The notes under the pieces: model-generated
The model's input: the letters and a program-made list of their open reading frames with translations, nothing else
Told to the model about the DNA's origin: nothing
The model's database searches: none
Shown: positions 1 to 64,000 of the stretch, one piece after another
How positions within the stretch are numbered: the first letter of the stretch is position 1
Layout: every line of letters begins with the position of its first letter
Position numbers and translations under genes: made by a program
From: Eledone cirrhosa
Taxonomy: Eukaryota
Assembly (NCBI GenBank): GCA_964016885.1
Contig: OZ024740.1
Location: forward strand, 70,060,001-70,124,000
Direction of reading: 5' to 3'
Length of the DNA stretch: 64,000 nucleotides

Positions 1-3000
1 CATATTAACAGCTGAGCAGCCAAATTTGCATATCGAGTGAGTTCAGACGGCCGGGCACAGCGAAAACGATAAATGGAAGAGAATGAAACGAAATTTAATT
101 TCTCACTCTTAGTAAGGCACTTACTTAAATGCAAGTATGTATGTATACGTACATACGTATATGTATACAGACGTACAGTAGTATGCATATATATACACAC
201 ATGCACACATGTATATATGCACGTATCGGTTAACCGAACATTTATTATAATGCTCGGTTTGTTTGTTTGTAAACAAACAAACAGCCCGAATTACGCCGTA
301 CAGTGTTTAGGCAACCACGTCACCTTTTTGTTCAACGCGGACACAGGAACGATGTACTAGTTTGAAGCTTATTAGCTATCGTCATCAACGTATACCTTGC
401 AGCCAGATGGTTGAACGTCTGAAAGTATATACTTTCCTTATGCATATTAACAGCTGCGCAGCCTAATTTGCATATCGAATGAGTGCAGATGGCCGGGCAC
501 AACGAAAACGATAAATAGAATGGAATGAAACGAAATTTAATTTCTCACTCTTATGGCGGCACTTTCTTAAATGTAAGTATGTATGTATACGTACATACAT
601 ATATGTATACAGACGTACAGTAGTATGCATATATATACACACATTCACACATATATATATGCACGTATCGATTAACCGAACATTTATTATAATGCTCGAT
701 TTGTTTGTTTGTAAACAAACAAACAGCCCGAATTACGCCGTACAGTGTTTAGGCAACCACGTCACCTTTTTGTTCAACACTGACACAGGATCGAAGTACT
801 AGTTTCAAGCTTATTAGCTATCGTCATCATCGCAAACCTTCCAGCCAGATGGTTGAACGTCTGGAAGTATATACTTTCCTTATGCATATTAACAGCTGAG
901 CAGCCTAATTTGCATATCGGGTGAGTTCAGACGGCCGGGCACACCGAAAACGATAAATGGAATAGAATGAAACGAAATTTAATTTCTCACTCTTAGTACG
1001 GCACTTACTTAAATGTAAGTATGTATGTATACGTACATACATATATGTACAAAGACGTACAGTAGTATATATATATATATACACACATATATATATGCAC
1101 GTATCGGTTTACCGAACATTTATTATAATGCTCGGTTTGTTTGTTTGTAAACAAACAAACAGCCCGAAATACGCCGTACAGTGTTTAGGCAACCACGTCA
1201 CCTTTTTGTTCAACACTGACACAGGAACGATGTACTAGTTTCAAGCATATTAGCTATCGTCATCCTCGTATACCTTCCTGCCAGATGGTTGATCGTCTGA
1301 CAGTATATACTTTCCTTATGCATATTAACAGCTGAGCAGCCTAATTTGCATATCGAGTGAGTTCAGACGGCCGGGCACACCGAAAACGATGAATAGAATA
1401 GAATGAAACGAAATTTAATTTCTCACTCTTAGTACGGCACTTACTTAAATGTAAGTATGTATGTATACGTAGATACATATATGTATACAGACGTACAGTA
1501 GTATATATATATATACACACATGCATACATATATATATATGCACTCATCCTGTTTACGGAATATTGATTATAATGCTCGGTTACTTTGTTTGTAAACAAA
1601 CAAACAGCCCGAATTACCCCGTACAGTGTTTAGGCAACCAGGTCACCTTTTGGTTCAACACTGACACAGGAACGATGTACTAGTTTCAAGCTTATTAGCT
1701 ATCGTCATCGTCGTATACCTTCCTGCCAGATGGTTGAACGTCTGATAGTATATACTTTCCTTATGCATATTAACAGCTGAGCAGCCTAATTTGCATATCG
1801 AGTGAGTTCAGATGGCCGGGCACACCGAAAACGATAAATTTAATAGAATGAAACGAAATTTAATTTCTCACTCTTAGTACGGCCCTTACTTAAATCTAAG
1901 TATGTATGTATACGTACATACATATATGTATACAGACGTACAGTAATATGCATATATATACACACATGCACACATATATATATATGCACGTATCGGTTAA
2001 ACGAACATTTATTATAATGCTCGGTTTGTTTGTTTGTAAACAAACAAACAGCCCGAATTACGCCGTACAGTGTTTAGGCAACCACGTCACCTTTTTGTTC
2101 AACACTGACACAGGAACGATGTACTAGTTTCAAGCTTATTAGCTATCGTCATCATCGTATACCTTCCTGCCAGATGGTTGAACGTCTGAAAGTATATACT
2201 TTCCTTATGCATATTAACAGCTGAGCAGCCTAATTTGCATATCGAGTGAGTTCAGACGGCCGGGCACACCGAAAACGATAAATGGTATAGAATTAAACGA
2301 AATTTAATTTCTCACTCTTAGGGCGGCACTTACTTAAATGTAAGTATGTATGTATACGTACATACATATATGTATACAGACGTACAGTAGTATATATATA
2401 TATATGCCGATGCACACATATATATATGCACATTTCGGTTTACCGAACATTTATTATAATGCTCGGTTTGTTTGTTTGTAAACAAACAAACAGCCCGAAT
2501 TACGCCGTATGTGTTTAGGCAACCACGTCACCTTTTTGTTCAACACTGACACAGCAACGTTGTAGTAGTTTTAAGCTTATTAGCTATCGTCAGCATCGTA
2601 TACCTTCCTGCCAGATGGTTGAACGTCTGAAAGTATATACTTTCCTTATGCATATTAACAGCTGAGCAGCCTAATTTGCATATCGAGTGAGTTCAGACGG
2701 CCGGGCACACCGAAAACGATAAATGGAATAGAATGAAACGGAATTTAATTTCTCACTCTTAGTAAGGCACTTACTTAAATGCAAGTATGTATGTATACGT
2801 ACATACATATATGTATACAGACGTACAGTAGTATATATATACACACATGCACACATATATATATGCACGTATCGGTTTACCGAACATTTATTATAATGCT
2901 CTGTTTGTTTGTTTGTAAACAAACAAACAGCCCGAATTACGCCGTACAGTGTTTAGGCAACCACGTCACCTTTTTGTTCAACACTGTCACAGGAACGATG

Positions 3001-6000
3001 TACTAGTTTCAAGCTTATTAGCTATCGTCATCATCGTTTACCTTCCTGCCAGATGGTTGAACGTCTGAAAGTATATACTTTCCTTATGCATATTAACAGC
3101 TGAGCAACCTAATTTGCATATCGAATGAGTTCAGACGGCCGGGCACACCGAAAACGATAAATAGAATAGAATGAAACGAAATTTAATTTCTCACTCTTAG
3201 TACGGCACTTACTTAAATGCAAGTATGTATGTATACGTACATACATATATGTATACAGACGTACAGTAGTATGCATATATATACACACATATATATATGC
3301 ACGTATCGATTAACCGAACATTTATTATAATGCTCGGTTTGTTTGTTTGTAAACAAACAAACAGCCCGAATTACGCCGTACAGTGTTTAGGCAACCACGT
3401 CACCTTTTTGTTCAACACTGACACAGGAACGAAGTACTAGTTTCAAGCTTATTAGCTATCGTTAGCATCGTATACGTTCCTGCCAGTTGGTTGAACGTCT
3501 GAAAACATATACTTTCCTTATTCATATTAACGGCTGAGCAGCCTAATTTGCATATCGAGTGAGTTTAGACGGCCGGGCACACCGAAAACGATAAATGGAA
3601 TAGTATGAAACGAAATTTAATTTCTCACTCTTAGTACGGCACTTACTTAAATGCAAGTATGTATGTATACGTACATATATATATATATACAGACGTACAG
3701 TAGTATGCATATATATACACACATGCACACATATATATATGCACGTATCGGTTAACCGAACATTTATTATAATGCTCGGTTTGTTTGTTTGTAAACAAAC
3801 AAACAGCCCGAATTACGCCGTACAGTTTTTAGGCAACCACGTCACCTATTTCTTCAACACTGACACAGGAACGATGTACTAGTTTGAAGCTTATTAGCTA
3901 TCGTCATCAACGTATACCTTGCAGCCAGATGGTTGAACGTCTGAAAGTATATACTTTCCTTATGCATATTAACAGCTGAGCAGCCAAATTTGCATATCGA
4001 GTGAGTTCAGACGGCCGGGCACAGCGAAAACGATAAATGGAAGAGAATGAAACGAAATTTAATTTCTCACTCTTAGTAAGGCACTTACTTAAATGCAAGT
4101 ATGTATGTATACGTACATACGTATATGTATACAGACGTACAGTAGTATGCATATATATACACACATGCACACATGTATATATGCACGTATCGGTTAACCG
4201 AACATTTATTATAATGCTCGATTTGTTTGTTTGTAAACAAACAAACAGCCCGAATTACGCCGTACAGTGTTTAGGCAACCACGTCACCTTTTTGTTCAAC
4301 GCGGACACAGGAACGATGTACTAGTTTGAAGCTTATTAGCTATCGTCATCAACGTATACCTTGCAGCCAGATGGTTGAACGTCTGAAAGTATATACTTTC
4401 CTTATGCATATTAACAGCTGCGCAGCCTAATTTGCATATCGAATGAGTGCAGATGGCCGGGCACAACGAAAACGATAAATAGAATGGAATGAAACGAAAT
4501 TTAATTTCTCACTCTTATGGCGGCACTTTCTTAAATGTAAGTATGTATGTATACGTACATACATATATGTATACAGACGTACAGTAGTATGCATATATAT
4601 ACACACATTCACACATATATATATGCACGTATCGATTAACCGAACATTTATTATAATGCTCGATTTGTTTGTTTGTAAACAAACAAACAGCCCGAATTAC
4701 GCCGTACAGTGTTTAGGCAACCACGTCACCTTTTTGTTCAACACTGACACAGGATCGAAGTACTAGTTTCAAGCTTATTAGCTATCGTCATCATCGCAAA
4801 CCTTCCAGCCAGATGGTTGAACGTCTGGAAGTATATACTTTCCTTATGCATATTAACAGCTGAGCAGCCTAATTTGCATATCGGGTGAGTTCAGACGGCC
4901 GGGCACACCGAAAACGATAAATGGAATAGAATGAAACGAAATTTAATTTCTCACTCTTAGTACGGCACTTACTTAAATGTAAGTATGTATGTATACGTAC
5001 ATACATATATGTACAAAGACGTACAGTAGTATATATATATATATACACACATATATATATGCACGTATCGGTTTACCGAACATTTATTATAATGCTCGGT
5101 TTGTTTGTTTGTAAACAAACAAACAGCCCGAAATACGCCGTACAGTGTTTAGGCAACCACGTCACCTTTTTGTTCAACACTGACACAGGAACGATGTACT
5201 AGTTTCAAGCATATTAGCTATCGTCATCCTCGTATACCTTCCTGCCAGATGGTTGATCGTCTGACAGTATATACTTTCCTTATGCATATTAACAGCTGAG
5301 CAGCCTAATTTGCATATCGAGTGAGTTCAGACGGCCGGGCACACCGAAAACGATGAATAGAATAGAATGAAACGAAATTTAATTTCTCACTCTTAGTACG
5401 GCACTTACTTAAATGTAAGTATGTATGTATACGTAGATACATATATGTATACAGACGTACAGTAGTATATATATATATACACACATGCATACATATATAT
5501 ATATGCACTCATCCTGTTTACGGAATATTGATTATAATGCTCGGTTACTTTGTTTGTAAACAAACAAACAGCCCGAATTACCCCGTACAGTGTTTAGGCA
5601 ACCAGGTCACCTTTTGGTTCAACACTGACACAGGAACGATGTACTAGTTTCAAGCTTATTAGCTATCGTCATCGTCGTATACCTTCCTGCCAGATGGTTG
5701 AACGTCTGATAGTATATACTTTCCTTATGCATATTAACAGCTGAGCAGCCTAATTTGCATATCGAGTGAGTTCAGATGGCCGGGCACACCGAAAACGATA
5801 AATTTAATAGAATGAAACGAAATTTAATTTCTCACTCTTAGTACGGCCCTTACTTAAATCTAAGTATGTATGTATACGTACATACATATATGTATACAGA
5901 CGTACAGTAATATGCATATATATACACACATGCACACATATATATATATGCACGTATCGGTTAAACGAACATTTATTATAATGCTCGGTTTGTTTGTTTG

Positions 6001-9000
6001 TAAACAAACAAACAGCCCGAATTACGCCGTACAGTGTTTAGGCAACCACGTCACCTTTTTGTTCAACACTGACACAGGAACGATGTACTAGTTTCAAGCT
6101 TATTAGCTATCGTCATCATCGTATACCTTCCTGCCAGATGGTTGAACGTCTGAAAGTATATACTTTCCTTATGCATATTAACAGCTGAGCAGCCTAATTT
6201 GCATATCGAGTGAGTTCAGACGGCCGGGCACACCGAAAACGATAAATGGTATAGAATTAAACGAAATTTAATTTCTCACTCTTAGGGCGGCACTTACTTA
6301 AATGTAAGTATGTATGTATACGTACATACATATATGTATACAGACGTACAGTAGTATATATATATATATGCCGATGCACACATATATATATGCACATTTC
6401 GGTTTACCGAACATTTATTATAATGCTCGGTTTGTTTGTTTGTAAACAAACAAACAGCCCGAATTACGCCGTATGTGTTTAGGCAACCACGTCACCTTTT
6501 TGTTCAACACTGACACAGCAACGTTGTAGTAGTTTTAAGCTTATTAGCTATCGTCAGCATCGTATACCTTCCTGCCAGATGGTTGAACGTCTGAAAGTAT
6601 ATACTTTCCTTATGCATATTAACAGCTGAGCAGCCTAATTTGCATATCGAGTGAGTTCAGACGGCCGGGCACACCGAAAACGATAAATGGAATAGAATGA
6701 AACGGAATTTAATTTCTCACTCTTAGTAAGGCACTTACTTAAATGCAAGTATGTATGTATACGTACATACATATATGTATACAGACGTACAGTAGTATAT
6801 ATATACACACATGCACACATATATATATGCACGTATCGGTTTACCGAACATTTATTATAATGCTCTGTTTGTTTGTTTGTAAACAAACAAACAGCCCGAA
6901 TTACGCCGTACAGTGTTTAGGCAACCACGTCACCTTTTTGTTCAACACTGTCACAGGAACGATGTACTAGTTTCAAGCTTATTAGCTATCGTCATCATCG
7001 TTTACCTTCCTGCCAGATGGTTGAACGTCTGAAAGTATATACTTTCCTTATGCATATTAACAGCTGAGCAACCTAATTTGCATATCGAATGAGTTCAGAC
7101 GGCCGGGCACACCGAAAACGATAAATAGAATAGAATGAAACGAAATTTAATTTCTCACTCTTAGTACGGCACTTACTTAAATGCAAGTATGTATGTATAC
7201 GTACATACATATATGTATACAGACGTACAGTAGTATGCATATATATACACACATATATATATGCACGTATCGATTAACCGAACATTTATTATAATGCTCG
7301 GTTTGTTTGTTTGTAAACAAACAAACAGCCCGAATTACGCCGTACAGTGTTTAGGCAACCACGTCACCTTTTTGTTCAACACTGACACAGGAACGAAGTA
7401 CTAGTTTCAAGCTTATTAGCTATCGTTAGCATCGTATACGTTCCTGCCAGTTGGTTGAACGTCTGAAAACATATACTTTCCTTATTCATATTAACGGCTG
7501 AGCAGCCTAATTTGCATATCGAGTGAGTTTAGACGGCCGGGCACACCGAAAACGATAAATGGAATAGTATGAAACGAAATTTAATTTCTCACTCTTAGTA
7601 CGGCACTTACTTAAATGCAAGTATGTATGTATACGTACATATATATATATATACAGACGTACAGTAGTATGCATATATATACACACATGCACACATATAT
7701 ATATGCACGTATCGGTTAACCGAACATTTATTATAATGCTCGGTTTGTTTGTTTGTAAACAAACAAACAGCCCGAATTACGCCGTACAGTTTTTAGGCAA
7801 CCACGTCACCTATTTCTTCAACACTGACACAGGAACGATGTACTAGTTTGAAGCTTATTAGCTATCGTCATCAACGTATACCTTGCAGCCAGATGGTTGA
7901 ACGTCTGAAAGTATATACTTTCCTTATGCATATTAACAGCTGAGCAGCCAAATTTGCATATCGAGTGAGTTCAGACGGCCGGGCACAGCGAAAACGATAA
8001 ATGGAAGAGAATGAAACGAAATTTAATTTCTCACTCTTAGTAAGGCACTTACTTAAATGCAAGTATGTATGTATACGTACATACGTATATGTATACAGAC
8101 GTACAGTAGTATGCATATATATACACACATGCACACATGTATATATGCACGTATCGGTTAACCGAACATTTATTATAATGCTCGATTTGTTTGTTTGTAA
8201 ACAAACAAACAGCCCGAATTACGCCGTACAGTGTTTAGGCAACCACGTCACCTTTTTGTTCAACGCGGACACAGGAACGATGTACTAGTTTGAAGCTTAT
8301 TAGCTATCGTCATCAACGTATACCTTGCAGCCAGATGGTTGAACGTCTGAAAGTATATACTTTCCTTATGCATATTAACAGCTGCGCAGCCTAATTTGCA
8401 TATCGAATGAGTGCAGATGGCCGGGCACAACGAAAACGATAAATAGAATGGAATGAAACGAAATTTAATTTCTCACTCTTATGGCGGCACTTTCTTAAAT
8501 GTAAGTATGTATGTATACGTACATACATATATGTATACAGACGTACAGTAGTATGCATATATATACACACATTCACACATATATATATGCACGTATCGAT
8601 TAACCGAACATTTATTATAATGCTCGATTTGTTTGTTTGTAAACAAACAAACAGCCCGAATTACGCCGTACAGTGTTTAGGCAACCACGTCACCTTTTTG
8701 TTCAACACTGACACAGGATCGAAGTACTAGTTTCAAGCTTATTAGCTATCGTCATCATCGCAAACCTTCCAGCCAGATGGTTGAACGTCTGGAAGTATAT
8801 ACTTTCCTTATGCATATTAACAGCTGAGCAGCCTAATTTGCATATCGGGTGAGTTCAGACGGCCGGGCACACCGAAAACGATAAATGGAATAGAATGAAA
8901 CGAAATTTAATTTCTCACTCTTAGTACGGCACTTACTTAAATGTAAGTATGTATGTATACGTACATACATATATGTACAAAGACGTACAGTAGTATATAT

Positions 9001-12000
9001 ATATATATACACACATATATATATGCACGTATCGGTTTACCGAACATTTATTATAATGCTCGGTTTGTTTGTTTGTAAACAAACAAACAGCCCGAAATAC
9101 GCCGTACAGTGTTTAGGCAACCACGTCACCTTTTTGTTCAACACTGACACAGGAACGATGTACTAGTTTCAAGCATATTAGCTATCGTCATCCTCGTATA
9201 CCTTCCTGCCAGATGGTTGATCGTCTGACAGTATATACTTTCCTTATGCATATTAACAGCTGAGCAGCCTAATTTGCATATCGAGTGAGTTCAGACGGCC
9301 GGGCACACCGAAAACGATGAATAGAATAGAATGAAACGAAATTTAATTTCTCACTCTTAGTACGGCACTTACTTAAATGTAAGTATGTATGTATACGTAG
9401 ATACATATATGTATACAGACGTACAGTAGTATATATATATATACACACATGCATACATATATATATATGCACTCATCCTGTTTACGGAATATTGATTATA
9501 ATGCTCGGTTACTTTGTTTGTAAACAAACAAACAGCCCGAATTACCCCGTACAGTGTTTAGGCAACCAGGTCACCTTTTGGTTCAACACTGACACAGGAA
9601 CGATGTACTAGTTTCAAGCTTATTAGCTATCGTCATCGTCGTATACCTTCCTGCCAGATGGTTGAACGTCTGATAGTATATACTTTCCTTATGCATATTA
9701 ACAGCTGAGCAGCCTAATTTGCATATCGAGTGAGTTCAGATGGCCGGGCACACCGAAAACGATAAATTTAATAGAATGAAACGAAATTTAATTTCTCACT
9801 CTTAGTACGGCCCTTACTTAAATCTAAGTATGTATGTATACGTACATACATATATGTATACAGACGTACAGTCGTATATATATATACACACATGCACACA
9901 TATATATATATGCACGTATCCCGTTTACGGAACATTTATTATAATGCTCGGTTTGTTTGTTTGTAAACAAACAAACAGCCCGAATTACGCCGTACAGTGT
10001 TTAGGCAACCACGTCACCTTTTTGTTCAACACTGTCACAGGAACGATGTAGTAGTTTCAAGCTTATTAGCTATCGTCATCATCGTATACCTTCCTGCCAG
10101 ATGGTTGAACGTCTGAAAGTATATACTTTCCTTATGCATATTAACAGCTGAGCAGCCTAATTTGCATATCGAGTGAGTTCAGACGGCCGGGCACACCGAA
10201 AACGATAAATGGAAGGGAATGAAACGAAATTTCATTTCTCACTCTTAGTACGGCATTTACTTAAATGCAAGTATGTATGTATACGTACATACATATATGT
10301 ATACAGACGTACAGTAATATGCATATATATACACACATGCACACATATATATATATGCACGTATCGGTTAAACGAACATTTATTATAATGCTCGGTTTGT
10401 TTGTTTGTAAACAAACAAACAGCCCGAATTACGCCGTACAGTGTTTAGGCAACCACGTCACCTTTTTGTTCAACACTGACACAGGAACGATGTACTAGTT
10501 TCAAGCTTATTAGCTATCGTCATCATCGTATACCTTCCTGCCAGATGGTTGAACGTCTGAAAGTATATAATTTCCTTATGCATATTAACAGCTGAGCAGC
10601 CAAATTTGCATATCGAGTGAGTTCAGACGGCCGGGCACAGCGAAAACGATAAATGGAAGAGAATGAAACGAAATTTAATTTCTCACTCTTAGTAAGGCAC
10701 TTACTTAAATGCAAGTATGTATGTATACGTACATACGTATATGTATACAGACGTACAGTAGTATGCATATATATACACACATGCACACATGTATATATGC
10801 ACGTATCGGTTAACCGAACATTTATTATAATGCTCGGTTTGTTTGTTTGTAAACAAACAAACAGCCCGAATTACGCCGTACAGTGTTTAGGCAACCACGT
10901 CACCTTTTTGTTCAACGCGGACACAGGAACGATGTACTAGTTTGAAGCTTATTAGCTATCGTCATCAACGTATACCTTGCAGCCAGATGGTTGAACGTCT
11001 GAAAGTATATACTTTCCTTATGCATATTAACAGCTGCGCAGCCTAATTTGCATATCGAATGAGTGCAGATGGCCGGGCACAACGAAAACGATAAATAGAA
11101 TGGAATGAAACGAAATTTAATTTCTCACTCTTATGGCGGCACTTTCTTAAATGTAAGTATGTATGTATACGTACATACATATATGTATACAGACGTACAG
11201 TAGTATGCATATATATACACACATTCACACATATATATATGCACGTATCGATTAACCGAACATTTATTATAATGCTCGATTTGTTTGTTTGTAAACAAAC
11301 AAACAGCCCGAATTACGCCGTACAGTGTTTAGGCAACCACGTCACCTTTTTGTTCAACACTGACACAGGATCGAAGTACTAGTTTCAAGCTTATTAGCTA
11401 TCGTCATCATCGCAAACCTTCCAGCCAGATGGTTGAACGTCTGGAAGTATATACTTTCCTTATGCATATTAACAGCTGAGCAGCCTAATTTGCATATCGG
11501 GTGAGTTCAGACGGCCGGGCACACCGAAAACGATAAATGGAATAGAATGAAACGAAATTTAATTTCTCACTCTTAGTACGGCACTTACTTAAATGTAAGT
11601 ATGTATGTATACGTACATACATATATGTACAAAGACGTACAGTAGTATATATATATATATACACACATATATATATGCACGTATCGGTTTACCGAACATT
11701 TATTATAATGCTCGGTTTGTTTGTTTGTAAACAAACAAACAGCCCGAAATACGCCGTACAGTGTTTAGGCAACCACGTCACCTTTTTGTTCAACACTGAC
11801 ACAGGAACGATGTACTAGTTTCAAGCATATTAGCTATCGTCATCCTCGTATACCTTCCTGCCAGATGGTTGATCGTCTGACAGTATATACTTTCCTTATG
11901 CATATTAACAGCTGAGCAGCCTAATTTGCATATCGAGTGAGTTCAGACGGCCGGGCACACCGAAAACGATGAATAGAATAGAATGAAACGAAATTTAATT

Positions 12001-15000
12001 TCTCACTCTTAGTACGGCACTTACTTAAATGTAAGTATGTATGTATACGTAGATACATATATGTATACAGACGTACAGTAGTATATATATATATACACAC
12101 ATGCATACATATATATATATGCACTCATCCTGTTTACGGAATATTGATTATAATGCTCGGTTACTTTGTTTGTAAACAAACAAACAGCCCGAATTACCCC
12201 GTACAGTGTTTAGGCAACCAGGTCACCTTTTGGTTCAACACTGACACAGGAACGATGTACTAGTTTCAAGCTTATTAGCTATCGTCATCGTCGTATACCT
12301 TCCTGCCAGATGGTTGAACGTCTGATAGTATATACTTTCCTTATGCATATTAACAGCTGAGCAGCCTAATTTGCATATCGAGTGAGTTCAGATGGCCGGG
12401 CACACCGAAAACGATAAATTTAATAGAATGAAACGAAATTTAATTTCTCACTCTTAGTACGGCCCTTACTTAAATCTAAGTATGTATGTATACGTACATA
12501 CATATATGTATACAGACGTACAGTAATATGCATATATATACACACATGCACACATATATATATATGCACGTATCGGTTAAACGAACATTTATTATAATGC
12601 TCGGTTTGTTTGTTTGTAAACAAACAAACAGCCCGAATTACGCCGTACAGTGTTTAGGCAACCACGTCACCTTTTTGTTCAACACTGACACAGGAACGAT
12701 GTACTAGTTTCAAGCTTATTAGCTATCGTCATCATCGTATACCTTCCTGCCAGATGGTTGAACGTCTGAAAGTATATACTTTCCTTATGCATATTAACAG
12801 CTGAGCAGCCTAATTTGCATATCGAGTGAGTTCAGACGGCCGGGCACACCGAAAACGATAAATGGTATAGAATTAAACGAAATTTAATTTCTCACTCTTA
12901 GGGCGGCACTTACTTAAATGTAAGTATGTATGTATACGTACATACATATATGTATACAGACGTACAGTAGTATATATATATATATGCCGATGCACACATA
13001 TATATATGCACATTTCGGTTTACCGAACATTTATTATAATGCTCGGTTTGTTTGTTTGTAAACAAACAAACAGCCCGAATTACGCCGTATGTGTTTAGGC
13101 AACCACGTCACCTTTTTGTTCAACACTGACACAGCAACGTTGTAGTAGTTTTAAGCTTATTAGCTATCGTCAGCATCGTATACCTTCCTGCCAGATGGTT
13201 GAACGTCTGAAAGTATATACTTTCCTTATGCATATTAACAGCTGAGCAGCCTAATTTGCATATCGAGTGAGTTCAGACGGCCGGGCACACCGAAAACGAT
13301 AAATGGAATAGAATGAAACGGAATTTAATTTCTCACTCTTAGTAAGGCACTTACTTAAATGCAAGTATGTATGTATACGTACATACATATATGTATACAG
13401 ACGTACAGTAGTATATATATACACACATGCACACATATATATATGCACGTATCGGTTTACCGAACATTTATTATAATGCTCTGTTTGTTTGTTTGTAAAC
13501 AAACAAACAGCCCGAATTACGCCGTACAGTGTTTAGGCAACCACGTCACCTTTTTGTTCAACACTGTCACAGGAACGATGTACTAGTTTCAAGCTTATTA
13601 GCTATCGTCATCATCGTTTACCTTCCTGCCAGATGGTTGAACGTCTGAAAGTATATACTTTCCTTATGCATATTAACAGCTGAGCAACCTAATTTGCATA
13701 TCGAATGAGTTCAGACGGCCGGGCACACCGAAAACGATAAATAGAATAGAATGAAACGAAATTTAATTTCTCACTCTTAGTACGGCACTTACTTAAATGC
13801 AAGTATGTATGTATACGTACATACATATATGTATACAGACGTACAGTAGTATGCATATATATACACACATATATATATGCACGTATCGATTAACCGAACA
13901 TTTATTATAATGCTCGGTTTGTTTGTTTGTAAACAAACAAACAGCCCGAATTACGCCGTACAGTGTTTAGGCAACCACGTCACCTTTTTGTTCAACACTG
14001 ACACAGGAACGAAGTACTAGTTTCAAGCTTATTAGCTATCGTTAGCATCGTATACGTTCCTGCCAGTTGGTTGAACGTCTGAAAACATATACTTTCCTTA
14101 TTCATATTAACGGCTGAGCAGCCTAATTTGCATATCGAGTGAGTTTAGACGGCCGGGCACACCGAAAACGATAAATGGAATAGTATGAAACGAAATTTAA
14201 TTTCTCACTCTTAGTACGGCACTTACTTAAATGCAAGTATGTATGTATACGTACATATATATATATATACAGACGTACAGTAGTATGCATATATATACAC
14301 ACATGCACACATATATATATGCACGTATCGGTTAACCGAACATTTATTATAATGCTCGGTTTGTTTGTTTGTAAACAAACAAACAGCCCGAATTACGCCG
14401 TACAGTTTTTAGGCAACCACGTCACCTATTTCTTCAACACTGACACAGGAACGATGTACTAGTTTGAAGCTTATTAGCTATCGTCATCATCGTATACCTT
14501 CCTGCCAGATGGTTGAACGTCTGAAAGTATATACTTTCCTTGTGCATATTAACAGCTGAGCAGCCTAATTTGCATATCGAGGAATTCAGACGGCCGGGCA
14601 CACCAAAAACGATAAATAGAATAGAATTAAACGAAATTTAATTTCTCACTCTTAGTAAGGCACTTACTTAAATGTAAGTATGTATGTATACGTAGATACA
14701 TATATGTATACAGACGTACAGTAGTATATGTATATATACACACACTTATATATATGCACGTATCGGTTTACCGAACATTTATTAGAATGCTCGGTTTGTT
14801 TGTTTGTAAACAAACAGACAGCCCGAATTACGCCGTATGTGTTTAGGCAACCACGTCACCTTTTTGTTCAACACTGACACAGGAACGATGTACTAATATC
14901 AAGCTTATTAGCTATCGTCATCATCGTACACCCTCCTGCCAGATGGTTGAACGTCTGAAAGTATATACTTTCATTATGCATATTAACAGCTGATCTGCCT

Positions 15001-16199
15001 AATTTGCATATCGCGTGAGTTCAGACGGCCGGGCACACCAAAAACGATAAATGGAATAGAATGAAACGAAATTTAATTTCTCACTCTTAGTACGGCTTTT
15101 ACTTAAATGCAAGTATGTATGTATACGTACATACATATATGTCTACAGCCGTACAGTAGTATATATATATATATATACACACATATATATGTACATGTAT
15201 CGTTTTACCGAATATTTATTATAATGCTCGGTTTGTTTGTTTGTAAACAATCAAACAGCCCGAATTACGCCGTACAGGGTTTAGGCAACCACGTCACCTT
15301 TTTGTTCAACACTGACACAGAAACGATATACTAGTTTCAAGCTTATTAGCTATCGTCATCATCGTATACCTTCCTGCCTGATGGTTGAACGTCTGAAAAC
15401 ATATACTTTCCTTATGCATATTAACAGCTGAGCAGCCTAATTTGCATAGCGAGTGAGTTCAGACGGCCGGGCACACCGAAAACGATAAATAGAATAGAAT
15501 TAAACGAAATTTAATTTCTCACTCTTAATACGGCACTTACTTAAATGTAAGTATGTATGTATACGTACATACATATATGTATACAGACGTACAGTAGTAT
15601 ATATATATATATACACCCATGCACACATATAAATATGCACATTTCGGTTTACCGAACATTTATTATAATGCTCGGTTTGTTTGTTTGTAAACAAACAAAC
15701 AGCCCGAATTACGCCGTACAGTGTTTAGGCAACCACGTCACCTTTTTGTTCAACACTGACGCAGGAACGATGTACTAGTTTCAAGCTTATTAGCTATCGT
15801 TATCATCGTACACCTTCCTGCCAGATGGTTGAACGTCTGAAAGTATATACTTTCCTTATGCATATTAACAGCTGAGCAGCCTAATTTGCATCTCGAGTGA
15901 GTTCAGACGGCCGGGCACACCGAAAACAATAAATGGAATAGAATGAAACGAAATTTAATTTCTCACTCTTAGTAAGGCACTTACTTAAATGTAAGTATGT
16001 ATGTATACGTACATACATATATGTATACAGCCGTACAGTAGTATATATATATACACACATATATATATGCACGCATCGGTTTACCGAACATTTATTATAA
16101 TGCTTGGTTTGTTTGTTTGTAAACAAACAAACAGCCCGAATTACGCCGTACAGTGTTTAGGCAACCACGTCAACTTTTTGTTCAACACTGACTTAGAAA

Positions 16200-16240
16200 C
16201 GATGTACTAGTTTCAAGCTTATTAGCTATCGTCAGCATCG
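16200..16240 (-). ncRNA. Minimal type I hammerhead ribozyme with intact core, in a satellite monomer
   Basis: Minus strand reads CGATG-CTGACGA-TAGCT AATA AGCTT-GAAA-CTAG-TA-CATCG. This gives stem I CGATG/CATCG, a CUGANGA core, stem II AGCT/AGCT, GAAA, a palindromic ACTAGT helix III and a GUA cleavage triplet. Confidence 0.88.
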
Positions 16241-16641
16241 TATACCTTCCTGCCAGATGGTTGAACGTCTGAAAGTATATAATTTCCTTATGCATATTAA
16301 CGGCTGAGCAGCCTAATTTGCATATCGAGTGAGTTCAGACGGCCGGGCACACCGAAAACGATAAATGGAATAGAATGAAACGAAATTTAATTTCTCACTC
16401 TTAGGGCGGCACTTATTTAAATGCAAGTATGTATGTATACGTACATACATATATGTATACAGACGTACAGGAGTATATATATATATACACACATGCACAC
16501 ATATATATATGCACGTATCGCTTTACCGAACATTTATTATAATGCTCGGTTTGTTTGTTTGTAAACAAACAAACAGCCCGAATTACGCCGTACAATGTTT
16601 AGGCAACCACGTCACCTTTTTGTTCGACAATGACACAGGAA

Positions 16642-16682
16642 CGATGTACTAGTTTCAAGCTTATTAACTATCCTCAGCATCG
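16642..16682 (-). ncRNA. Minimal type I hammerhead ribozyme with intact core, in the last satellite monomer
   Basis: Minus strand reads CGATG-CTGAGGA-TAGTT AATA AGCTT-GAAA-CTAG-TA-CATCG. The changes relative to 16200 are at the variable N7 position and a G-U pair in stem II, both tolerated. Stem I can extend via CAGGAA/TTCCTG. Confidence 0.85.
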
Positions 16683-16743
16683 TATACCTTCCTGCCAAAT
16701 TATTGAACGTATGAAACTATATACTTTCCTTATGCATATTAAC

Positions 16744-17146
16744 GATATCGTTTTCGGTGTGCCCGGCCGACTGAACTCACTCGATATGCAAATTAGACTG
16801 CTCAGCTGTTAATATGCATAAGGAAATTATATACTTTCAGACGTTCAACCATCTGGCAGGAAGGTATACGATGATGACGATAGCTAATAAGCTTGTAACT
16901 AGTACATCGTTCCTGTGTCAGTGTTGAACAAAAAGTGACGTGGTTGCCTAAACACTGTACGGCATAATTCGGGCTGTTTGTTTGTTTACAAACAAACAAA
17001 CCGAGCATTATAATAAATGTTCGTTTAACCGATACGTGCATATATATATATATGTGTGCATGTGTGTATATATATGCATACTACTGTACGTCTGTATACA
17101 TATATGAATGTACGTATACATACATACATACATACATACTTGCATT

Positions 17147-17147
<1 letters not shown>
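16744..17147 (+). repeat. Inverted partial satellite monomer terminating the array
   Basis: Reverse complement of the monomer (ATCGTTTTCGGTGTGCCCGGCCG...). Its HHR copy near 16869-16909 is mutated (ATGACGA, GTAA). It ends in (TA)n. Confidence 0.93.
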
Positions 17148-17178
<31 letters not shown>

Positions 17179-17188
17179 TAAAAGAATC

Positions 17189-17391
17189 GATCGACTTTCG
17201 TCATATCGGACCGAGGAAACAATGTTTTCGTCGTCTTTCCAGTTGCGAATACTATCTATCGGTTGCAACTCCAGGTAGAAGGAGCAACATGAACTAAAGT
17301 GGACATAACGCATCGCCCGGTCCAGGAATCGAAATGACAACCTCAACATTGTGAATCCAATTCTCTAACCACTCAGCCGGCACACGCCTTC
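17189..17391 (-). mobile_element. tRNA-derived SINE, same family as 53226-53418
   Basis: Minus strand has an A-box-like GCTGAGTGGTTAG and a B-box-like TTCGATTCC. It shares its body and 3' hairpin with the copy at 53226. Confidence 0.75.
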
Positions 17392-17734
17392 ACATACATA
17401 TATATATATGTGTGTGTGTGTGAGTGCGTGTGTCTGTGTGTGTGTATGACTATACATACATACATACGTACATACACAGATACATACATCATTTTCTTGT
17501 TTCCAAGATAAAAGAAAACCATTAATTAAGATTGGAAAATTAATCCCTCTATAAGCATGTCACATGACATTATATTTGTAGCATAATATAATGTAATTGA
17601 TTCACATTATCGTTATTAGAATCAATGCTGCTGATACGAGTATGTATGTGTGCGCGTATATATGTCCGTCTGTATACATATAAATATATATATGTATGTG
17701 TGTGTGCTTGTATAAATATACATTTATTTATATA

Positions 17735-17799
<65 letters not shown>

Positions 17800-17806
<7 letters not shown>

Positions 17807-18497
17807 TATATCAGTATAAATACAGAGTGCGTGATCGAGACTGCACTAGGGTGTATAAATATATACACATATCTAATATGTAGGCATGTAAACATACCAG
17901 AAAATAAGAATTTTCTTGCAAATTGAAAAAAAATGATAAACATCATTACTCGATTTTCGGTTCTTATTGAGCCCTCATCAGGAGATGTGTATAATCATCC
18001 GATCAATCTCAATGAATTTTTTACTTGATGTGTGTATATATACCCATTCGCTCTTAGTGTTATTCTGAAATGAACATACTAATTTGCATATAATTAGCGA
18101 TCGTGTTGGTAATTAATTAAGTTATATAGTAATAAGTGCGCTAGCTGTCGAAGCGTATGATAAAATTATATCTGTTTAAATACAGATTGTTATCGAGACT
18201 CCACCCGCATGTATAAATATATACAGATATTTATTATGTAAGCATGCAAACAAGCAAGGAAATACGAATCTCCTTGTAAATTGAAAAGATACATATTTCC
18301 TTTTCTTTGATTGGATGATGTGGCATTAAGATCCGAAATCTATTAAAGGTGTTTATCATTTTTTTCTTTTTAATTTACCGGGATATTCGTATTTTCTACC
18401 TTGTTTATATGCCTATATAGGAGATATGTGTATATATTTATACACGTTAGTGCAGTCTTCGTTTCACACTCTGTATTTATATCGATATGACTTTATC
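17800..18497. repeat. Old non-coding direct-plus-inverted repeat (PLE pseudo-LTR or retrozyme-like) with a degenerate HHR
   Basis: 17800-17950 is repeated directly at ~18160-18290 and inverted at ~18340-18497. Minus strand at ~17941-17987 reads CTGATGA-GGGCTC AATAA GAACC-GAAA-ATCGAG-TA. A related fragment lies at ~28070-28165. Confidence 0.55.
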
Positions 18498-18533
18498 AAT
18501 CACTTCTGCTGCTAGCATATTTCTTACTATATG

Positions 18534-18666
<133 letters not shown>

Positions 18667-18706
18667 ATCTGTACATGCATATGTGTGTACCTATGTGTAT
18701 AGACGA

Positions 18707-19578
18707 ATGAAGTTTGTCAAAAAAGTATGTGATTTTATTTTCCTCTGAGGGAAATACTTACATATAGGGTGTATGTGGCACTGCATACAATCATGCATGT
18801 TCGTGGTTTTGGTGAGCTTGCTGGATGCGTTTGTCGTTGTCAGGCAGATGGTGTTTATCATGCTGCACTAATTACTCCTCACGTTTTCATTTCAGTATAT
18901 AGTGCAAACAAAGAATCTTTTTATTTTTAATACTGTGATGATCGGAGATGAGATGAGTGAACAATGCGACCCGAAAATCAAAGCTGTCATCATAGGGGAA
19001 GCATCTAGCCTCACCAACACTCCCAAAATCACTTCAGGTTTAGAGTATAGTAAAGCTAATGCATTAACGAGACGATGTGGATTACGAATATTCACCAGAA
19101 GAACTAAGAAATTAGAAAAAGGTAATTTCAGGAGTTCCTCCGATGTCTTTGTTGTGCTGTTTGACACAGCAGTTCGGATATGTGGGGCTCGCAAAACTAG
19201 CAGCTGCAACATGCCAAAGCTTCGGATCATTTGTTGCAACTAATTCACTGTTTCCTGACAAAGAAAATCATTTCACTCATTCGCCATCTCCTTATCCTCC
19301 AGACACTGCTCTATATGATTTCTAGTGGCTCCAAAAAATGAAGATGCCACTGAAAGTCCTTTGCTTTTGGGAGCCGAGATGAAATCATATGGACTGCGAT
19401 AGCTGAGCTCATAGTAATTCTGAAAGAAGCACCCTGGATGTACTCCAAACAGTGAAAATATTGTTGGGTTCTGTTGAGACACGAGAGGCTTCCTTGAAAC
19501 GAAATTTGCAAGTGGATCCCAACAATACGTAGTTTTTTCCTTAGCCCCCAGTCGGATACTTCTTTTTAAATACCTCAT
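18707..19578 (+). mobile_element. Degenerate mariner (Tc1/mariner) DNA transposon
   Basis: Decayed transposase motifs: TVMIGDEMSEQCDPKIK resembles IVTGDETWVYxYDPETK, and HSPSPYPPDTALYDF*WLQKMK resembles HPPYSPDLAPxDFWLFPKMK. Imperfect TIRs ATGAAGTTTGTCAAAAAAGTATGTGATT / AGTCGGATACTTCTTTTTAAATACCTCAT. Confidence 0.72.
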
Positions 19579-19711
19579 CATACTTGATGACACTATGATA
19601 AACAGGGGAACTCCAGAGTAACAAGTCTCACTATTTAGCCTTAATGAAAAAGAATATCCAAACTCTGCTTTGACATTGAGTCCGCTTTTCTCTCAGTCAA
19701 CTACATACGGA

Positions 19712-19819
<108 letters not shown>

Positions 19820-19861
19820 TATATTTATTTATTTATTTATATATTTATATATGTATATATA

Positions 19862-20146
19862 CATTAGTTAAGCAAAACAAGACCACAAATTTCACAAGGA
19901 AGACATTATTAAAAGATTGTCAGCATATTTTAGTTTGATGTAAGGAATGTAGAGAATAATAATAGTAATAATATTAATAATAATAATGTCCGTTTACAAT
20001 TGTTTCGCTACTCCATATAATATTTCTGGATCAGATGCATATATATCATAATTGATCTGGTTCAGTTGAAAATAATTAACATATTTAAAGAACAAAGCGG
20101 CTCATCGGAACTTCAAAGGAACTCATCGGAACTTCATTAAAATAAT
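19862..20146 (-). mobile_element. Distal part of the inverted 5' copy of Penelope-like element 1 (pseudo-LTR end), separated from the rest by the Tx1 insertion
   Basis: Reverse complement of ~26428-26712. Confidence 0.9.
19992..20111 (-). ncRNA. Hammerhead ribozyme variant (CCGAUGA core, long stem II); inverted copy of 26463-26582
   Basis: Minus strand reads GTT-CCGATGA-GCCGC...GTAGC-GAAA-CAATTG-TA-AAC. Confidence 0.65.
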
Positions 20147-22966
20147 GATTTCTTTAAAAAGAAAAACATCACAGACGGAACAGAACGGTACGATGTGGGT
20201 TTTGTGCGTGTAAATATTTTTTATTATTTATATAAGAAAAGAAAAAAGACATAAAACATATATATATATAAACAATAAAATGAAAATAGAAACAATGAAA
20301 AATTCCCCAATAGGGGGGAAACCTCCGTGGGTTACTCGTGGCGAAAACCACACAAAAGACGACGGCCACCCTGACCACCAGGGAAAGCGCCCTCTCTCAA
20401 TTTTCCATACTTCAAACTACAAGCGTATATCCAGTGCGGTCCTCTTGACTCGGACCATTCTCGGTACATTCACCCACCTTTCAACAGACTTGCTAGAAGA
20501 CAGCACTTGCCTCTCCACCCTGATTTTCCTCTTCAAGTGAAACTTGAAAAAGTTAATCAGGGATTCGCCGAAGAGGAAAGTGTCTGTCTTTAACCCTATC
20601 AACCTTGTCCACCACACAATCTCTTTCGCCATGGCCACCAGACAGATGAAAACCGCCTGCCCTTGCTCCTCGAAGGAAGACGGCGAGACCATCTGCACAA
20701 TGGACTCAGTCGATAACCGGATCGGTCCTGCACGCGACAACAACTGTTCGACATAGCTCCACAAGTCAGCAATGCCCGGGCACTGAACGAGTGCGTGCAC
20801 GACGGTTTCGTCGCTCTGCGCGCATCTCGGACAGGCTCGGCTGACGGCACTTCCGTGCCTGTAGAGCTTATCTCGAACCGGCAGCGCTCCCCGGTAGCAC
20901 TGCCAGGCCAGGGATTTTTTGGAAGTTATCCATAGGCCCCGGGCTGAAAGTTCTCCGGAAGAGAGCAAGCAGCTGATCTTCTTCGACGCCCAGGATCTCT
21001 CCGAGAACGTCGTCGCTCTTCCCTTCCACTAGTCCTCTATAGAACGCCGAGGTGGATGTTCCACCGATACTGGTGCCCAACTGGGAGAGGGCAGTGAGCG
21101 CCTGGAGACATTCCAGTTTCCAAGCGCTATCCCTCGGTCTTTTTCTGACCCAGGACTGCAGCTCCGTCAAGGAGACGAGCTGTGGGAAAATGTGCCTGGC
21201 GAACGGCGACCACACCCGTTCACCATCAAGGAAGCATCAGAGATGTCGCAGCCTCAGCGTATGTTTGCGCATCATCAGTCATGGCATTCCCAGTCCTCCA
21301 CGCAACGGGTGTTGACAGCAGGTGGATCGTCTGACCATGGGAGCGCGTCCCTTCCACAAAAACCGGAAGAGGAGGCGCTCCATTTTGGTGAGAGTTGGGC
21401 TGGAGCAAGGGACGACGGTGAGGCGGTAGCAGATGGCGGATGTGATGTACGCATTCGCCACTTCCGCCCGGCCTTTCAGGGACAGCTTCCTCTCAGCCCA
21501 TTTCTGGGTGAGGGAGGCCACCCTGCTCGTCACCCGTTCCAGTTTTTCTCCATCTGGAGGTCCGGTCCGAACCAGACCCCGAGCAATTTAACCGGTCCGT
21601 CCGTCCAACGCCCCACCACGCTGTCGGACGGCATGGACTTGCCTCTCCAGGTGCCTAGCTGCAAGCCCACCGACTTTTCCTGGTTTATCTTTGCTCCTGT
21701 CACCGTTTCGTATTCCTTGAGCGCGGTGCCGAGCATCTGGACGTGCCTGGTGCTCGATACCACCACGGCGACGTCGTCAGCGTAAGCCGACTCGGATTTC
21801 CCACATCCTAATTCGCGTGGGACGCCCTTCATCGCCCCCAGTTTGTGCAGTAACGGCTCGAGAGCCAATATGTACAAGAGGGACGAGAGGGGACAACCCT
21901 GGCAAACTGAGCGCATGATGCTGAACGGCTGCGACAGGTGACCGTTCACCCTCACAACTGAGCAGATGTCGCTGTACATTGCTGCGATCCAACGCCTGAA
22001 AACGGGCCCGAGGCCGGCTGCCTCGAGGACCGCCGCCAGGTACCGATGGTCGACCCTATCGAATGCTTTGGATTGATCCAAGTTGATCAGGGCCCCACCC
22101 TTGCCAGGTTCCTTAACCACCCTCTCTATGATGTATCGCATGAGGTGGAGGTTGTCGTGTATGGATCTGTCCGGGATGGCGCATGTCTGCGCCTCTCCCA
22201 CCAGACCCTTGACGACAAGCGCCAACCTCGTTGCTAACACCTTGGCCAAAATCTTGAACTCTGCATTTAGCAGAGTTATGGGCCTGAAATTATCAATAAC
22301 ATCCCCCTTGTTCGGGTCTTTTCTCAGCAGCGCCAATGCTCCCCGGCTCACAAAACTGGGAATGCTCCCGTTCTGCTGCCAGTTACAGTAGACGTCTGCC
22401 AAGAGGTCCCGAACAAGTCTGGCATAAATGCATAAAGCTCGTAGGGTAGACCATCTAAACCTGGCGATTTACCTCTTGTACAGTTAGCCATCGCTTCCCG
22501 TATTTCACCGGCTGTTATTGGCTTTTCGCAACACTGTGCTGCGGTCGTCGAGAGCCGAGGCAGTCCGTCGAGGTATGCACTGAAGTCCATGTCCCGATCC
22601 GGGCCGCCGCCGCTCCCGAACAGTTCAGCAAAGTGCTGCTGAAAAGCTTCACACATCCGCTCGGGTTCGAGCATCACGCACCCGTTTTGGTCAGACAAAG
22701 ACCGAATTGTGGCTTTATTGCCACGTCGCGCCTCTGCCACCTGGGCCCATTGGACGGCTTTTGTCCCCTCGTGTTTCTGAGTACGCGCTCTAGCTCTGAC
22801 AACGCAGCCTTCGTGTTTTGCGTTGAAGAATTGGTCGAGTGCCAATCTCGCCGCAAGCACCTCGGTTGCGATGCCTGTCCTAAACGCCTCTTCTAGCTTT
22901 CTGACTAGCTCACCCTCTACTCTATTTTCCTCTATCACTACTCCTTTGCTAAACCTAATCGACTTT
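20147..22966 (-). mobile_element. 5'-truncated Tx1/L1-clade non-LTR retrotransposon with an 11-bp target-site duplication
   Basis: ATTAAAATAAT flanks both ends (20136-20146 and 22967-22977). The uninterrupted target is visible in the sense pLTR copy near 26428-26438. Confidence 0.92.
20417..22938 (-). pseudogene. Frameshifted ORF2 (reverse transcriptase plus C-terminal zf-RVT) of Tx1-like LINE
   Basis: ORF pieces contain KSPGLDGLPYELY, FRPITLLNAEFKILAK, LDQSKAFDRVDH, QGCPLS, AYADD and CPRCAQSDETVVHALVQC, spread over several frames. Confidence 0.93.
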
Positions 22967-24156
22967 ATTAAAATAATAAGAGAATGTTACATAATATAAT
23001 GTTCCATATATTGGTTTTTCACTATGGTGTCTTGGTTGCATCAGTTGTCAGCCATAATCAAGCAGTATTCATCTGACGAGGCTGCATTGTGTGAGATCTG
23101 CCTATGGTTAACAAGATGACTGCCAAAGTACATATTTACCTTACTAATTAGAGTGTGGTTTCAGGGGAAGTAACTCCTCGAGAGATTAGAAATTGTGGGT
23201 AGTTTATAGTTAAGTGCTAATTTTTTAATTTTTTAATTGAGAGACAATGTAGGGGAGGTAACTTATAATTATCTAAGTTAGTCATAGCTATTTAACTTAT
23301 TAGCTACAAGTAAAAATGGGGCTAGATGACTAAGTTGGGTCAAATATTCTATTGGCGAAGGAATTAGCCCTTCGATGTTGACAGCTAATAGTTACCTCCG
23401 TTCTATCGTTAATCGGTAGAGGTCGTGATAGAGTTATGTAATATGCTTCGGTAAGACAGAGGTCACAAGAGTTTCTTCGTCCATTGAACGGTTGGGCCCT
23501 AGCCAAGATATCCCATTTTAGTGAGTGTTGAACGTTGCTTAATTTAAGGTTTTTAATGCGCCTACCTAGCGATGTCGAACATCTATTGCTAAGGTCTCGG
23601 AAGGAAAAAGAGTGCGCGTTATAGCGTACCTTAAAAGGGTTAGAGGTAGACCCGATATAAGAGCTGGTATTCGAAGCAGTTTCAACCGTGCACCTATAGA
23701 CTATGTTGGGTGTCAGGCAGTGTCCATTTAAGGGGCATGCATTAGGGTAACGGCAGTTGCAGTTGCTTCTGCGGTTAGTGAGAGTAGGGTAATTTAACCT
23801 AAGCGGTAGGTCAGTGCTAGAAGGATTAGATGGGGGAGGTCTGCTACTAGAGTAATTATTGGTGTAGTGGCGTGGTGTATTTGATAGGGGTGGTGGTACC
23901 GCGGTGTGAGAGTTATACTGTCTTAGTTTATGATGGTTACTGAATGCGATGTGGCTAGCTAGGTTAGGTGTTGTGGAGAATGAGATTTTAATGTTATTTT
24001 TATTAAAGAGTTTGTAATATCTATGGTTGGGGGGGATGTTTAGATAGGATAGAGAAGACGCGTTTAGGGATATTAGTGGCTAGACTAGATGAGAATGGGG
24101 GGGGGGTTAAACCAGGTGATATTTCTAGGTCTATTCCTTCTAGGGGTTCTAGTGGA
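22967..24156 (-). mobile_element. Inverted 5' duplicate of the 3' part of Penelope-like element 1 (GIY-YIG region plus 3' UTR)
   Basis: Near-exact reverse complement of 25245-~26438. Confidence 0.92.
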
Positions 24157-26074
24157 AATAGATATGGATTTATCACCTGCAAGAACCCCCCGCACAACAT
24201 CCTGCTGGACCCTTTTGAGAAAGATCTATTCAACTTCGTCAGGAGTATTAAATTCAAAAAGCATTATAGACACAAGAATAATTTCCTTACTAAATTAGCA
24301 ACAACTATAAACAAATTTAAAGATAGCAACCTCTTACTTGTTATGTCTGACAAAACTAAAAATCTATACACCATGACTCCTGCATTAACCCTAGCCAGCA
24401 CCAACTCGGACATAACCAATAATGAGATTAACATCATACTTATGGCTAGGCAGACTATCATTGAATTCAACGGTGCACTCTGGACTGGAAAAGATGGAAC
24501 AGACAACTTTGACATCACGATGGGCTCAAATGACTCTGCGCAAATCACCGATTTAGTTGGAATTTACCTATTACATAACATCAGAGTCGAAATGCAACCC
24601 TTGCAAGACGGAATATACAGGGACGACGCCCTATTTGCAGTCCAAAATTGCACTAATCGGGGCATTGATTTGCTAAAAAAAAACAATTACATAGATTCTT
24701 TAAAAATAACGGTCTCTCTATCACCATCGAGCCGAACCATAAAGTAGTAAACTTCCTAGACGTCACCCAGAATCTCAACAATAACCTATATTACCCTTAC
24801 CATAAACCAGGTGAAATACTCACATATATTAGCCCATACTCTAACAACCCACCGGCAGTCATCAGAGAAGTAATCAAATCTATCTCGTATAGGATCTCAA
24901 TGCTATCAGCAAATGAGGAGATATTTATAAACCATGCACAATATTATAATAAGGCTCTTTCTGAATCTGGTTCTGGACAATCAATTTATTACATACCTAA
25001 ATGCCATAACACAGCAATTCACCATAATAAACTTAACACTAGAACTAGAAATACCTTAGCATATAGCCAGATTCGCCGGAATTTTAGCAGTAACAGCACC
25101 TATACAGGGAAGTTTAATGGTGGCAACGGCCTGCTCCCCACTCCAAGTAGCAAACTAAAAATCAACCCTAGAATAGGAATGAGAAATGGGATGACAAATA
25201 ACAAATTTCCAGGTAATAATAACCATAGGAAGGCCCCTACCAACTCCACTAGAACCCCTAGAAGGAATAGACCTAGAAATATCACCTGGCTTAACCCTTC
25301 ATTCTCATCTAATCTAGCCACTAATATCCCTAAACGCTTCTTCTCTATCCTATCTAACCCCCCCCCCCCCCCGCCAACCATAGATATTACAAACTCTTTA
25401 ATAAAAATAACATTAAAATCTCATTCTCCACAACACCTAACCTAGCTAGCCACATCGCATCAGTAACCATGATAAACTAAGACAATATAACTCCCACACC
25501 GCGGTACCACCACCCCTATCAAATACACCACGCCACTACACCAATAATTACTCTAGTAACACACCTCCCCCATCTAATCCTTCTAGCACTGACCTACCGC
25601 TTAGGTTAAACTACCCTGCTCTCACTAACCGCAGAAGCAACTGCAACTGCCGTTACCCTAATGTATACCCATTAAATGGACACTGCCTGACACCCAACAT
25701 AGTCTATAGGTGCACGGTTGAAACTGCTTCGAATACCAGCTCTTATATCGGGTCTACCTCTAACCCTTTTAAGGTACGCTATAACGCGCACTCTTTTTCC
25801 TTCCGAGACCGTAGAAATAGATGTTCGACATCGCTAGCTAGGCTCATTAGAAAACCTTAAATTAAGCAACGTTCAACACTCACTAAAATGGGATATCTTG
25901 GCTAGGGCCCAACCGTTCAATGGACGAAGAAAATCTTGTGATCTCTGTATTACAGAAGCATATTATATAACTCTATCACGACCTCTACCGATTAACGATA
26001 GAACGGAGGTAACTATTAGCTGTCAACATCGAAGGGCTAATTGCTTCGCCAATAGAATATTTGACCCAACTTAG
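24157..26074 (+). pseudogene. Disrupted Penelope RT-GIY-YIG ORF
   Basis: SDKTKNLY, FDITMGSNDSAQITDLVGIYLL, IYRDDAL, VNFLDVT, ITWLNPSFS, then CNC...CLTPNIVYRCTV...SYIGST...FKVRYNAH...CDLCITE. Stop TAG at 26072-26074. Several frameshifts. Confidence 0.92.
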
Positions 26075-26462
26075 TCATCTAGCTCCATTTTTACTTGTAG
26101 CTAATAAGTTAAATAGCTATGACTAACTTAGATAATTATAAGTTACCTCCCCTACATTGTCTCTCAATTAAAAAATTAAAAAAATTAGCACTTAACTATA
26201 AACTACCCACAATTTCTAATCTCTAGAGGAGTTACTTCCCCTGAAACCACCCTCTAATTAGTAAGGTAAATATGTCCTTTGGCAGCCATCTTGTTACCCA
26301 TAGGCAGATCTCACACAATGCAATCTCGACAGATGAATACTGCTTGATTATGGCTGACAACTGATGCAACCAAGACACCATAGTGAAAAACCAATATATG
26401 GAACATTATATTATGTAACATTCTCTTATTATTTTAATGAAGTTCCGATGAGTTCCTTTGAA

Positions 26463-26582
26463 GTTCCGATGAGCCGCTCTGTTCTTTAAATATGTTAATT
26501 ATTTTCAACTGAACCAGATCAATTATGATATATAGTCATCTGATCCAGAAATATCATATGGAGTAGCGAAACAATTGTAAAC
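26463..26582 (+). ncRNA. Hammerhead ribozyme variant in the pseudo-LTR of Penelope element 1
   Basis: GTT-CCGATGA-GCCGCTCT...~80 nt...GGAGTAGC-GAAA-CAATTG-TA-AAC. U4C core variant, palindromic ACAATTGT helix III, GUA site, 3-bp stem I. Confidence 0.68.
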
Positions 26583-26959
26583 GGACATTATTATTATTAT
26601 TAATATTATTATTATTATTTTCTACATGCCTTACATCAAACTAAAATATGTTGACAATCTTTTAATAATGTCTTCCTTGTGAAATTTGTGGTCTTGTTTT
26701 GCTTAACTAATGAATATTTCCAGCTCTGCGCACCTAACTTCTGCATGAACCCAGCCACCTAGCTGCTTTCTACTGCATATTGCACATTGAGCACATGCCT
26801 TTACGCTTTGGCTTCTAACTAATTCACCAATCTCTCCTCTCATGTCTCCTCTCCTATCTCCATCTCTCTCTTTAAGATTGGTTACTCTTGAACTGTGTAT
26901 ATATATATATATGTATATATATATACATATATATGTTTGTGTGTGTGTGTGTGTGTGTT

Positions 26960-26990
<31 letters not shown>

Positions 26991-27329
26991 TATTTGTGTT
27001 ATTTTATCATAAAATGTTCATCTTAACTGTATCTGTAAGTATTTTAGCCTATTAGTAGAATTTAAAGTAGTATTTATATTCTGTATTTGTATCTTTGTCT
27101 ACATCTACATCAATACAGGAAGAGTTATATCGGTATCACATATATCTTTTGTTTTGTTTTGTTTTTGTTGTTGTTTTATTTTACTTATTTTTCTTTTCAT
27201 TCTTCAATTTTCTTTGCTGTACATATTTCCTAGACAAACCTAATTGTATCATTAGTCACTGCAGTAGTGTTTGGCTGTATAGTTTGTGTGTTTAACGCCC
27301 AATGCTAGTTTTACCACTTCAACAAAGTG

Positions 27330-28050
27330 TTCATGTTCAGAGTGTGATAGAGGTCTTCTCAAATTTCGGTGAGTGTACTATGACCATAACTTAGACTATA
27401 CTTATATCAGTTTCTACGAGGTGTATTCCAGTCCTTTGATTAACAGAACAGCCTGCTCATGAAATTAGGCCTGTCGCCAAGGGCACTGCTTCACACAGCC
27501 CTTACAACTTTTTAATGGTGTACCCTCAGGTTTAAATGGAGTTATAACAAATTGTCCTGCGTTCTTTCAAGTCTTGACTTTAGTAGTTTTGGGTTGTTCT
27601 TTTTTCTCAAAACGAGAACTAATTACAAACATACATTTAAAGAAACGGTTAACCCAAGAGATTGGTCAAATATGTTCCTAAGGAATTGGAGTACCTACCG
27701 GCAATGTTTTGAATCCCCCACCGCTATACACCTAAGCCTGCTAACTAGCCTTTATGAAATTAAGGCGTAAGTACCTGAGCATTGCAGAGGCACATGTTAA
27801 ACAGTTCTCAGGTTCAGAGTGTGATTAGGTAGATTTCTTGTCAGGTTTCGACGACTGAGATTTACAATAGTAGCAAGAACAAATCCTGGAATGGACCTCC
27901 GTCCGTTTGGACGATGAGTATCCAGTTATTTGATCAATGAACAAGTAGTTCTGTATATTAAGGTGCAAGTGGCTGAATATTCCACAAACACGTGTGACGT
28001 TAATGTAATTCTGAGTGAGATTCAGCCTGACACATTATGAGGCAAGAATG
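27330..28050 (+). repeat. Decayed dispersed repeat fragments (SINE-like)
   Basis: GTTCAGAGTGTGAT and GT(G)TAT(T)CCAGT..TTTGAT.AA..GAACA recur at ~27335-27470 and ~27810-27950. The family was not established. Confidence 0.35.
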
Positions 28051-28315
28051 ATTCGGAATATATATCTTCAGTAATTATCAATACAAGCGCTAATTATAGG
28101 CAAATTAGTACGCCCATTTCAGAATAATTCTAAGAGCGAATGGGTATATAAGCCCATCAAATGAATGTTTCCATGTGGATAATCTACACGCCTTCTGATT
28201 ACATGGCTACATATTAAATGTGTATATTTATATACGCATTTGTACAGTCCCGGTTACTCCCTCAGTATGTATACAGACAATTTTATCGTACAATTCGAGA
28301 GCTAAATCACATCTT

Positions 28316-28422
<107 letters not shown>

Positions 28423-29793
28423 GAGAAGGAGGAAATTTAAAAAATAGCTATTCAAGATGTTCATGTTAATGTTTAGGAAATACTTTTAATACAAGTTAAT
28501 GCACTCTCAAATTGTGTGGTAGATCCAGTTTGTAATAAATACTACAATGGCATCAGTAGAGTTTTGGATTTGTATATTCTTTCTTTTGTGCTCAGTAGCC
28601 AAATGGCAAAGTATAAACCATAGGTAATATCTAAATCTTGAAGCGCGAAGAAAGTTATATGAAATATCAATTGAATCTACAGACCTTGTTGCAAAAGCCT
28701 CCATGCAAAATGGATACAACCAACCTCACAACTTTGTAAGCTGATAAAACATGTATATAAGTATTCAGTCCTTATCAATTTCTCCACAAGAATAGCAACA
28801 AATTACCTGATAGGGATTGAATTCATTGTCTCTTTATGGATGTCAAAAATCTAATCTGCATCTTCCCGAAATGTAGATGCCTGTTATACATTTATCACGG
28901 AGACAGTTAGCTATCATTTTTAATACATGTTATTATATAATTCTCTTTGGTGAAGCATCTTTGCGAGCAGTTACAAGGAGCCACTAACTAGTCGATCGAA
29001 ATAGCAACTATATCTCCCATAAATTCTAATCTAATAAATCCTCCAAACATTCTATCCTATCCTGTTCTCACCCAATCCTGATTATTTTCTCTGTATTCTC
29101 CCCTACCAATTTGTACCTAGCCCTCTTGACCATATTTTAGAATGTATATTTTTCATACATTTTTATATTTTTCTTCTTTTTTACCCTTTCTCATATCCTC
29201 TGTTAGTGTCAACATACCCACTAAAAGCCCCACTCCCCACATACTCATGCCATTCAAAAACACTCAGGCACACCTGTCCATTTCACCCCTCGAATTTTCT
29301 CTATTTATACTTGAACGACCATTGAATATTTAGTTTCGTCAAATGGGAGTGCACAAAAGACACTCCAGAGTAACAAGACTCATCACCTAGCCAAAATAAA
29401 GAATATATATATATATACTACCTCCGTTGGTCAACTAGCAGAGACCGAAGGAGAGCCTCGGACAGAAACATGAACCTACCTCTCTAAATAAGTATCTAAT
29501 AATTTTTCTTCTCCATTTTATTAATATGCGTATAAATATGCAATTTAATTGCACTTTGCACTTCCGTCGTTGAAAAAGGATACAATGCTGAAACCGGTGC
29601 CGCGATTAAATACGGAAATACCCACTTTTTAAATAAATGTTTTGATATTATACTGAAAAAATCCCTCCACAATTTTCTACGGTATTTTTTTCCTTTTTAC
29701 TATTTGTTTATATATATATCAACTCGTGAGTCCCTTTTCTACATTCGATATATATATATATACATAAACGCACACACACACACACACACACAT

Positions 29794-29891
<98 letters not shown>

Positions 29892-30271
29892 TGATGGAGA
29901 AAGAGAGAGAGAGAAAGAGAGAGAGGGTGAGAGAGAGAGAGTGTGTGTGTCATGAGTTTCCGTAGACGAGATTAAGGAAAAAAGCGCTCTATATTAAGTA
30001 CAGAACAAAAATAGATTATTGTAAATAAAAGTTTAACACAGTTGAATGCTACCTGGGGTTTCAAGGCCCTTTCAAGTATGGGTCTTAGACAGTATATCTG
30101 CTAATCTACCATATCTTTCAGGCAATACCAAGATGGCCGGTGTTATTTGCATGAGAACTCGTCGGGAGCAAGAGAGGTAATAATAATGTAATGATAAATT
30201 TGGTTCTGGGAAAGTAACTCCTGTACCTGTAAGTCTATAATGTAATCATAATTGTAGTAGACTGACAGACA

Positions 30272-30625
<354 letters not shown>

Positions 30626-30656
30626 TTATTATATATATATTTATATTTATATATAT

Positions 30657-30699
<43 letters not shown>

Positions 30700-31417
30700 A
30701 TAGATAGAGACTAACTGATGGAGGCTGAGGAGATGATAATACGAGAGATAATATCGTTTGGTAAGTATATAAATTATCTCCAGAATACACCGTCTGATTT
30801 TGATGTAATAGTCATCATCGGGTATGGTGCCCTTGCTGGGTTTGAACAAGGAAAACAATTTTACATCTAAATATACGTAAATACCATTATGTATATACTG
30901 TAAAGAGTAAGAACATCATATCCTTAAAATTCTATTAGTATCTTAGATAGAGTAAATGTTACGAAGATTTAATAACGCATGTATTCTATATTATGAGAAT
31001 ATTTAATGCTTTAATATAATGTTTTATAATGTTATATAAGTTGAGATATGAAACTCGCACTTTATGTGTCTTCATTTTTGGATATGAATATACGTATGCG
31101 CGTGTGTGTGTGCGTGTGCGAGTGTATGCGTGTGTGTGTCTGTGTGTGTGTTTGTGTGTATGTCTGTGTGCGTGTCTGTGTGTGTGTGTGTGTATGTGTG
31201 TTTAAATTCAAGGGAAACGTTTCACACTGTCAAATTTTTCCTTATAAATATACATTAACACACTACATCGACGTACTGAGTGCTTTCTCAATTAATATTT
31301 TAATGTTTTATATCCAACAACAAACATACGTGCTTGCATACATATATGGGTGTGTGAGTGAGTGTATATACATTTGTGTGGTGTGTAAGCGTGGTTGTCA
31401 GCTTGTACATATGTGTG

Positions 31418-31482
<65 letters not shown>

Positions 31483-31985
31483 TTGTTTGCATAATTACAA
31501 ACGAATCGAATGTTATTATTAATGTATATATGTATATATAAATATAGATTTGTGTGTGTGTGTGTGGGGGGGGGGATATAGGTATGCTTTTTTTAATACA
31601 TATAAATAAACAATAATATATATAGTGATGGCAGCATCACATTAAAACTTATTTCTACTATGTTTATAATATAAAAAATATGGTTCCTAAATAGGACTTA
31701 GAAAGAAATGTAAACACCGAAATATATATAAAAAGTCACTTAGCGACATAAATGTATATGCTAATGTATGTAATGTAAGTTGGATTCCAGGATTATTATA
31801 TGTACATAGTTTCTAACTTATATACTGTCTCAACTGGAGGTATTGTTGGTGAATATAACTTACTATTTAACACATATATTTAAAAAATTTAATTTAACAA
31901 CCATTTAATTTTACAACCATGTCTTTTTGAGAGCTATGAAATAGAGTTATTTATATCGAAATCACTATGTAATTTTTATGTCTTC

Positions 31986-32019
<34 letters not shown>

Positions 32020-32329
32020 TGAAGGGTTCATTCTACTGACATGGCTTTAAAATTGAGGGTTGTTTGCATAGTTACAAACGAATCGAATGTTATTAATGTA
32101 TATAAACCACAGACCCTCCATCTCAACTCACCTTTTGAAAAGCAGAAGAACTGCGAAACCGGTAAAGGAACCAAATAAATATATATATATTTTTTTTTAA
32201 AATAAGACTCCAGTTGCATTTTCGATTTCATCTCTTTTTCTTTATATATATATATATATATATAAGATATATAAGTTAAAGAAAGAAGAGTAACATGGTT
32301 GGCTTTACAATAAGGGCTTTATTTAAAGT

Positions 32330-32436
32330 ACTGACAATTGTTTTGTTGATCAGGTGTGTTTAGACTTCGCTAATCGCTTGAGATTGCGTCAATCGATCTC
32401 CAATACATTGTTTACCACTTGTCAACACATCAGAGC
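32330..32436 (-). ncRNA. Degenerate hammerhead ribozyme relic
   Basis: Minus strand reads GCT-CTGATGT-GTTGA...TCAAC-AAAA-CAATTG-TC-AGT followed by AATAAA. It has two core substitutions (A9 and G12). Confidence 0.45.
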
Positions 32437-32854
32437 GCATAGATATGAAAATAATTCACTCGGGGCAAGACTGAAATAGAGGAGTAGCGTAAAACAAAAC
32501 AATAACATCAATAATAGAGCAACGTATAATTAAAACATCAATAATAAAACATCAATAATAAAACATGTATGGTAAATAGATATAGTTACAGATGTAAAAA
32601 GTGACAAGTAAGATATAATGTAGGGTACATTAAAAAATAATAATTGTTTCTACTTTTGGCACAAGGCCAGCAATTACCCAGTGTATTACTGGTACTTTAT
32701 TTTATCGACTTTATATTATCGACATTAAAAAATAATAATAAGAAGAAGAAAATGAGGAAATGGAAAATACAAAGAAATAAAAGAAATGAAAGAGTGATAT
32801 ATGCATATATATATATACATATATACATATATATATACAAATATATATATGCAC

Positions 32855-33020
<166 letters not shown>

Positions 33021-33070
33021 GACGTAAAATAAGAACATTTTAAAAATTAACTTACTTACTAAAATTTTCA

Positions 33071-33151
33071 CTTCAACTAATTAGTTTCTGTAAGGGAATA
33101 AATATAGTTACGCAACGCAACCATAGAGAAATCCTTACGTCATCAGGGAGT
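33071..33151 (-). ncRNA. Hammerhead ribozyme (minus arm of the 530-bp element)
   Basis: Reverse complement of the 34093 motif, with a GUU triplet and a weakened stem I. Confidence 0.65.
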
Positions 33152-34092
33152 CTATTCTCAGCTAAGTTCCCAGGCAATGCGCGGACACTAGAAACCTATA
33201 TAAAAATAATAATTCAGTGGATGGAAAAAAGCGAGCGGGGACTAGATTCCAGGGCACTGAAAAAATTCACTGCCTACTTGGTCATTGGCAAATTCTAAAG
33301 AATCAATCACGTGACACTGAGGTTAATCAGTGAGGAGTGAAGTGGTAATAAGACAAGAGCCTAACTACTACCATGAACCATAGCAGTAAATTTCAGCAAG
33401 TTTTGCTCAACAAATAATTTGGAGATAAATATAGAGAATTAGTATATCTACCAACATATGTATACAGATGTATACCCATGCTAGCAAATATATATGTTAT
33501 GTCTTAGTACCTTTGTGGTTCTATGCAAGGGGATGCAGAACAATTATATGAAACACGTAAAATAAGAAAATTTTAAAAATTAACTTACTTACTAAAATTT
33601 TCACTCCTACTAATTAGTTTCTGTAAGGAAATAAATATAGTTACGCAACGCAACCATAGAGAATATTTTTAATTTTTTTATTTTATGTCTTTCGTATAAT
33701 TGTTCTGCATCCCCTTGCATAGAACCACAAAGGTACTAAGACATAACATATATATTTGCTAGCATGGGTATACATCTGTATACATATGTTGGTAGATATA
33801 CTAATTCTCTATATTTATCTCCAAATTATTTGTTGAGCAAAACTTGCTGAAATTTACTGCTATGGTTCATGGTAGTAGTTAGGCTCTTGTCTTACTATCA
33901 CTCCACTCCTCACTGATTAACCTCAGTGTCACGTGATTGATTCTATAGAATTTGCCACTGACCAAGTAGGCAGTGAATTTTTTCAGTGCCCTGGAATCTA
34001 GTCCCCGCTCGCTTTTTTCCATCCACTGAATTATTATTTTTATATGGGTTCCTAGTGTCCGCGCATTGCCTGGGAACTTAGCTGAGAATAGA

Positions 34093-34172
34093 TTCCCTGA
34101 TGACGTAAGGATTTCTCTATGGTTGCGTTGCGTAACTATATTTATTCCCTTACAGAAACTAATTAGTAGGAG
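34093..34172 (+). ncRNA. Type I hammerhead ribozyme (plus arm of the 530-bp element)
   Basis: TTCC-CTGATGA-CGTAAGG...ATGGTTGCG TTG CGTAACTAT...CCTTACA-GAAA-CTAATTAG-TA-GGAG. Palindromic ACTAATTAGT, GUA site. Confidence 0.85.
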
Positions 34173-34334
34173 TGAAAATTTTAGTAAGTTAATTTTTAAA
34201 ATTTTCTTATTTTACGTCTTTCATATAATTGTTCTGCATCCCCTTGCATAGAACCACAAAGGTACTAAGACATAACATATATATTTGCTAGCATGGGTAT
34301 ACATCTGTATACATATGTTGGTAGATATACTAAT

Positions 34335-34435
<101 letters not shown>

Positions 34436-34529
34436 TATACATATATATATATACACATATATATATACAGAGATATATATATGTATATATATATATGTAT
34501 ATATATATACATATATATATATACAGAGA

Positions 34530-34573
<44 letters not shown>

Positions 34574-34576
34574 TAC

Positions 34577-34666
<90 letters not shown>

Positions 34667-35481
34667 GTATATGTGATACTGATAACTGTGACACTTAGTG
34701 CCTTCGTGGGCCCCTGATATATTCAAGAAATATATTCTAAAAGAATATATATCTTATTTCAATTTACTTTATTTTATTTTATTTTATTTCATTTCATTTC
34801 ATTTCATTTTATTTATTTATTTATTTAATTTCATTTATTTATTTATTTATTTATTTATTTAATTTTTATTTAATTTTAATTTTATTTATTTATTTAATTT
34901 AATTTTATTTATTTTATTTATTTATTTATTTATTTAATTTAATTATATTTAATTATATCTTATATTATATTATTTTATTTTAGTCTATTTTATTTTATTT
35001 TAGTTTACCTGATTTTATCTTATTTTATGATTATATTATATTATGTTCTATTTTATATAATTTTAATTTTAATTTTATATTATTTTATTTCATTCCTTAC
35101 CCTGTATCACTATTTTCTGTATATTTTATATTTTATATTTTATATGTATGTTTGTTATATTTTTTTATATTTCCTTATATATATTATAAGTCTACTTTTT
35201 ACCTATTTTTCACCTATTTTTTACCTACTCTTACCTAATCCTACTTATCTACTCTTGTCTGTTCTCTTATCCATGTGTATGCTTGTATGTAACTATATGT
35301 TGACAGCACCCCGCCCAACTGTGACTGATAGCACCCCTTATTTTTCATTGTTTATTTTATTATTTTTATTTTTATTTTTATTTTTACTTTTACTTTTACT
35401 TCCTTAATATCCTTTATCTTCTATTATTTTTCATTCTTCAATGTCTTGGATTTGTTATTGCTTGTGTGGTATGTAATTAAC

Positions 35482-35539
35482 CTTTATGCTCTGATGAGTC
35501 CCACTTATAGTGCGGATGAAACAATGTTAGCAAGTAAAG
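35482..35539 (+). ncRNA. Solo type I hammerhead ribozyme motif
   Basis: CTTTATGCT-CTGATGA-GTCC CAC TTATA GTG C GGAT-GAAA-CAATG-TT-AGCA AG TAAAG. Stem I is TGCT/AGCA, extended by CTTTA/TAAAG. GUU site. Confidence 0.75.
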
Positions 35540-35666
35540 ATATGCATATGCTATAGGCGTTCTTTGTTATTTATTATATCACGGCTCTGTCCTCAGACAT
35601 CGAGCTAACCTTATACTGCCTGCTGGATAAGTGGAGTGTTATACACCCCTGATCCTCTCCCTAGTA

Positions 35667-35704
<38 letters not shown>

Positions 35705-35707
35705 GTA

Positions 35708-35761
<54 letters not shown>

Positions 35762-35772
35762 TATATATATAC

Positions 35773-35863
<91 letters not shown>

Positions 35864-35907
35864 GATATATATATACAGGTATATATATATATATATATAT
35901 ATGTATA

Positions 35908-36256
35908 TTATGCAAATAAGTCTCAATTTTAAAGCCATGTTAGTAGATTAAACTCTTCATTCTGGCTCTTGTGTTGGCATGTAAACAGAATTGCAGACAC
36001 TAATGTTCTGGGTATCACCCTTCATCAGCACAGCCCACTGGTCACCTGCCAACTGTCAAAGCTAGTGAAAATATATGCTATTTTTTAAAATATACAGTCA
36101 CTGATCGTCCTGATTAGCATATTAGCAGACTGGCTGATCAGTCAGATCTGCATATTAGCAGATCCACTGATCAGCCAGATTTGCATATCAGCAGACTGGC
36201 TTTAAAATTGAGGCTTGTTTGCATAATTGCAAAGGAATCGAATGTTATTATTAATA
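35908..36256. repeat. Dispersed non-coding repeat with inverted ends and internal ~32-bp tandem units
   Basis: TGCAAATAAGTCTCAATTTTAAAGCC near 35911 is inverted to GGCTTTAAAATTGAGGCTTGTTTGCA near 36198. GCATATTAGCAGA.TGGCTGATCAG.CAGAT occurs about three times. Related copies at ~31481-31525 and ~32020-32100. Confidence 0.6.
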
Positions 36257-37677
36257 TTCGAAAAACTCAGATTACATTTATTGCATTCAGCCATGTAGAG
36301 CGAAATTTTTCTTTTCTATATATATATTGATATTGATATATATATATATGTATATATATATATACAGTGGGAGAACGCTGGTGAGATATATCTTCAGAAG
36401 TAGGGCACTCAATCAATAGGATGGGAGGAATTTGGTAGAAATATTTGAGGTGAAACAAGTTGTTCTCGGAAATGGTGTATTAACTTTTGTGGAACTACTT
36501 CTATAGATATATGTATATATATATATTTGTGTGCATGTGAAATACAGGTTTAGACATTAAAAGAAAGGTTACATAAGTGTATTTATTGGATTATACGTAT
36601 TTCAATGACGCTAGCGTATTTCATGTTAACACAATTAATTGAGTGGGTTGTTACATCGCAGGCACACGTTTCCATGATCATCAGAACGTGGATTGGCGTA
36701 AATAACCGTTTCTACTTTTGGCACAAGGCCCGTACTTACTCGCGTGCATTACTGGTTCTTTATTTTATCGACCCCATAAGGATGAAAAATATACTAAATT
36801 TTCGGAATATATAAAAGTAGACTTATATATTTAAGTATACTTTTGTACCTAAGCAGCTGAAATTGTATATTTATAAAGGAAGTAACCATAGACTATATCA
36901 CACTTTGGGAACATTGCTGCTTTTGTTTCTATCAGAAAACTATATATACCCATGCTCTTCAATAGACACTAAAAAAATATATATTGATTAGAAGATTAAT
37001 GTAAATTTAAAAAGAGGCAATGTTTCCCAAAGAAGGTTTTACAATGTAAGAGTAAAACTTTATCTGAGCTTCTATAATTGTTCTTTCTCCCTACCAATTT
37101 TTAAGGAGCTCAACATGAAGTTGAGATATAAGTACCTGGTTTTAAACAATATGTTACTTTGGAAGGGTCTGTTCTGCGATCTTTAATGTTTCCATAAGGA
37201 TTTTGTTGGGGCGTTCTGGGAAGCACAGCATATACACTTCAGATTACCTGGAGAACAAATGTATAGCTGGGTTGACTACAGATACGTATTTGCAGTAATA
37301 ATTGGCGGTAAAATTAGAAGATGGTATATTAGCAGTAGTTCCATCTTTCAGCTGAATGTGAGATCTATGAGAATGTTGATGAATTCAACCTATCAAACTA
37401 GGACAACTAAACTCTTAGAGCACATTCAAAAGGAACTTGATGTAATTTTATTCCATAGTAAGTTGTTTATGACATATACCATAAACCCACAATCATGATG
37501 TTATGTAATACTTAAAGCACTATATGAAACTTCAAGACAAACGATTTATAACTAATCAAAGAAACCAAGTAAACTGATTAAGGATTTGAATAGATTATAA
37601 TGAGTTCATAGGAGATTAGCACGCACACAGACACACACACATACATAAACACACACATATATATTTATATGCATACG

Positions 37678-37717
<40 letters not shown>

Positions 37718-38237
37718 GTGTATCAGATCAGGTGTGTTAAAAAAGCAGGTGGACCATAGCCCACGAGAGTCCTCGATACTTGGGGTGGTAGAGTGGGTAA
37801 AATGAAAAGATTCAGGACCACGACGGCTGACCACTGGCCGTTTAGACAGCTAGATCCGAACGTCCGGATATATACACACACACACACATATATATATATA
37901 TACATATACATGTATAAATATATGTATATATATATATACGTATATATATATACGTATATATATATAGATATATTTATATTTATATATATATACATATATA
38001 TATATACGTATATATATATACGTATATATATATAAATATATTTATATTTATATATATATACATATACATATATATATTTATATTTATATATATATATATA
38101 TATATATATACGAAAATGTTCAAGACCCCATGGGGTCTTGAACATTTTCCTATTACCCACTCTACTACCCTAAGTATTAGAGAACTCCGGTGCGTTTTGG
38201 TCCACCTGGTTCCTTACCACACTTCCTTCGTTATATA

Positions 38238-38298
<61 letters not shown>

Positions 38299-38332
38299 TA
38301 TATATATATAGATATAGATATATAGATATAGA

Positions 38333-38410
<78 letters not shown>

Positions 38411-38886
38411 GTTTTCAGAAGTCTTTGGCAAAACAAATTGCTCAGATATCCAGAAATAGATGGTTTTAAACCAGTCTACTTTCTTGTTTCAGCTACTCTT
38501 ATTGATACCCAAAATAAGCTTATTATTTCAACTTAAGATTAAGATGCGATAATCTGATTAGGAACTGAATAGACATAGTTACATGAAGATATCTAACATA
38601 TGTAGTATTTAATTGAAAGAAACAAGACGCGACACTTCTTAATGTTGTTTTGAAATTGCTGACTAAGACAAAATGGTGTCTTAAAAACAAGCTAGGAAAT
38701 CAAGGTGTAAAAAAAAGAAATCTTATTCATACATACAAAAATAAACTGTCTCACCTTTCTCTATTCTCATACACACATACACGCATAGGCGTGCATGCAC
38801 ACAGAAAATACATGCGCGCATACACATACACACGAGCACACACACAAATAAATATAAATATATATATGTGTGTGTGTGTGTGTGTG

Positions 38887-38920
<34 letters not shown>

Positions 38921-39214
38921 GAGACACACACACACACACACATACACACGAAAAATCAACAACATATTTTCGCTGACCTTATGAAAAAGACAAATAACAA
39001 CTTCGCATTTTATGTATTTATATTATTTCATTTCATTTAGATTACATATATGTGTGTCTGTACGTGTGTGAGTGGGTGTGACTGGGTGTGGGTTTGTGAG
39101 TGGGTGGGTGTGTATGAGTGGGTGGGTGTATGCTTGTGCGTGTGCGGATGTCTGTTTGTGTGTGTACTTATATATATGTGGGTGTATGTGTGTATATATA
39201 TATATATATATACC

Positions 39215-39271
<57 letters not shown>

Positions 39272-39277
39272 ACACAT

Positions 39278-39312
<35 letters not shown>

Positions 39313-39359
39313 GATATGTTTCTTTATTAGCCGATAGATAGATAGATAGATATACATAC

Positions 39360-39407
<48 letters not shown>

Positions 39408-40010
39408 TTGTATGTGTGTGTGTGTGTGTGTGTGTATGTATAGGCATATAGGTATGTGTTGCAACATGTTCAAACCTGATATGGTTGGACAACAAAAGCT
39501 ATACGGCCAAATGGTAAACAGGAAATAATCCAATCTACCAATAAGGTGTGTCGCCTATTGACTTTATTTTGCTCCAATAGCAAAAATAAAAATGAACCAT
39601 TCAAGAGAACAAAGTGAATACTTTTCAACAATTGATTTCTACTGATCTTTTGTTTGTTTGAAATATCAGTATAATAGTCTCATTTACTTTTTAGAAGTCA
39701 TTCAATCAGAATTATATCATTTTTCCTTCTTCCTTGAATAATAATAATAATAAAAATAATAATAATGTTTTCTTTATTAACCACAAGGGTTTACATAAAG
39801 TAGACATTAAGGACAGTACAGGACAATACAGGACGGTACAAATGGGCATTTCTGCGTGTAAAAAAAACAGAGGATGAAATAAAATAACAAAGAAAAATTC
39901 CCCAATAGGGGGGAGACTTCCGAGGGATATTTGTGGAGAAAGCCCATTAAAAGACCACAGTGGCCCTGACCACCAGGGAAAGTGCCCTCTCCCAGTTTTC
40001 CACCTTTAAT

Positions 40011-43000
40011 TTACAGACACATACTCAGAGAAGGCCCATTCATTCGGGCCATACTTGCTTCTCTCACCCATCTTTCATCAAAATGCTGGGAAGAGAGCAC
40101 TTCCCTCTCTACCCTGATTTTCCTTTTCAAATGAAATTTGAAAAAGTTAATCAGGGCATCACCGAAGAGGTAAGTGCTCGTCTTCAGCCCTTTCAAACGT
40201 GTCCACCATACTATCTCTTTCGCCATGGCCACCAGACAGATAAAAACTGCCTGCCCTTCCCGGCTAAAGGAAGGGGGCGGGGCAATCCTCACGATGGACT
40301 CAGCTGATAGCTGGATCCGTCCTACACGTGACAGCAGGTGTTCGACATAAACCCACAAGTCAGCAATGCTCGGACACTGGACGAGTGCGTGCAGGACGGT
40401 TTCGTCGCCCTGCGCGCATCTCGGACATGCCCGGCTGACGGCACCTCCATGCCTGTAGAGTTTATCCCGAACTGGCAAGGCTCCTCGGTAGCACTGCCAG
40501 GCCAGAGATTTCTGGAAGTTGTCCATAGGCCCTGGCCCGAAAGTTCTTCCGAAGAGATTGGCTAGTTGATTTTCGTCGACGCCTAGAGTTTCCCCAAGTA
40601 CGTCGTCGCTCTTCCCCTCCACTAATCCTCTATAGAACGCCGAGGTGGAGTTTCCATCGATCACATTGCCCGATTGGTCGAGGGCTGTGAGCGCCTGAAG
40701 ACATTCCAGTCTCCAGGCGCTCCCTCTCGGTCTTCGCTTGACCCAGGACTGCAGCTCCGTCAAGGAAACGAGCTGGGGAAATACGTGTCTAGCAAACGGC
40801 GACCACACCTGATCACCGTCGAGGAAGAGGTGGAGATGTCGTAGCCTGAGCGTGTGCCTGCGCATCATCAGCCACGGCATGCCCAGCCCTCCACGTAGCG
40901 GGTGTTGACAACAGATGGACCGCCTGACCATCGGAGCGCGTCCCTTCCACAAAAAGCGAAAGAGCAAACGCTCCAGCGCAGTCAGACGAGGCTTAGGACA
41001 AGGTACGACGGTCAGGCGGTAGCAGATGACAGATGCGATGTACGCGTTAGCCACCTCCGCTCGACCTTTCAGGGATAGCTTCTTCTCCGCCCATTTCTGG
41101 GTGAGAGAAGCCAACCTGCTCGTCACCTCGTCCCAGTTTTTGTCCATCTGGAGATCCGGACCGAACCAGACCCCTAGCAATTTAACCGGTCCGTCTGTCC
41201 AGCGTCCGACGACGCTGTTGGACGGCATGGACCTGCCTCTCCAGGTGCCGAGCTGCAGGCCCACTGACTTTTCCTGGTTGATCATTGCTCCTGTCACCGC
41301 TTCGTATTCTCTTAGTGTAGTGCCGATCGCCTCGATGTGTTTGGCGTTCGACACCACTACGGTGACATCGTCCGCATATGCTGACACGGATCTTCCGCAT
41401 CCTAGTTCGCGCGGCACGCCCCTCAGCGTCTCCAGTTTGTGCAGTAATGGCTCGAGAGTCAATACGTACAAGAGGGACGAGAGGGGACATCCTTGGCGGA
41501 CCGAGCGCATGATGTTGAACGGTTCCGACAGGTGACCGTTCACTCTCACCACAGAGCAGATGTCGCTGTGCATGGCAGCGATCCAGCCTCTGAAGACGGG
41601 CCCAAAGCCAGCCGCCCTCAGGTAACGATGGTCGACCCTATCGAAAGCTCTCGACTGATCTAAATTGATCAAGGACCCACCCGTGCCAGGTTCCCTAGCC
41701 CTCCTCTCTACGATGTATCGCATGAGGTGGAGGTTGTCGTGGATGGATCTGTCGGGAATGGCACATGTCTGCGCCTCTCCCACCAGACCAACAACGACAA
41801 GCGCCATCCTCTTTGCTAGCACCTTGGCCAAAATCTTGAACTCCGTGTTTAGCAGAGTTATGGGCCGGAAATTATCTATGTTATCCCCCTTGTTCGGATC
41901 GTTTCTCAGCAGTGCCACCGCTCCTCGGCTCACAGAACTGGGAATTCTGCCGTTCTGTTGCCAGTTGCAGTAGACGTCCGCCAAGAGGCCTCCGAACAAG
42001 TCTGGCATCTGTACGTAAAGTTCATAGGGCAGACCATCCAAACCAGGCGATTTACCCCTTGTGCAGCCAGTCATTGCCTCCCTTACTTCAGCGGCTGTTA
42101 TCGGCTTTTCGCAACACTTCGCCTCAGTGGTCCATCCCTCGACCCGGCCCACCGCTGCCCCCGAACAGCTGAGCGAAGTGTCGCTGAAAAGCTTCACACA
42201 TTTTCCCGGGATCGAGTAGCATGCGCCCGTCGTGGTCCACCAAAGACCGGATCGTGGTTTTGTTGCCACGACGCGCCTCCGCCACTCGGGCCCATTGAAC
42301 GGCTTTCGTCCCCTCGTGTCTGAGAGCACGCACCCTTGCTCTGACAACGCAGCCTTCGTGCTTTGCATTGAAGAATTGGTCAAGGGCCAATTTCGCCGAA
42401 AGCACGTCGGTCGCAATGCCTTTGCTAAGCGCCTCGTTTAATTTTCTAACTAGTTCTCCCTCTGCTCTATTTTTCTCTATTGCTAAAGACTTACTAAACC
42501 TAATGGATTCTAATCGCTCTTTTCAGAGCAAACCACCACTTGTTGTTGACGATGGCCCCCGTCAACGCCCGCTTAACTAGTTCGCTAATCCGGTCTCTGT
42601 AGGCCTTGCGCGCTGGTAAGGACGCGTTTAGCTTCCAGTAGCCGGGTCCTCGTCTATGAAGCCTATCTAAGTCAAGCACACAGATCACGAATTTGTGGTC
42701 CGTGTAGCTGACTATCTTGAATTGTGGACAGCCTATGCTAGACCTATCTATTTCCCTACAAAATACTCTATCTAGATATGATCTGGATGACCCTATGCGA
42801 TTTGTCCAAGTCCACATTGGCACATTCGGGAAATCCAATCGGTACCTGTCAGACAGTTCAAAACGCCTGAGCAGGTTGGTGAGGCTCTTGCACCCTCCAC
42901 CCCTATCCGCTAATCCCACACAGTCCCAGCGTGCACCTAAGATCCCGTTCCAGTCGCCCACTAACACTAAAGAGCGGGACGTTCCAAGAAAGGTCTCCAG

Positions 43001-43375
43001 ACGCCGGAAGAAATCAGGCCGCCCTGCTCCTGTCGGGGCATAGACAGCCACTAGCCTGAAAGCTTGCCCGTCTCCGCTGGTCACGTCCAGCACCACCAGC
43101 TTACCCTCTGGGTCCAGGAAGATGGCCCGTATGGCGAGATCCAAACCTCTCCGAAAAAGCACAGCAACTCCTCCCCCCGATCCAGGACGGCTGGGAGATG
43201 CGTACACATCGTAGCCGCCGAAGATCGGTGCGAAGGCCCGTGCTTCGGAGATTCTGGTCTCGCTGATGGCCACTATATCTATGTTTAGTGACCTGAGGTC
43301 GTTGAGCAGGTGACCTTGCTTCCATGACGACCCCAAGCCACGCGCATTTATGCTGCCTATTCTGAGTGAGGTCAT
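40011..43375 (-). pseudogene. ORF2: APE endonuclease, reverse transcriptase and zf-RVT, broken by frameshifts near 42500 and 42125
   Basis: SINARGL, ISETR, VAVYAP, LVGDWN, SYLDRVF and YTDHK (APE, 42500-43375). RQGCPLS, AYADD and CPRC...HALVQC (40011-42416). Confidence 0.95.
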
Positions 43376-43683
43376 GTTTAAAATAGAGTGGAAAAGATGG
43401 GAAAGACCACTTACCGTACTTTTCGTAGAGGAGGGATGCTTTTTACATCCCTTTTCACTTGATCGTCTGGTGAAGGGACCGTTGAATCGTCCCTTCGGCT
43501 AGTCGTCGGCTCTTTTATGAGTATGTCCGAATATACTCTTCGATTGATAGTTCCTCCTAGGTCCCTGAAATCACCAACTGCGTTGGGGAATTTCGTTTTA
43601 ATGTTTGTGTGTCGTTTTTGTGCTATTTTTAGCAGTCTTATGTTAGTTGACGTTTTGATTGGTGCTGGTATTATGTAGTCGTG

Positions 43684-45513
43684 TTATGAAATGTCTGTGT
43701 GTTCAATTCTGTAAGTCATTAGTTTCTTGTTGTGTGTATTTATTGCCGTGCATTTGTTTTTCTGGGGGTGGGGTGTGGTTCTGCTATTTTCTTGTCGTTG
43801 TTGCTGGGTGTGTGTGTTTTGTTGTTGTGTTTGCGATGTTGGTGCTTGTGGTGGTGGTGTTGAAGGTGTTGTTGGCGGTGGGGTTGTCGCCGGTGGTGAT
43901 GGTGGTGCTAGTGTGGGTGGTGATGGTGTTGGTGGTGTTGCTGCTGTGAGTCTCTTTGCAGTAGACTTTACCCTTTTCTCATTTCTTTCCTCCCTTTTCA
44001 AAGGCGACGATGCGCTGCTTCTGCGTTTGTGCCTTCTTACGACCTTTTGCCATCCCTCTCCCACCTCACACTCCATGTCTGATTCTGTGAGGTCGGGGAG
44101 GGGTACCAGCTCCACTCTTTCACTTGTTGTTGTTGTTGATGTTTGCGGTGGAGTCTCTGTTGCAGCTGCAGTTGGTATTACTGTTGTTGTTGTTAATACT
44201 TCCATTGCTGCTGCTGTTCTTGATTTCCGTGGCGTGGGTATGGGTGCCACGGACCTATCGTTCCTGGTTGCCGCTTGTCCTGTTGCGGATAGCCGTGGAG
44301 CCGGTTTCGGAAGGAGGGGGGTTTCCTCCTTTCTCAGGGTCTTCTCGTTGCAGAAGGCTCTGAGGTGAATCTTTGATCCACAGCGAAAGCATTTCGGGCG
44401 TTTGCCCTCAACACTTATGGGCAGTTGAGTGCCGTTATCGAAGTCTATCACATCCGGGATAGCTTCGATGCACTCCTGGTTGGTTTGGATTAGCATCTCA
44501 ATGGAGGTGCCGACCCAATCTTCTCTTACTTTTTTCTGTACTTGCAGTACAGTTGTTTTGTCCTCGATTCCGACGAGGACAGACGTGGCCAGCCAAGAAG
44601 GGGCCATCCCGGGGGGGACGTGGGTCAGTTTGACCCTCACAATTTTTTGCCCGCAGTAGGAGGGCACCAACACCATTTTCTCGCTCCTTAGGGTCACTAC
44701 GGATTGAGCCTTTGCCTCCTGGGGTGTGGAAAAAAGTACGTCTACGGTGGCATATTTTTCGCCTCGGGTGATGTGCGTTTTCCGCTGCCACACAGACCCC
44801 AAGGCTTTTTGTATTTGAGCCTCTGTGGCTCTTTCAACCCTACGGGATTTTGTACTTACTGTACGGTACGTGACCGTACAGTGCTGTTGGGTTTCGAAAA
44901 AATTTTCCGCTGCCTTGCAGATTGCTCGGTGTCCAGTCTTTGTCACCATCTTCTTCGCTTCCTCTAATTCCTCATTTGTTATGAGGATTGTTTCCAGGTT
45001 TTTCGCAATACCTGCAAATGAGATTGGTTTTTCTTTGCTGCTGTTGTTGTTGTTGTCGTCAGAGCTGCTGTTACTTTTGTTGTTGCTGCAGGTACTACGA
45101 CTACTGCCTCCGCCGCTGTTGCTGTGGTTGTTGTTGGTGTTGCTGCTGCTAATGCTGTTGTTGTTTATGCTGCTGGTGATGCTGTTCCGGCTGCTACTGT
45201 TGTTTTCATTGTCACTGTTGCTGTTGTTATTACGGCTGCTACTGCTATTATTCCTGACGTCAGACGAATGAAATGGGTTTTCGTATTTCCCGCACACCTG
45301 TTTCGTCGTTGTCGTCGTCGTCGTGGAGAAATCTTGCACGCTTTGCACGAGACTTTTCTTTTTTGTCGTCGCTTGCGAAAGAGAAGGGAGGGAGAGAGAC
45401 ACATTTAAAGAAGGGAGGGAGAGAGACAATCTTCTCTCTGCTGTAGTGATGATTGAGGAAGAAGAAGACGGAATGAGTGGGTGTGACCTATGAAAATTCT
45501 TTTTCGTAGCCAT
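43684..45513 (-). CDS. ORF1 (gag-like nucleic-acid-binding protein with CCHC zinc knuckle) of Tx1-like LINE
   Basis: Open frame from the ATG at 45513 (MATKKNF...). Contains CFRCGSKIHLRAFC (CX2CX4HX4C), WQKVVRRHKRR and low-complexity N/S and P/T tracts. Lies upstream of ORF2. Confidence 0.85.
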   Translation of the reverse strand: MATKKNFHRSHPLIPSSSSSIITTAERRLSLSLPSLNVSLSLPSLSQATTKKKSLVQSVQDFSTTTTTTTKQVCGKYENPFHSSDVRNNSSSSRNNNSNSDNENNSSSRNSITSSINNNSISSSNTNNNHSNSGGGSSRSTCSNNKSNSSSDDNNNNSSKEKPISFAGIAKNLETILITNEELEEAKKMVTKTGHRAICKAAENFFETQQHCTVTYRTVSTKSRRVERATEAQIQKALGSVWQRKTHITRGEKYATVDVLFSTPQEAKAQSVVTLRSEKMVLVPSYCGQKIVRVKLTHVPPGMAPSWLATSVLVGIEDKTTVLQVQKKVREDWVGTSIEMLIQTNQECIEAIPDVIDFDNGTQLPISVEGKRPKCFRCGSKIHLRAFCNEKTLRKEETPLLPKPAPRLSATGQAATRNDRSVAPIPTPRKSRTAAAMEVLTTTTVIPTAAATETPPQTSTTTTSERVELVPLPDLTESDMECEVGEGWQKVVRRHKRRSSASSPLKREERNEKRVKSTAKRLTAATPPTPSPPTLAPPSPPATTPPPTTPSTPPPQAPTSQTQQQNTHTQQQRQENSRTTPHPQKNKCTAINTHNKKLMTYRIEHTDIS

Positions 45514-47832
45514 GTTGTTTTTTTTGTTTAAAATAAATATTGGGCACAAAACCCCAATAAGCAGTTATTTAATCCCGAAGGGCCAAATAACGGGCAAAAA
45601 GACCCCTCTCACGAGGAGGGGGGTGTTTTTGTCTACAAGTTCGTTAAAGTTTTAAACAATTTACAATTGTTATAGCGTTCAAAATTTACAATACCTTACA
45701 GAGCCGAGCCTCCGTCAACCATAGCATTCAATAATAATAATAATAATAAAATTAATAATAAGGCGCTACTGATAACACGCAACTCAGCACAACCTTTCAT
45801 ATTTTTGGTCGTCGGTGACTGAACCGTCAAACCCACCAAGCTTCCTTGGTGAGCAGGGTCAATATTGGACACCCTGCGGAATGAAAAGTTCCGAGGAATT
45901 TAGAGGAGACAATGGCCATCCAAAAACAGGCGGACAGAACACATTTACCTTGATTGGCTAGGAGAAAGCACACTGATTTAAAATCTGGGGTAGATGGGTG
46001 TCCTTGTCCACCAGAGTAACAACCATTCAAGTAGTCAACAGCTTCAACCATTCTAGTTGTCAACTATGGATATACACTTGGCAAATATCCATGGTCGGTG
46101 ACCCACAGAAATTAGGATAGGAATTCTCCCCCTTTATGGGTAGAAAGAAGTTAACAATCTTGCTAGAGATGATGTCTCGATAAAAATACTGGTTGGTGGC
46201 TAACCTTAAAATACCAACCTCAATATTGAGAGAAAATGTCTAATATAAATGTATTGAATAATGCTCTTAATGAAGCTGAAACCAACGATGAAGGTAGGTG
46301 TCTTGTGTTTGAGCATCGCAGTCTGTTTGTCATCCATAGTCTTCTCATAATCAAAGTAAGAGAAAAACGTGGGACAAGGAGTTGAACCGAATTGTAATTG
46401 AGTACTTTATCAGAGGTGAACCCAGTAAAAGCGGATTCTGAAAGGGCATGAAATCAAAATGGAATGAAATAGGACTCTTTGAAATAGGTCATCAAAGGTT
46501 AGCCAATCAGGAAAGAGTATAATTCACCGCTATAACATGGTGATGCCAATAAATAAATCTGTTTATGGTTAGTAACATTTCTCGAACTTAGTAAAATCTG
46601 TGAGAGAATTACCTAACAATGTTACAGTTGGTATTTTTGGAATGTTTCTGTCTATCTTTGGAGATAATGTGCGAATGTCTTTTAAGAAATGGCTATGTAT
46701 CATTTTAATTGTATCGATTACAAATGGTATGATATACATATTCCTTAACAACCGTAGTTATTTCATAGCTTTCCATATCGCTTATATACAATAGTATAGT
46801 CATTCCTTATGTTATATAAAATAATTTCAGATTTCTTATATATCTGGTGGTCTTTCTGTATGTAAAGCTCCTGAGAATTGTTGCATTGTCAATTTCTAAG
46901 ACTAGATGGAATTATGAGTACAGGAGAGATTTTCCTGTAACAATTGAGATGTGGCGGCTGGATATTGCTACATTACTGTATTTCCAAAGATATTTTATCA
47001 GGCCTCGTGTGGGATAAATGTGGAGAAATAGACGATGTTTGTTCTGGTTTACTACACTCTGAGTTCAAATCCTGCCGAGTTCAACTTTGCCATTAATCCT
47101 TTTGAGGTGGCTAAATAAAATACCAAGTAAATATTAGGGCCGATACTTCCTCTCTATTTCTTTCTCAACCCTCTCTTTTCCGTTTCTCTCTATTACTCTC
47201 TTATTCTTTCTCGTTCTCTCTCACGCTCTCTCTTCATCTCTGTTTTTTTTTTAACTGGATATAATAGGCTGTATTCCAACCTTGAGAAGAATGGGCTCCA
47301 CGGGGTTTAAACAACCATAGACAACATTGTACTTCAGGACTGTGCTTCTACGACTCCACCAGGAATTAAGACTACTAAATCATTACTTTCGTATAGTGGG
47401 ACATCGTGAATATTTGTATATGGAAATGCTGTAATTTGTCTTATGTCTCATAGCATTGCAAAATTTATCATAGCAATTTTTTCAATATATCTGACGCGGT
47501 CATCTACTCCTATATCCATATATAGCTTCTTCTGCTGTCCCCTTTGCGCATATTTTGTGCAACCAGACCAGAGATATATGAGGCATCCAGTTTGCTAAAA
47601 TACTGTGCATATAAAGGCAATCCAATATGGTTGTTAGCCCCAGTTGAGTTATGTGCCATTGGTGTGTTTGGTTTTACTACTTCCGCTACTGCTACGACTG
47701 CCGCATTAGGTTCAGACCGTAGCTGTTTGAAGTCTACGCCAATTTCTTGTGAGGATTTTTTTTCTACAGATATTATAGATATTATTTACTTTTAATATTG
47801 TTAATGTCATTATAATTATTACTGTAATTCTT

Positions 47833-47837
47833 CTACT

Positions 47838-47903
<66 letters not shown>

Positions 47904-47921
47904 TTTCTTCTTCTTCTTCTT

Positions 47922-47952
<31 letters not shown>

Positions 47953-48000
47953 TTCTTATTCTTCTTCTTATTCTTATTCTTATTCTTATTCTTCTTATTC
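47833..48000. repeat. Compound (TAC)n(TTC)n(TTCTTA)n microsatellite
   Basis: Direct reading of the sequence. Confidence 0.95.
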
Positions 48001-48346
48001 TCCTCCTATTCCATTGTTATGATTATGAATCTCATTTTTCTTCTGAAACTACAATCTCCATTGAAATGATATATTATATTTTGTTTCTTTGTAATATTTA
48101 TGATAAGGTGACAATAAATTCGATTGAGTTTCATTAAAAATTGATCAAGTGGAGATAGTATCTGATAGTCCTTGTGTTAACAAACATGAGCCAACCATAA
48201 GCTCTTCTTCGATGATTTTAGAATGTAAAATTTATTTGAATAATAAATGAAAATATCAGACATTTAAATCCCCCAAGAAAATATAGAGACAAAATGAAGA
48301 GTACACAGATTAAAAAGGCAGACTGACAGATATTCTCTTCTCTTCA

Positions 48347-48415
<69 letters not shown>

Positions 48416-48458
48416 TAATATAACAGATTAAAGTTTAAGCAAAGAATCGCTGCTTTAT

Positions 48459-48494
<36 letters not shown>

Positions 48495-48507
48495 TTAATA
48501 TAGATGA

Positions 48508-48556
48508 GATTCTACAGGACTAGAACTGTTTCATTCTTTAGAAATCATCAGGAATC
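48508..48556 (-). ncRNA. Type I hammerhead ribozyme in a short non-coding element (48490-48627)
   Basis: Minus strand reads GATTC-CTGATGA-TTTC TAAA GAAT-GAAA-CAG TTCTAGTC CTG-TA-GAATC. Five-bp stem I, a true helix III, GUA site. Confidence 0.85.
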
Positions 48557-48626
48557 AACTTTTATACTCTGCTATGTATTGAGTACCTTACTTACTGTGG
48601 TTACCTCCGATTCAACCCGGAATAAC

Positions 48627-48756
<130 letters not shown>

Positions 48757-48846
48757 CTATCTATCTCTCTATCTCTATCTCTCTATCTCTCTCCCTATCC
48801 CCCCTTTCTTCCTCTTTCTCTCTCTATCTCTACCTCTCTATGCGTT

Positions 48847-48914
<68 letters not shown>

Positions 48915-48916
48915 GC

Positions 48917-48981
<65 letters not shown>

Positions 48982-49259
48982 TATGCGTGTGTGTGTGCGT
49001 GCGTGTGTACATGTGTATGTGTAGATAGATTATATATATTTATATATGTGTGTGTGTCCGTGTGTATGTGTGCGTGTTTGTGTATATGTGTATATACATT
49101 ATATATAAACATATGTGTGTGTGTGTGTGTGCGCGCATGTGTGTATATATTTATATTTATATATATATACACACATATATATTTATAACATATATACATA
49201 CATACACACACACACACACATATATGCAAACACACGCAAACACCCACACATATATATAA

Positions 49260-49305
<46 letters not shown>

Positions 49306-49565
49306 ATATATGTTATAAATATATATGTGTGTGTGTGTGTGTGCGTGCGAGGGAGTGTGTGTGCGTGTATCTACATGGTGAGGAGAGTGCAAGTTAAGAT
49401 GTTAAGACAAATTAACTGATAAACACAATGACAGTTGTGTAGCCCTATGACTCAGCAATGCAAACATGAAGGAACATATTAGACGTTCACCGCTCTTTCT
49501 CTCTCTCTTACTCTCTCTGCCTCTCTTAGTCTCTATCTCTTTTTCTCTCTCTCTCACTCTCTCTC

Positions 49566-49640
<75 letters not shown>

Positions 49641-49732
49641 AAATGAAATAAATAAGTCAAATGTTTAAAATTTGCCTTCGTTTATTACAAGCAACATATA
49701 CTAAAAAAAAAAACATATATATATATATATAT

Positions 49733-49898
49733 ATGAGATTCTACAGGACTAAAACTGTTTCATTCTGATTTCTTATGATTTCTAAAGAATGAAACTGTTC
49801 TAGTCCTGTAGAATCTCATCTATATTAAAACTTTTATACTCTGCTATGTATTGAGTACCTTACTTACTGTGGTTACCTCCGATTCAACCCGGAATAAC
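49733..49898 (+). repeat. Second copy of the 48490 family, with a short inverted head and a mutated HHR (CTTATGA) at 49767-49815
   Basis: Shares the HHR and the tail CTTTTATACTCTGCTATGTATTGAG...CCCGGAATAAC with 48490-48627. Confidence 0.8.
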
Positions 49899-49901
49899 TT
49901 A

Positions 49902-49998
<97 letters not shown>

Positions 49999-50155
49999 TG
50001 GAATAAATGCTCTGAAATAGCGATATATATGTGAATATAGACATAGAATATTCGAAAATATTCTGTATGTTTATAATAAACATTTTGAAGACCTAATCGC
50101 TATAGAATAGAATACGTCACGTATTACAATTAGATTCTCGATAAAAGCAAGGGAA

Positions 50156-50198
50156 GTAATCTACGCGTTTCATTCTCGTTAGAAATCATCAGGACTAC
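50156..50198 (-). ncRNA. Type I hammerhead ribozyme (second minus copy at 50466-50508)
   Basis: Reverse complement of the 50910 motif. Confidence 0.9.
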
Positions 50199-50909
50199 AT
50201 ATCCAGTGCTTTTATCGAGAATGACACAGCTAGAGACTTATAGAATACTTAGCTGTGTACAGGAACTGGTTTGAAAGAGCGGTTGCCGGTCCGGCAGAAA
50301 TTAGAAATTGGAATAAATGCTCTGAAATAGCGATATATATGTGAATATAGACATAGAATATTCGAAAATATTCTGTATGTTTATAATAAACATTTTGAAG
50401 ACCTAATCGCTATAGAATAGAATACGTCACGTATTACAATTAGATTCTCGATAAAAGCAAGGGAAGTAATCTACGCGTTTCATTCTCGTTAGAAATCATC
50501 AGGACTACATATCCAGTGCTTTTATCGAGAATGACACAGCTAGAGACTTATAGAATACTTAGCTGTGTACAGGAACTGGTTTGAAAGAGCGGTTGCCGGT
50601 CCGGCAGAAATTAGAAATTGGAATAAATGCTCTGAAATAGCGATATATATGTGAATATAGACATAGAATATTCGAAAATATTCTGTATGTTTATAATAAG
50701 CATTTTGAAGACCTAATCGCTTTATAAACATACAGAATATTTTCGAATATTCTATGTCTATATTCACATATATATCGCTATTTCAGAGCATTTATTCCAA
50801 TTTCTAATTTCTGCCGGACCGGCAACCGCTCTTTCAAACCAGTTCCTGTACACAGCTAAGTATTCTATAAGTCTCTAGCTGTGTCATTCTCGATAAAAGC
50901 ACTGGATAT

Positions 50910-50952
50910 GTAGTCCTGATGATTTCTAACGAGAATGAAACGCGTAGATTAC
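50910..50952 (+). ncRNA. Type I hammerhead ribozyme (further copies at 51220, 51530 and 51840)
   Basis: GTAGTC-CTGATGA-TTTCT AACG AGAAT-GAAA-CGCG-TA-GATTAC with palindromic ACGCGT. Stem I is extended by a perfect 16-bp ATTCTCGATAAAAGCA/TGCTTTTATCGAGAAT. Confidence 0.93.
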
Positions 50953-52002
50953 TTCCCTTGCTTTTATCGAGAATCTAATTGTAATACGTGACGTATTCTA
51001 TTCTATAGCGATTAGGTCTTCAAAATGTTTATTATAAACATACAGAATATTTTCGAATATTCTATGTCTATATTCACATATATATCGCTATTTCAGAGCA
51101 TTTATTCCAATTTCTAATTTCTGCCGGACCGGCAACCGCTCTTTCAAACCAGTTCCTGTACACAGCTAAGTATTCTATAAGTCTCTAGCTGTGTCATTCT
51201 CGATAAAAGCACTGGATATGTAGTCCTGATGATTTCTAACGAGAATGAAACGCGTAGATTACTTCCCTTGCTTTTATCGAGAATCTAATTGTAATACGTG
51301 ACGTATTCTATTCTATAGCGATTAGGTCTTCAAAATGTTTATTATAAACATACAGAATATTTTCGAATATTCTATGTCTATATTCACATATATATCGCTA
51401 TTTCAGAGCATTTATTCCAATTTCTAATTTCTGCCGGACCGGCAACCGCTCTTTCAAACCAGTTCCTGTACACAGCTAAGTATTCTATAAGTCTCTAGCT
51501 GTGTCATTCTCGATAAAAGCACTGGATATGTAGTCCTGATGATTTCTAACGAGAATGAAACGCGTAGATTACTTCCCTTGCTTTTATCGAGAATCTAATT
51601 GTAATACGTGACGTATTCTATTCTATAGCGATTAGGTCTTCAAAATGTTTATTATAAACATACAGAATATTTTCGAATATTCTATGTCTATATTCACATA
51701 TATATCGCTATTTCAGAGCATTTATTCCAATTTCTAATTTCTGCCGGACCGGCAACCGCTCTTTCAAACCAGTTCCTGTACACAGCTAAGTATTCTATAA
51801 GTCTCTAGCTGTGTCATTCTCGATAAAAGCACTGGATATGTAGTCCTGATGATTTCTAACGAGAATGAAACGCGTAGATTACTTCCCTTGCTTTTATCGA
51901 GAATCTAATTGTAATACGTGACGTATTCTATTCTATAGCGATTAGGTCTTCAAAATGTTTATTATAAACATACAGAATATTTTCGAATATTCTATGTCTA
52001 TA

Positions 52003-52043
<41 letters not shown>

Positions 52044-52112
52044 TATGAAGAGAGAAGAAACATTTAGATATAATTAGTAATAAAATGTATCATACCTAAA
52101 CTGCTCCTAGAT

Positions 52113-52202
52113 TCCTAGACTACGTAGTTTCGTGGCATAAACAAAAACAATACATCATAAAGATATAGAGTCCTTGCGAGGTCTGCCGACTTATCAAGAG
52201 GA
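52113..52202 (-). ncRNA. Hammerhead ribozyme, U3-A8 variant (minus arm)
   Basis: Reverse complement of the 52718 motif, with one stem I mismatch next to the cleavage site. Confidence 0.68.
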
Positions 52203-52717
52203 TACCTCATTTTACTAGCCTCAAGAACGCGTCTACACGACGTGAGAAAGAATCCCAAAAGGCGGAGGGGGTATTTATATCGAAGCCGCAGAAGAGGTGG
52301 TGAAGGAGGCGAGAAGTATGAGTAATGGCAGCTTTCCAGCACTCACCACACTTCAAAGATTACTCGACCAGAGGGAGTTATTAACAATATATTTAGAAAC
52401 ACACAGATACATGCGGACACACACATATACATGAATGCATCCACACCCAACCGCGAGTTAAGGGTGCCAACCTCACCGATGTTGCTCAATGGTGACTGCT
52501 GGAAAGCTGCCATTACTCATACTTCTCGCCTGCTTCACCACCTCTTCTGCGGCTTCGATATAAATACCCCCTCCGCCTCCGTGGTATTTTCTTCGGGGTT
52601 ATAAGAGGCTTAGCTCTGTTTCTCGACCGTTAAGTCGCGTGACTATCTCCCCCTCCGCCTTTTGGGATTCTTTCTCGCGTCGTGTAGACGCGTTCTTGAG
52701 GCTAGTAAAATGAGGTA

Positions 52718-52807
52718 TCCTCTTGATAAGTCGGCAGACCTCGCAGGGACTCTATATCTTTATGATGTATTGTTTTTGTTTATGCCACGAAACTACGTAG
52801 TCGAGGA
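52718..52807 (+). ncRNA. Type I hammerhead ribozyme, U3-A8 compensatory variant
   Basis: TCCTC-TTGATAA-GT(C)GGCA...TGCCAC-GAAA-CTACGTAG-TC-GAGGA. Palindromic ACTACGTAGT, GUC site. Confidence 0.82.
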
Positions 52808-53046
52808 ATCTAGGAGCAGTTTAGGTATGATACATTTTATTACTAATTATATCTAAATGTTTCTTCTCTCTTCATAATGTATTTTTAACTCTGATACTGG
52901 TTCAGTCTAGTTCAACCGGATTGGTCTGTCCCAGTCATTCATTGAGCAACATCGGTGAGGTTGGCACCCTTAACTCGCGGTTGGGTGTGGATGCATTCAT
53001 GTATATGTGTGTCCCCGCATGTATCTGTGTGTTTCTAAATATATTG

Positions 53047-53098
<52 letters not shown>

Positions 53099-53225
53099 AG
53101 TAATAATATTTTCGAATCAGCGAGCGAGTTTGAAATTATTATAAATGTAAGCTATCGCCGTATTTTGACTAAAGAAATTAAAGAAATTATGTAGCCTGAT
53201 AGTGGGGTTAAGAACCCTCAGGAAC

Positions 53226-53418
53226 GATCGACTTTCGTCAAATCGGACCGAGGAAACAATGTTTTCGTCGGTCTTTCCAGTTGCTAGTACTATCTAACAG
53301 GAGTAACGTGAAATAAAGTGTCTTGCTCAAGGACATAAAGCATCGCCCGGTCCGGGAATCGAACTCACTATCTCACGATTGCGAATCCAATTCTCTAAAC
53401 ACTCAGCCACACGCCTTC
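53226..53418 (-). mobile_element. tRNA-derived SINE with a CORE-like segment
   Basis: Minus strand reads GTGGCTGAGTGTTTAG (A box), GAGTTCGATTCCC (B box), then TGTCCTTGAGCAAGACACTT, which resembles the CORE-SINE motif. Confidence 0.8.
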
Positions 53419-53420
53419 AC

Positions 53421-53542
<122 letters not shown>

Positions 53543-53851
53543 GTGTGTGTCTGCATGTGTGTGTGTGTGAGTGTAGATATATAAATATATATCATACTTA
53601 TACACATGCGGGCGTGTCTTCTAAATGCACTGAAACAAAGATTCAACGACATGCGATTGGACTGAAACGTGTGCAACATTATGTATGTGTGTGTGCGTGT
53701 GTGTGTATGTATGTATCCATGTATATACCTATATACATGGATACATACATAAATACACACAAACACACACACATATATATTTATATATATATATATATAT
53801 ATTATGGAATACTGTTGACTACTTGCTACAATACTTTCTATACCTTTCATT

Positions 53852-53904
<53 letters not shown>

Positions 53905-54378
53905 AATAGATTTGTCTCTGCGTGTGTGTCTGTATGTGAAAGAGAGACGGGGGGGGGTGATAGAGAAAGAAAGAGACAGACAGGTAGACAGATAGAAGCA
54001 AAATTGACCCCAATATTAGACTAATACTTTCTATATTGACACCGAAAGGATGAAAAGCATAGATAAAATATGAACAGAGAAAGCAGACGGCTGGACCTAG
54101 TACCACAAAGATATTCTATCCGACACCCTAACAACTCTTATATATGTATGCATATATATATAGTTAGGAAATACTCTTCAGTTTAAATAATACATATTTC
54201 ATTTCTGTTATCGCTCGAGAATCATTGACGTGAAACTCAAAGATGTCAACTTTCAGGTTCAAATAAGTTTTATTTTATTTATGTGCTTGAATCTGTGTGT
54301 GTGTATCTGATTGTTTGTTTGCTTCTCTGTATGTGTATGCCTGTGTCTGTGTGTGTGTACGTGTGTGTGTGTGTGAGC

Positions 54379-54435
<57 letters not shown>

Positions 54436-54889
54436 TGCGTGTCTGTGACTGTGACTCAGCAGGTTGAGTTCTTCTTTTCGGACAGTGAACCTCCCCAACT
54501 AATGTCGATCAAATAGATCAGAAGTACATAAAAGTGATATATAGCTGCTATTTTCTTCTTTTCATTTTAAATAGGGTCCTCTGCTGATTGATAGACTCAA
54601 TAAACATGATAAATCTTGACAGCAGTTCTCAACCTTAGACCCCAGACGTTGAACAACTTTAAACCTAATAATAACTTCATCAGTTCATCCATTGCAATAT
54701 TCTACAATAAGGCAGCGAGTGCGCTCTTCGATCTACCAATGTATACATATGTATGTATGTATGATGTATGCATGTATGTATGAATGTATGTATGTATGTA
54801 TGAATACATGAATATATAAAGAGTGATATAAACACACACACGGGGACGTGAGATGAGAACACAATACCAAAGTAGTGTTTAGATAATGT

Positions 54890-55030
54890 TTATTATGGCT
54901 AAGTAACGAGTCTTGTTTCTCTGGATTTTCACCTATGCACTCGCAGGATCACTAGACAAGAGTCTCGTCTGATACTCGTATGAGTAGACAGGTGAAACTC
55001 CAGAGTAACAAGACTCACTACTTAGATATA
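54890..55030. repeat. Short inverted element with a deleted hammerhead relic (54960-55016)
   Basis: GAGTCTCGT-CTGAT[core incomplete]...GAAA-CTCCAGAG-TA-ACAAGACTC with a 9-bp imperfect stem I. An inverted copy lies at ~54900-54934. The same 3' half occurs at ~19605-19655 and ~29362-29405. Confidence 0.55.
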
Positions 55031-55329
55031 AAGGACATTTACACACTACTTCGGTATTGAGTCCTCGTCTCATATCCCTTAATATCACAAGCACATGTGT
55101 GTATATAATTGTATTTATATATGTGTGTGTGAGGAGGTAGCCATTTTTACTTGATATAATAGGCTAAATGAGTTGGGGGTCTATAACCCAATGAAAAATA
55201 AGTATCTGTATATGTCACTGTTATAACTAACTAACAGGCGGTTTTCTGCTAGCATATGTAGTATGCATATCGGTATTATACGCAAATATATATACATGTA
55301 AATTGAAAAGTAAATTGACAATATCTGCT

Positions 55330-55950
55330 TCTTCGCCCATGTATTTCTGAGAGGGTCGTGGGGGCAGAGTCCTTCTCAAATACTCCTTCCAGCGAGTCTG
55401 TCAGAAGCAAACATCTCTAACTGATCCAGCTGGGTCCCAAAGCGTGACCAGACAAGCTCATGGATGTTATCTAGCTGTCTTGCTCAGGGTCTACTTCTGG
55501 GTCTCTTGCCGGTTGGTTTTGCCTGTAAAATGTATTCAGAGATTCTTTACTGAGACATTCTAACCACATGCTCATAATATCGGAGTTGTGATCTCTCAAT
55601 TCGGAGAAGCGGCTCTACCAGGAGTGACTCTCTGGTCTCTGAGTTATGCACTTTGTCGGGTAACGTTACTCCAAAGAGCCTTCGGAGGAATCCCATTTCT
55701 GCCACTTTTATTTGCAATATTTGTATTCTTTTGGTCATTACTCAAGATTCATGATCCTCGGTAAGAGTTGGCAGGAATACCTGGAAGACACCGAGTTTGG
55801 CTTTTACACCTGGCGCATTACTGTATCAGCTTTTGCAATTCTTGCACTTAATTCAGCCTCCTGCATTCCATCACTCATGAACACGGCTCCAAGATACTTG
55901 AACTTCTCTAACTGCTTCAGTAGAACTCCATTCATATGTATATAAATTTG
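55330..55950 (-). pseudogene. 3' fragment of an RTE-clade non-LTR retrotransposon
   Basis: Minus-strand peptides LKQLEKFKYLG...ARIAKA, AEMGFLRRLFGVTLPDKVHNSETRESL...IERSQLRYYEHVVRM and GKRPRSRP. Confidence 0.85.
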
Positions 55951-56139
55951 AGGGTTTCTGTTCACCCGTCAATCCCACAATGTGTATGTGTTTGTGTGAA
56001 TGTATGTGTGTGTAAAAGGGAGGAAAGGGCTACACACATATATGTCTCTAACTTTAAAACAGTGACACACACACACACGTCTCTAATTTAAGAACGCCGA
56101 CAAAATCACGCGCGCGCACATACACACGCTGTCCTATTA

Positions 56140-56640
56140 CCACTTAAGAGCTTTGGCCCGGGAAAACGTCCCCTCAATTTTGGAACCGTCTGGGTTGTTC
56201 AGAATTGATGGGAAAAGACTTGACGGTCTTACTCTGTGCTCCTGGTCAAGAGGCAGGTGCCTTACCTGGGACGTCAGAGTTAGTGACTCTTTTGCTTCTT
56301 CCCGCATCCTGGATGCAGCGGTAAGGGTGAGAGCTACAGCATCCGCAACTGAACGGAACAAAATCCTAAATTACCGTGTTCAGTTAGCTAACTACATTAT
56401 CCAGCCTATGTGGTCTTAGATGTGTGCATTACGTGCTTGTGTATTTTTTCTCTTTCTTTTTTTCCGTTCCCTTTCCTTTGTATATATTATATTTGTTTGT
56501 GTTTTCATTCTGTAACCATTATATTAAAATTTTATACAAATGAGTTAAAAAAAATAGTTAAGCTGTGTTATTAATAAATAAATAAAAAGTTGGTACTTCA
56601 TTTTACCCTCCCATTTCCAATTCACCGAACACTATCATGG
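56140..56640 (+). mobile_element. 3' fragment of an RLE-type (CRE-like) non-LTR retrotransposon; partial duplicate at ~56739-56975
   Basis: LEPSGLFRIDGKRLDGLTLCSWSRGRCLTWDVRVSDS...TERNKILNY matches the decayed RPD..D..E..K restriction-like endonuclease pattern. An AT-rich tail with AATAAA follows. Confidence 0.7.
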
Positions 56641-57498
56641 CTGTATGTGTGTGTTTGTGTAAATGTATATGTGTGAATGTGTGTTTGTGTGAATGTATGT
56701 ATGTGTTTGTGTGAAAGTATGAGTGTTTGTGTGAATGTGACGTCACAGTTAGTGACTCTTGCTTCTTCCCACATCCTGGATGCAACGGTAAGGGTGAAAG
56801 CTACAGCATATATAATATATTTGTTTGTGTTTTCGTTCTGTAAGTATTATATTAAATGTTTATACAAATGAGTTTAAAAAAAAAAATAGTTGAACTGTGT
56901 TGTTAATAAATAAATGAAACGTTATACTTGTTTTACCCTCCCGTTTCCAATTCACCGAACGCTGCTATCATGACTGTATGTGTGTGTTTGTATATGCGTG
57001 AATGTGTGTTTGTGTAAATGTATATGTGTAAGAGTATGTGTATTTATCTGAATGTATATCCGTGAGCGTGTATTTTTATAAGTTTGTGTTTGCGCGATTA
57101 TAATTATATACTCATACATATAGATGTATGTATGTGCACATACACATACGCGTCAGCGTGTAGAAATTCATCACTCTATCTATCTCTATCTCTCTCATCA
57201 CACACTCTCTCTTTCTATATAAAGGGTAGTTGAAGTGGTTGTGGTGGCGACGATATACCGGAAGTGTAAAAATTTGAAACTTTGAAAAGAAGTCAGTTTT
57301 AAATTATTTATATTTTTGAAATTTAGTTACGAAATTTAGTACATAAATTATGTAATATTTATTCATTATTTATTCAACTTATTTTACTAACTGGATTAAA
57401 AGAAATAAACCGTACGCAGTCCCGCACTCCTTACTTTATTATAGTTTAGATTACACCCAACTCGTCCTGTGGACTGAATGCTCTTATACTACAGTATG

Positions 57499-57631
<133 letters not shown>

Positions 57632-57917
57632 GCACACATTTATTCTTTGTCCCATTGGCCTGCGAAATCTTGCAATATATATATAAATATATAAATGTAT
57701 ATATATATATATAGTATTAGTTATACTATTTATGGTTATGTAAACACAAAACCTTAAGCAGTTGTAAGTATTTTACACACACCCTAAATAGTGGTAGGCA
57801 GTAATGTATTACTACCTTATTACCAGTAAGTTAAGTAGCTCAATGTAAAAACATCAGATGATTTACAGAGCAGATATATGAAATATAAGAATCAAAGAAC
57901 TGTTCAAAACATTATTG

Positions 57918-57964
57918 TGCTTACAGCTGTTTCCTCCAAACCGAGGTTTGGATTCTTCGGAGCA
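57918..57964 (-). ncRNA. Hammerhead ribozyme variant (inverted copy of 60214-60260)
   Basis: Reverse complement of the 60214 motif. Confidence 0.75.
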
Positions 57965-58307
57965 ATTTATTAATGCATGGACAGTTATATGACCTCCTTT
58001 TCAGCCGAGAGACATACCAATACATATTCAAACATTGATACATATTCAAACATTGTGGGTCAACATTCATTACAGAATTTAGAGTGGCAGTACACACTTC
58101 GAGATTACATTTATATTAATAGGTACAATCAAAAATCAAAGATATAGGTTAAAGTACAACATGAAGATAAGTGGTTATATAGTGCAAATGTTATATGTGT
58201 GGCACGCATATGCGTCTTGTTTATATAGTGTGGCAGAGATATATGTGTGGTAGAGGCACTTAGGTAGGTAAATAAGAGTGTTAGGTTGGTAGATCTGGTG
58301 GCAAAGT

Positions 58308-58769
58308 CATTATAACCAGCGGACTAACGCACAGAATAATTGTAACTGTAGAGCTAATAGAACCTGCCCTTTAGATAAAAAATGCCTAACCAAGGATGTC
58401 ATATACTCATGCACAGTCACGACTAATAACTCTTCAGAAACCTATGTAGGCTCCACTTCTAACTGCTTCAAAATCAGATATAACTCGCACATCCACTCGT
58501 TCAAAAAGCACAGCCTAGCCAACTCCACCTCACTTTCTAGCTACATACACTATCTAAAATCTAAAAATAAACCATACACACTCAAATGGGAAGTGATAGG
58601 CAGCGCGACCTCGTACAAACCACCTAATAAATTCTGTAACCTCTGTATACTAGAGACACACAATATTATCTTCTCCAACCGTAACCTACTTAACAAAAAA
58701 TCTGAGGTGTTTGCAACTTGCCAGCACCGCCTCAGACATTCCTTCCAAAACTTTAAGCCCTATATATAG
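58308..58769 (+). pseudogene. GIY-YIG endonuclease C-terminus of Penelope element 2 (no start codon, absent from the ORF track)
   Basis: Open frame NCNCRANRTCPLDKKCLTKDVIYSCTV...TYVGSTSNCFKIRYNSHIHSF...LKWEVI...CNLCILE...CQHR, ending at TAG 58767-58769. Confidence 0.9.
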
Positions 58770-60213
58770 CAATGTCGGACTGGAACCTAACACCGCATCT
58801 AGCATCAAACACCAGAGACACACCCTATACTACATACCCAACACTAGCTGATCCATTATAACACAAACAACGACATCCCTCTGGAACCCTTCGCAGGGAA
58901 AATACCCATTTATACCTCTACGGCAGGTGTGACAACATCCACCCACTTGGACGGCACTACACCGCTCTAAGGGTAATTTTGAGCATGAATTGATCGGTTG
59001 GATGGTGTTGGGCAGAGGAAACACCTTCCTTAGACAGATGTAAAATGATTTAATCGAGTAGCGCTGTTGACCAGTAGGACCGGGCTGCTGAGCGCAGTGA
59101 GTGAATGCAATGCAACTGCCGTGCGGGTTGTACGTATATGGATGATCTGACGGTCAGAGAGGGGTCGCGAGGACTGCGGATTGACCTTTGGCCTGCCTGG
59201 GGACGATTATCTTTCGACATCCAATGTAGCAAGCGATGACCCAGATCTTACCAGAGATCATTGGGTCCCGAAGCAGTCCTGCAATCACCGCGCCTGGTCA
59301 TATGAGCAGACTACAACCACAGAGATCATTAATTTAGAATCCTCGCTCATCATCTATAATTTCCATTTGTAGCACCTTAAGATGGGTTAATCCACCCTAA
59401 TAATAATATGATCACCTTCAGCATAATTTAGTTAAACTACTCTATAGTTAGTACACTTTATGCTTTAAAAGTCTCTCTTGGAAGGTGCACCTCACCATAG
59501 AATTTAGGGTCTATATTGGGACACATTTTAATGACTAGATATAGAAACCCCAGAGTTACCTCCCCGCATGCATTAACTCCCCTTAGCCACACACACACTT
59601 CCGGTATTCAATGGCGTTTCTCGAAACGTAACAACCTCCTGTATCGAACTAAAGAACACCAGGCTACGATCTCTAACTGGATTGTCGTGGATTATGTGAA
59701 AGGCATATAATCGAAATATACACTCCCTTGACCATGAAAATGCCGAAGTACATGAATAACTTGACATCCCTGCGCTGTGCATCTCCAATACTTATAACAC
59801 TTTTAATGCTTGCACTATCTTTAATGCTTATAATATTTCTCCACACACAGACTATATCAATCATATAAAGACTTTGCCACCAGATCTACCAACCTAACAC
59901 TCTTATTTACCTACCTAAGTGCCTCTACCACACATATCTCTCTGCCACACTATATAAACAAGACGCACATGCGTGCCACACATATAACATTTGCACTATA
60001 TAACCACTTATCTTCATGTTGTACTTTAACCTATATCTTTGATTTTTGATTGTACCTATTAATATAAATGTAATCTCGAAGTGTGTACTGCCACTCTAAA
60101 TTCTGTAATGAATGTTGACCCACAATGTTTGAATATGTATCAATGTTTGAATATGTATTGGTATGTCTCTCGGCTGAAAAGGAGGTCATATAACTGTCCA
60201 TGCATTAATAAAT

Positions 60214-60260
60214 TGCTCCGAAGAATCCAAACCTCGGTTTGGAGGAAACAGCTGTAAGCA
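60214..60260 (+). ncRNA. Hammerhead ribozyme variant in the pseudo-LTR of Penelope element 2
   Basis: TGCT-CCGAAGA-ATCCAAACC TC GGTTTGGAG-GAAA-CAGCTG-TA-AGCA. U4C core variant, long stem II, palindromic ACAGCTGT. Confidence 0.78.
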
Positions 60261-60361
60261 CAATAATGTTTTGAACAGTTCTTTGATTCTTATATTTCAT
60301 ATATATATATATATATATATACATTTATATACTGGACTCCTTTGAAGAGGACCTGCTGAAA

Positions 60362-62807
60362 ATGATCAAAAACGTTAAGCTCAGAAAGAAACACCAATGC
60401 AGCAATCCATTCTTAACGTCCCTTGATACACTAATAACTAAGATCAAGAATGACCCGCACCTCTTCGTCACCTCCGACAAAACCAAAAAGCTGTACAAGA
60501 TGGACGCGAGTGAGTATAAAAAATTCATCTATAAGGAACTACACAAAGACTACAAAAAGACACCCTCTAGTACCCTAAATGACATAAATAGAGTAGGGAA
60601 GGATATAGTCACCAGCCTAGAAATAGAAAAGTACACTAACCCGTACGTCCCTCTGACGCCTAAATTCTCTCTTAAGGATCACAAATATGACTTTAATGAA
60701 AGCCCCTCTATTAGACTTATATGCCCCTCTACATCAGATATAGGTAAGATTAGTAAAGTGATCCTTGACAGAGTACTACTCGAGCTTAATAGAAAGGCTA
60801 AGGTCTACCTCTGGGGCAACACACCTGAAATTCATCCAGTTTGATATAGATAGCTACTACGCCTCTATCTCCCCCATACTCTTAAATAAGGCACTTATCT
60901 TAGCTAGATCTAACACTAGCCTCACCAAAAAAGAAATAGACATAATTCTAGCGGCACGTAGAACCATTATCCAGTTCGAAGGCTCCCACTGGACCAGAAC
61001 CAACCGTCCTGATAACTTCGATGTCACGATGGGGTCCAGCGACTCAGCGCAAGCAACTGACCTGGTTGGGATATACCTCCTACATAAGCTTAGGGAAGAA
61101 ATACCGGCCCTACAAGGAGGTGTATATAGGGACGACGCCCTGTTTACTGTTAGGAACCATAGCCCCCGTAGGATAGAGAACCTTAACAAACATATACACA
61201 GGTTCTTTAAGTCATACGGCCTATCCGTAACTATGGACCTCAACCACAGGGTTGTCAACTTCCTGGACGTGACCCTGGAGTTGAGTACGGGCTTATACAA
61301 GCCATACCATAAGCCTGGAGAGTGCCTCTCTTATATTAATTATGCCTCCAACCACCCTAAGCAGACTCTCAACTCCATTGTCTATAGTATCTCACATAGG
61401 ATCTCGAGGCTATCCGCCAATGAGGATATCTTCAACCAAGCGGCTGATTACTACAATAGGGCCCTGATAAGCGCCGGCTTTAACCGAGGAATTTCCTACA
61501 TCCCTAACGCTAGCTCTAGAAACCACCCCCCTCATAAAACTAACGTTATAGTAAGCCATACCTATAACCGATCACGCGGCGACCTCGTTAAAGTCGGATA
61601 TAATAGAATAGATAACCGCACCAAAGATCACGTCCCCGGCGACGGTGAATACTGTAGATTACTCAAACTTTTCCCCTATTACAAAACCAACAAAGGCGAC
61701 GGCCTACTACCAACGCCTTCCAACCAACATCTTCGTGTACATAAACATGGAAGTGGTAGAAAGAGTGCACCCGAGCATAAAGTGAAAGGGGCACCGAACG
61801 GGCGACAGCGCATTAACACACATATGAGCGATCACTTAGATGGAACTACCCGTAGCAAAAGTACAAGGACACGTAATCGCCACCGTAACGTCCTATGGTT
61901 CCACCCCCCCTACTCTCGAAGTGTGGCCTCCAACATACCCCGGATATTCTTCGAAGCCTTAGAGAAGAACTTCCCACCCAACCATAGGTATAGAAAAATT
62001 CTTAATAGGAACAATATAAAAATATCCTTCTCTACTACTCCTAACCTAGCAGACATCATAGGAACAACGAACCACAGTAAGATCACCAAGACACAGCACC
62101 TCGACGCAGACGCACCTACACCTGACAATAACTGTATCGGCCTTAACAACTCCCTGACAGCATCCAATAGTGTTGGCAACGGCATCCGCAGACGCAACCA
62201 GAATGACCGCGAAGTGACTGGGGAGCATGCAAAACATGGCGTGCGGAATAACAATCGCACCATCCCGCGTGCTGTGGGTTGTAATTGTGCTAACGACAGC
62301 TGCGGTAGCGCAGCTAGCAACGTAGGCAGCAACAATGATAGCCTTATCGTGGGAAATAGACGGAACAGCGACAGAAATTGCAACTGCCGCGACAGAGGAC
62401 GGTGCCTCCTTAGAGGTTACTGCTTGACCGATAGGGTTATATATAGATGCACTATTACTAGCCACAATAGCGTTAAACATTATATAGGGGCCACCTCCGG
62501 CCCGTTCAAAATTAGGTTTCGAACACATCTCCACTCTTTCACAAATAGAAAACTAAGGCACTCCACCTCGCTCGCGGACTACATCACATCACTAAAGGAC
62601 TTAAACATTAGCTTCTCCACGCACTGGGAGATTGTCGACAGGGCTGCACCGTACAACTTCAAGAGGAAATGCGATCTTTGCCTCATGGAGCTCTACCACA
62701 TCATAACTGCACCCCACGAGCTCATCAACAGCAGAGCTGAAACAGCGATAAGTTGTACACATCGCTTAAAAATATCCTTCTTTAGATGGGTTAAGAATGA
62801 AGAGTGA
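60362..62807 (+). pseudogene. Penelope RT-GIY-YIG polyprotein with one frameshifting lesion near 60820
   Basis: SDKTKKLY, IRLICPSTSDIGKISK / FDIDSYYASI, FDVTMGS, VYRDDAL, VNFLDVTL, WFHPPYS, CNC, VIYRC...HYIGAT, CDLCLME. Confidence 0.95.
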
Positions 62808-63060
62808 AATAGCACACTGGATCTCCCTGCAACAAGTCTTAACACCCCGGCGGGCAGGCGCAGCAAAATAACACCCAGAAAACAATCCTTGCATACCAAA
62901 AATTATCCGGGAAAGACTGCCCTAACACCGGCCAAAGTTACCTCCCTTGACCTGCTGCAAAATCAAAACAAGATATTTTTGCGAGCAATGAATCTTGATG
63001 TGGATTTAACCCCCAAAACTCTTTCCGAACTATATAAGGAACTCTTGTGATTGTTTATGC

Positions 63061-63095
63061 CCTTGAGAAGCCCAACTGGGCGAAACGTACGTAGG
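63061..63095 (+). ncRNA. Minimal hammerhead ribozyme, U3-A8 variant, in the pseudo-LTR of Penelope element 3
   Basis: CC-TTGAGAA-GCCC AACT GGGC-GAAA-CGTACG-TA-GG with palindromic ACGTACGT. Stem I is short. Confidence 0.75.
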
Positions 63096-63178
63096 TGATA
63101 TTTTAAATAAACATGTTTTAACGGTCTATTCTCCGATTTTTCACTTTCCCACGTACATTTATATATTTATTTATAAAT

Positions 63179-63287
63179 ATGTTAATATGTTGTCAGATAC
63201 AAATTAGTCACTTTTGTATATAGAAAAAATAATGCATTTTTTCTATATACAAAAGTGACTAATTTGTATCTGACAACATATTAACAT
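63179..63287. repeat. Perfect palindrome with 52-bp arms and a 5-nt spacer
   Basis: 63179-63230 is the reverse complement of 63236-63287. Confidence 0.92.
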
Positions 63288-64000
63288 TGTTCTTAAAGAC
63301 TTTCGGCATTTGTTCCAGCGCTTGGAACTCTGAGTCCAAATTTCCACATGGTCACCTTTGCCTTTCTTTCTTTCGAGATCAATATATTTAGTACTAGTCT
63401 ATGGCGGGATTTTAAAAGCGTTGGACGGGATTCTATGTATTGTCTGTCCCGGCTCTCTATATTCTTGGTTCAAATTCCGCCAAAGTAAACTCGGAGTGAA
63501 TGAAGTACCATTTCAGGATCATGAGTCGATTGAATTATCAGAGCATTCACCCACTACCCAATAATAATGGTTTCTACTGATACTGGCATAAGGCCAGTAA
63601 TTGCTTATGGAGGAAAAAGTTGATTATATAAACCACAGTATTTATCCGGTACTGTATATTGTCGACCCTGAAAGGATAACAGAAAAGCTGAGCACAGCGT
63701 ACTGAAGTAAATATTGTAACGCATTCTAACCTACACTAACGATTCTACCAGTCCACCGCCACTCCGCCGTCCAATCATGATAACAGCCTTAATACCTATC
63801 TAAGAAAGGAGCCTAAATATAGTTGTTTGACTTGCTAGAAATAAAAGCCGAATTCCCCTTAAATGATTTACTAACGACTTTCAGATGATATCTAACACTA
63901 CATTAAATAATATATAGCATTAGTTTCATGTGTTTAGTCATAGGTCGGCTCAGTCAACAACAATAATGACAACAGTAATCTTAAAACAGCAATCATAGCA

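Follow-up and report, generated by a model that had tools for sequence, protein, structure and literature searches.

The window analysed here, 64,000 nucleotides of an Eledone cirrhosa contig (OZ024740.1), opens inside a tandem array whose units each carry a hammerhead ribozyme motif. The question that this locus raises is how a small ribozyme-bearing element comes to form a satellite with higher-order blocks. The initial annotation proposed that a retrozyme insertion mobilised by a Penelope-like element (PLE) had been amplified in place. The account that we regard as probable differs in part: a Penelope-driven, two-strand-primed insertion of a multimer, which then aged and was enlarged recently by unequal crossover or slippage.

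The array and its ribozyme cores

A tandem repeat with a period of 442, 38 copies and 93% matches occupies positions 1-16743, its monomers being 432-445 bp long with a GC content of 0.36-0.39. The array extends 4.3 kb to the left beyond the window edge and in the whole assembly comes to 21,049 bp with 48 hammerheads, such that the first estimate of a satellite exceeding 17 kb holds, while the epithet 'large' hardly suits one of only 21 kb. Its parts are as follows.

1..16743, minus strand: main retrozyme arm, with 38 of its units in the window (whole arm G000:C1:70,055,695-70,076,743)
1..7928, minus strand: two 9-mer blocks ABCDEFGHI, 3964 bp each
2116..2158, minus strand: C3A hammerhead, an example of the form found in 40 of 48 units
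7929..10580, minus strand: 6-mer block ABCDxy, 2652 bp
10581..14544, minus strand: third 9-mer block, its last unit with 4 positions unlike the other two copies
14545..16734, minus strand: five single-copy diverged units, the unduplicated edge
16199..16241, minus strand: canonical-core type I hammerhead, identical to the family form
16641..16683, minus strand: second canonical-core hammerhead, with an N7 change and one G-U pair in stem II
16746..17148, plus strand: inverted arm, a partial monomer terminating at family 3' site A
17147..17180, no strand: (TA)n target microsatellite, directly after the inverted arm

Within the window the blocks run ABCDEFGHI twice, then ABCDxy, ABCDEFGHi and five diverged units. 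To the left of the window the ABCDxy block recurs, once in full and once for the greater part, and the order over the whole array is 6-6-9-9-6-9 (three 9-mers and about three 6-mers). At the 9-mer lag of 3964 the sequence matches itself over 5918 bp with 1 mismatch, the 6-mer variant block having a lag of 2652. Block matches throughout the array are 1954-6571 bp long with 0-1 mismatches, and near-identical copies differ at 0-1 bases, whereas the unit types lie about 32 differences apart as against 0-1 per 2-6.5 kb between blocks. The blocks are thus far more alike than the monomers that compose them, as in a higher-order repeat, and unit E equals x in its left part and y in its right part. The alpha-satellite-like 9-mer organisation that had been described is real in its period, but there are only three 9-mers, accompanied by a 6-mer variant, in 21 kb. 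These relations support an origin of the blocks in place.

The two ends of the array differ. On the right it closes, as had been noticed, in an inverted partial monomer of diverging geometry followed by (TA)n; this inverted arm carries C3A plus one further array allele, and at position 308 has the family base rather than the array allele. On the left it stops abruptly inside the repeated part, joined via a 5-bp microhomology to the middle of a SINE-like repeat. Since this is not a family end, a deletion removed the original one, and the array keeps a single family end (site A), the other being gone.

On the minus strand each monomer has the type I hammerhead layout first described for it, and a descriptor of this layout matches the real monomer and 0 of 5000 dinucleotide shuffles. 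A purine-pyrimidine pair usually closes stem II. In both retrozyme families found here (the second, of 310 bp, is described below) the closure is U-U, and the same fold recurs on unrelated bodies, with 60 of 60 cells paired and both partners altered in 6 of 12 pairs, a comparison of two independent families only. The helices (I of 6 bp, II of 4 bp, III of 2 bp capped by a 2-nt palindromic loop) have the sizes of the canonical metazoan type I form rather than the minimal form of PMC4209133, so that the label 'minimal' has to be dropped. According to the same source, a short palindromic helix III in hammerhead satellites suggests activity as dimers (PMC4209133). Intact monomers fold no better than shuffles in single-strand folding (z 0.31 and -0.78), and a designed double hammerhead reaches -20.2 kcal/mol, where the dimer minimum is -20.4 and each monomer lacking stem III gives -7.1; these predicted energies are compatible with dimer use but do not prove it. 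Rfam, the check that the initial annotation had recommended, returned zero matches at gathering score across the window and, in E-value mode, no hammerhead model among 85 and 3 weak matches; the weak snoRNA and microRNA matches were set aside as chance or microsatellite effects.

The canonical core is confined to 2 of the 48 array hammerheads, both at the right edge, and occurs in no unit of the higher-order blocks. C3A is found in 40 of 48 and C3 is kept in 8; the (C/A) core notation used earlier correctly admits both bases but conceals this imbalance and the rarity of the canonical core. It is probable that the higher-order part lacks ribozyme activity and is neutral DNA. The AATAAA placed about 110 nt downstream is indeed there, 109 nt past the cleavage site, but a role in polyadenylation is rejected, given its distance from both family 3' ends and the (TA)n termini of the insertions, and the motif is likely incidental.

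Dispersed relatives, two-armed insertions and a candidate mobiliser

The evidence supports the identification of the monomer as a dispersed hammerhead-bearing non-LTR retrozyme. The search for short dispersed copies that had been suggested yields 1,723 perfect copies of the intact 41-nt ribozyme across the genome, where the control gives 0, and 43,315 motifs share the hammerhead architecture. The monomer family is found on many scaffolds, most sampled dispersed copies having 1-4 units, and these are tandem, run straight into (TA)n and show no LTR-internal-LTR arrangement. Canonical hammerheads make up 56 of 65 in 24 dispersed loci as against 2 of 48 in the array, although these loci were the top matches to an intact-core query and the sample is for that reason biased towards intact cores. 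The locus is also not unique, as three further long arrays of 136, 26 and 24 units lie elsewhere in the genome, on different scaffolds. Dispersed or PLE-associated relatives, on which the initial annotation had staked its proposal, are therefore abundant in the dispersed form, but the monomer has no similarity to four PLE stretches from two families, and an origin from a Penelope pLTR finds no support in that comparison.

Two further features of the window bear on mobility.

49992..52015, no single strand: young 310-bp sister retrozyme, two diverging arms (2 + 4 hammerheads)
60287..63165, plus strand: Hydra-type Penelope-like element, 5'-truncated and frameshifted

The sister insertion has (TA)n on both sides and 4 of 4 full units identical, and is the probable model of the birth state. 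In its family, 80 of 86 full units are identical to their own locus majority, and the arms, of near-identical units within (TA)n, reach 14 hammerheads. Nine of 10 loci are two-armed, and all 9 of these have one end at each site. Similarly, diverging pairs occur in 24 of 42 loci of the monomer family; in 17 of these each arm stops at A or B, the combinations being A+B in 15, A+A in 2 and B+B in 0, a one-arm-per-site bias with P about 0.001, while in 7 of the 24 one arm ends elsewhere. The two 3' ends are offset by 56 nt (sites A and B) and 36 nt in the two families respectively. In both, each arm of a pair usually stops at a fixed site of its own, and the Penelope-type geometry that had been recognised (tandem plus inverted arm, microsatellite target, two alternative 3' ends) is thereby confirmed.

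The element at 60287..63165 has a reverse transcriptase (RT) with DKT and YRDD motifs, a CxCx5C linker and, at its C terminus, a GIY-YIG-like region, with a hammerhead-like motif in its 3' region and a TA-rich 3' junction. A motif scan (DKT, CxCx5C, C-terminal GIY-YIG, no CCHH, (TA)n target) places it in the Hydra clade by its motifs against the published description rather than by phylogeny. Its neighbours in the Atlas carry the families RVT_1, HTH_animal and GIY-YIG; the PLE frames went unrecognised by Pfam. The Hydra-type PLE is young (150 matches at 97-100% identity), and of 30 copies 12 end in (TA)n at one site and 17 about 160 nt further. Hydra elements are known to insert in (TA)n (PMC8557442), and a PLE protein cuts and extends both strands, starting at two internal RNA sites, and with hammerhead C3 mutants cleavage is lost and insertion kept (PMC11167929). 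Judged by sequence, the element represents a candidate type of mobiliser for the retrozymes.

Probable birth, ageing and block copying

In the account that we favour, tandem retrozyme transcripts would be cut at the GUA, probably as double hammerheads, and circularised, as in published retrozymes. A Hydra-type Penelope RT/GIY-YIG protein would cut both strands of a (TA)n tract, cDNA would be primed from both ends at the fixed internal RNA sites A and B, and a circle or multimer copied several times would leave two diverging arms. The founding template would already have had private alleles including C3A, and the insertion was probably born with many units, of which about 14-16 lineages may survive. 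The units then diverged by about 2-3% each, as the sequences show, like dispersed copies. Finally, very recent unequal crossover or replication slippage, mechanisms that we infer from an observed pattern of recent copying, would have copied blocks of 9, 6 and 15 units to give 48.

The descent of all array units from one founder is supported by their relationships. The 18 unit types form one clade (95/85) on a short stem; their tree is close to a star, its end branches as long as those of dispersed units. Four alleles approach fixation in the array and nowhere else. Genome-wide, a C3A 26-mer has 39 matches, 21 at the array locus and 18 elsewhere, the latter single and without the array haplotype; among their readable copies the array alleles 258T, 308T and 345T occur in 0 of 11, 0 of 4 and 1 of 15 respectively. 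Likewise, all 15 matches of a 48-nt array-allele pattern lie at the locus. Exact-match patterns applied assembly-wide thus find no dispersed copies with the array's alleles, and the array as a source of new copies was rejected on these patterns. Since some alleles are common to subsets of units, part of the early growth may have occurred in place. A single pure monomer circle does not account for the 8 of 48 units that keep C3, nor for the inverted arm's family base at 308; conversion or a mixed template would be needed.

Because young sister insertions are already long tandems, 'amplified in place' probably covers only half of what happened: the PLE geometry and the block copying in place stand, whereas the length need not all have been acquired at the locus. 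A more general proposition, to which we give somewhat less than an even chance, is that a retrozyme array is a satellite from birth. A dimeric Penelope RT-endonuclease would cut both strands of (TA)n and, from two primers placed at two different fixed sites, travel around one circular RNA, such that each event would yield two diverging arms of identical units, up to kilobases long, with one arm ending at each site. Were this so, the arms would be the genomic footprint of the proposed circle-templated, PLE-driven retrozyme cycle, the inverted-tandem structure and 'tail' of PLEs would be explained as one event, and PLEs would directly produce the seeds of satellites, which with age become higher-order arrays, in a genome containing more than 40,000 such hammerheads.

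The strongest competitor, which we nevertheless think unlikely, is that the same element was inserted as 1-3 units and grew to 48 wholly by tandem duplication of DNA. The small size of most sampled dispersed copies and the alleles nearly fixed in the array favour it, as do the stepwise haplotypes TTCC, TTTC and TTTA and the 136-unit array, which far exceeds any young arm seen. However, given the near-star tree with its long end branches, such early growth would have to be compressed into a burst when the element inserted. Two array alleles are also present in the inverted arm, and young sister insertions are long from the outset. That the higher-order structure or length is partly an assembly product, with blocks collapsed or expanded, appears improbable: the near identity of blocks of 2-6.5 kb and the abrupt left end could be so read, but the window and the 100 kb to its left contain no N, the block order is irregular with hybrid junctions inside units, the left junction is a clean microhomology join, and another array also has block copies, of 14 units. 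More improbable still is a functional centromere-like or heterochromatin-nucleating satellite with its higher-order repeat under selection. The homogeneous blocks with diverged edge units recall alpha satellite, and multimers of frog retrozymes show enrichment at the ends and centres of chromosomes (bioRxiv 10.64898/2026.07.22.740005), but the array has three 9-mers only and, at 21,049 bp, falls far short of the hundreds of kilobases to megabases of alpha-like centromere satellites, its alleles occur nowhere else in the assembly, both flanks are ordinary LINE, SINE, transposon and microsatellite sequence, and several such arrays lie on different scaffolds. Loss of the ribozyme through C3A as the cause of the long array, via an uncut or stabilised template, is scarcely credible: despite C3A in 40 of 48 units and in the inverted arm, and 12 of 26 cores broken in the C8 array, the longest array keeps 109 of 136 cores intact and the C6 array 23 of 24, on which ground dead ribozymes were rejected as a general cause, and the other C3A matches are solitary.

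The array among known systems

The array itself is fairly ordinary and of a known kind, being neutral-looking and mostly ribozyme-dead with a few recent block duplications, and matters little beside the family's two-armed insertions and their arm rule. Primate alpha satellite consists of diverged monomers in near-identical blocks, with variant blocks and diverged edge monomers. The present array is likewise built, but measures 21 kb rather than megabases, with between three and six copies of its blocks, monomers that differ by about 7% and no evidence of centromere function. Newt satellite 2, the schistosome satellite and cricket pDo500 are also hammerhead tandem repeats (PMC7229834, PMC2808323); in terms of distribution, they are genome-wide families, as against one 21-kb locus with private alleles.

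The metazoan non-LTR retrozymes are closer (Cervera and de la Pena 2020, PMC7229834; Li et al. 2026, bioRxiv 10.64898/2026.07.22.740005). They share one type I hammerhead per unit, a unit range of 150-450 bp, GC under 45%, a putative lack of coding frame, and dispersed short tandems with few long arrays co-occurring with PLEs. Unlike them, both families here have U-U flanking stem II, no pLTR homology was found to the four PLE stretches tested, and the array core is mutated in 46 of 48 units. In frogs, 24 of 57 retrozyme families match known elements, nearly all PLEs, and 8 of 9 predicted dimers showed no cleavage in vitro (bioRxiv 10.64898/2026.07.22.740005). The route from retrozyme to long tandem array, initially thought undescribed, has precedents in coral 62-mers (PMC7229834) and in arrays of 180 and 300 units, accompanied by an explicitly stated model of how a PLE becomes a satellite (bioRxiv 10.64898/2026.07.22.740005). 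In the compared passages of the retrozyme papers neither higher-order blocks nor a rule of one arm per site appears, and among papers accessible without subscription we found no match for higher-order repeats in a retrozyme array or for retrozyme twin priming.

Like the retrozymes, Hydra-clade PLEs (Craig et al. 2021, PMC8557442) target (TA)n and carry tandem copies together with inverted 5'-truncated arms; these elements and PAc (Frangieh et al. 2024, PMC11167929) also have in common with the retrozymes a pair of alternative 3' ends, the 'tail', and priming on both strands. The retrozyme, in contrast, putatively encodes nothing. The end offset described for PLEs is 30-40 bp, compared with 36 and 56 nt here and about 160 nt in the local PLE, and PAc in vitro shows no start-site difference between strands, whereas here the arms take different sites. 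Both the mobilisation of non-LTR retrozymes and the tandem or inverted insertion of Penelope are stated to be open questions (PMC7229834, PMC8557442). In this context the genome offers a graded series, from fresh two-armed insertions and aged short copies to arrays of 24-136 units and higher-order arrays, which together with the rule of one arm per site and with a young Penelope family that targets (TA)n makes the circle-templated, two-strand-priming model testable.

The array and its repeated blocks

We consider it probable that the array at window 1-17148, a tandem of hammerhead retrozyme units, originated from a retrozyme insertion by the two-strand priming of a Penelope-like element (PLE), was born as a long multimer, then aged, and lately acquired block copies. 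Family membership, the single founder, its age, the recent block copies and the insertion geometry are, on sequence comparison, the established parts of this reading. The hammerhead monomer of ~440 bp described initially is borne out, Tandem Repeats Finder giving window 1-16743 as a single tandem array (period 442, 38 copies, 93% matches) and cutting at a fixed anchor yielding 38 monomers of 432-445 bp in the window; array GC is 0.36-0.39. The inverted partial monomer reported at the array end is also present:

16746-17148, plus strand: partial unit, inverted relative to the main (minus-strand) arm, adjoining and running into (TA)n

In the 100 kb examined left of the window, the array continues for only 4.3 kb (with letters for unit types: part of C, then Dxy, then ABCDxy), and the whole main arm contains 48 hammerheads. 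Its left end is joined to the middle of a SINE-like repeat via a common TACGG, and nearby copies of this repeat run on differently past the junction point, which 15 of 17 matches reach. This end looks like a microhomology deletion, and the array may formerly have been longer. The style of the SINEs and microsatellites would fit an octopod cephalopod as host.

The units in the window follow the order ABCDEFGHI, ABCDEFGHI, ABCDxy, ABCDEFGHi (i being a variant last unit) and then five single-copy units. Different types are separated by ~32 positions (range 19-47; 78 pairs, 13 types), and many unit pairs at lags 6, 9, 15, 18 and 24 show 0-1 differences. Block matches with one mismatch each extend over 5918 bp at lag 3964, 3066 bp at lag 2652 and 3919 bp at lag 6616, and one of 6571 bp at lag 10580 has no mismatch; such identity indicates that stretches of 9, 6 and 15 units have been duplicated very recently. 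Unit E equals x over its first 180 bases and y over bases 132-434, the pattern expected of unequal crossover. Growth from one to three units entirely in place, close to what the initial annotation proposed, is unlikely, and that the block structure is an assembly effect is harder still to credit. The >17 kb satellite with 9-mer higher-order repeats claimed there is upheld in part: the whole arm measures 21,049 bp and its higher-order structure is real, yet small, recent and generic; a centromere-like function of the array appears very improbable.

The hammerhead and its family

The family hammerhead comprises a 6-bp stem I, the core CUGACGA, a 4-bp stem II flanked by U and U, then GAAA, and a 2-bp stem III within the palindrome ACUAGU, with the cut site at GUA; it matches the minus-strand layout first annotated, and the descriptor finds 0 matches in 5000 shuffles of the monomer. 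Hammerheads seldom have U-U at the base of stem II. The Rfam search envisaged initially matched no hammerhead, and single-strand folding of intact motifs was no better than that of shuffles. The helix sizes are not those of the minimal type I form initially assigned but, in the accessible part of PMC4209133, those of the canonical metazoan type I form, which works as a dimer. A sister retrozyme, the very young 310-bp family (window 49992-52015), has a hammerhead of identical layout in other letters; between these two independent families only, 60 of 60 cells are paired and 6 of 12 pairs are changed on both sides. Hammerhead-like motifs also occur at window 35487-35532 and 48508-48556, one of another type and one related to the 310-bp family.

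The layout of the annotated '(C/A)TGACGA' hammerhead stands, but only 2 of the 48 array motifs have the canonical core, both at the right edge; C3A is found in 40 and G5A or G12A in the remaining 6. The pairing partner of C3 is G8, and a C3G change destroys cleavage (PMC11167929); C3A would presumably have this effect too.

Dispersed relatives with intact hammerheads, the subject of a proposed genome-wide search, are abundant: the monomer is spread over many scaffolds (at least 150 matches among 4120 candidates, 39 scored), there are 1,723 exact copies of the intact 41-nt motif (control 0), and 43,315 matches (control 0) to a looser pattern of this architecture, in which a 12-nt stem II region lies between U and U. 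The first 100 matches listed for the looser pattern contain only the two motif types seen in the window; they fall into several subfamilies, whose units are spaced at about 310, 424-430, 466 and 484-516 bp. At 24 dispersed loci, the top matches to an intact query, 56 of 65 motifs are canonical. The C3A 26-mer has 39 genomic matches, 21 of them in the array locus; the other 18, all examined, carry 258T in 0 of 11 readable cases, 308T in 0 of 4 and 345T in 1 of 15, and all 15 matches to a 48-nt pattern with array alleles lie in the array locus. Four near-fixed alleles are common to the 18 array unit types, which group in a single clade; its stem is short and its end branches lie close to the tree's median of 0.018, bootstrap values being not fully settled. 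The shared alleles, the private haplotype and the single clade with dispersed-like end branches indicate a single founder of roughly the age of the dispersed copies.

Three other long arrays came up among the first matches:

Scaffold C6, 48,408,000-48,418,600: 24-unit array with repeated blocks, 23/24 cores canonical
Scaffold C8, 34,013,000-34,026,100: array of at least 26 units, 14/26 cores canonical
Scaffold C2, 382,983,400-383,043,850: 136-unit array of about 60 kb, 109/136 cores canonical

Repeated 313-bp deletion units occur within the C6 array, and several core changes are shared between units of the C8 array. The C2 array, which has its own G-U allele in stem I, 14-unit block copies (15 near-identical pairs at lag 14) and an ordinary (TA)n end, would serve better than the window's array for work on expression or chromatin. 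Block duplication recurs among arrays of the family. Since cores are mostly canonical in C2 and C6, ribozyme loss is not needed for array growth, and a dead ribozyme as cause of the long array can practically be dismissed.

Two-site insertion and the likely mobiliser

Family copies stop at either site A or site B, 56 nt from one another, and (TA)n follows. Arm ends were examined at 42 loci (25 from the first search, 16 C3A singles and the window end), of which 24 have a diverging pair: 15 A+B, 2 A+A, 0 B+B, and 7, the window's own among them, with one arm ending elsewhere or cut off. Among the 17 classed pairs, the A+B share exceeds the approximately half expected under independence (P about 0.001). 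The 310-bp family (4,226 exact motif matches genome-wide), sampled at 10 loci (the window's and 9 chosen for several units from the first 100 matches listed), is a clearer case of two-site insertion than the monomer family: 9 of 10 loci are two-armed, and in 9 of 9 pairs one arm stops 127-144 nt past the cut site and the other 164-187 nt. Of the 86 full units in these loci, 80 match the majority sequence of their locus, and the longest arms reach 14 motifs; at two loci both full units (2 each) share a variant, and at one of these loci the two units lie in different arms.

The window's inverted arm stops at site A; the left deletion would have removed the B end of the main arm. C3A and 345T are common to both arms; 308T is absent from the inverted arm. 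According to the favoured reading, retrozyme RNA would have been cleaved and then circularised, and Hydra-type priming from both strands at insertion would have given rise to an array long from birth. This reading does not account for C3 in 8 of the 48 units, nor for the inverted arm having the family base at 308; both call for a mixed template or later conversion.

The Hydra-type PLE at window 60287-63165 belongs to a young family, whose open frames extend to 968 aa and for which 150 matches have 97-100% identity. Among 30 copies compared, 12 run into (TA)n at one site and 17 do so some 160 nt farther on. Pfam gave no score to the window PLE frames, and their Atlas neighbours carry RT, HTH_animal and GIY-YIG families, Mollusca being the commonest phylum in 3 of 7 rows. 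The monomer has no sequence similarity to the four PLE stretches compared, so the partner element is inferred from geometry rather than identified.

Several further observations concern these elements. The young PLE carries at window 63060-63095 a hammerhead-like motif in which CUUGAGA is followed by a 4-bp stem, then GAAAC and a stem III that is palindromic; most of the 30 copies share it, and its core deviates from CUGANGA. A second PLE (22962-26443) is nested within a LINE and ends close to an (ATT)n tract; its two diverging arms (22962-24156 and 25245-26443) are 95.5% alike. A 441-bp inverted repeat (57874-58314 and 59864-60304, 99.3%), flanked by TA tracts, surrounds a PLE endonuclease fragment. 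Non-LTR retrotransposon copies at 39899-45564 and 20304-22962 have RVT_1, zf-RVT, an upstream endonuclease-like frame and a 626-aa ORF1-like frame without Pfam match.

Comparison with published systems

The route from retrozyme to long array, initially not known to be described for this lineage, has been published for other animals. The accessible part of PMC7229834 reports non-LTR retrozyme tandems up to 62-mers and proposes, without demonstrating, circle-templated, PLE-driven insertion ('octopus' and 'cephalopod' have 0 occurrences in its main text); that of bioRxiv 10.64898/2026.07.22.740005 describes retrozymes of up to 180 and 300 units, a PLE origin and local amplification into satellites. 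Tandem and inverted PLE insertions and their tail are described in the portion of PMC8557442 at hand, which names their formation as open, and the corresponding portion of PMC2808323 reports no higher-order repeats for pDo500. Our literature searches listed no work describing higher-order repeats within a retrozyme array, nor insertion with one arm per site, which is not proof of absence. The interest of this genome lies in the two-site, two-arm rule and the graded series of insertions, more than in the array itself. In vitro (PMC11167929), a PLE protein was able to cut and extend both strands; it initiated at two positions within the RNA, the limits of a 'tail', and also inserted RNA whose hammerhead was dead. 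It showed no difference in start site between strands, whereas here the two arms take different sites.

Follow-up and report, generated by a model that had tools for sequence, protein, structure and literature searches.

A common insertion footprint of Penelope-like elements and non-coding hammerhead repeats in a 64-kb window of the Eledone cirrhosa genome

Short non-coding repeats that carry hammerhead ribozymes (HHRs) lie among Penelope-like elements (PLEs) in a 64,000-nt stretch of Eledone cirrhosa contig OZ024740.1 (hereafter, the window), which raises the question of whether one machinery inserted both. The initial annotation proposed a two-component system in which PLE reverse transcriptase (RT)/GIY-YIG endonuclease mobilises ribozyme RNAs into TA microsatellites. 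PLE architecture and the (TA)n preference of Hydra-clade PLEs are already in print, as is the proposal that retrozymes are mobilised by, or derive from, PLEs (Cervera and de la Pena 2020, PMC7229834; Li, Clavereau and Pollet 2026, bioRxiv 10.64898/2026.07.22.740005). Both retrozyme papers base their case on co-occurrence and pLTR homology; neither deals with TA targets, with insertion in head-to-head form or with tails and fixed internal 3′ ends, and the word ‘inverted’ is absent from the first and occurs once in the second, in a reference title. We found no earlier account in the literature of a PLE-type insertion footprint on retrozymes.

The non-coding HHR repeats and the dead PLEs of the window have a common head-to-head layout with adjoining TA runs (Table 1). 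The footprint comprises head-to-head orientation in all nine HHR-bearing inverted structures, PLEs included (P = 0.002 if orientation were random), 3′ ends that lie 7–250 nt past the site of ribozyme cleavage, one-sided tails and TA flanks. We conclude that this footprint is real and that PLE enzymes are its best explanation; that PLE-type RT/GIY-YIG machinery inserted both the PLE copies and the short non-coding HHR families we consider probable. The constituent parts are of known kinds, the non-coding class being non-LTR retrozymes and retrozyme-like units.

Table 1 Coordinates of features in the window
Feature	Positions	Strand	Description
442-bp HHR satellite	1..16745	-	38 units, higher-order repeat (HOR)
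442 inverted arm	16746..17148	+	runs into (TA)13
17.8k element	17803..18532		non-coding, old (76-80%), TA tracts both sides
PLE-A 5′ inverted copy	19862..24156	-	pieces 19862-20146 and 22967-24156; HHR-like core 20108
L1/Tx1-like non-LTR element	20147..22966	-	5′-truncated, inside PLE-A inverted arm
PLE-A body	24157..26712	+	Hydra-type, dead (truncated, deletion, frameshifts)
32.1k solo HHR	32097..32177	+	U3-A8 core 32135, then (TA)6; ends without second-copy support
33k pair	33017..34339		head-to-head, ~527-bp unit, HHR core 34097
35.5k solo HHR	35491..35665	+	core 35491 and 3′ segment up to long TA tract
48.5k solo	48492..48626	-	135 bp, intact HHR (core 48551), TA tract each side
49.7k element	49735..49903		rearranged sister of 48.5k element
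310-bp non-LTR retrozyme	49992..52006		2.35 units minus, 4.15 units plus
52k pair	52041..53049		head-to-head, ~590-bp circularly permuted unit, TA tracts both sides
54.9k pair	54843..55078		head-to-head, old (74%), decayed HHR by eye
PLE-B 5′ inverted copy	57874..58314	-	HHR core 57960 (U4C)
PLE-B	58315..60298	+	endonuclease-coding end and 1.5-kb 3′ region, ends at (TA)11
PLE-C	60332..63153	+	Hydra-type, 5′-truncated, frameshifted; no inverted copy

The three PLEs are distinct, as first annotated, with endonuclease regions 42.6–45.5% identical pairwise. Their motif content suggests assignment to the Hydra clade of C-terminal EN+ PLEs, which includes Hydra-1_Obim of Octopus bimaculoides (Craig et al. 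2021, PMC8557442) and is marked by a C-terminal GIY-YIG, DKT, a CxCX5C linker, no CCHH, CxxC/CxH, a 3′ HHR and a (TA)n preference (PMC8557442). A profile of 120 relatives placed GIY-YIG after RT in PLE-A and PLE-C, and both carry SDKTK, in line with the DKG-to-DKT change of the clade (the region is missing in PLE-B; DKT is present in 74/120 relatives). All three have the IVY..YIG motif, the CxCX5C linker ahead of the endonuclease, a single Cys rather than the two of CCHH between GIY and YIG, and CxxC and CxH around conserved E and N. N-termini, where the clade has an RWK motif, are gone in all three copies (RW[KR] is present in 58/120 relatives). Pfam GIY-YIG matched PLE-A and PLE-B weakly, under the cut-off (E 0.02–0.04); no Pfam family was found in the PLE reading frames at E 0.001, and a PDB profile search gave nothing useful. 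Unlike the clade, the truncated PLE-C (2.8 kb) has a long RT–EN linker, and none of the three has a canonical HHR: PLE-A and PLE-B have U4C cores, and PLE-C has U3-A8 with a weak stem I. HHR matches were found in 47/78 related loci, 53 of the 58 matches having a CT..GA core and none the CC core of PLE-A and PLE-B.

The label ‘autonomous-type’ fits at the family level, but every window copy is broken, in contrast to described Hydra-clade families. PLE-A has frameshifts and has lost ~140 aa of RT (break 24375/24382) as well as ~50 profile positions at its N-terminus; PLE-B retains only the endonuclease of its coding part; PLE-C lacks ~70 N-terminal positions and has a frameshift near 60830. As annotated, two of the three have a 5′ inverted copy, an inverted 5′-truncated copy being a general PLE feature (PMC8557442). 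The PLE-A arm (~1.49 kb, 94–96% identity) is interrupted by the L1-like insert, itself flanked by an 11-bp duplication (20136-20146 and 22967-22977), and the PLE-B arm is 441 bp at 99.3% identity; PLE-C has a 12-bp target duplication (60320-60331/63154-63165). We saw no direct-repeat pLTR pair in the three window PLEs. The left end of PLE-A adjoins an imperfect TA tract, and positions 26713-26897 behind PLE-A may be a one-sided tail.

Hammerheads were scored with a custom descriptor in standard and relaxed scans, with shuffles as control. The claim that an HHR marks every PLE 3′ end is borne out clearly for PLE-B (core 60218, cut site 60256; score 30–32, exceeding 9/9 shuffles), but is borderline for PLE-A (core 26466, cut site 26579, stem II ~90 nt; score 24.9 in the relaxed scan only, with 2/5 shuffles reaching 24), and in PLE-C the motif (63063-63093, stem I of 2 bp then a mismatch) passed neither scan and was spotted by eye; all three are variants. 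Rfam gave no hammerhead family among the 150 of 396 matches listed, nearly all of which were microsatellite-driven microRNA below gathering score. Single-strand minimum free energy, a poor guide to dimer-active hammerheads, gave a hammerhead-like fold for the 310, 33k and 52k units and not for the PLE motifs.

Among the non-coding elements, the 310-bp unit (GC 34.5%) falls within the retrozyme definition of tandem units of 150–450 bp, GC <50% and no ORF, like metazoan non-LTR retrozymes, which are likewise short, low-GC tandem units with a type I HHR and no ORF (PMC7229834). It has six intact type I HHRs (4 + 2 units), a blunt head-to-head junction (50721/50722) and both outer ends in long TA tracts. 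Its arms match one unit at all but 1 position, and the array looks to have been inserted ready-made. The 442-bp satellite has exactly two such HHRs, and the 33k and 52k pairs, whose units exceed the retrozyme length range, have one HHR each that passed the scan. The 442-bp unit (GC 36.9%) does form an HOR satellite, a 3964-bp 9-mer with 100% identity across 3 kb, but the ribozyme core is intact in only 2/38 units, both nearest the inversion (cores 16677 and 16235); the 3′ end of its inverted arm lies 244 nt behind a mutated cut site. The initial annotation had also read solo, inverted pair, array and HOR as stages visible side by side. This is not supported, because the families are unrelated and form no ordered series, the 310 array looks ready-made, and the HOR was built from ribozyme-dead units.

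The 17.8k element has a minus-sense unit and partial tandem, then a plus-sense arm, with a decayed HHR core at 17981. The 49.7k element combines head-to-head HHR 3′ halves (no full HHR) with a 70-bp segment in common with the 48.5k solo. The 54.9k pair does not adjoin a TA tract and has related ends at 19594-19683 and 29344-29409; upstream of the latter, at 29.35k, we noted by eye a candidate decayed endonuclease, where the Hydra profile has no match. Some solos may be plain 5′-truncated PLE ends; the 35.5k solo has no second copy within the window.

A diverging inversion, as annotated for the non-coding HHR elements, is present in all seven inverted ones (442, 17.8k, 33k, 49.7k, 310, 52k and 54.9k). 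That most abut (TA)n also holds: 10/17 non-coding ends lie within 3 nt of (TA)5+ against a background of 1.1%, and against 3/24 ends of other repeats (Fisher P = 0.003), which are themselves enriched (P = 0.002 versus background). This count refers to manually placed end coordinates in one window, in which some tracts are common to two elements, and leaves aside the 32.1k and 35.5k solos, whose ends are marked by the tract alone. PLE ends adjoin TA less often: 1/6 lie within 3 nt and 2/6 within 10 nt of (TA)5+. In the relatives, (TA)4+ occurs within 250 nt behind 22/64 HHR matches, versus 189/4496 windows.

TA adjacency could also arise if the insertion targets are short TA/AT sites, with long (TA)n tracts forming later through slippage or RT stuttering and not serving as targets themselves, a reading compatible with PLE mobilisation. 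Consistent with this, 7/8 measurable outer ends have their own 2–5 nt of TA-type sequence at the junction (at least 2 nt of microhomology; 23% expected), the right end of the 33k pair crosses a (CT)n run continuing from the CTCT of the unit itself, and the left end of PLE-B has just ATATAT. However, the 310, 52k and 17.8k elements have tracts at both outer ends, one tract is common to 310 and 52k and another to PLE-B and PLE-C, and a (TA)n preference is recorded for Hydra families. We regard later growth as possible, if on the unlikely side. A PLE starts in vitro without target homology, whereas the outer ends here show TA microhomology, which may reflect a different priming mode. Central microhomology is heterogeneous across the junctions in which it can be measured, those of elements other than PLE-A.

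The arms of the paired elements bear on how the inversion formed. PLE machinery might generate the inverted arm from a single cDNA that folds back or primes itself (Arkhipova et al. 2013), rather than by two primings. A 12-bp palindrome spans the 442 junction, as in Adineta PLEs (PMC3846280), the long arm covers all of the short one in PLE-A, PLE-B and 310, and alleles are common to both arms. The 310 junction, on the other hand, is blunt, and in the 33k and 52k pairs each arm extends further at one end, which would need an extra template jump. The 33k arms (647 and 675 nt, each exceeding one unit; junction 33663/33665; (TA)57 to the left and (CT)n(TA)n to the right) are offset from each other by 83 nt (5′ end) and 117 nt (3′ end). 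The 52k arms, with a junction of ~9-nt imperfect microhomology (52490-52498) and a U3-A8 core at 52723 with a long stem II, show a stagger of 150 nt at their 5′ ends and ~170 nt at their 3′ ends. Since neither arm is contained in the other in these two elements, we favour two RT events on multimeric RNA and consider fold-back unlikely. The distance from the cut site to the arm ends behind it is 130/170 nt in 310, 80/247 nt in 52k and 54/171 nt in 33k.

If the ‘non-coding’ elements were 5′-truncated ends that other PLE families had copied in cis, a single component would suffice and there would be no RNA parasite. PLE insertions are strongly 5′-truncated and often inverted (PMC8557442), the HHRs of 33k, 52k and 48.5k have a long helix III, as among Hydra relatives, the 32.1k and 35.5k solos and the 54.9k family are indistinguishable from PLE stubs, and the by-eye endonuclease candidate mentioned above would fit. 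Against this, 310, 442, 33k and 52k are closed units, in which the sequence behind the ribozyme re-enters the sequence before it, the Hydra protein profile matched no non-coding unit, and the W-linker-Y joint of the ~590-bp unit is found in contigs under two organism labels. We therefore judge a single component doubtful.

Public reads add further support for the footprint. The 310-bp and ~590-bp families are multicopy in them, the former dispersed (thousands of reads with many variant letters, and a 340-bp contig under a second organism label), and a contig of another organism label supports the permuted ~590-bp unit. Contigs of run X1 enter (AT)n at window 3′ ends 51738 (at least 2), 52882 (at least 11) and 52387 (at least 4); loose contig ends of this run are (AT)n in 3/6 cases among the matches listed, which could include the window locus itself. 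Each of the two RAD runs contains a further head-to-head joint, 52726/52943, one with 83 reads and the other with 57. The two 52k arms also agree at 6/7 checked alleles where reads or contigs often differ. Two extra 310 joints have 3–4 reads each, in libraries rich in chimeras at AATT sites. We dropped the opposite-strand joints 52304/52575 and 52473/52956 (2/5 among the joints listed), which the window's own repeats explain, and attribute RAD loose-end piles at 51732/51736 and 51906-51910 and an end pile at 52845 to library cuts or chimeras (AATT sites, low agreement).

An accident at the DNA level, in which fragile (TA)n tracts invert and duplicate adjoining DNA, is very improbable: (TA)5+ makes up 5.3% of 17.2–64 kb and two inverted structures without an HHR lie at 37.7k and 63.2k, but this account predicts neither orientation bias nor a link to ribozymes, whereas 9/11 local inverted structures carry an HHR or its remains, orientation is uniform, and 3′ ends recur in contigs. 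In twin priming, the segment that becomes inverted lies upstream and does not overlap the rest, and a single 3′ end remains. Mobilisation of HHR RNAs by L1/Tx1-like LINEs through twin priming is the least probable account of all, despite two L1-like copies in the window and a proposal of LINEs as candidates (PMC7229834), since both arms here carry 3′ ends and overlap, and 4/4 L1-like ends lie >300 nt from a TA tract; neither copy has an adjacent inverted partner.

The common footprint and the reads support the two-component proposal, a hypothesis that was already published. Nine non-coding queries showed no homology to the three PLEs (BLASTN, best E 0.11; for the 310 unit, best E 0.28), so that, compared with Li et al. 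2026, the window has the footprint but no pLTR homology to its PLEs. All three PLEs have a GTTACYTCCC motif in their 3′ regions, and the 310 unit has it with one mismatch. We rejected it as proof of kinship because one mismatch is allowed across ~3 kb of units and 0/78 related loci carry it. The three window PLEs are not supported as partners, since they share no homology with the non-coding families and the copies are dead; Hydra and Naiad PLEs both favour (TA)n, so that a (TA)n target does not single out one clade.

In the model that goes with the probable PLE-type insertion, a PLE protein would bind multimeric or circular HHR RNA and nick both strands at a self-complementary TA site, by analogy with the Poseidon PLE protein, which cleaves and extends both strands in vitro. 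Each nick would then prime RT behind the ribozyme, at one of the small set of internal positions that each family uses; the end positions are observed, and the priming is what they suggest. Two 5′-truncated cDNAs would be joined centrally, bluntly or via 0–9 nt of microhomology; the junctions, the outward 3′ ends and a one-sided tail are seen directly. Large arrays may later expand by DNA-level recombination without an active ribozyme, as the 442 HOR implies. More tentatively, at somewhat under even odds, we suggest that animal retrozymes carry the full PLE footprint and that their short closed units reveal the origin of PLE inverted repeats in two rounds of RT on a multimeric or circular RNA, from two fixed internal sites, with the cDNAs then joined head-to-head.

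Penelope elements of Adineta vaga have head-to-head inverted pLTRs, a tail and mobilisation in trans (Arkhipova et al. 2013, PMC3846280), and PAc of Anolis initiates internally (Frangieh et al. 2024, PMC11167929). The window resembles these systems in its head-to-head repeats, the 442 junction palindrome, one-sided extension, 3′ ends behind the HHR and AT-rich targets, and its paired arm ends resemble the PLE tail, which lies between two RT start sites (PMC11167929). Unlike them, its tails measure 40–170 nt rather than 30–40 and its cargo is a closed non-coding HHR unit; unlike Adineta self-priming, the staggered arms suggest two priming events.

The retrozyme mobiliser and the origin of PLE inverted repeats are both called open questions in the literature. 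A common footprint is a type of evidence independent of co-occurrence and pLTR homology and can be counted in good assemblies, and short closed units, unlike long PLE copies, make it possible to distinguish fold-back from double priming. If the proposed mechanism is correct, the stagger between arms in the 33k and 52k pairs would directly record double priming, and a symmetric TA target would explain the abundance of inverted pairs here.

The window contains exactly three Penelope-like element (PLE) loci plus one inverted copy, mapped by TBLASTN and by a profile of the best 120 of 163 relatives found with the PLE-C frame. As the initial annotation held, these PLEs are distinct, their endonuclease regions being 42.6-45.5% identical pairwise. 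Each has CxCX5C, CxxC, CxH and a single Cys between GIY and YIG, and DKT is present in PLE-A and PLE-C. The window is animal-type in composition (37.5% GC), with many TA and CA microsatellites and SINEs that presumably resemble those of octopus. PMC8557442 states the same protein features for the Hydra clade (CxCX5C, one Cys between GIY and YIG, CxxC, CxH, DKT), together with canonical hammerhead ribozymes (HHRs) and (TA)n insertion, and its supplement lists an Octopus bimaculoides family for this clade. PLE-A is truncated and frameshifted, with ~140 aa missing, PLE-B retains the endonuclease alone, and PLE-C has lost ~70 N-terminal positions and is frameshifted; judged from these sequences, none of the three copies could be active. 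An inverted 5′ copy was indeed found in two of the three: ~1.49 kb in PLE-A, interrupted by an L1-like element, and 441 bp in PLE-B. No such copy occurs in PLE-C, which is flanked by a 12-bp target duplication. Such 5′-truncated inverted copies are a known PLE feature (PMC8557442).

We searched for HHRs with a descriptor that permitted C3-G8 or U3-A8, tolerated one more mismatch and accepted a long stem II. In its strict form it gave zero matches in 4 shuffles; the relaxed form gave, in 5 shuffles, one match of at least 20 in each, of at least 24 in two and none at 30. Motifs were clear in the non-coding elements 310 (six copies), 33k and 52k, in the solo 32.1k and in PLE-B, and scored lower (22-26) in the solos 48.5k and 35.5k. 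An HHR at each PLE 3′ end, as proposed, is clear for PLE-B, borderline for PLE-A (24.9) and detected by eye only for PLE-C. PLE-A and PLE-B, unrelated Hydra-type families, have a U4C core in common; this change reduces activity in vitro yet is tolerated in a viroid, according to PMC3088659. Among 78 related metagenome loci, several of them near-identical families, 47 had an HHR match (none once shuffled), and none of the 58 matches had a CC-starting (U4C) core. In three of these loci, opposite-strand HHRs face one TA tract (L038 2932, L042 2419, L050 2444), and 310 and 52k likewise share one tract. The 48.5k solo matches 310 at 26 of 28 nt across the HHR core and stem II, the sole connection seen between any two of the non-coding families. 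A GTTACYTCCC-type motif recurs in the PLEs; that of PLE-B, preceded by GAAAC and similar to the HHR half of element 54.9k (16 nt, E 0.35), is possibly a relic ribozyme end.

Features of the window
Feature	Position (strand)	Observation
PLE-A U4C core	26466, 20108	both arms
PLE-B U4C core	60218, 57960	both arms
GTTACYTCCC-type motif	26142, 26231, 59555, 62937	3′ regions of all three PLEs
Same motif	50948	one mismatch; directly behind 310 cut site
48.5k solo HHR, stretch matching the 310 unit	48528-48553	
Hairpin	63179-63287	109 bp, near-perfect; 14 nt past PLE-C target duplication; HHR search negative
Old inverted pair	37718-38232	72% including tracts; TA-rich centre; HHR search negative
L1/Tx1-like element	39737-45600 (-)	near full-length; ORF1-like frame, endonuclease, RT, zf-RVT; 3′ tail (AAT)n; 81% identity to truncated copy within PLE-A
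Decayed frames	28500-29100 (+), 45800-46900 (-)	by eye, presumably GIY-YIG endonucleases of other PLE clades; no match by Hydra profile
Decayed RT-like frame	55200-56000 (-)	another non-LTR element, by eye
Small dispersed repeat	31483-31530, 32018-32095, 35909-35961, 36197-36255	copies often finish at TA runs; the one immediately before the 32.1k HHR may be part of that element

Of the 11 local inverted structures that we found outside microsatellites, nine carry an HHR or remnants of one, and every one of these nine is head-to-head, with 3′ ends outward (P=0.002). PLE-A, PLE-B and the inverted non-coding HHR elements show the same diverging inversion, as suggested. Arm identities overlap between the classes: 94-96% and 99.3% in the PLEs, against >99.8% (310), 96.6-98.7% (52k), 96-97% (33k) and 74-80% (older elements). 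Central junctions are blunt in 310, with 0-1 nt microhomology in 33k, 1-2 added nt within a 12-bp palindrome in the 442 satellite, ~9 imperfect nt in 52k and ~5 nt in PLE-B; that of PLE-A is impossible to measure, and a difference between the classes can be neither claimed nor denied.

The two arms of a pair reach unequally far past the cut site, by 130 and 170 nt in 310, 80 and 247 nt in 52k, and 54 and 171 nt in 33k; the PLE 3′ ends lie 133 (A), 42-48 (B) and 60 nt (C) behind it. These unequal ends resemble the tail of PLEs, a segment that in vitro spans the interval from one internal RT start site to another (PMC11167929). In 33k one arm extends beyond its partner by 83 nt at the 5′ end, and the partner extends beyond it by 117 nt at the 3′ end; the corresponding offsets in 52k are 150 and ~170 nt. 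Since each arm contains sequence that its partner lacks, plain fold-back, as outlined in PMC3846280, does not suffice for these two elements, the only ones on which this conclusion is based. Two RT events on an RNA longer than one unit would be sufficient for both. The in vitro PLE study reports that both strands are cut and extended (PMC11167929).

We compared the stretch 51706-53047, which covers one 310 unit plus the 52k element, with 4 of the 15 public runs listed. In organism A the two families occur in multiple copies, and both are also found in organism B (A and B being two labels among these reads). Organism B yielded a 340-bp contig matching the 310 unit except for 1 letter, and a 577-bp contig with 52k segments in the order linker-Y-Z-W. 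In one run, X1, contigs pass into (AT)n at three positions, 51738, 52882 and 52387, where the elements of the window end as well; this locus may contribute. A newly found opposite-strand joint, 52726/52943, is supported in each of the two RAD runs, by 83 and 57 reads with a single start; by our reading its 2-nt overlap fits only the head-to-head geometry. Two weak joints, head-to-head by geometry, pair 51706 with 51847 (4 and 3 reads) and with 51823 (3 reads).

With element ends set by hand, guided by homology between arms or copies, 10/17 non-coding, 1/6 PLE and 3/24 control ends (L1, SINE-like and other repeats) lie within 3 nt of (TA)5+, compared with 1.1% of positions in the background. 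At a limit of 10 nt the counts become 10/17, 2/6 and 5/24. Non-coding ends differ from controls (P=0.003 at 3 nt, 0.02 at 10 nt), and their comparison with PLE ends gives P=0.37. The proposed TA enrichment holds, within the window, for non-coding ends; the controls are themselves above background. At 7/8 ends with known continuation the unit supplies 2-5 nt of TA-type sequence of its own (23% expected; summed length P=0.014, lengths read by hand), so the tracts may have grown after insertion.

A two-component system with these PLE families did not hold up: none of 9 non-coding queries has homology to PLE-A, PLE-B or PLE-C, and a preference for (TA)n is shared by the Naiads of cephalopods (PMC8557442), so the components are not assignable to these families. 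Nor do the four side-by-side arrangements form stages, their sequences being unrelated to each other. The 310 array, with one difference across 6.5 units, appears to have been inserted as a complete array. Of the 38 HHR cores in the 442 satellite, 36 are mutated, and its 3964-bp repeat is copied exactly, which points to growth at the DNA level.

PMC7229834 and bioRxiv 10.64898/2026.07.22.740005 respectively propose and argue for retrozyme mobilisation by PLEs. In the literature searched, which left out most subscription papers and the preprint supplements (these may bear on Xenopus junctions), we found no account of retrozyme insertions that are head-to-head, tailed and targeted to TA. The features are real, their parts are known and the hypothesis is already published; what is new is a modest line of evidence and a testable mechanistic hint.

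Follow-up and report, generated by a model that had tools for sequence, protein, structure and literature searches.

Insertions of a family of 310-bp hammerhead repeats follow a strict end rule. Two inverted arms are present in 59 of the 71 insertions that we dissected, and all 59 pair one outer end at a site S with one outer end at a site T. This inversion is a rule of the family rather than an accident, and it carries the mechanism. We think it likely that the arms end at these two fixed sites, ~30 nt apart, through the action of the reverse transcriptase-endonuclease of a Penelope-like element (PLE), which would nick both strands of a (TA)n target and prime both on one RNA, probably a 310-nt circle.

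Anatomy of the insertions and their outer ends

The window (the whole 64-kb stretch of DNA that was analysed) contains two period-310 arms on opposite strands, which abut (TA)n directly and show no LTR layout. To the right of a (TA)n target tract (49904..49991) lies the left arm, on the minus strand (49992..50721; 730 nt, 2.35 units). Its ribozyme-sense 3' end points outward at site T (position 170 of the unit, numbered from the predicted cut GUA|GAUUAC), and its inner 5' end is position 61. The right arm, on the plus strand (50722..52006; 1,285 nt, 4.15 units), runs from an inner 5' end at position 86 to an outer 3' end at site S (position 130), followed by the right (TA)n tract (52007..52040). 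Unit positions 131-170 of the left end (49992..50031, minus strand) are confined to this outer end and form a “tail” of 31-40 nt, a range that reflects the ambiguous assignment of the TA-like positions 131-139. The inversion centre (50697..50722) has a blunt join at 50721|50722 and a 25-nt unmirrored spacer containing the single substitution of the 2,015-bp insertion, at 50700. This confirms the near-identical 310-bp units and the arms diverging in (TA)n that a first-pass annotation of the window had described.

The best explanation of this array, and as a whole a probable one, is a single insertion of a non-coding retrozyme family. Retrozyme units are expected to measure 150-450 bp with a GC content under 45-50%; this one measures 310 bp with a GC content of 0.339 (50001-52000). 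No frame of at least 150 aa overlaps the array, and there is no ORF within the unit. Together with a hammerhead in each unit and a dispersed distribution, these are, at the level of sequence, the features of a non-LTR retrozyme.

The first-pass annotation had proposed a young, amplifying non-LTR retrozyme, and had named uniqueness of the unit in the genome as evidence to the contrary. The unit is not unique: its 43-nt core has 4,033 exact genomic copies, and a 16-nt part of the ribozyme (its 3' half, common to more variants) has 17,233, with 0 control matches for both. These copies, the dissected insertions and the low divergence support the proposal. Non-fixed variants amount to 5.5e-4 per base, hence the family is very young. 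We counted 756 T-type and 659 S-type end patterns on the forward strand, the reverse-strand counts being inflated through overlapping lengths. With ~9 units per insertion on average, these ends lead to an estimate of ~1,500-1,900 insertions in the host assembly (3.0 Gb, rich in microsatellites and PLEs). The sequence was also found in six public runs from four studies, none of them on record as RNA; runs X1, X2, X3 and X6 contain the unit almost whole and are filed under four different organism labels from four studies. In the contigs of run X3, arrays end at S and at T and continue into TA. One 340-nt cyclic contig identical to the unit came from each of X1 and X2, but we rejected these contigs as evidence for a circle since tandem DNA repeats assemble identically.

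The 71 dissected insertions were obtained from 39 fetched end pairs, all 30 unpaired ends and the first arrays. They lie within the initial 115 Mb of a single contig, and the patterns used to choose most of the loci require (TA)n. One of the 40 end pairs (14.9 kb) was left out of fetching. The counts exclude alignments below 95% identity, two short internal fragments of L041 and variants at most 14 nt from an S end. L049 has a second array, which was counted once (as L050), and the duplicated insertion in L056 was counted twice.

Site S lies ~130-139 nt past the cleavage site and site T ~165-172 nt past it. S ends are at 130 or 139, where the unit reads CACATATATAT, in 49 of 66 cases, and 60 of 62 T ends fall within 165-172 (mostly at 165, 167, 170 and 172). 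On contig C1, we took the first 55 listed ends of type T and the first 55 of type S. They form 40 divergent pairs, and all 40 are mixed, in a test that left S+S and T+T pairs free to appear. When arrays were selected by the ribozyme pattern only, ten of the first 11 (including that of the window) were two-armed, with ribozyme-sense 3' ends outward, and all ten were S+T; the 21 outer 3' ends of these 11 arrays all enter TA-rich tracts, i.e., they show a microsatellite bias. Of three further arrays, again chosen solely for their ribozyme, one is a T+S pair and the other two have a single arm each, with ends at 160 and 164. Among insertions found from one end only, the two-armed cases were S+T in 17 out of 17.

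Single arms were found in 12 insertions, ten ending at S and two at T, one of the 12 being interrupted by an assembly gap. Their loci include L062, L064, L066, L067, L069, L075, L076, L080, L210 and L033, and are mostly of the S type. Locus L064 has an abortive T arm of ~12 nt, which together with the excess of S among single arms suggests that S priming may act alone. Retrozymes are expected to have target-site duplications longer than 4 bp where they have any; informative duplications occur in 7 of 56 two-arm insertions (five of 12-14 nt) against 0.5 in shuffled pairs, a control that ignores motifs recurring within one microsatellite, while duplications of pure TA are not callable.

Inner junctions, template and ribozyme

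The inner ends are spread across the unit (chi-square p 0.18) and the distance between inner phases is uniform (KS p 0.86). The longer arm is the S arm in 27 insertions and the T arm in 32 (of 59). Gapless joins have microhomology of at least 2 nt in 26 of 44 cases, against 18% expected, and most of the gapped joins inspected contain short templated inserts. One array carries a 272-nt GC-rich foreign insert exactly at its inversion junction (L051:1999-2270), with no match among the other fetched loci. Inversion by twin priming of the LINE-1 (L1) type, which should place the inner end of one arm next to the priming site of the other, is disfavoured, given that inner phases are dispersed over the unit and poly(A) is absent.

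Both arms carry the same haplotype in 38 of 39 informative arrays; random pairs of insertions agree with a probability of 0.17. There are 24 haplotypes in the 71 insertions, many of them private and shared by all units of the array. For a new variant to become fixed throughout both arms, a bottleneck of a single unit is needed, which a circle copied repeatedly would supply in one step. Template jumping between linear monomers is disfavoured because errors do not accumulate at the cut and ligation point, where we found 4 in 631 crossings (~3.4 expected). Sporadic variants present in one unit of each arm were found in L050, L193, L194 and L201; in L193 and L201 the variant sits solely in the outermost unit of both arms. 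Such arm-shared variants make up 4 of the 94 non-fixed ones, to which adds L070, a mosaic in which 4 outer units differ. A single monomer circle is insufficient for L070 and for the four arm-shared variants unless there was template switching or later conversion between arms, and this minority of events fits a multimeric template or such conversion. The first-pass annotation had favoured rolling-circle copying of a 310-nt monomer circle. The shared haplotypes and fixed private variants speak for it, but five arrays point to multimeric or mixed templates. We consider the monomer circle to be the likely template in the usual case.

Identical type-I hammerheads (GUAGUC-CUGAUGA-helix II-GAAA-CGCG-UA|GAUUAC) are present in all six unit copies that span the site. 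In each, helix I measures 6 bp and has a 16-bp extension, and the loop of helix III, of four bases, lies within an ACGCGU palindrome. Two are on the minus strand, at 50134..50222 (core start 50192, predicted cut between 50162 and 50161) and 50444..50532 (core start 50502, predicted cut between 50472 and 50471). Four are on the plus strand, at 50886..50974 (core start 50916, predicted cut 50946|50947), 51196..51284 (51226), 51506..51594 (51536) and 51816..51904 (51846). The 16-bp extension, the palindrome and four hairpins named by the first-pass annotation are all present, and its count of six intact hammerheads is borne out as six complete copies. This holds for the sequence, since the core is absent from the predicted monomer fold, helix II has a U-U mismatch at its base, and Rfam gave no match at gathering score within the window. 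The base of helix II is normally paired in hammerheads.

The monomer folds better than 100 of 100 shuffles, both as a linear molecule (z -3.45) and as a circle (-67.8 against -48.2 +/- 4.9 kcal/mol). Its predicted fold lacks a formed hammerhead core, and to open the core would take an exchange of helix III between two copies by way of the palindrome; the duplex between copies is predicted at -9.5 kcal/mol. In this predicted helix III between two copies, the unit resembles amphibian retrozymes that need dimers, as described in the accessible text on the latter.

The hammerhead fold is under selection. Array-wide substitutions in its stems kept or improved pairing in six cases out of six and never struck the core: four are A-to-G changes leading to G-U, one is a G-to-A change leading to A-U, and one closes the U-U mismatch. 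The pairing-preserving variants use G-U wobbles on the ribozyme strand. Loop II and core position 7, which is variable, account for the remaining array-wide variants of the hammerhead. Sporadic variants, which may include assembly errors, broke pairs or the core in 15 of 15 cases and kept pairing in none (Fisher p 1.8e-5 for 0/15 versus 6/6). Selection on the fold implies that a cleavage step is required somewhere in the cycle, and self-cleavage of the unit is predicted from the folding and from this selection.

We aligned 10 units of three sister families. Helix I, its extension and helix II are retained despite two-sided changes (11 of 16, 5 of 6 and 3 of 5 pairs), in a comparison where related sequences can exceed the shuffle control. 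The hairpin preceding site S is kept in the sister families (97% of cells paired), two other hairpins are not shared in register, and the stretch from S to T is the best-conserved part of the unit. With its preceding hairpin (positions 98-117), this stretch is likely a module for the start of reverse transcription; one internal copy with both sites lies at 51044..51122 on the plus strand.

Penelope-like elements, the proposed cycle and its alternatives

PLE insertions have an inverted 5'-truncated copy with a 30-40-bp tail at one end and a preference for microsatellites (Craig 2021, PMC8557442; Arkhipova 2013, PMC3846280; accessible text). A purified Anolis PLE protein, a predicted dimer, nicks and extends both target strands in vitro, with reverse transcription from two internal sites between which lies the stretch that forms the genomic tail (Frangieh 2024, PMC11167929, accessible text). 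The start site was alike on both strands in the accessible part of Frangieh et al. (PMC11167929), which neither shows nor excludes pairing per molecule. From the two internal starts and the extension of both strands, we infer that the S and T ends are two starts of reverse transcription, one per target strand.

A two-armed PLE insertion with the same S+T end rule lies in the window at 57711..60299, with no sequence match to the 310-bp unit. Among the matches listed, at least 149 other copies are 100% identical to the window copy in the endonuclease. Intact 819-aa ORFs are found elsewhere, many matches lie in 832-codon open frames, the period is ~4.2 kb, and the hammerhead is a CCGAAGA variant. 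This family is very young and active. We fetched 19 of its inverted insertions: the 14 with both ends resolved are all S+T, none with two S ends, and the other five have one S end and one end running beyond S. Its tail measures ~163 nt, against ~30 nt in the 310-bp family, and it shares no sequence with the 310-bp unit; it therefore exhibits the rule, not a partnership. The Penelope reverse transcriptase that the first-pass annotation had suggested as mobiliser gains support beyond the argument given there, as the two-site tail rule is common to the unit and to the active PLE of the window. We are fairly confident that PLE-type twin priming made the arms.

The PLE proteins of the window, which we take to be Penelope-like by their motifs, have no match in Pfam or PDB and fall with PLE-like Atlas clusters at 0.97-0.99. 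The genome contains tens of thousands of PLE-like candidates. Among them, neither four PLE families (three in the window and one fused to a sister-family array) nor a profile search of ~1.35 Mb of fetched loci revealed an autonomous PLE sharing the sequence of the unit, or pLTR homology to it. A variant of the tail pattern, used as a lead to PLEs, gave 79 matches, of which the 30 viewed were all retrozyme relatives. The unit itself has no ORF for the reverse transcriptase and GIY-YIG domains of an autonomous PLE. Two further PLE insertions lie in the window at 22962-26443, with long inverted arms, and at 60330-63170, from a family with many copies 98-99% identical in the reverse transcriptase.

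In the cycle that we propose, a tandem array would be transcribed and its hammerheads would cut at GUA|GAUUAC, probably as double hammerheads via the ACGCGU palindrome; the monomer may then be ligated into a circle, as in other retrozymes. One target end would prime at S, where the RNA reads CAUAUAUAU and could pair with (TA)n, and the other at T, with a match of only 2-3 nt. Each enzyme would circle the template for an independent number of turns, consistent with the independence of arm lengths and the shared haplotype. The two cDNA 3' ends would be joined head to head through 1-4-nt microhomology or short templated inserts, as in the observed junctions, and then filled in. Some arms may later expand into satellites by DNA-level duplication. 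The accessible literature includes the hypothesis that PLEs mobilise retrozymes from circles. The full version given here, in which a Penelope-type reverse transcriptase dimer primes both strands at staggered sites of one circular RNA and both enzymes roll around it, has in our view slightly better than even chances.

The same twin priming at S and T might instead have as its template a read-through transcript from a homogeneous source array, linear, multimeric and uncut. In vitro, PLE insertion was not lowered by hammerhead mutations and mainly used unprocessed RNA (PMC11167929, accessible text). Many predicted retrozymes do not cleave, as is the case of eight out of nine from Xenopus in the accessible text. 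The L193 and L201 variants, confined to the outermost units, are expected if both primers start in one multimer unit, and the L070 mosaic fits too. Yet linear copying only shortens arrays and would transmit mosaics, whereas the 24 haplotypes are fixed array-wide and often private, and L070 aside the arm-shared variants are few. The ribozyme fold is also under selection, which requires cleavage somewhere. On balance, we find a multimeric template rather unlikely.

The second arm could also stem from self-priming or fold-back on an antisense template, the published explanation of inverted pLTRs, which Arkhipova 2013 put forward for Penelope repeats in a head-to-head arrangement (PMC3846280, accessible text). 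Such an origin accounts directly for the shared haplotype, and indeed 9 of 59 junctions are at most 17 nt from perfect symmetry and the L193 variant is mirrored about the centre. It is nevertheless improbable, because inner-phase distances are uniform, without clustering near zero, the longer arm is not tied to the type of end, most sporadic variants are unmirrored, and both outer ends are at fixed sites matching starts of reverse transcription in vitro (PMC11167929, accessible text). Finally, the family might be a DNA-level satellite, amplified and homogenised by recombination, whose palindromes would be replication errors or assembly artefacts. The longest arms do have local duplications of variants (L048, L050, L051), and the contigs of one run yield the cyclic unit only, as they would for any tandem repeat. 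But the short dispersed arrays, whose 3' ends in the RNA sense are fixed, whose 5' ends are random and whose flanks are not mirrored, the G-U pairs retained on the ribozyme strand, and the recurrence of S and T ends followed by TA in run X3 largely refute this explanation, to which we give very little credence.

Related satellites and known systems

After twin-primed insertion, one arm may grow into a satellite by DNA-level events, an idea supported by analogy. A hammerhead satellite of another family, with 442-bp units, occupies 1..17147 of the window. Its minus arm of 48 units begins ~4.3 kb left of the window (contig C1 70055700-70060000, L296) and flips at 16743 into a plus arm of 0.9 units that ends in (TA)n. 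Two of the 48 cores are intact, and the far end runs ~12 nt beyond the end of the short arm. Dispersed relatives of this satellite are found in many fetched loci. The first-pass annotation had seen in the 310-bp array a model for the starting stage of this big satellite. The two-arm anatomy is the same, but the satellite belongs to a different family, with a weak profile match to the unit (E 4.6e-4), so that the support is by analogy. The analogy draws on this anatomy, on a sister-family array of at least 40 units, and on the duplications in the longest young arms.

The sister families have units of ~317-320 bp (L093:640-975, L111-L140, L144, L182) that are colinear with the 310-bp unit, with 1,877 exact matches of one tail motif. 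Their hammerhead is diverged, with a longer helix III, but they share the S-to-T stretch of the unit; several occur as inverted copies whose T end lies in (TA)n. Their array of at least 40 units is an older satellite on contig C2 (208895600-208908300; L264, L265, L266). At its 5' end it is fused, across 4 nt of microhomology, to the 3' UTR of a PLE that is 5'-truncated and belongs to a different family. The fusion could reflect a template jump from one RNA to the other, or an insertion accompanied by a deletion.

Other elements are found near the array. Another hammerhead family, whose helix III measures 4 bp and whose helix II is nearly identical to that of the 310-bp unit, has small palindromic insertions at 48500-48620 and 49735-49903. 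The second of these has its (TA)n tract in common with the array, and relatives are found in L063, L064 and a flank of L038. Additional elements with inverted arms and motifs resembling hammerheads are at 33049-34194, 35491, 52033-52887 and 17981. There are two non-LTR retrotransposons, one at 20417-22986, flanked by inverted repeats (19852-20146 and 26428-26722), and one at 40011-45564, with RVT_1 and zf-RVT.

The class of element is known. The family shares with metazoan non-LTR retrozymes ~300-bp tandem units, low GC, the lack of ORFs, one type-I hammerhead per unit, a helix III so short that dimers would be needed, copy numbers in the thousands, and PLEs as proposed mobilisers (Cervera and de la Pena 2020; Li, Clavereau and Pollet 2026; PMC7229834; bioRxiv 10.64898/2026.07.22.740005; accessible text). 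Two-armed insertions with fixed S and T ends are not described in the accessible text of these papers: “orientation” is absent from both main texts, “inverted” from PMC7229834, and “inversion” and “palindrom” from bioRxiv 10.64898/2026.07.22.740005. In their accessible text, the evidence for PLEs is co-occurrence and pLTR homology, whereas here it is the insertion signature, pLTR homology not being found in the families examined. They showed expression and cleavage, which for the 310-bp family are predictions.

The accessible text on endonuclease-containing PLEs (PMC11167929, PMC8557442, PMC3846280) describes further shared traits, namely tandem and inverted 5'-truncated copies, a 30-40-bp tail at one end, two internal starts of reverse transcription, nicking and extension of both strands, and a (TA)n bias. 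Unlike PLEs, the 310-bp element encodes no protein and both its arms are multi-unit. The PLE papers treat the tail as optional and ascribe the inversion to self-priming or resolution; strict one-S-one-T pairing and a shared template are not reported in their accessible text.

In L1 twin priming, reportedly described by Ostertag and Kazazian in 2001, both target ends prime on one RNA, the 3' ends point outward, and the cDNA ends join by microhomology. In L1 the first primer uses the poly(A) end, and each arm copies a different portion of a linear RNA, with no overlap between the two. In the 310-bp family, by contrast, both starts are internal and fixed, and both arms cover one unit many times. 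We found no description of strict S+T pairing, of a shared template or of two-armed retrozyme arrays in the main texts of the open-access literature searched.

The family provides near-identical natural insertion products, with a strict and countable end rule common to an active PLE in the same genome, and a 310-nt substrate with two mapped start sites that suits the existing in vitro PLE assay. It bears on which enzyme mobilises animal retrozymes and from which template, as well as on the origin of PLE inverted repeats with a one-sided tail, and it links fresh insertions to longer, decayed hammerhead satellites of like anatomy. If twin-primed rolling-circle retrotransposition is true, each insertion would preserve a single RNA molecule as a clonal palindrome. 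The one-S-one-T rule would then account, in PLEs generally, for inverted repeats arranged head to head and for a tail at one end, and such insertions would seed hammerhead satellites.

Follow-up and report, generated by a model that had tools for sequence, protein, structure and literature searches.

Metazoan non-LTR retrozymes are non-coding, have a GC content below 50%, carry a type I hammerhead, give a circular RNA predicted to be stable, and are reported with indel variants and coexisting PLEs in the main texts of PMC7229834 (Cervera and de la Pena 2020) and 10.64898/2026.07.22.740005 (Li et al. 2026). The element that we describe here resembles them in each of these points. Circles of retrozyme RNA have been shown in PMC7229834, which names PLEs as the likely mobilisers and puts forward the circRNA model as a hypothesis, and retrozymes have been linked to pLTRs (10.64898/2026.07.22.740005). 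Until now, the connection between retrozymes and PLEs has been based on co-occurrence and on this pLTR homology.

EN+ PLEs insert as 5'-truncated inverted copies with head-to-head polarity, unequal 3' ends and a (TA)n target, they have a TATA-like motif and a hammerhead near the 3' end, and their junctions and deletions are mediated by microhomology (Craig 2021, PMC8557442; Arkhipova 2013, PMC3846280). All of this is found again in our element, where the role of microhomology is presumed, and permuted, overlapping halves in inverted orientation have already been noted for the rotifer Pen3 (PMC3846280). The PLE-associated hammerheads described by Cervera and de la Pena 2014 (PMC4209133) share with ours the U3-A8 core (~1,300 matches in Schistosoma), the G10.1-C11.1 pair and a palindromic helix III, and they occur as opposite-strand pairs 100-700 bp apart, compared with ~530-680 bp here; the same paper proposes circular templates for copies of more than unit length. 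In vitro, the anole Poseidon protein PAc cuts both strands of an AT-rich target and extends both, starting internally on the RNA (Frangieh 2024, PMC11167929). The PAc starts form two clusters with 30-40 nt between them, in an AC-rich stem-loop that has no homology to the target; by our own arithmetic, the internal starts are 85-92 nt past the hammerhead. According to passages in PMC8557442 and PMC7229834, the route by which PLEs arrive at tandem and inverted insertions, and the use of hammerhead circles as their templates, are unsettled.

We found no paper that combines retrozymes with head-to-head insertions, although subscription literature and Repbase were mostly outside our search, so this is weak evidence. 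Among the papers listed on retrozymes, inverted insertions and Penelope, and in passages of PMC8969392, we found nothing direct on the combination. The word "inverted" is absent from the main text of PMC7229834 and occurs in that of 10.64898/2026.07.22.740005 only in the title of a reference. Judged by titles and the openings of abstracts, none of the papers found on octopus and hammerhead ribozymes is on the subject.

The focal element occupies positions 52038-53049 of the 64-kb stretch of Eledone cirrhosa DNA that we analysed (the window). It lies between two (TA)n tracts and consists of two back-to-back arms of one 593-nt unit (Table 1). Self-comparison resolves it into three inverted blocks, 52038-52271/52649-52882 (234 nt, 98.7%), 52260-52348/52490-52578 (89 nt, 97.8%) and 52382-52498/52932-53049 (~117 nt, 96.6%). 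These bear out the original prediction, made from the sequence alone, that the plus arm reads B-hammerhead-C-A and the minus arm A-link-B-hammerhead, with the plus arm more fully written as B-D-hammerhead-C-A; as also predicted, A comes after the hammerhead in the plus arm and before it in the minus arm. The predicted unit size of ~590 bp agrees with our closure of the unit through C-A in the plus arm and A-link-B in the minus arm, which gives 593 nt with segment D and 511 nt without it. The plus arm covers 560 of 593 nt and the minus arm 454 of 511 nt, and the two differ at 6 of 412 aligned positions, which the original prediction had missed, beside an 82-nt indel. The unit has a GC content of 0.44 and is non-coding, with short frames only in six-frame translation; there is no ORF of at least 120 aa in 52038-53049, where an autonomous PLE would carry an RT and GIY-YIG ORF.

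Table 1. Features of the focal element and outward-facing hammerhead pairs in the window
Feature	Position	Strand	Remarks
Left (TA)n tract	52006-52040	.	Common to the 3' end of the neighbouring 310-bp element
Minus arm	52038-52491	-	454 nt, A-link-B-(no D)-hammerhead-80 nt; 3' end in (TA)n, 52038-52040 overlapping the tract
Type I hammerhead, minus copy	52113-52202	-	U3-A8; core 52197-52191; predicted cleavage after 52118
12-nt repeat, single copy at the indel	52260-52271	-
Link from A to B	52342-52381	-	Minus arm only; 33-40 nt depending on the choice of B start
Block A	52382-52491	-	5' end of the minus arm
Central head-to-head junction	52489-52498	.	The two arms' continuations share an imperfect microhomology of 9-10 nt; left-right-left-right mosaic
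Plus arm	52490-53049	+	560 nt, B-D-hammerhead-C-A; 3' end in (TA)n
TATA-box-like TATAAATA	52559-52566	+	Precedes the core by 164 nt (by 82 nt in the minus arm); motif by sequence
12-nt direct repeats	52567-52660	+	52567-52578 and 52649-52660, flanking the 70-nt segment D
Type I hammerhead, plus copy	52718-52807	+	Stem I 52718-52722/52803-52807; core 52723-52729 TTGATAA (U3-A8); stem II 52730-52788; GAA 52789-52791; palindromic stem III 52792-52801; predicted cleavage after C52802
C and A	52883-53049	+	C 52883-52939, A 52940-53049; 167-nt overshoot past the 3' end of the minus arm; long PLE-type "tail"
Right (TA)n tract	53048-53096	.
Six outward pairs			442-bp array; 19857-26717; 33016-34334; 310-bp array; focal element; 57879-60299

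On the retrozyme side, we find a type I hammerhead with a full core and three helices in a non-coding unit with less than 50% GC and no LTR; on the PLE side, an inverted, 5'-truncated, head-to-head copy in a (TA)n target. We would class the element as a new member of the non-LTR retrozyme / non-autonomous PLE kind that works like a PLE insertion; judged by this copy, it is neither an autonomous PLE nor a MITE. Its 593 nt are inside the 51-972 bp range that Li et al. give for retrozymes (10.64898/2026.07.22.740005), whereas the invertebrate circles of this literature are smaller, at 170-400 nt, and our unit stands apart from them also in its U3-A8 core and its 59-nt stem II. Retrozymes are described in these texts as head-to-tail tandems, in contrast to the two sub-unit arms placed head-to-head here. 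Such tandems have at least two hammerheads on one strand, while the focal locus has one per strand, and with a single cleavage site per strand the focal copy is unable to release a monomer or circle by itself. Its read-through RNA is predicted to be a long hairpin, 81% paired. By self-comparison, no other copy of the unit, in tandem or otherwise, is present in the window, and the C-A and A-link-B junctions would imply a tandem or circular source elsewhere. Compared with EN+ PLEs, the element has no ORF, no palindrome at the junction and no detectable homology to the PLEs of the window. The U3-A8 cores, the opposite-strand hammerhead pairs, the circRNA idea and the inverted layout of PLEs are already in print; here, non-coding hammerhead units and coding PLEs are found side by side with one insertion signature.

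The hammerhead had been predicted to be a U3-A8 variant with a long stem II, and this is what we find, with a TTGATAA core at 52723 and a stem II of 59 nt from A9 to G12, predicted to form a long hairpin in the plus copy (z -3.15, with 1 of 200 shuffles as stable). Stem I has 5 bp, stem III is a 10-nt palindrome, and the GUC site of the plus copy is at 52802. Of the 14 stem pairs that we tested, the plus copy forms every one and the minus copy 13; in the latter, a G-to-T change at position 1.1, overlooked in the original prediction, breaks the first stem I pair. In comparison with the hammerheads of PMC4209133, helix III can form 3 pairs and a tetraloop as a monomer, and helix II is extended to 59 nt. 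Rfam gave no match at gathering score in the window, and at E up to 10 there were 15 weak miRNA-like or UTR matches in 49600-53200 and no hammerhead, so the call rests on the motif scan and the fold. Two model results count against ribozyme activity: the active fold is predicted to be 3.7 kcal/mol (plus copy) and 10.5 kcal/mol (minus copy) above the local minimum, and the predicted probability of stem I is 0.0 in whole-unit ensembles. As a circle, the 593-nt unit has a fold z-score of -4.5 in the sense and +0.3 in the antisense orientation, and the other three units are similar (z -4.5 to -7.3; 25 shuffles each), an apparent sign of constraint on the unit at the RNA level.

A strict hammerhead scan returned 3 sites only. 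A looser scan, which we set after examples had been seen, returned 15 sites in 17001-64000, compared with a shuffle mean of 0.07 and a maximum of 1 in 100 shuffles, and it still missed the left-arm copy of the element at 33 kb and most of the 442-bp units, which have changed cores or stems. Two solitary hammerhead-like motifs were also noted, one with a U3-A8 core and palindromic stem III at 32135-32164 and one with a C3-G8 core at 35491-35528.

The window is rich in microsatellites and holds about 12 local inverted structures. In six of these a hammerhead can be scored in both arms, and the polarity is outward in every case, usually towards a TA-rich tract. RT and/or GIY-YIG domains are encoded on the hammerhead strand of two of the six. 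The motifs of these domains, DKT, CxCx5C and CxxC..E..CxH, are the marks given in PMC8557442 for the Hydra clade, which targets (TA)n and bears hammerheads. The motifs would place the PLEs of the window in this clade and make the clade a likely partner. One of the two, the PLE at 19857-26717, is head-to-head and combines Hydra-type motifs with C4-variant cores; a LINE fragment with an RT (~20150-22960), 81% like a LINE at 39874-42507, interrupts its left arm. The head-to-head PLE at 57879-60299 has a C4-variant hammerhead and a possible 165-nt tail to 57714. A third PLE, at 60287-63160, has an ORF at 60762-62807 (third ORF region 60287-62807, which has motifs of the same kind), with a 681-aa RT/GIY-YIG frame and a long linker, a TATA motif at the 3' end of the ORF and then a U3-A8 hammerhead at 63063. 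The atlas neighbours of the PLE protein are eukaryotic and often from Mollusca, among very few records. Pfam recognised none of the seven PLE ORFs (one weak GIY-YIG at E 0.04), a PDB search gave no match, and there were no informative names among the homologues listed (at least 120).

The 442-bp satellite at 1-17147 has 38 units with the hammerhead on the minus strand and an inverted arm from ~16746 to a (TA)n tract at ~17147; in most of its cores C3 has become A, and its divergence dips at a lag of 9 units (3.3% vs ~6%), as in a higher-order repeat. It is a retrozyme turned satellite. The 310-bp element at 49992-52015 has head-to-head arms of 2.4 and 4.2 units, a classic 40-nt tail and (TA)n on both sides, and its units are identical across both arms save 3 positions near the junction; it is very young and a better candidate for rolling-circle copying than the focal element. 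At 33016-34334 there is a second permuted head-to-head element, with a 527-533-bp unit, arms of ~1.2 and 1.3 units, and a C3-G8 hammerhead whose stem II has 51 nt and whose stem III is a 10-nt palindrome.

The arm orders constrain the RNA that was copied. A hammerhead-cut monomer would begin at 52803, and the arms reach 313 and ~370 nt upstream of an intact cleavage site. Since the cleavage site is crossed by both arms and has A on either side, the template cannot have been a linear monomer released by self-cleavage. The shortest linear template with both arm orders has ~700 nt, more than one unit, and the template RNA was thus longer than one unit, either circular or tandem. The permutation requires no more than a repeating template on which copying began at two points and ended at two. 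Hence the part of the original prediction that called for a circular or tandem template and two priming events is supported by the arm orders and the crossed cleavage sites.

We consider it probable that the focal element is a non-autonomous, PLE-dependent hammerhead retroelement of the non-LTR retrozyme type, inserted as two back-to-back cDNAs in one event. A source elsewhere would have given an RNA of more than one unit with the hammerhead uncut, be it a tandem read-through transcript or a ligated circle. A PLE RT/GIY-YIG protein may then have cut both strands of a (TA)n tract, as the flanks, the neighbours and the published in vitro work suggest. Each DNA end would have primed reverse transcription internally, at the points where we find the 3' ends, 80 nt (minus arm) and 247 nt (plus arm) downstream of the cleavage site. 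Both cDNAs would have run back through the hammerhead and halted after the 454 and 560 nt that we observe, and their ends may have annealed through the imperfect 9-10 nt microhomology present at the junction.

The in vitro work on the anole PLE protein, in which both strands are cut and extended from internal starts (PMC11167929), speaks for this explanation, as do the anatomy of the arms, the excess of hammerhead sites over shuffles, the outward polarity of all six scoreable pairs, the Hydra-clade motifs of the coding neighbours, the tail and multi-unit arms of the 310-bp element, the sense-only fold of the circular unit and the homology at the junction. The 80 nt of the minus arm resemble the PAc start distance, whereas the two focal ends are separated by 167 nt and have 2-3 nt in common with the TA tract. 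Unequal 3' ends recur in paired arms of the window, with an offset of 40 nt for the 310-bp element, ~115 nt for the element at 33 kb and 167 nt for the focal one. By eye, 5 of 8 scoreable 3' ends overlap (TA)n by at least 2 nt, with three more ambiguous, compared with a background of 0.26-0.37, which we count neither for nor against. At the junction, the continuation of the left arm matches the sequence upstream of the right arm at 7 of 9-10 positions; homology this good was seen in 1.7% of 20,000 random position pairs, for a window picked by eye after inspection. At the first mismatch the observed sequence follows the right arm, and at the second the left arm. Such a mosaic is more readily explained if two cDNA ends annealed than by one template switch, although a single substitution would also yield it.

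Against the explanation, the focal tail of 167 nt is far longer than the 30-40 nt given for PLEs in PMC8557442, we have one locus of the family in a 64-kb window, a target-site duplication is unreadable within (TA)n, and there is no sequence link between the focal unit and the PLEs: none of nine regions in the window stood out, the best being the 3' end of ORF 60762-62807, with 3 of 100 shuffles as good. The original prediction had suggested a search for an autonomous PLE sharing the pLTR of the focal unit; the window holds none, and three PLE 3' regions that we compared have no detectable homology to the unit. An exact 23-nt pattern had no matches in bacterial and archaeal genomes, giving no sign of a prokaryotic origin.

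The indel bears on how many templates there were. The original prediction that the minus arm lacks ~80 bp between direct repeats is right about a difference, which is 82 nt (70 nt and one repeat), while "lacks" is presumptive, as two copies fit deletion or insertion equally. The 12-mer occurs three times in the window (52260 minus, 52567 plus, 52649 plus) against 0.02 expected, and none of 100 shuffles reaches three. We presume a slippage or repair event, for which a deletion and an insertion with a 12-nt duplication both fit. Segment D has, at 52619-52627, a 9-bp complement to the cleavage site (52800-52808), with a predicted pair probability of ~0.77 in the circle. As a lock on the ribozyme D did not hold up: equally good pairing arose in 193 and 114 of 2000 shuffles and an equally good fold in 21 of 60 in-place shuffles, and the active fold incurs a similar penalty whether D is present or absent. 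We likewise rejected a footprint of A-to-I editing; A/G accounts for 2 of the 6 focal differences, but there is no A/G excess among the neighbours.

Since the arms overlap over most of their length yet differ by the indel, a single monomeric circle is unlikely as the sole template. Such a circle would not give the 6 substitutions and the indel unless they arose during or after insertion, and the comparison favours two templates, or two unlike units of one multimer. L1 twin priming is a model for double priming of one RNA.

Nearly an even chance goes to an uncleaved tandem (multimer) transcript, either as two such RNAs or as one RNA primed twice, across neighbouring units with and without D and with ~200 nt skipped between the arms. 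It accounts for the indel and the substitutions without further events. Unprocessed RNA is the dominant PLE substrate in vitro, the anole RNA-seq described with it has no reads ending at the cleavage site (PMC11167929), and 8 of 9 Xenopus dimers are reported as uncleaved in vitro (10.64898/2026.07.22.740005). If poorly cleaving RNAs are copied through, the broken first stem I pair of the minus copy is as expected, and so are two cleavage-site changes in the left-arm hammerhead at 33016-33663, although the latter also fit post-insertion decay or errors at a ligation junction. This clustering, 3 changes in 2 copies and no more than a lead, was noticed post hoc, and no such changes are present in the 310-bp, 19.9-26.7-kb and 57.9-60.3-kb pairs. 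Tandem arrays are present in the window, among them the 442-bp array with its mostly inactive cores and a 9-unit period of DNA-level origin, whereas a tandem copy of the focal unit is absent from it.

Ligated circRNA is a serious but more doubtful candidate. The templates would then be two circles out of a mixture of 593- and 511-nt forms, and reverse transcription of each would have started internally. Coral, mussel and axolotl retrozymes are reported to accumulate as circles with indel variants side by side (PMC7229834), and the focal unit is predicted to fold stably as a circle in the sense orientation only. The full units of the 310-bp neighbour are identical (4 of 4 in the right arm and 2 of 2 in the left), as rolling-circle copying predicts, though a young tandem array would account for them as well. 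In the element at 33 kb, a 4-nt indel is common to both left-arm copies of the redundant stretch and absent from the right arm; however, it may be one private loss, and the two left-arm copies differ at 5 of 115 positions, no fewer than between arms. At the focal locus neither arm is longer than one unit, so no second lap is visible, and an uncleaved tandem transcript gives the same permutation, which leaves the claim of a footprint specific to circRNA unsupported.

A bolder form of the circular template, which we regard as unlikely though worth stating, is that retrozyme circles are a direct substrate of Hydra-clade PLE proteins and that the cDNAs of two circles are inserted at once, one per cut end of (TA)n, and their ends annealed. 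If this is true, every short insertion in the genome preserves the two points on the circle where copying began and the two where it ended, the mosaic at the junction goes back to the repair of a heteroduplex, and the ligation site is marked by the changes at positions 17, 1.1 and 1.2. The insertions would then prove the circRNA-template model from genomic data and explain head-to-head PLE structures in another way than by antisense self-priming.

We give a low probability to a single priming event followed by fold-back or self-priming on an antisense template, or to a DNA-level inversion with deletion in a tandem array. Self-priming has been proposed in PMC3846280 for head-to-head structures of rotifer Penelope; the model needs palindromes at the junction, while the focal junction has no mirror point and the arms are offset and differ by an indel. 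DNA-level amplification is evident from the 9-unit higher-order period of the 442-bp array, yet an inversion requires a break exactly at the edge of (TA)n and a loss of ~200 nt, and it would not give outward polarity in six of six pairs. An assembly or read artefact, such as a fold-back chimera, is highly improbable: inverted PLE structures are said in PMC8557442 to trouble assemblies, but a fold-back read should have identical arms that mirror each other about a single point, and the focal arms are offset, 1.5% apart and carry an indel, each with private sequence. A MITE or fold-back DNA transposon, which the original prediction named as its refutation and which the size of ~1 kb, the lack of coding, the largely inverted structure and the TA flanks recall, is the least credible reading of all, as the left terminus pairs with internal position 52882 and not with the right terminus, so that the termini are not inverted repeats of each other, and the hammerhead is intact with sense and antisense folds that are asymmetric.

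The locus, for which we prefer PLE-dependent insertion of two cDNAs, is of value as readable junction data on the PLE cycle, although one locus does not decide between circle and tandem. The units are short enough for the two 3' ends and the central junction to be fully legible at every insertion, and with such junctions a genome-wide survey could tell circular from tandem templates.

Several other structures were observed in the window. Two tiny head-to-head insertions of one family, at 48492-48626 and 49734-49898, have a hammerhead like that of the 310-bp unit. Inverted or palindromic stretches at 17803-18532, 37732-38222, 53697-53760 and 63179-63287, several of them beside (TA)n, gave no hammerhead in the scan. 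A dispersed repeat at 17188-17396 and 53225-53423 (80% identical) ends in simple repeats and is probably a SINE, with what we take to be a B-box-like tRNA motif; a tRNA scan called no tRNA in it, and a sigma-70 scan gave nothing informative. A near-complete LINE on the minus strand at 40011-45564 has an ORF1-like frame, an AP endonuclease, an RT and a zinc finger.
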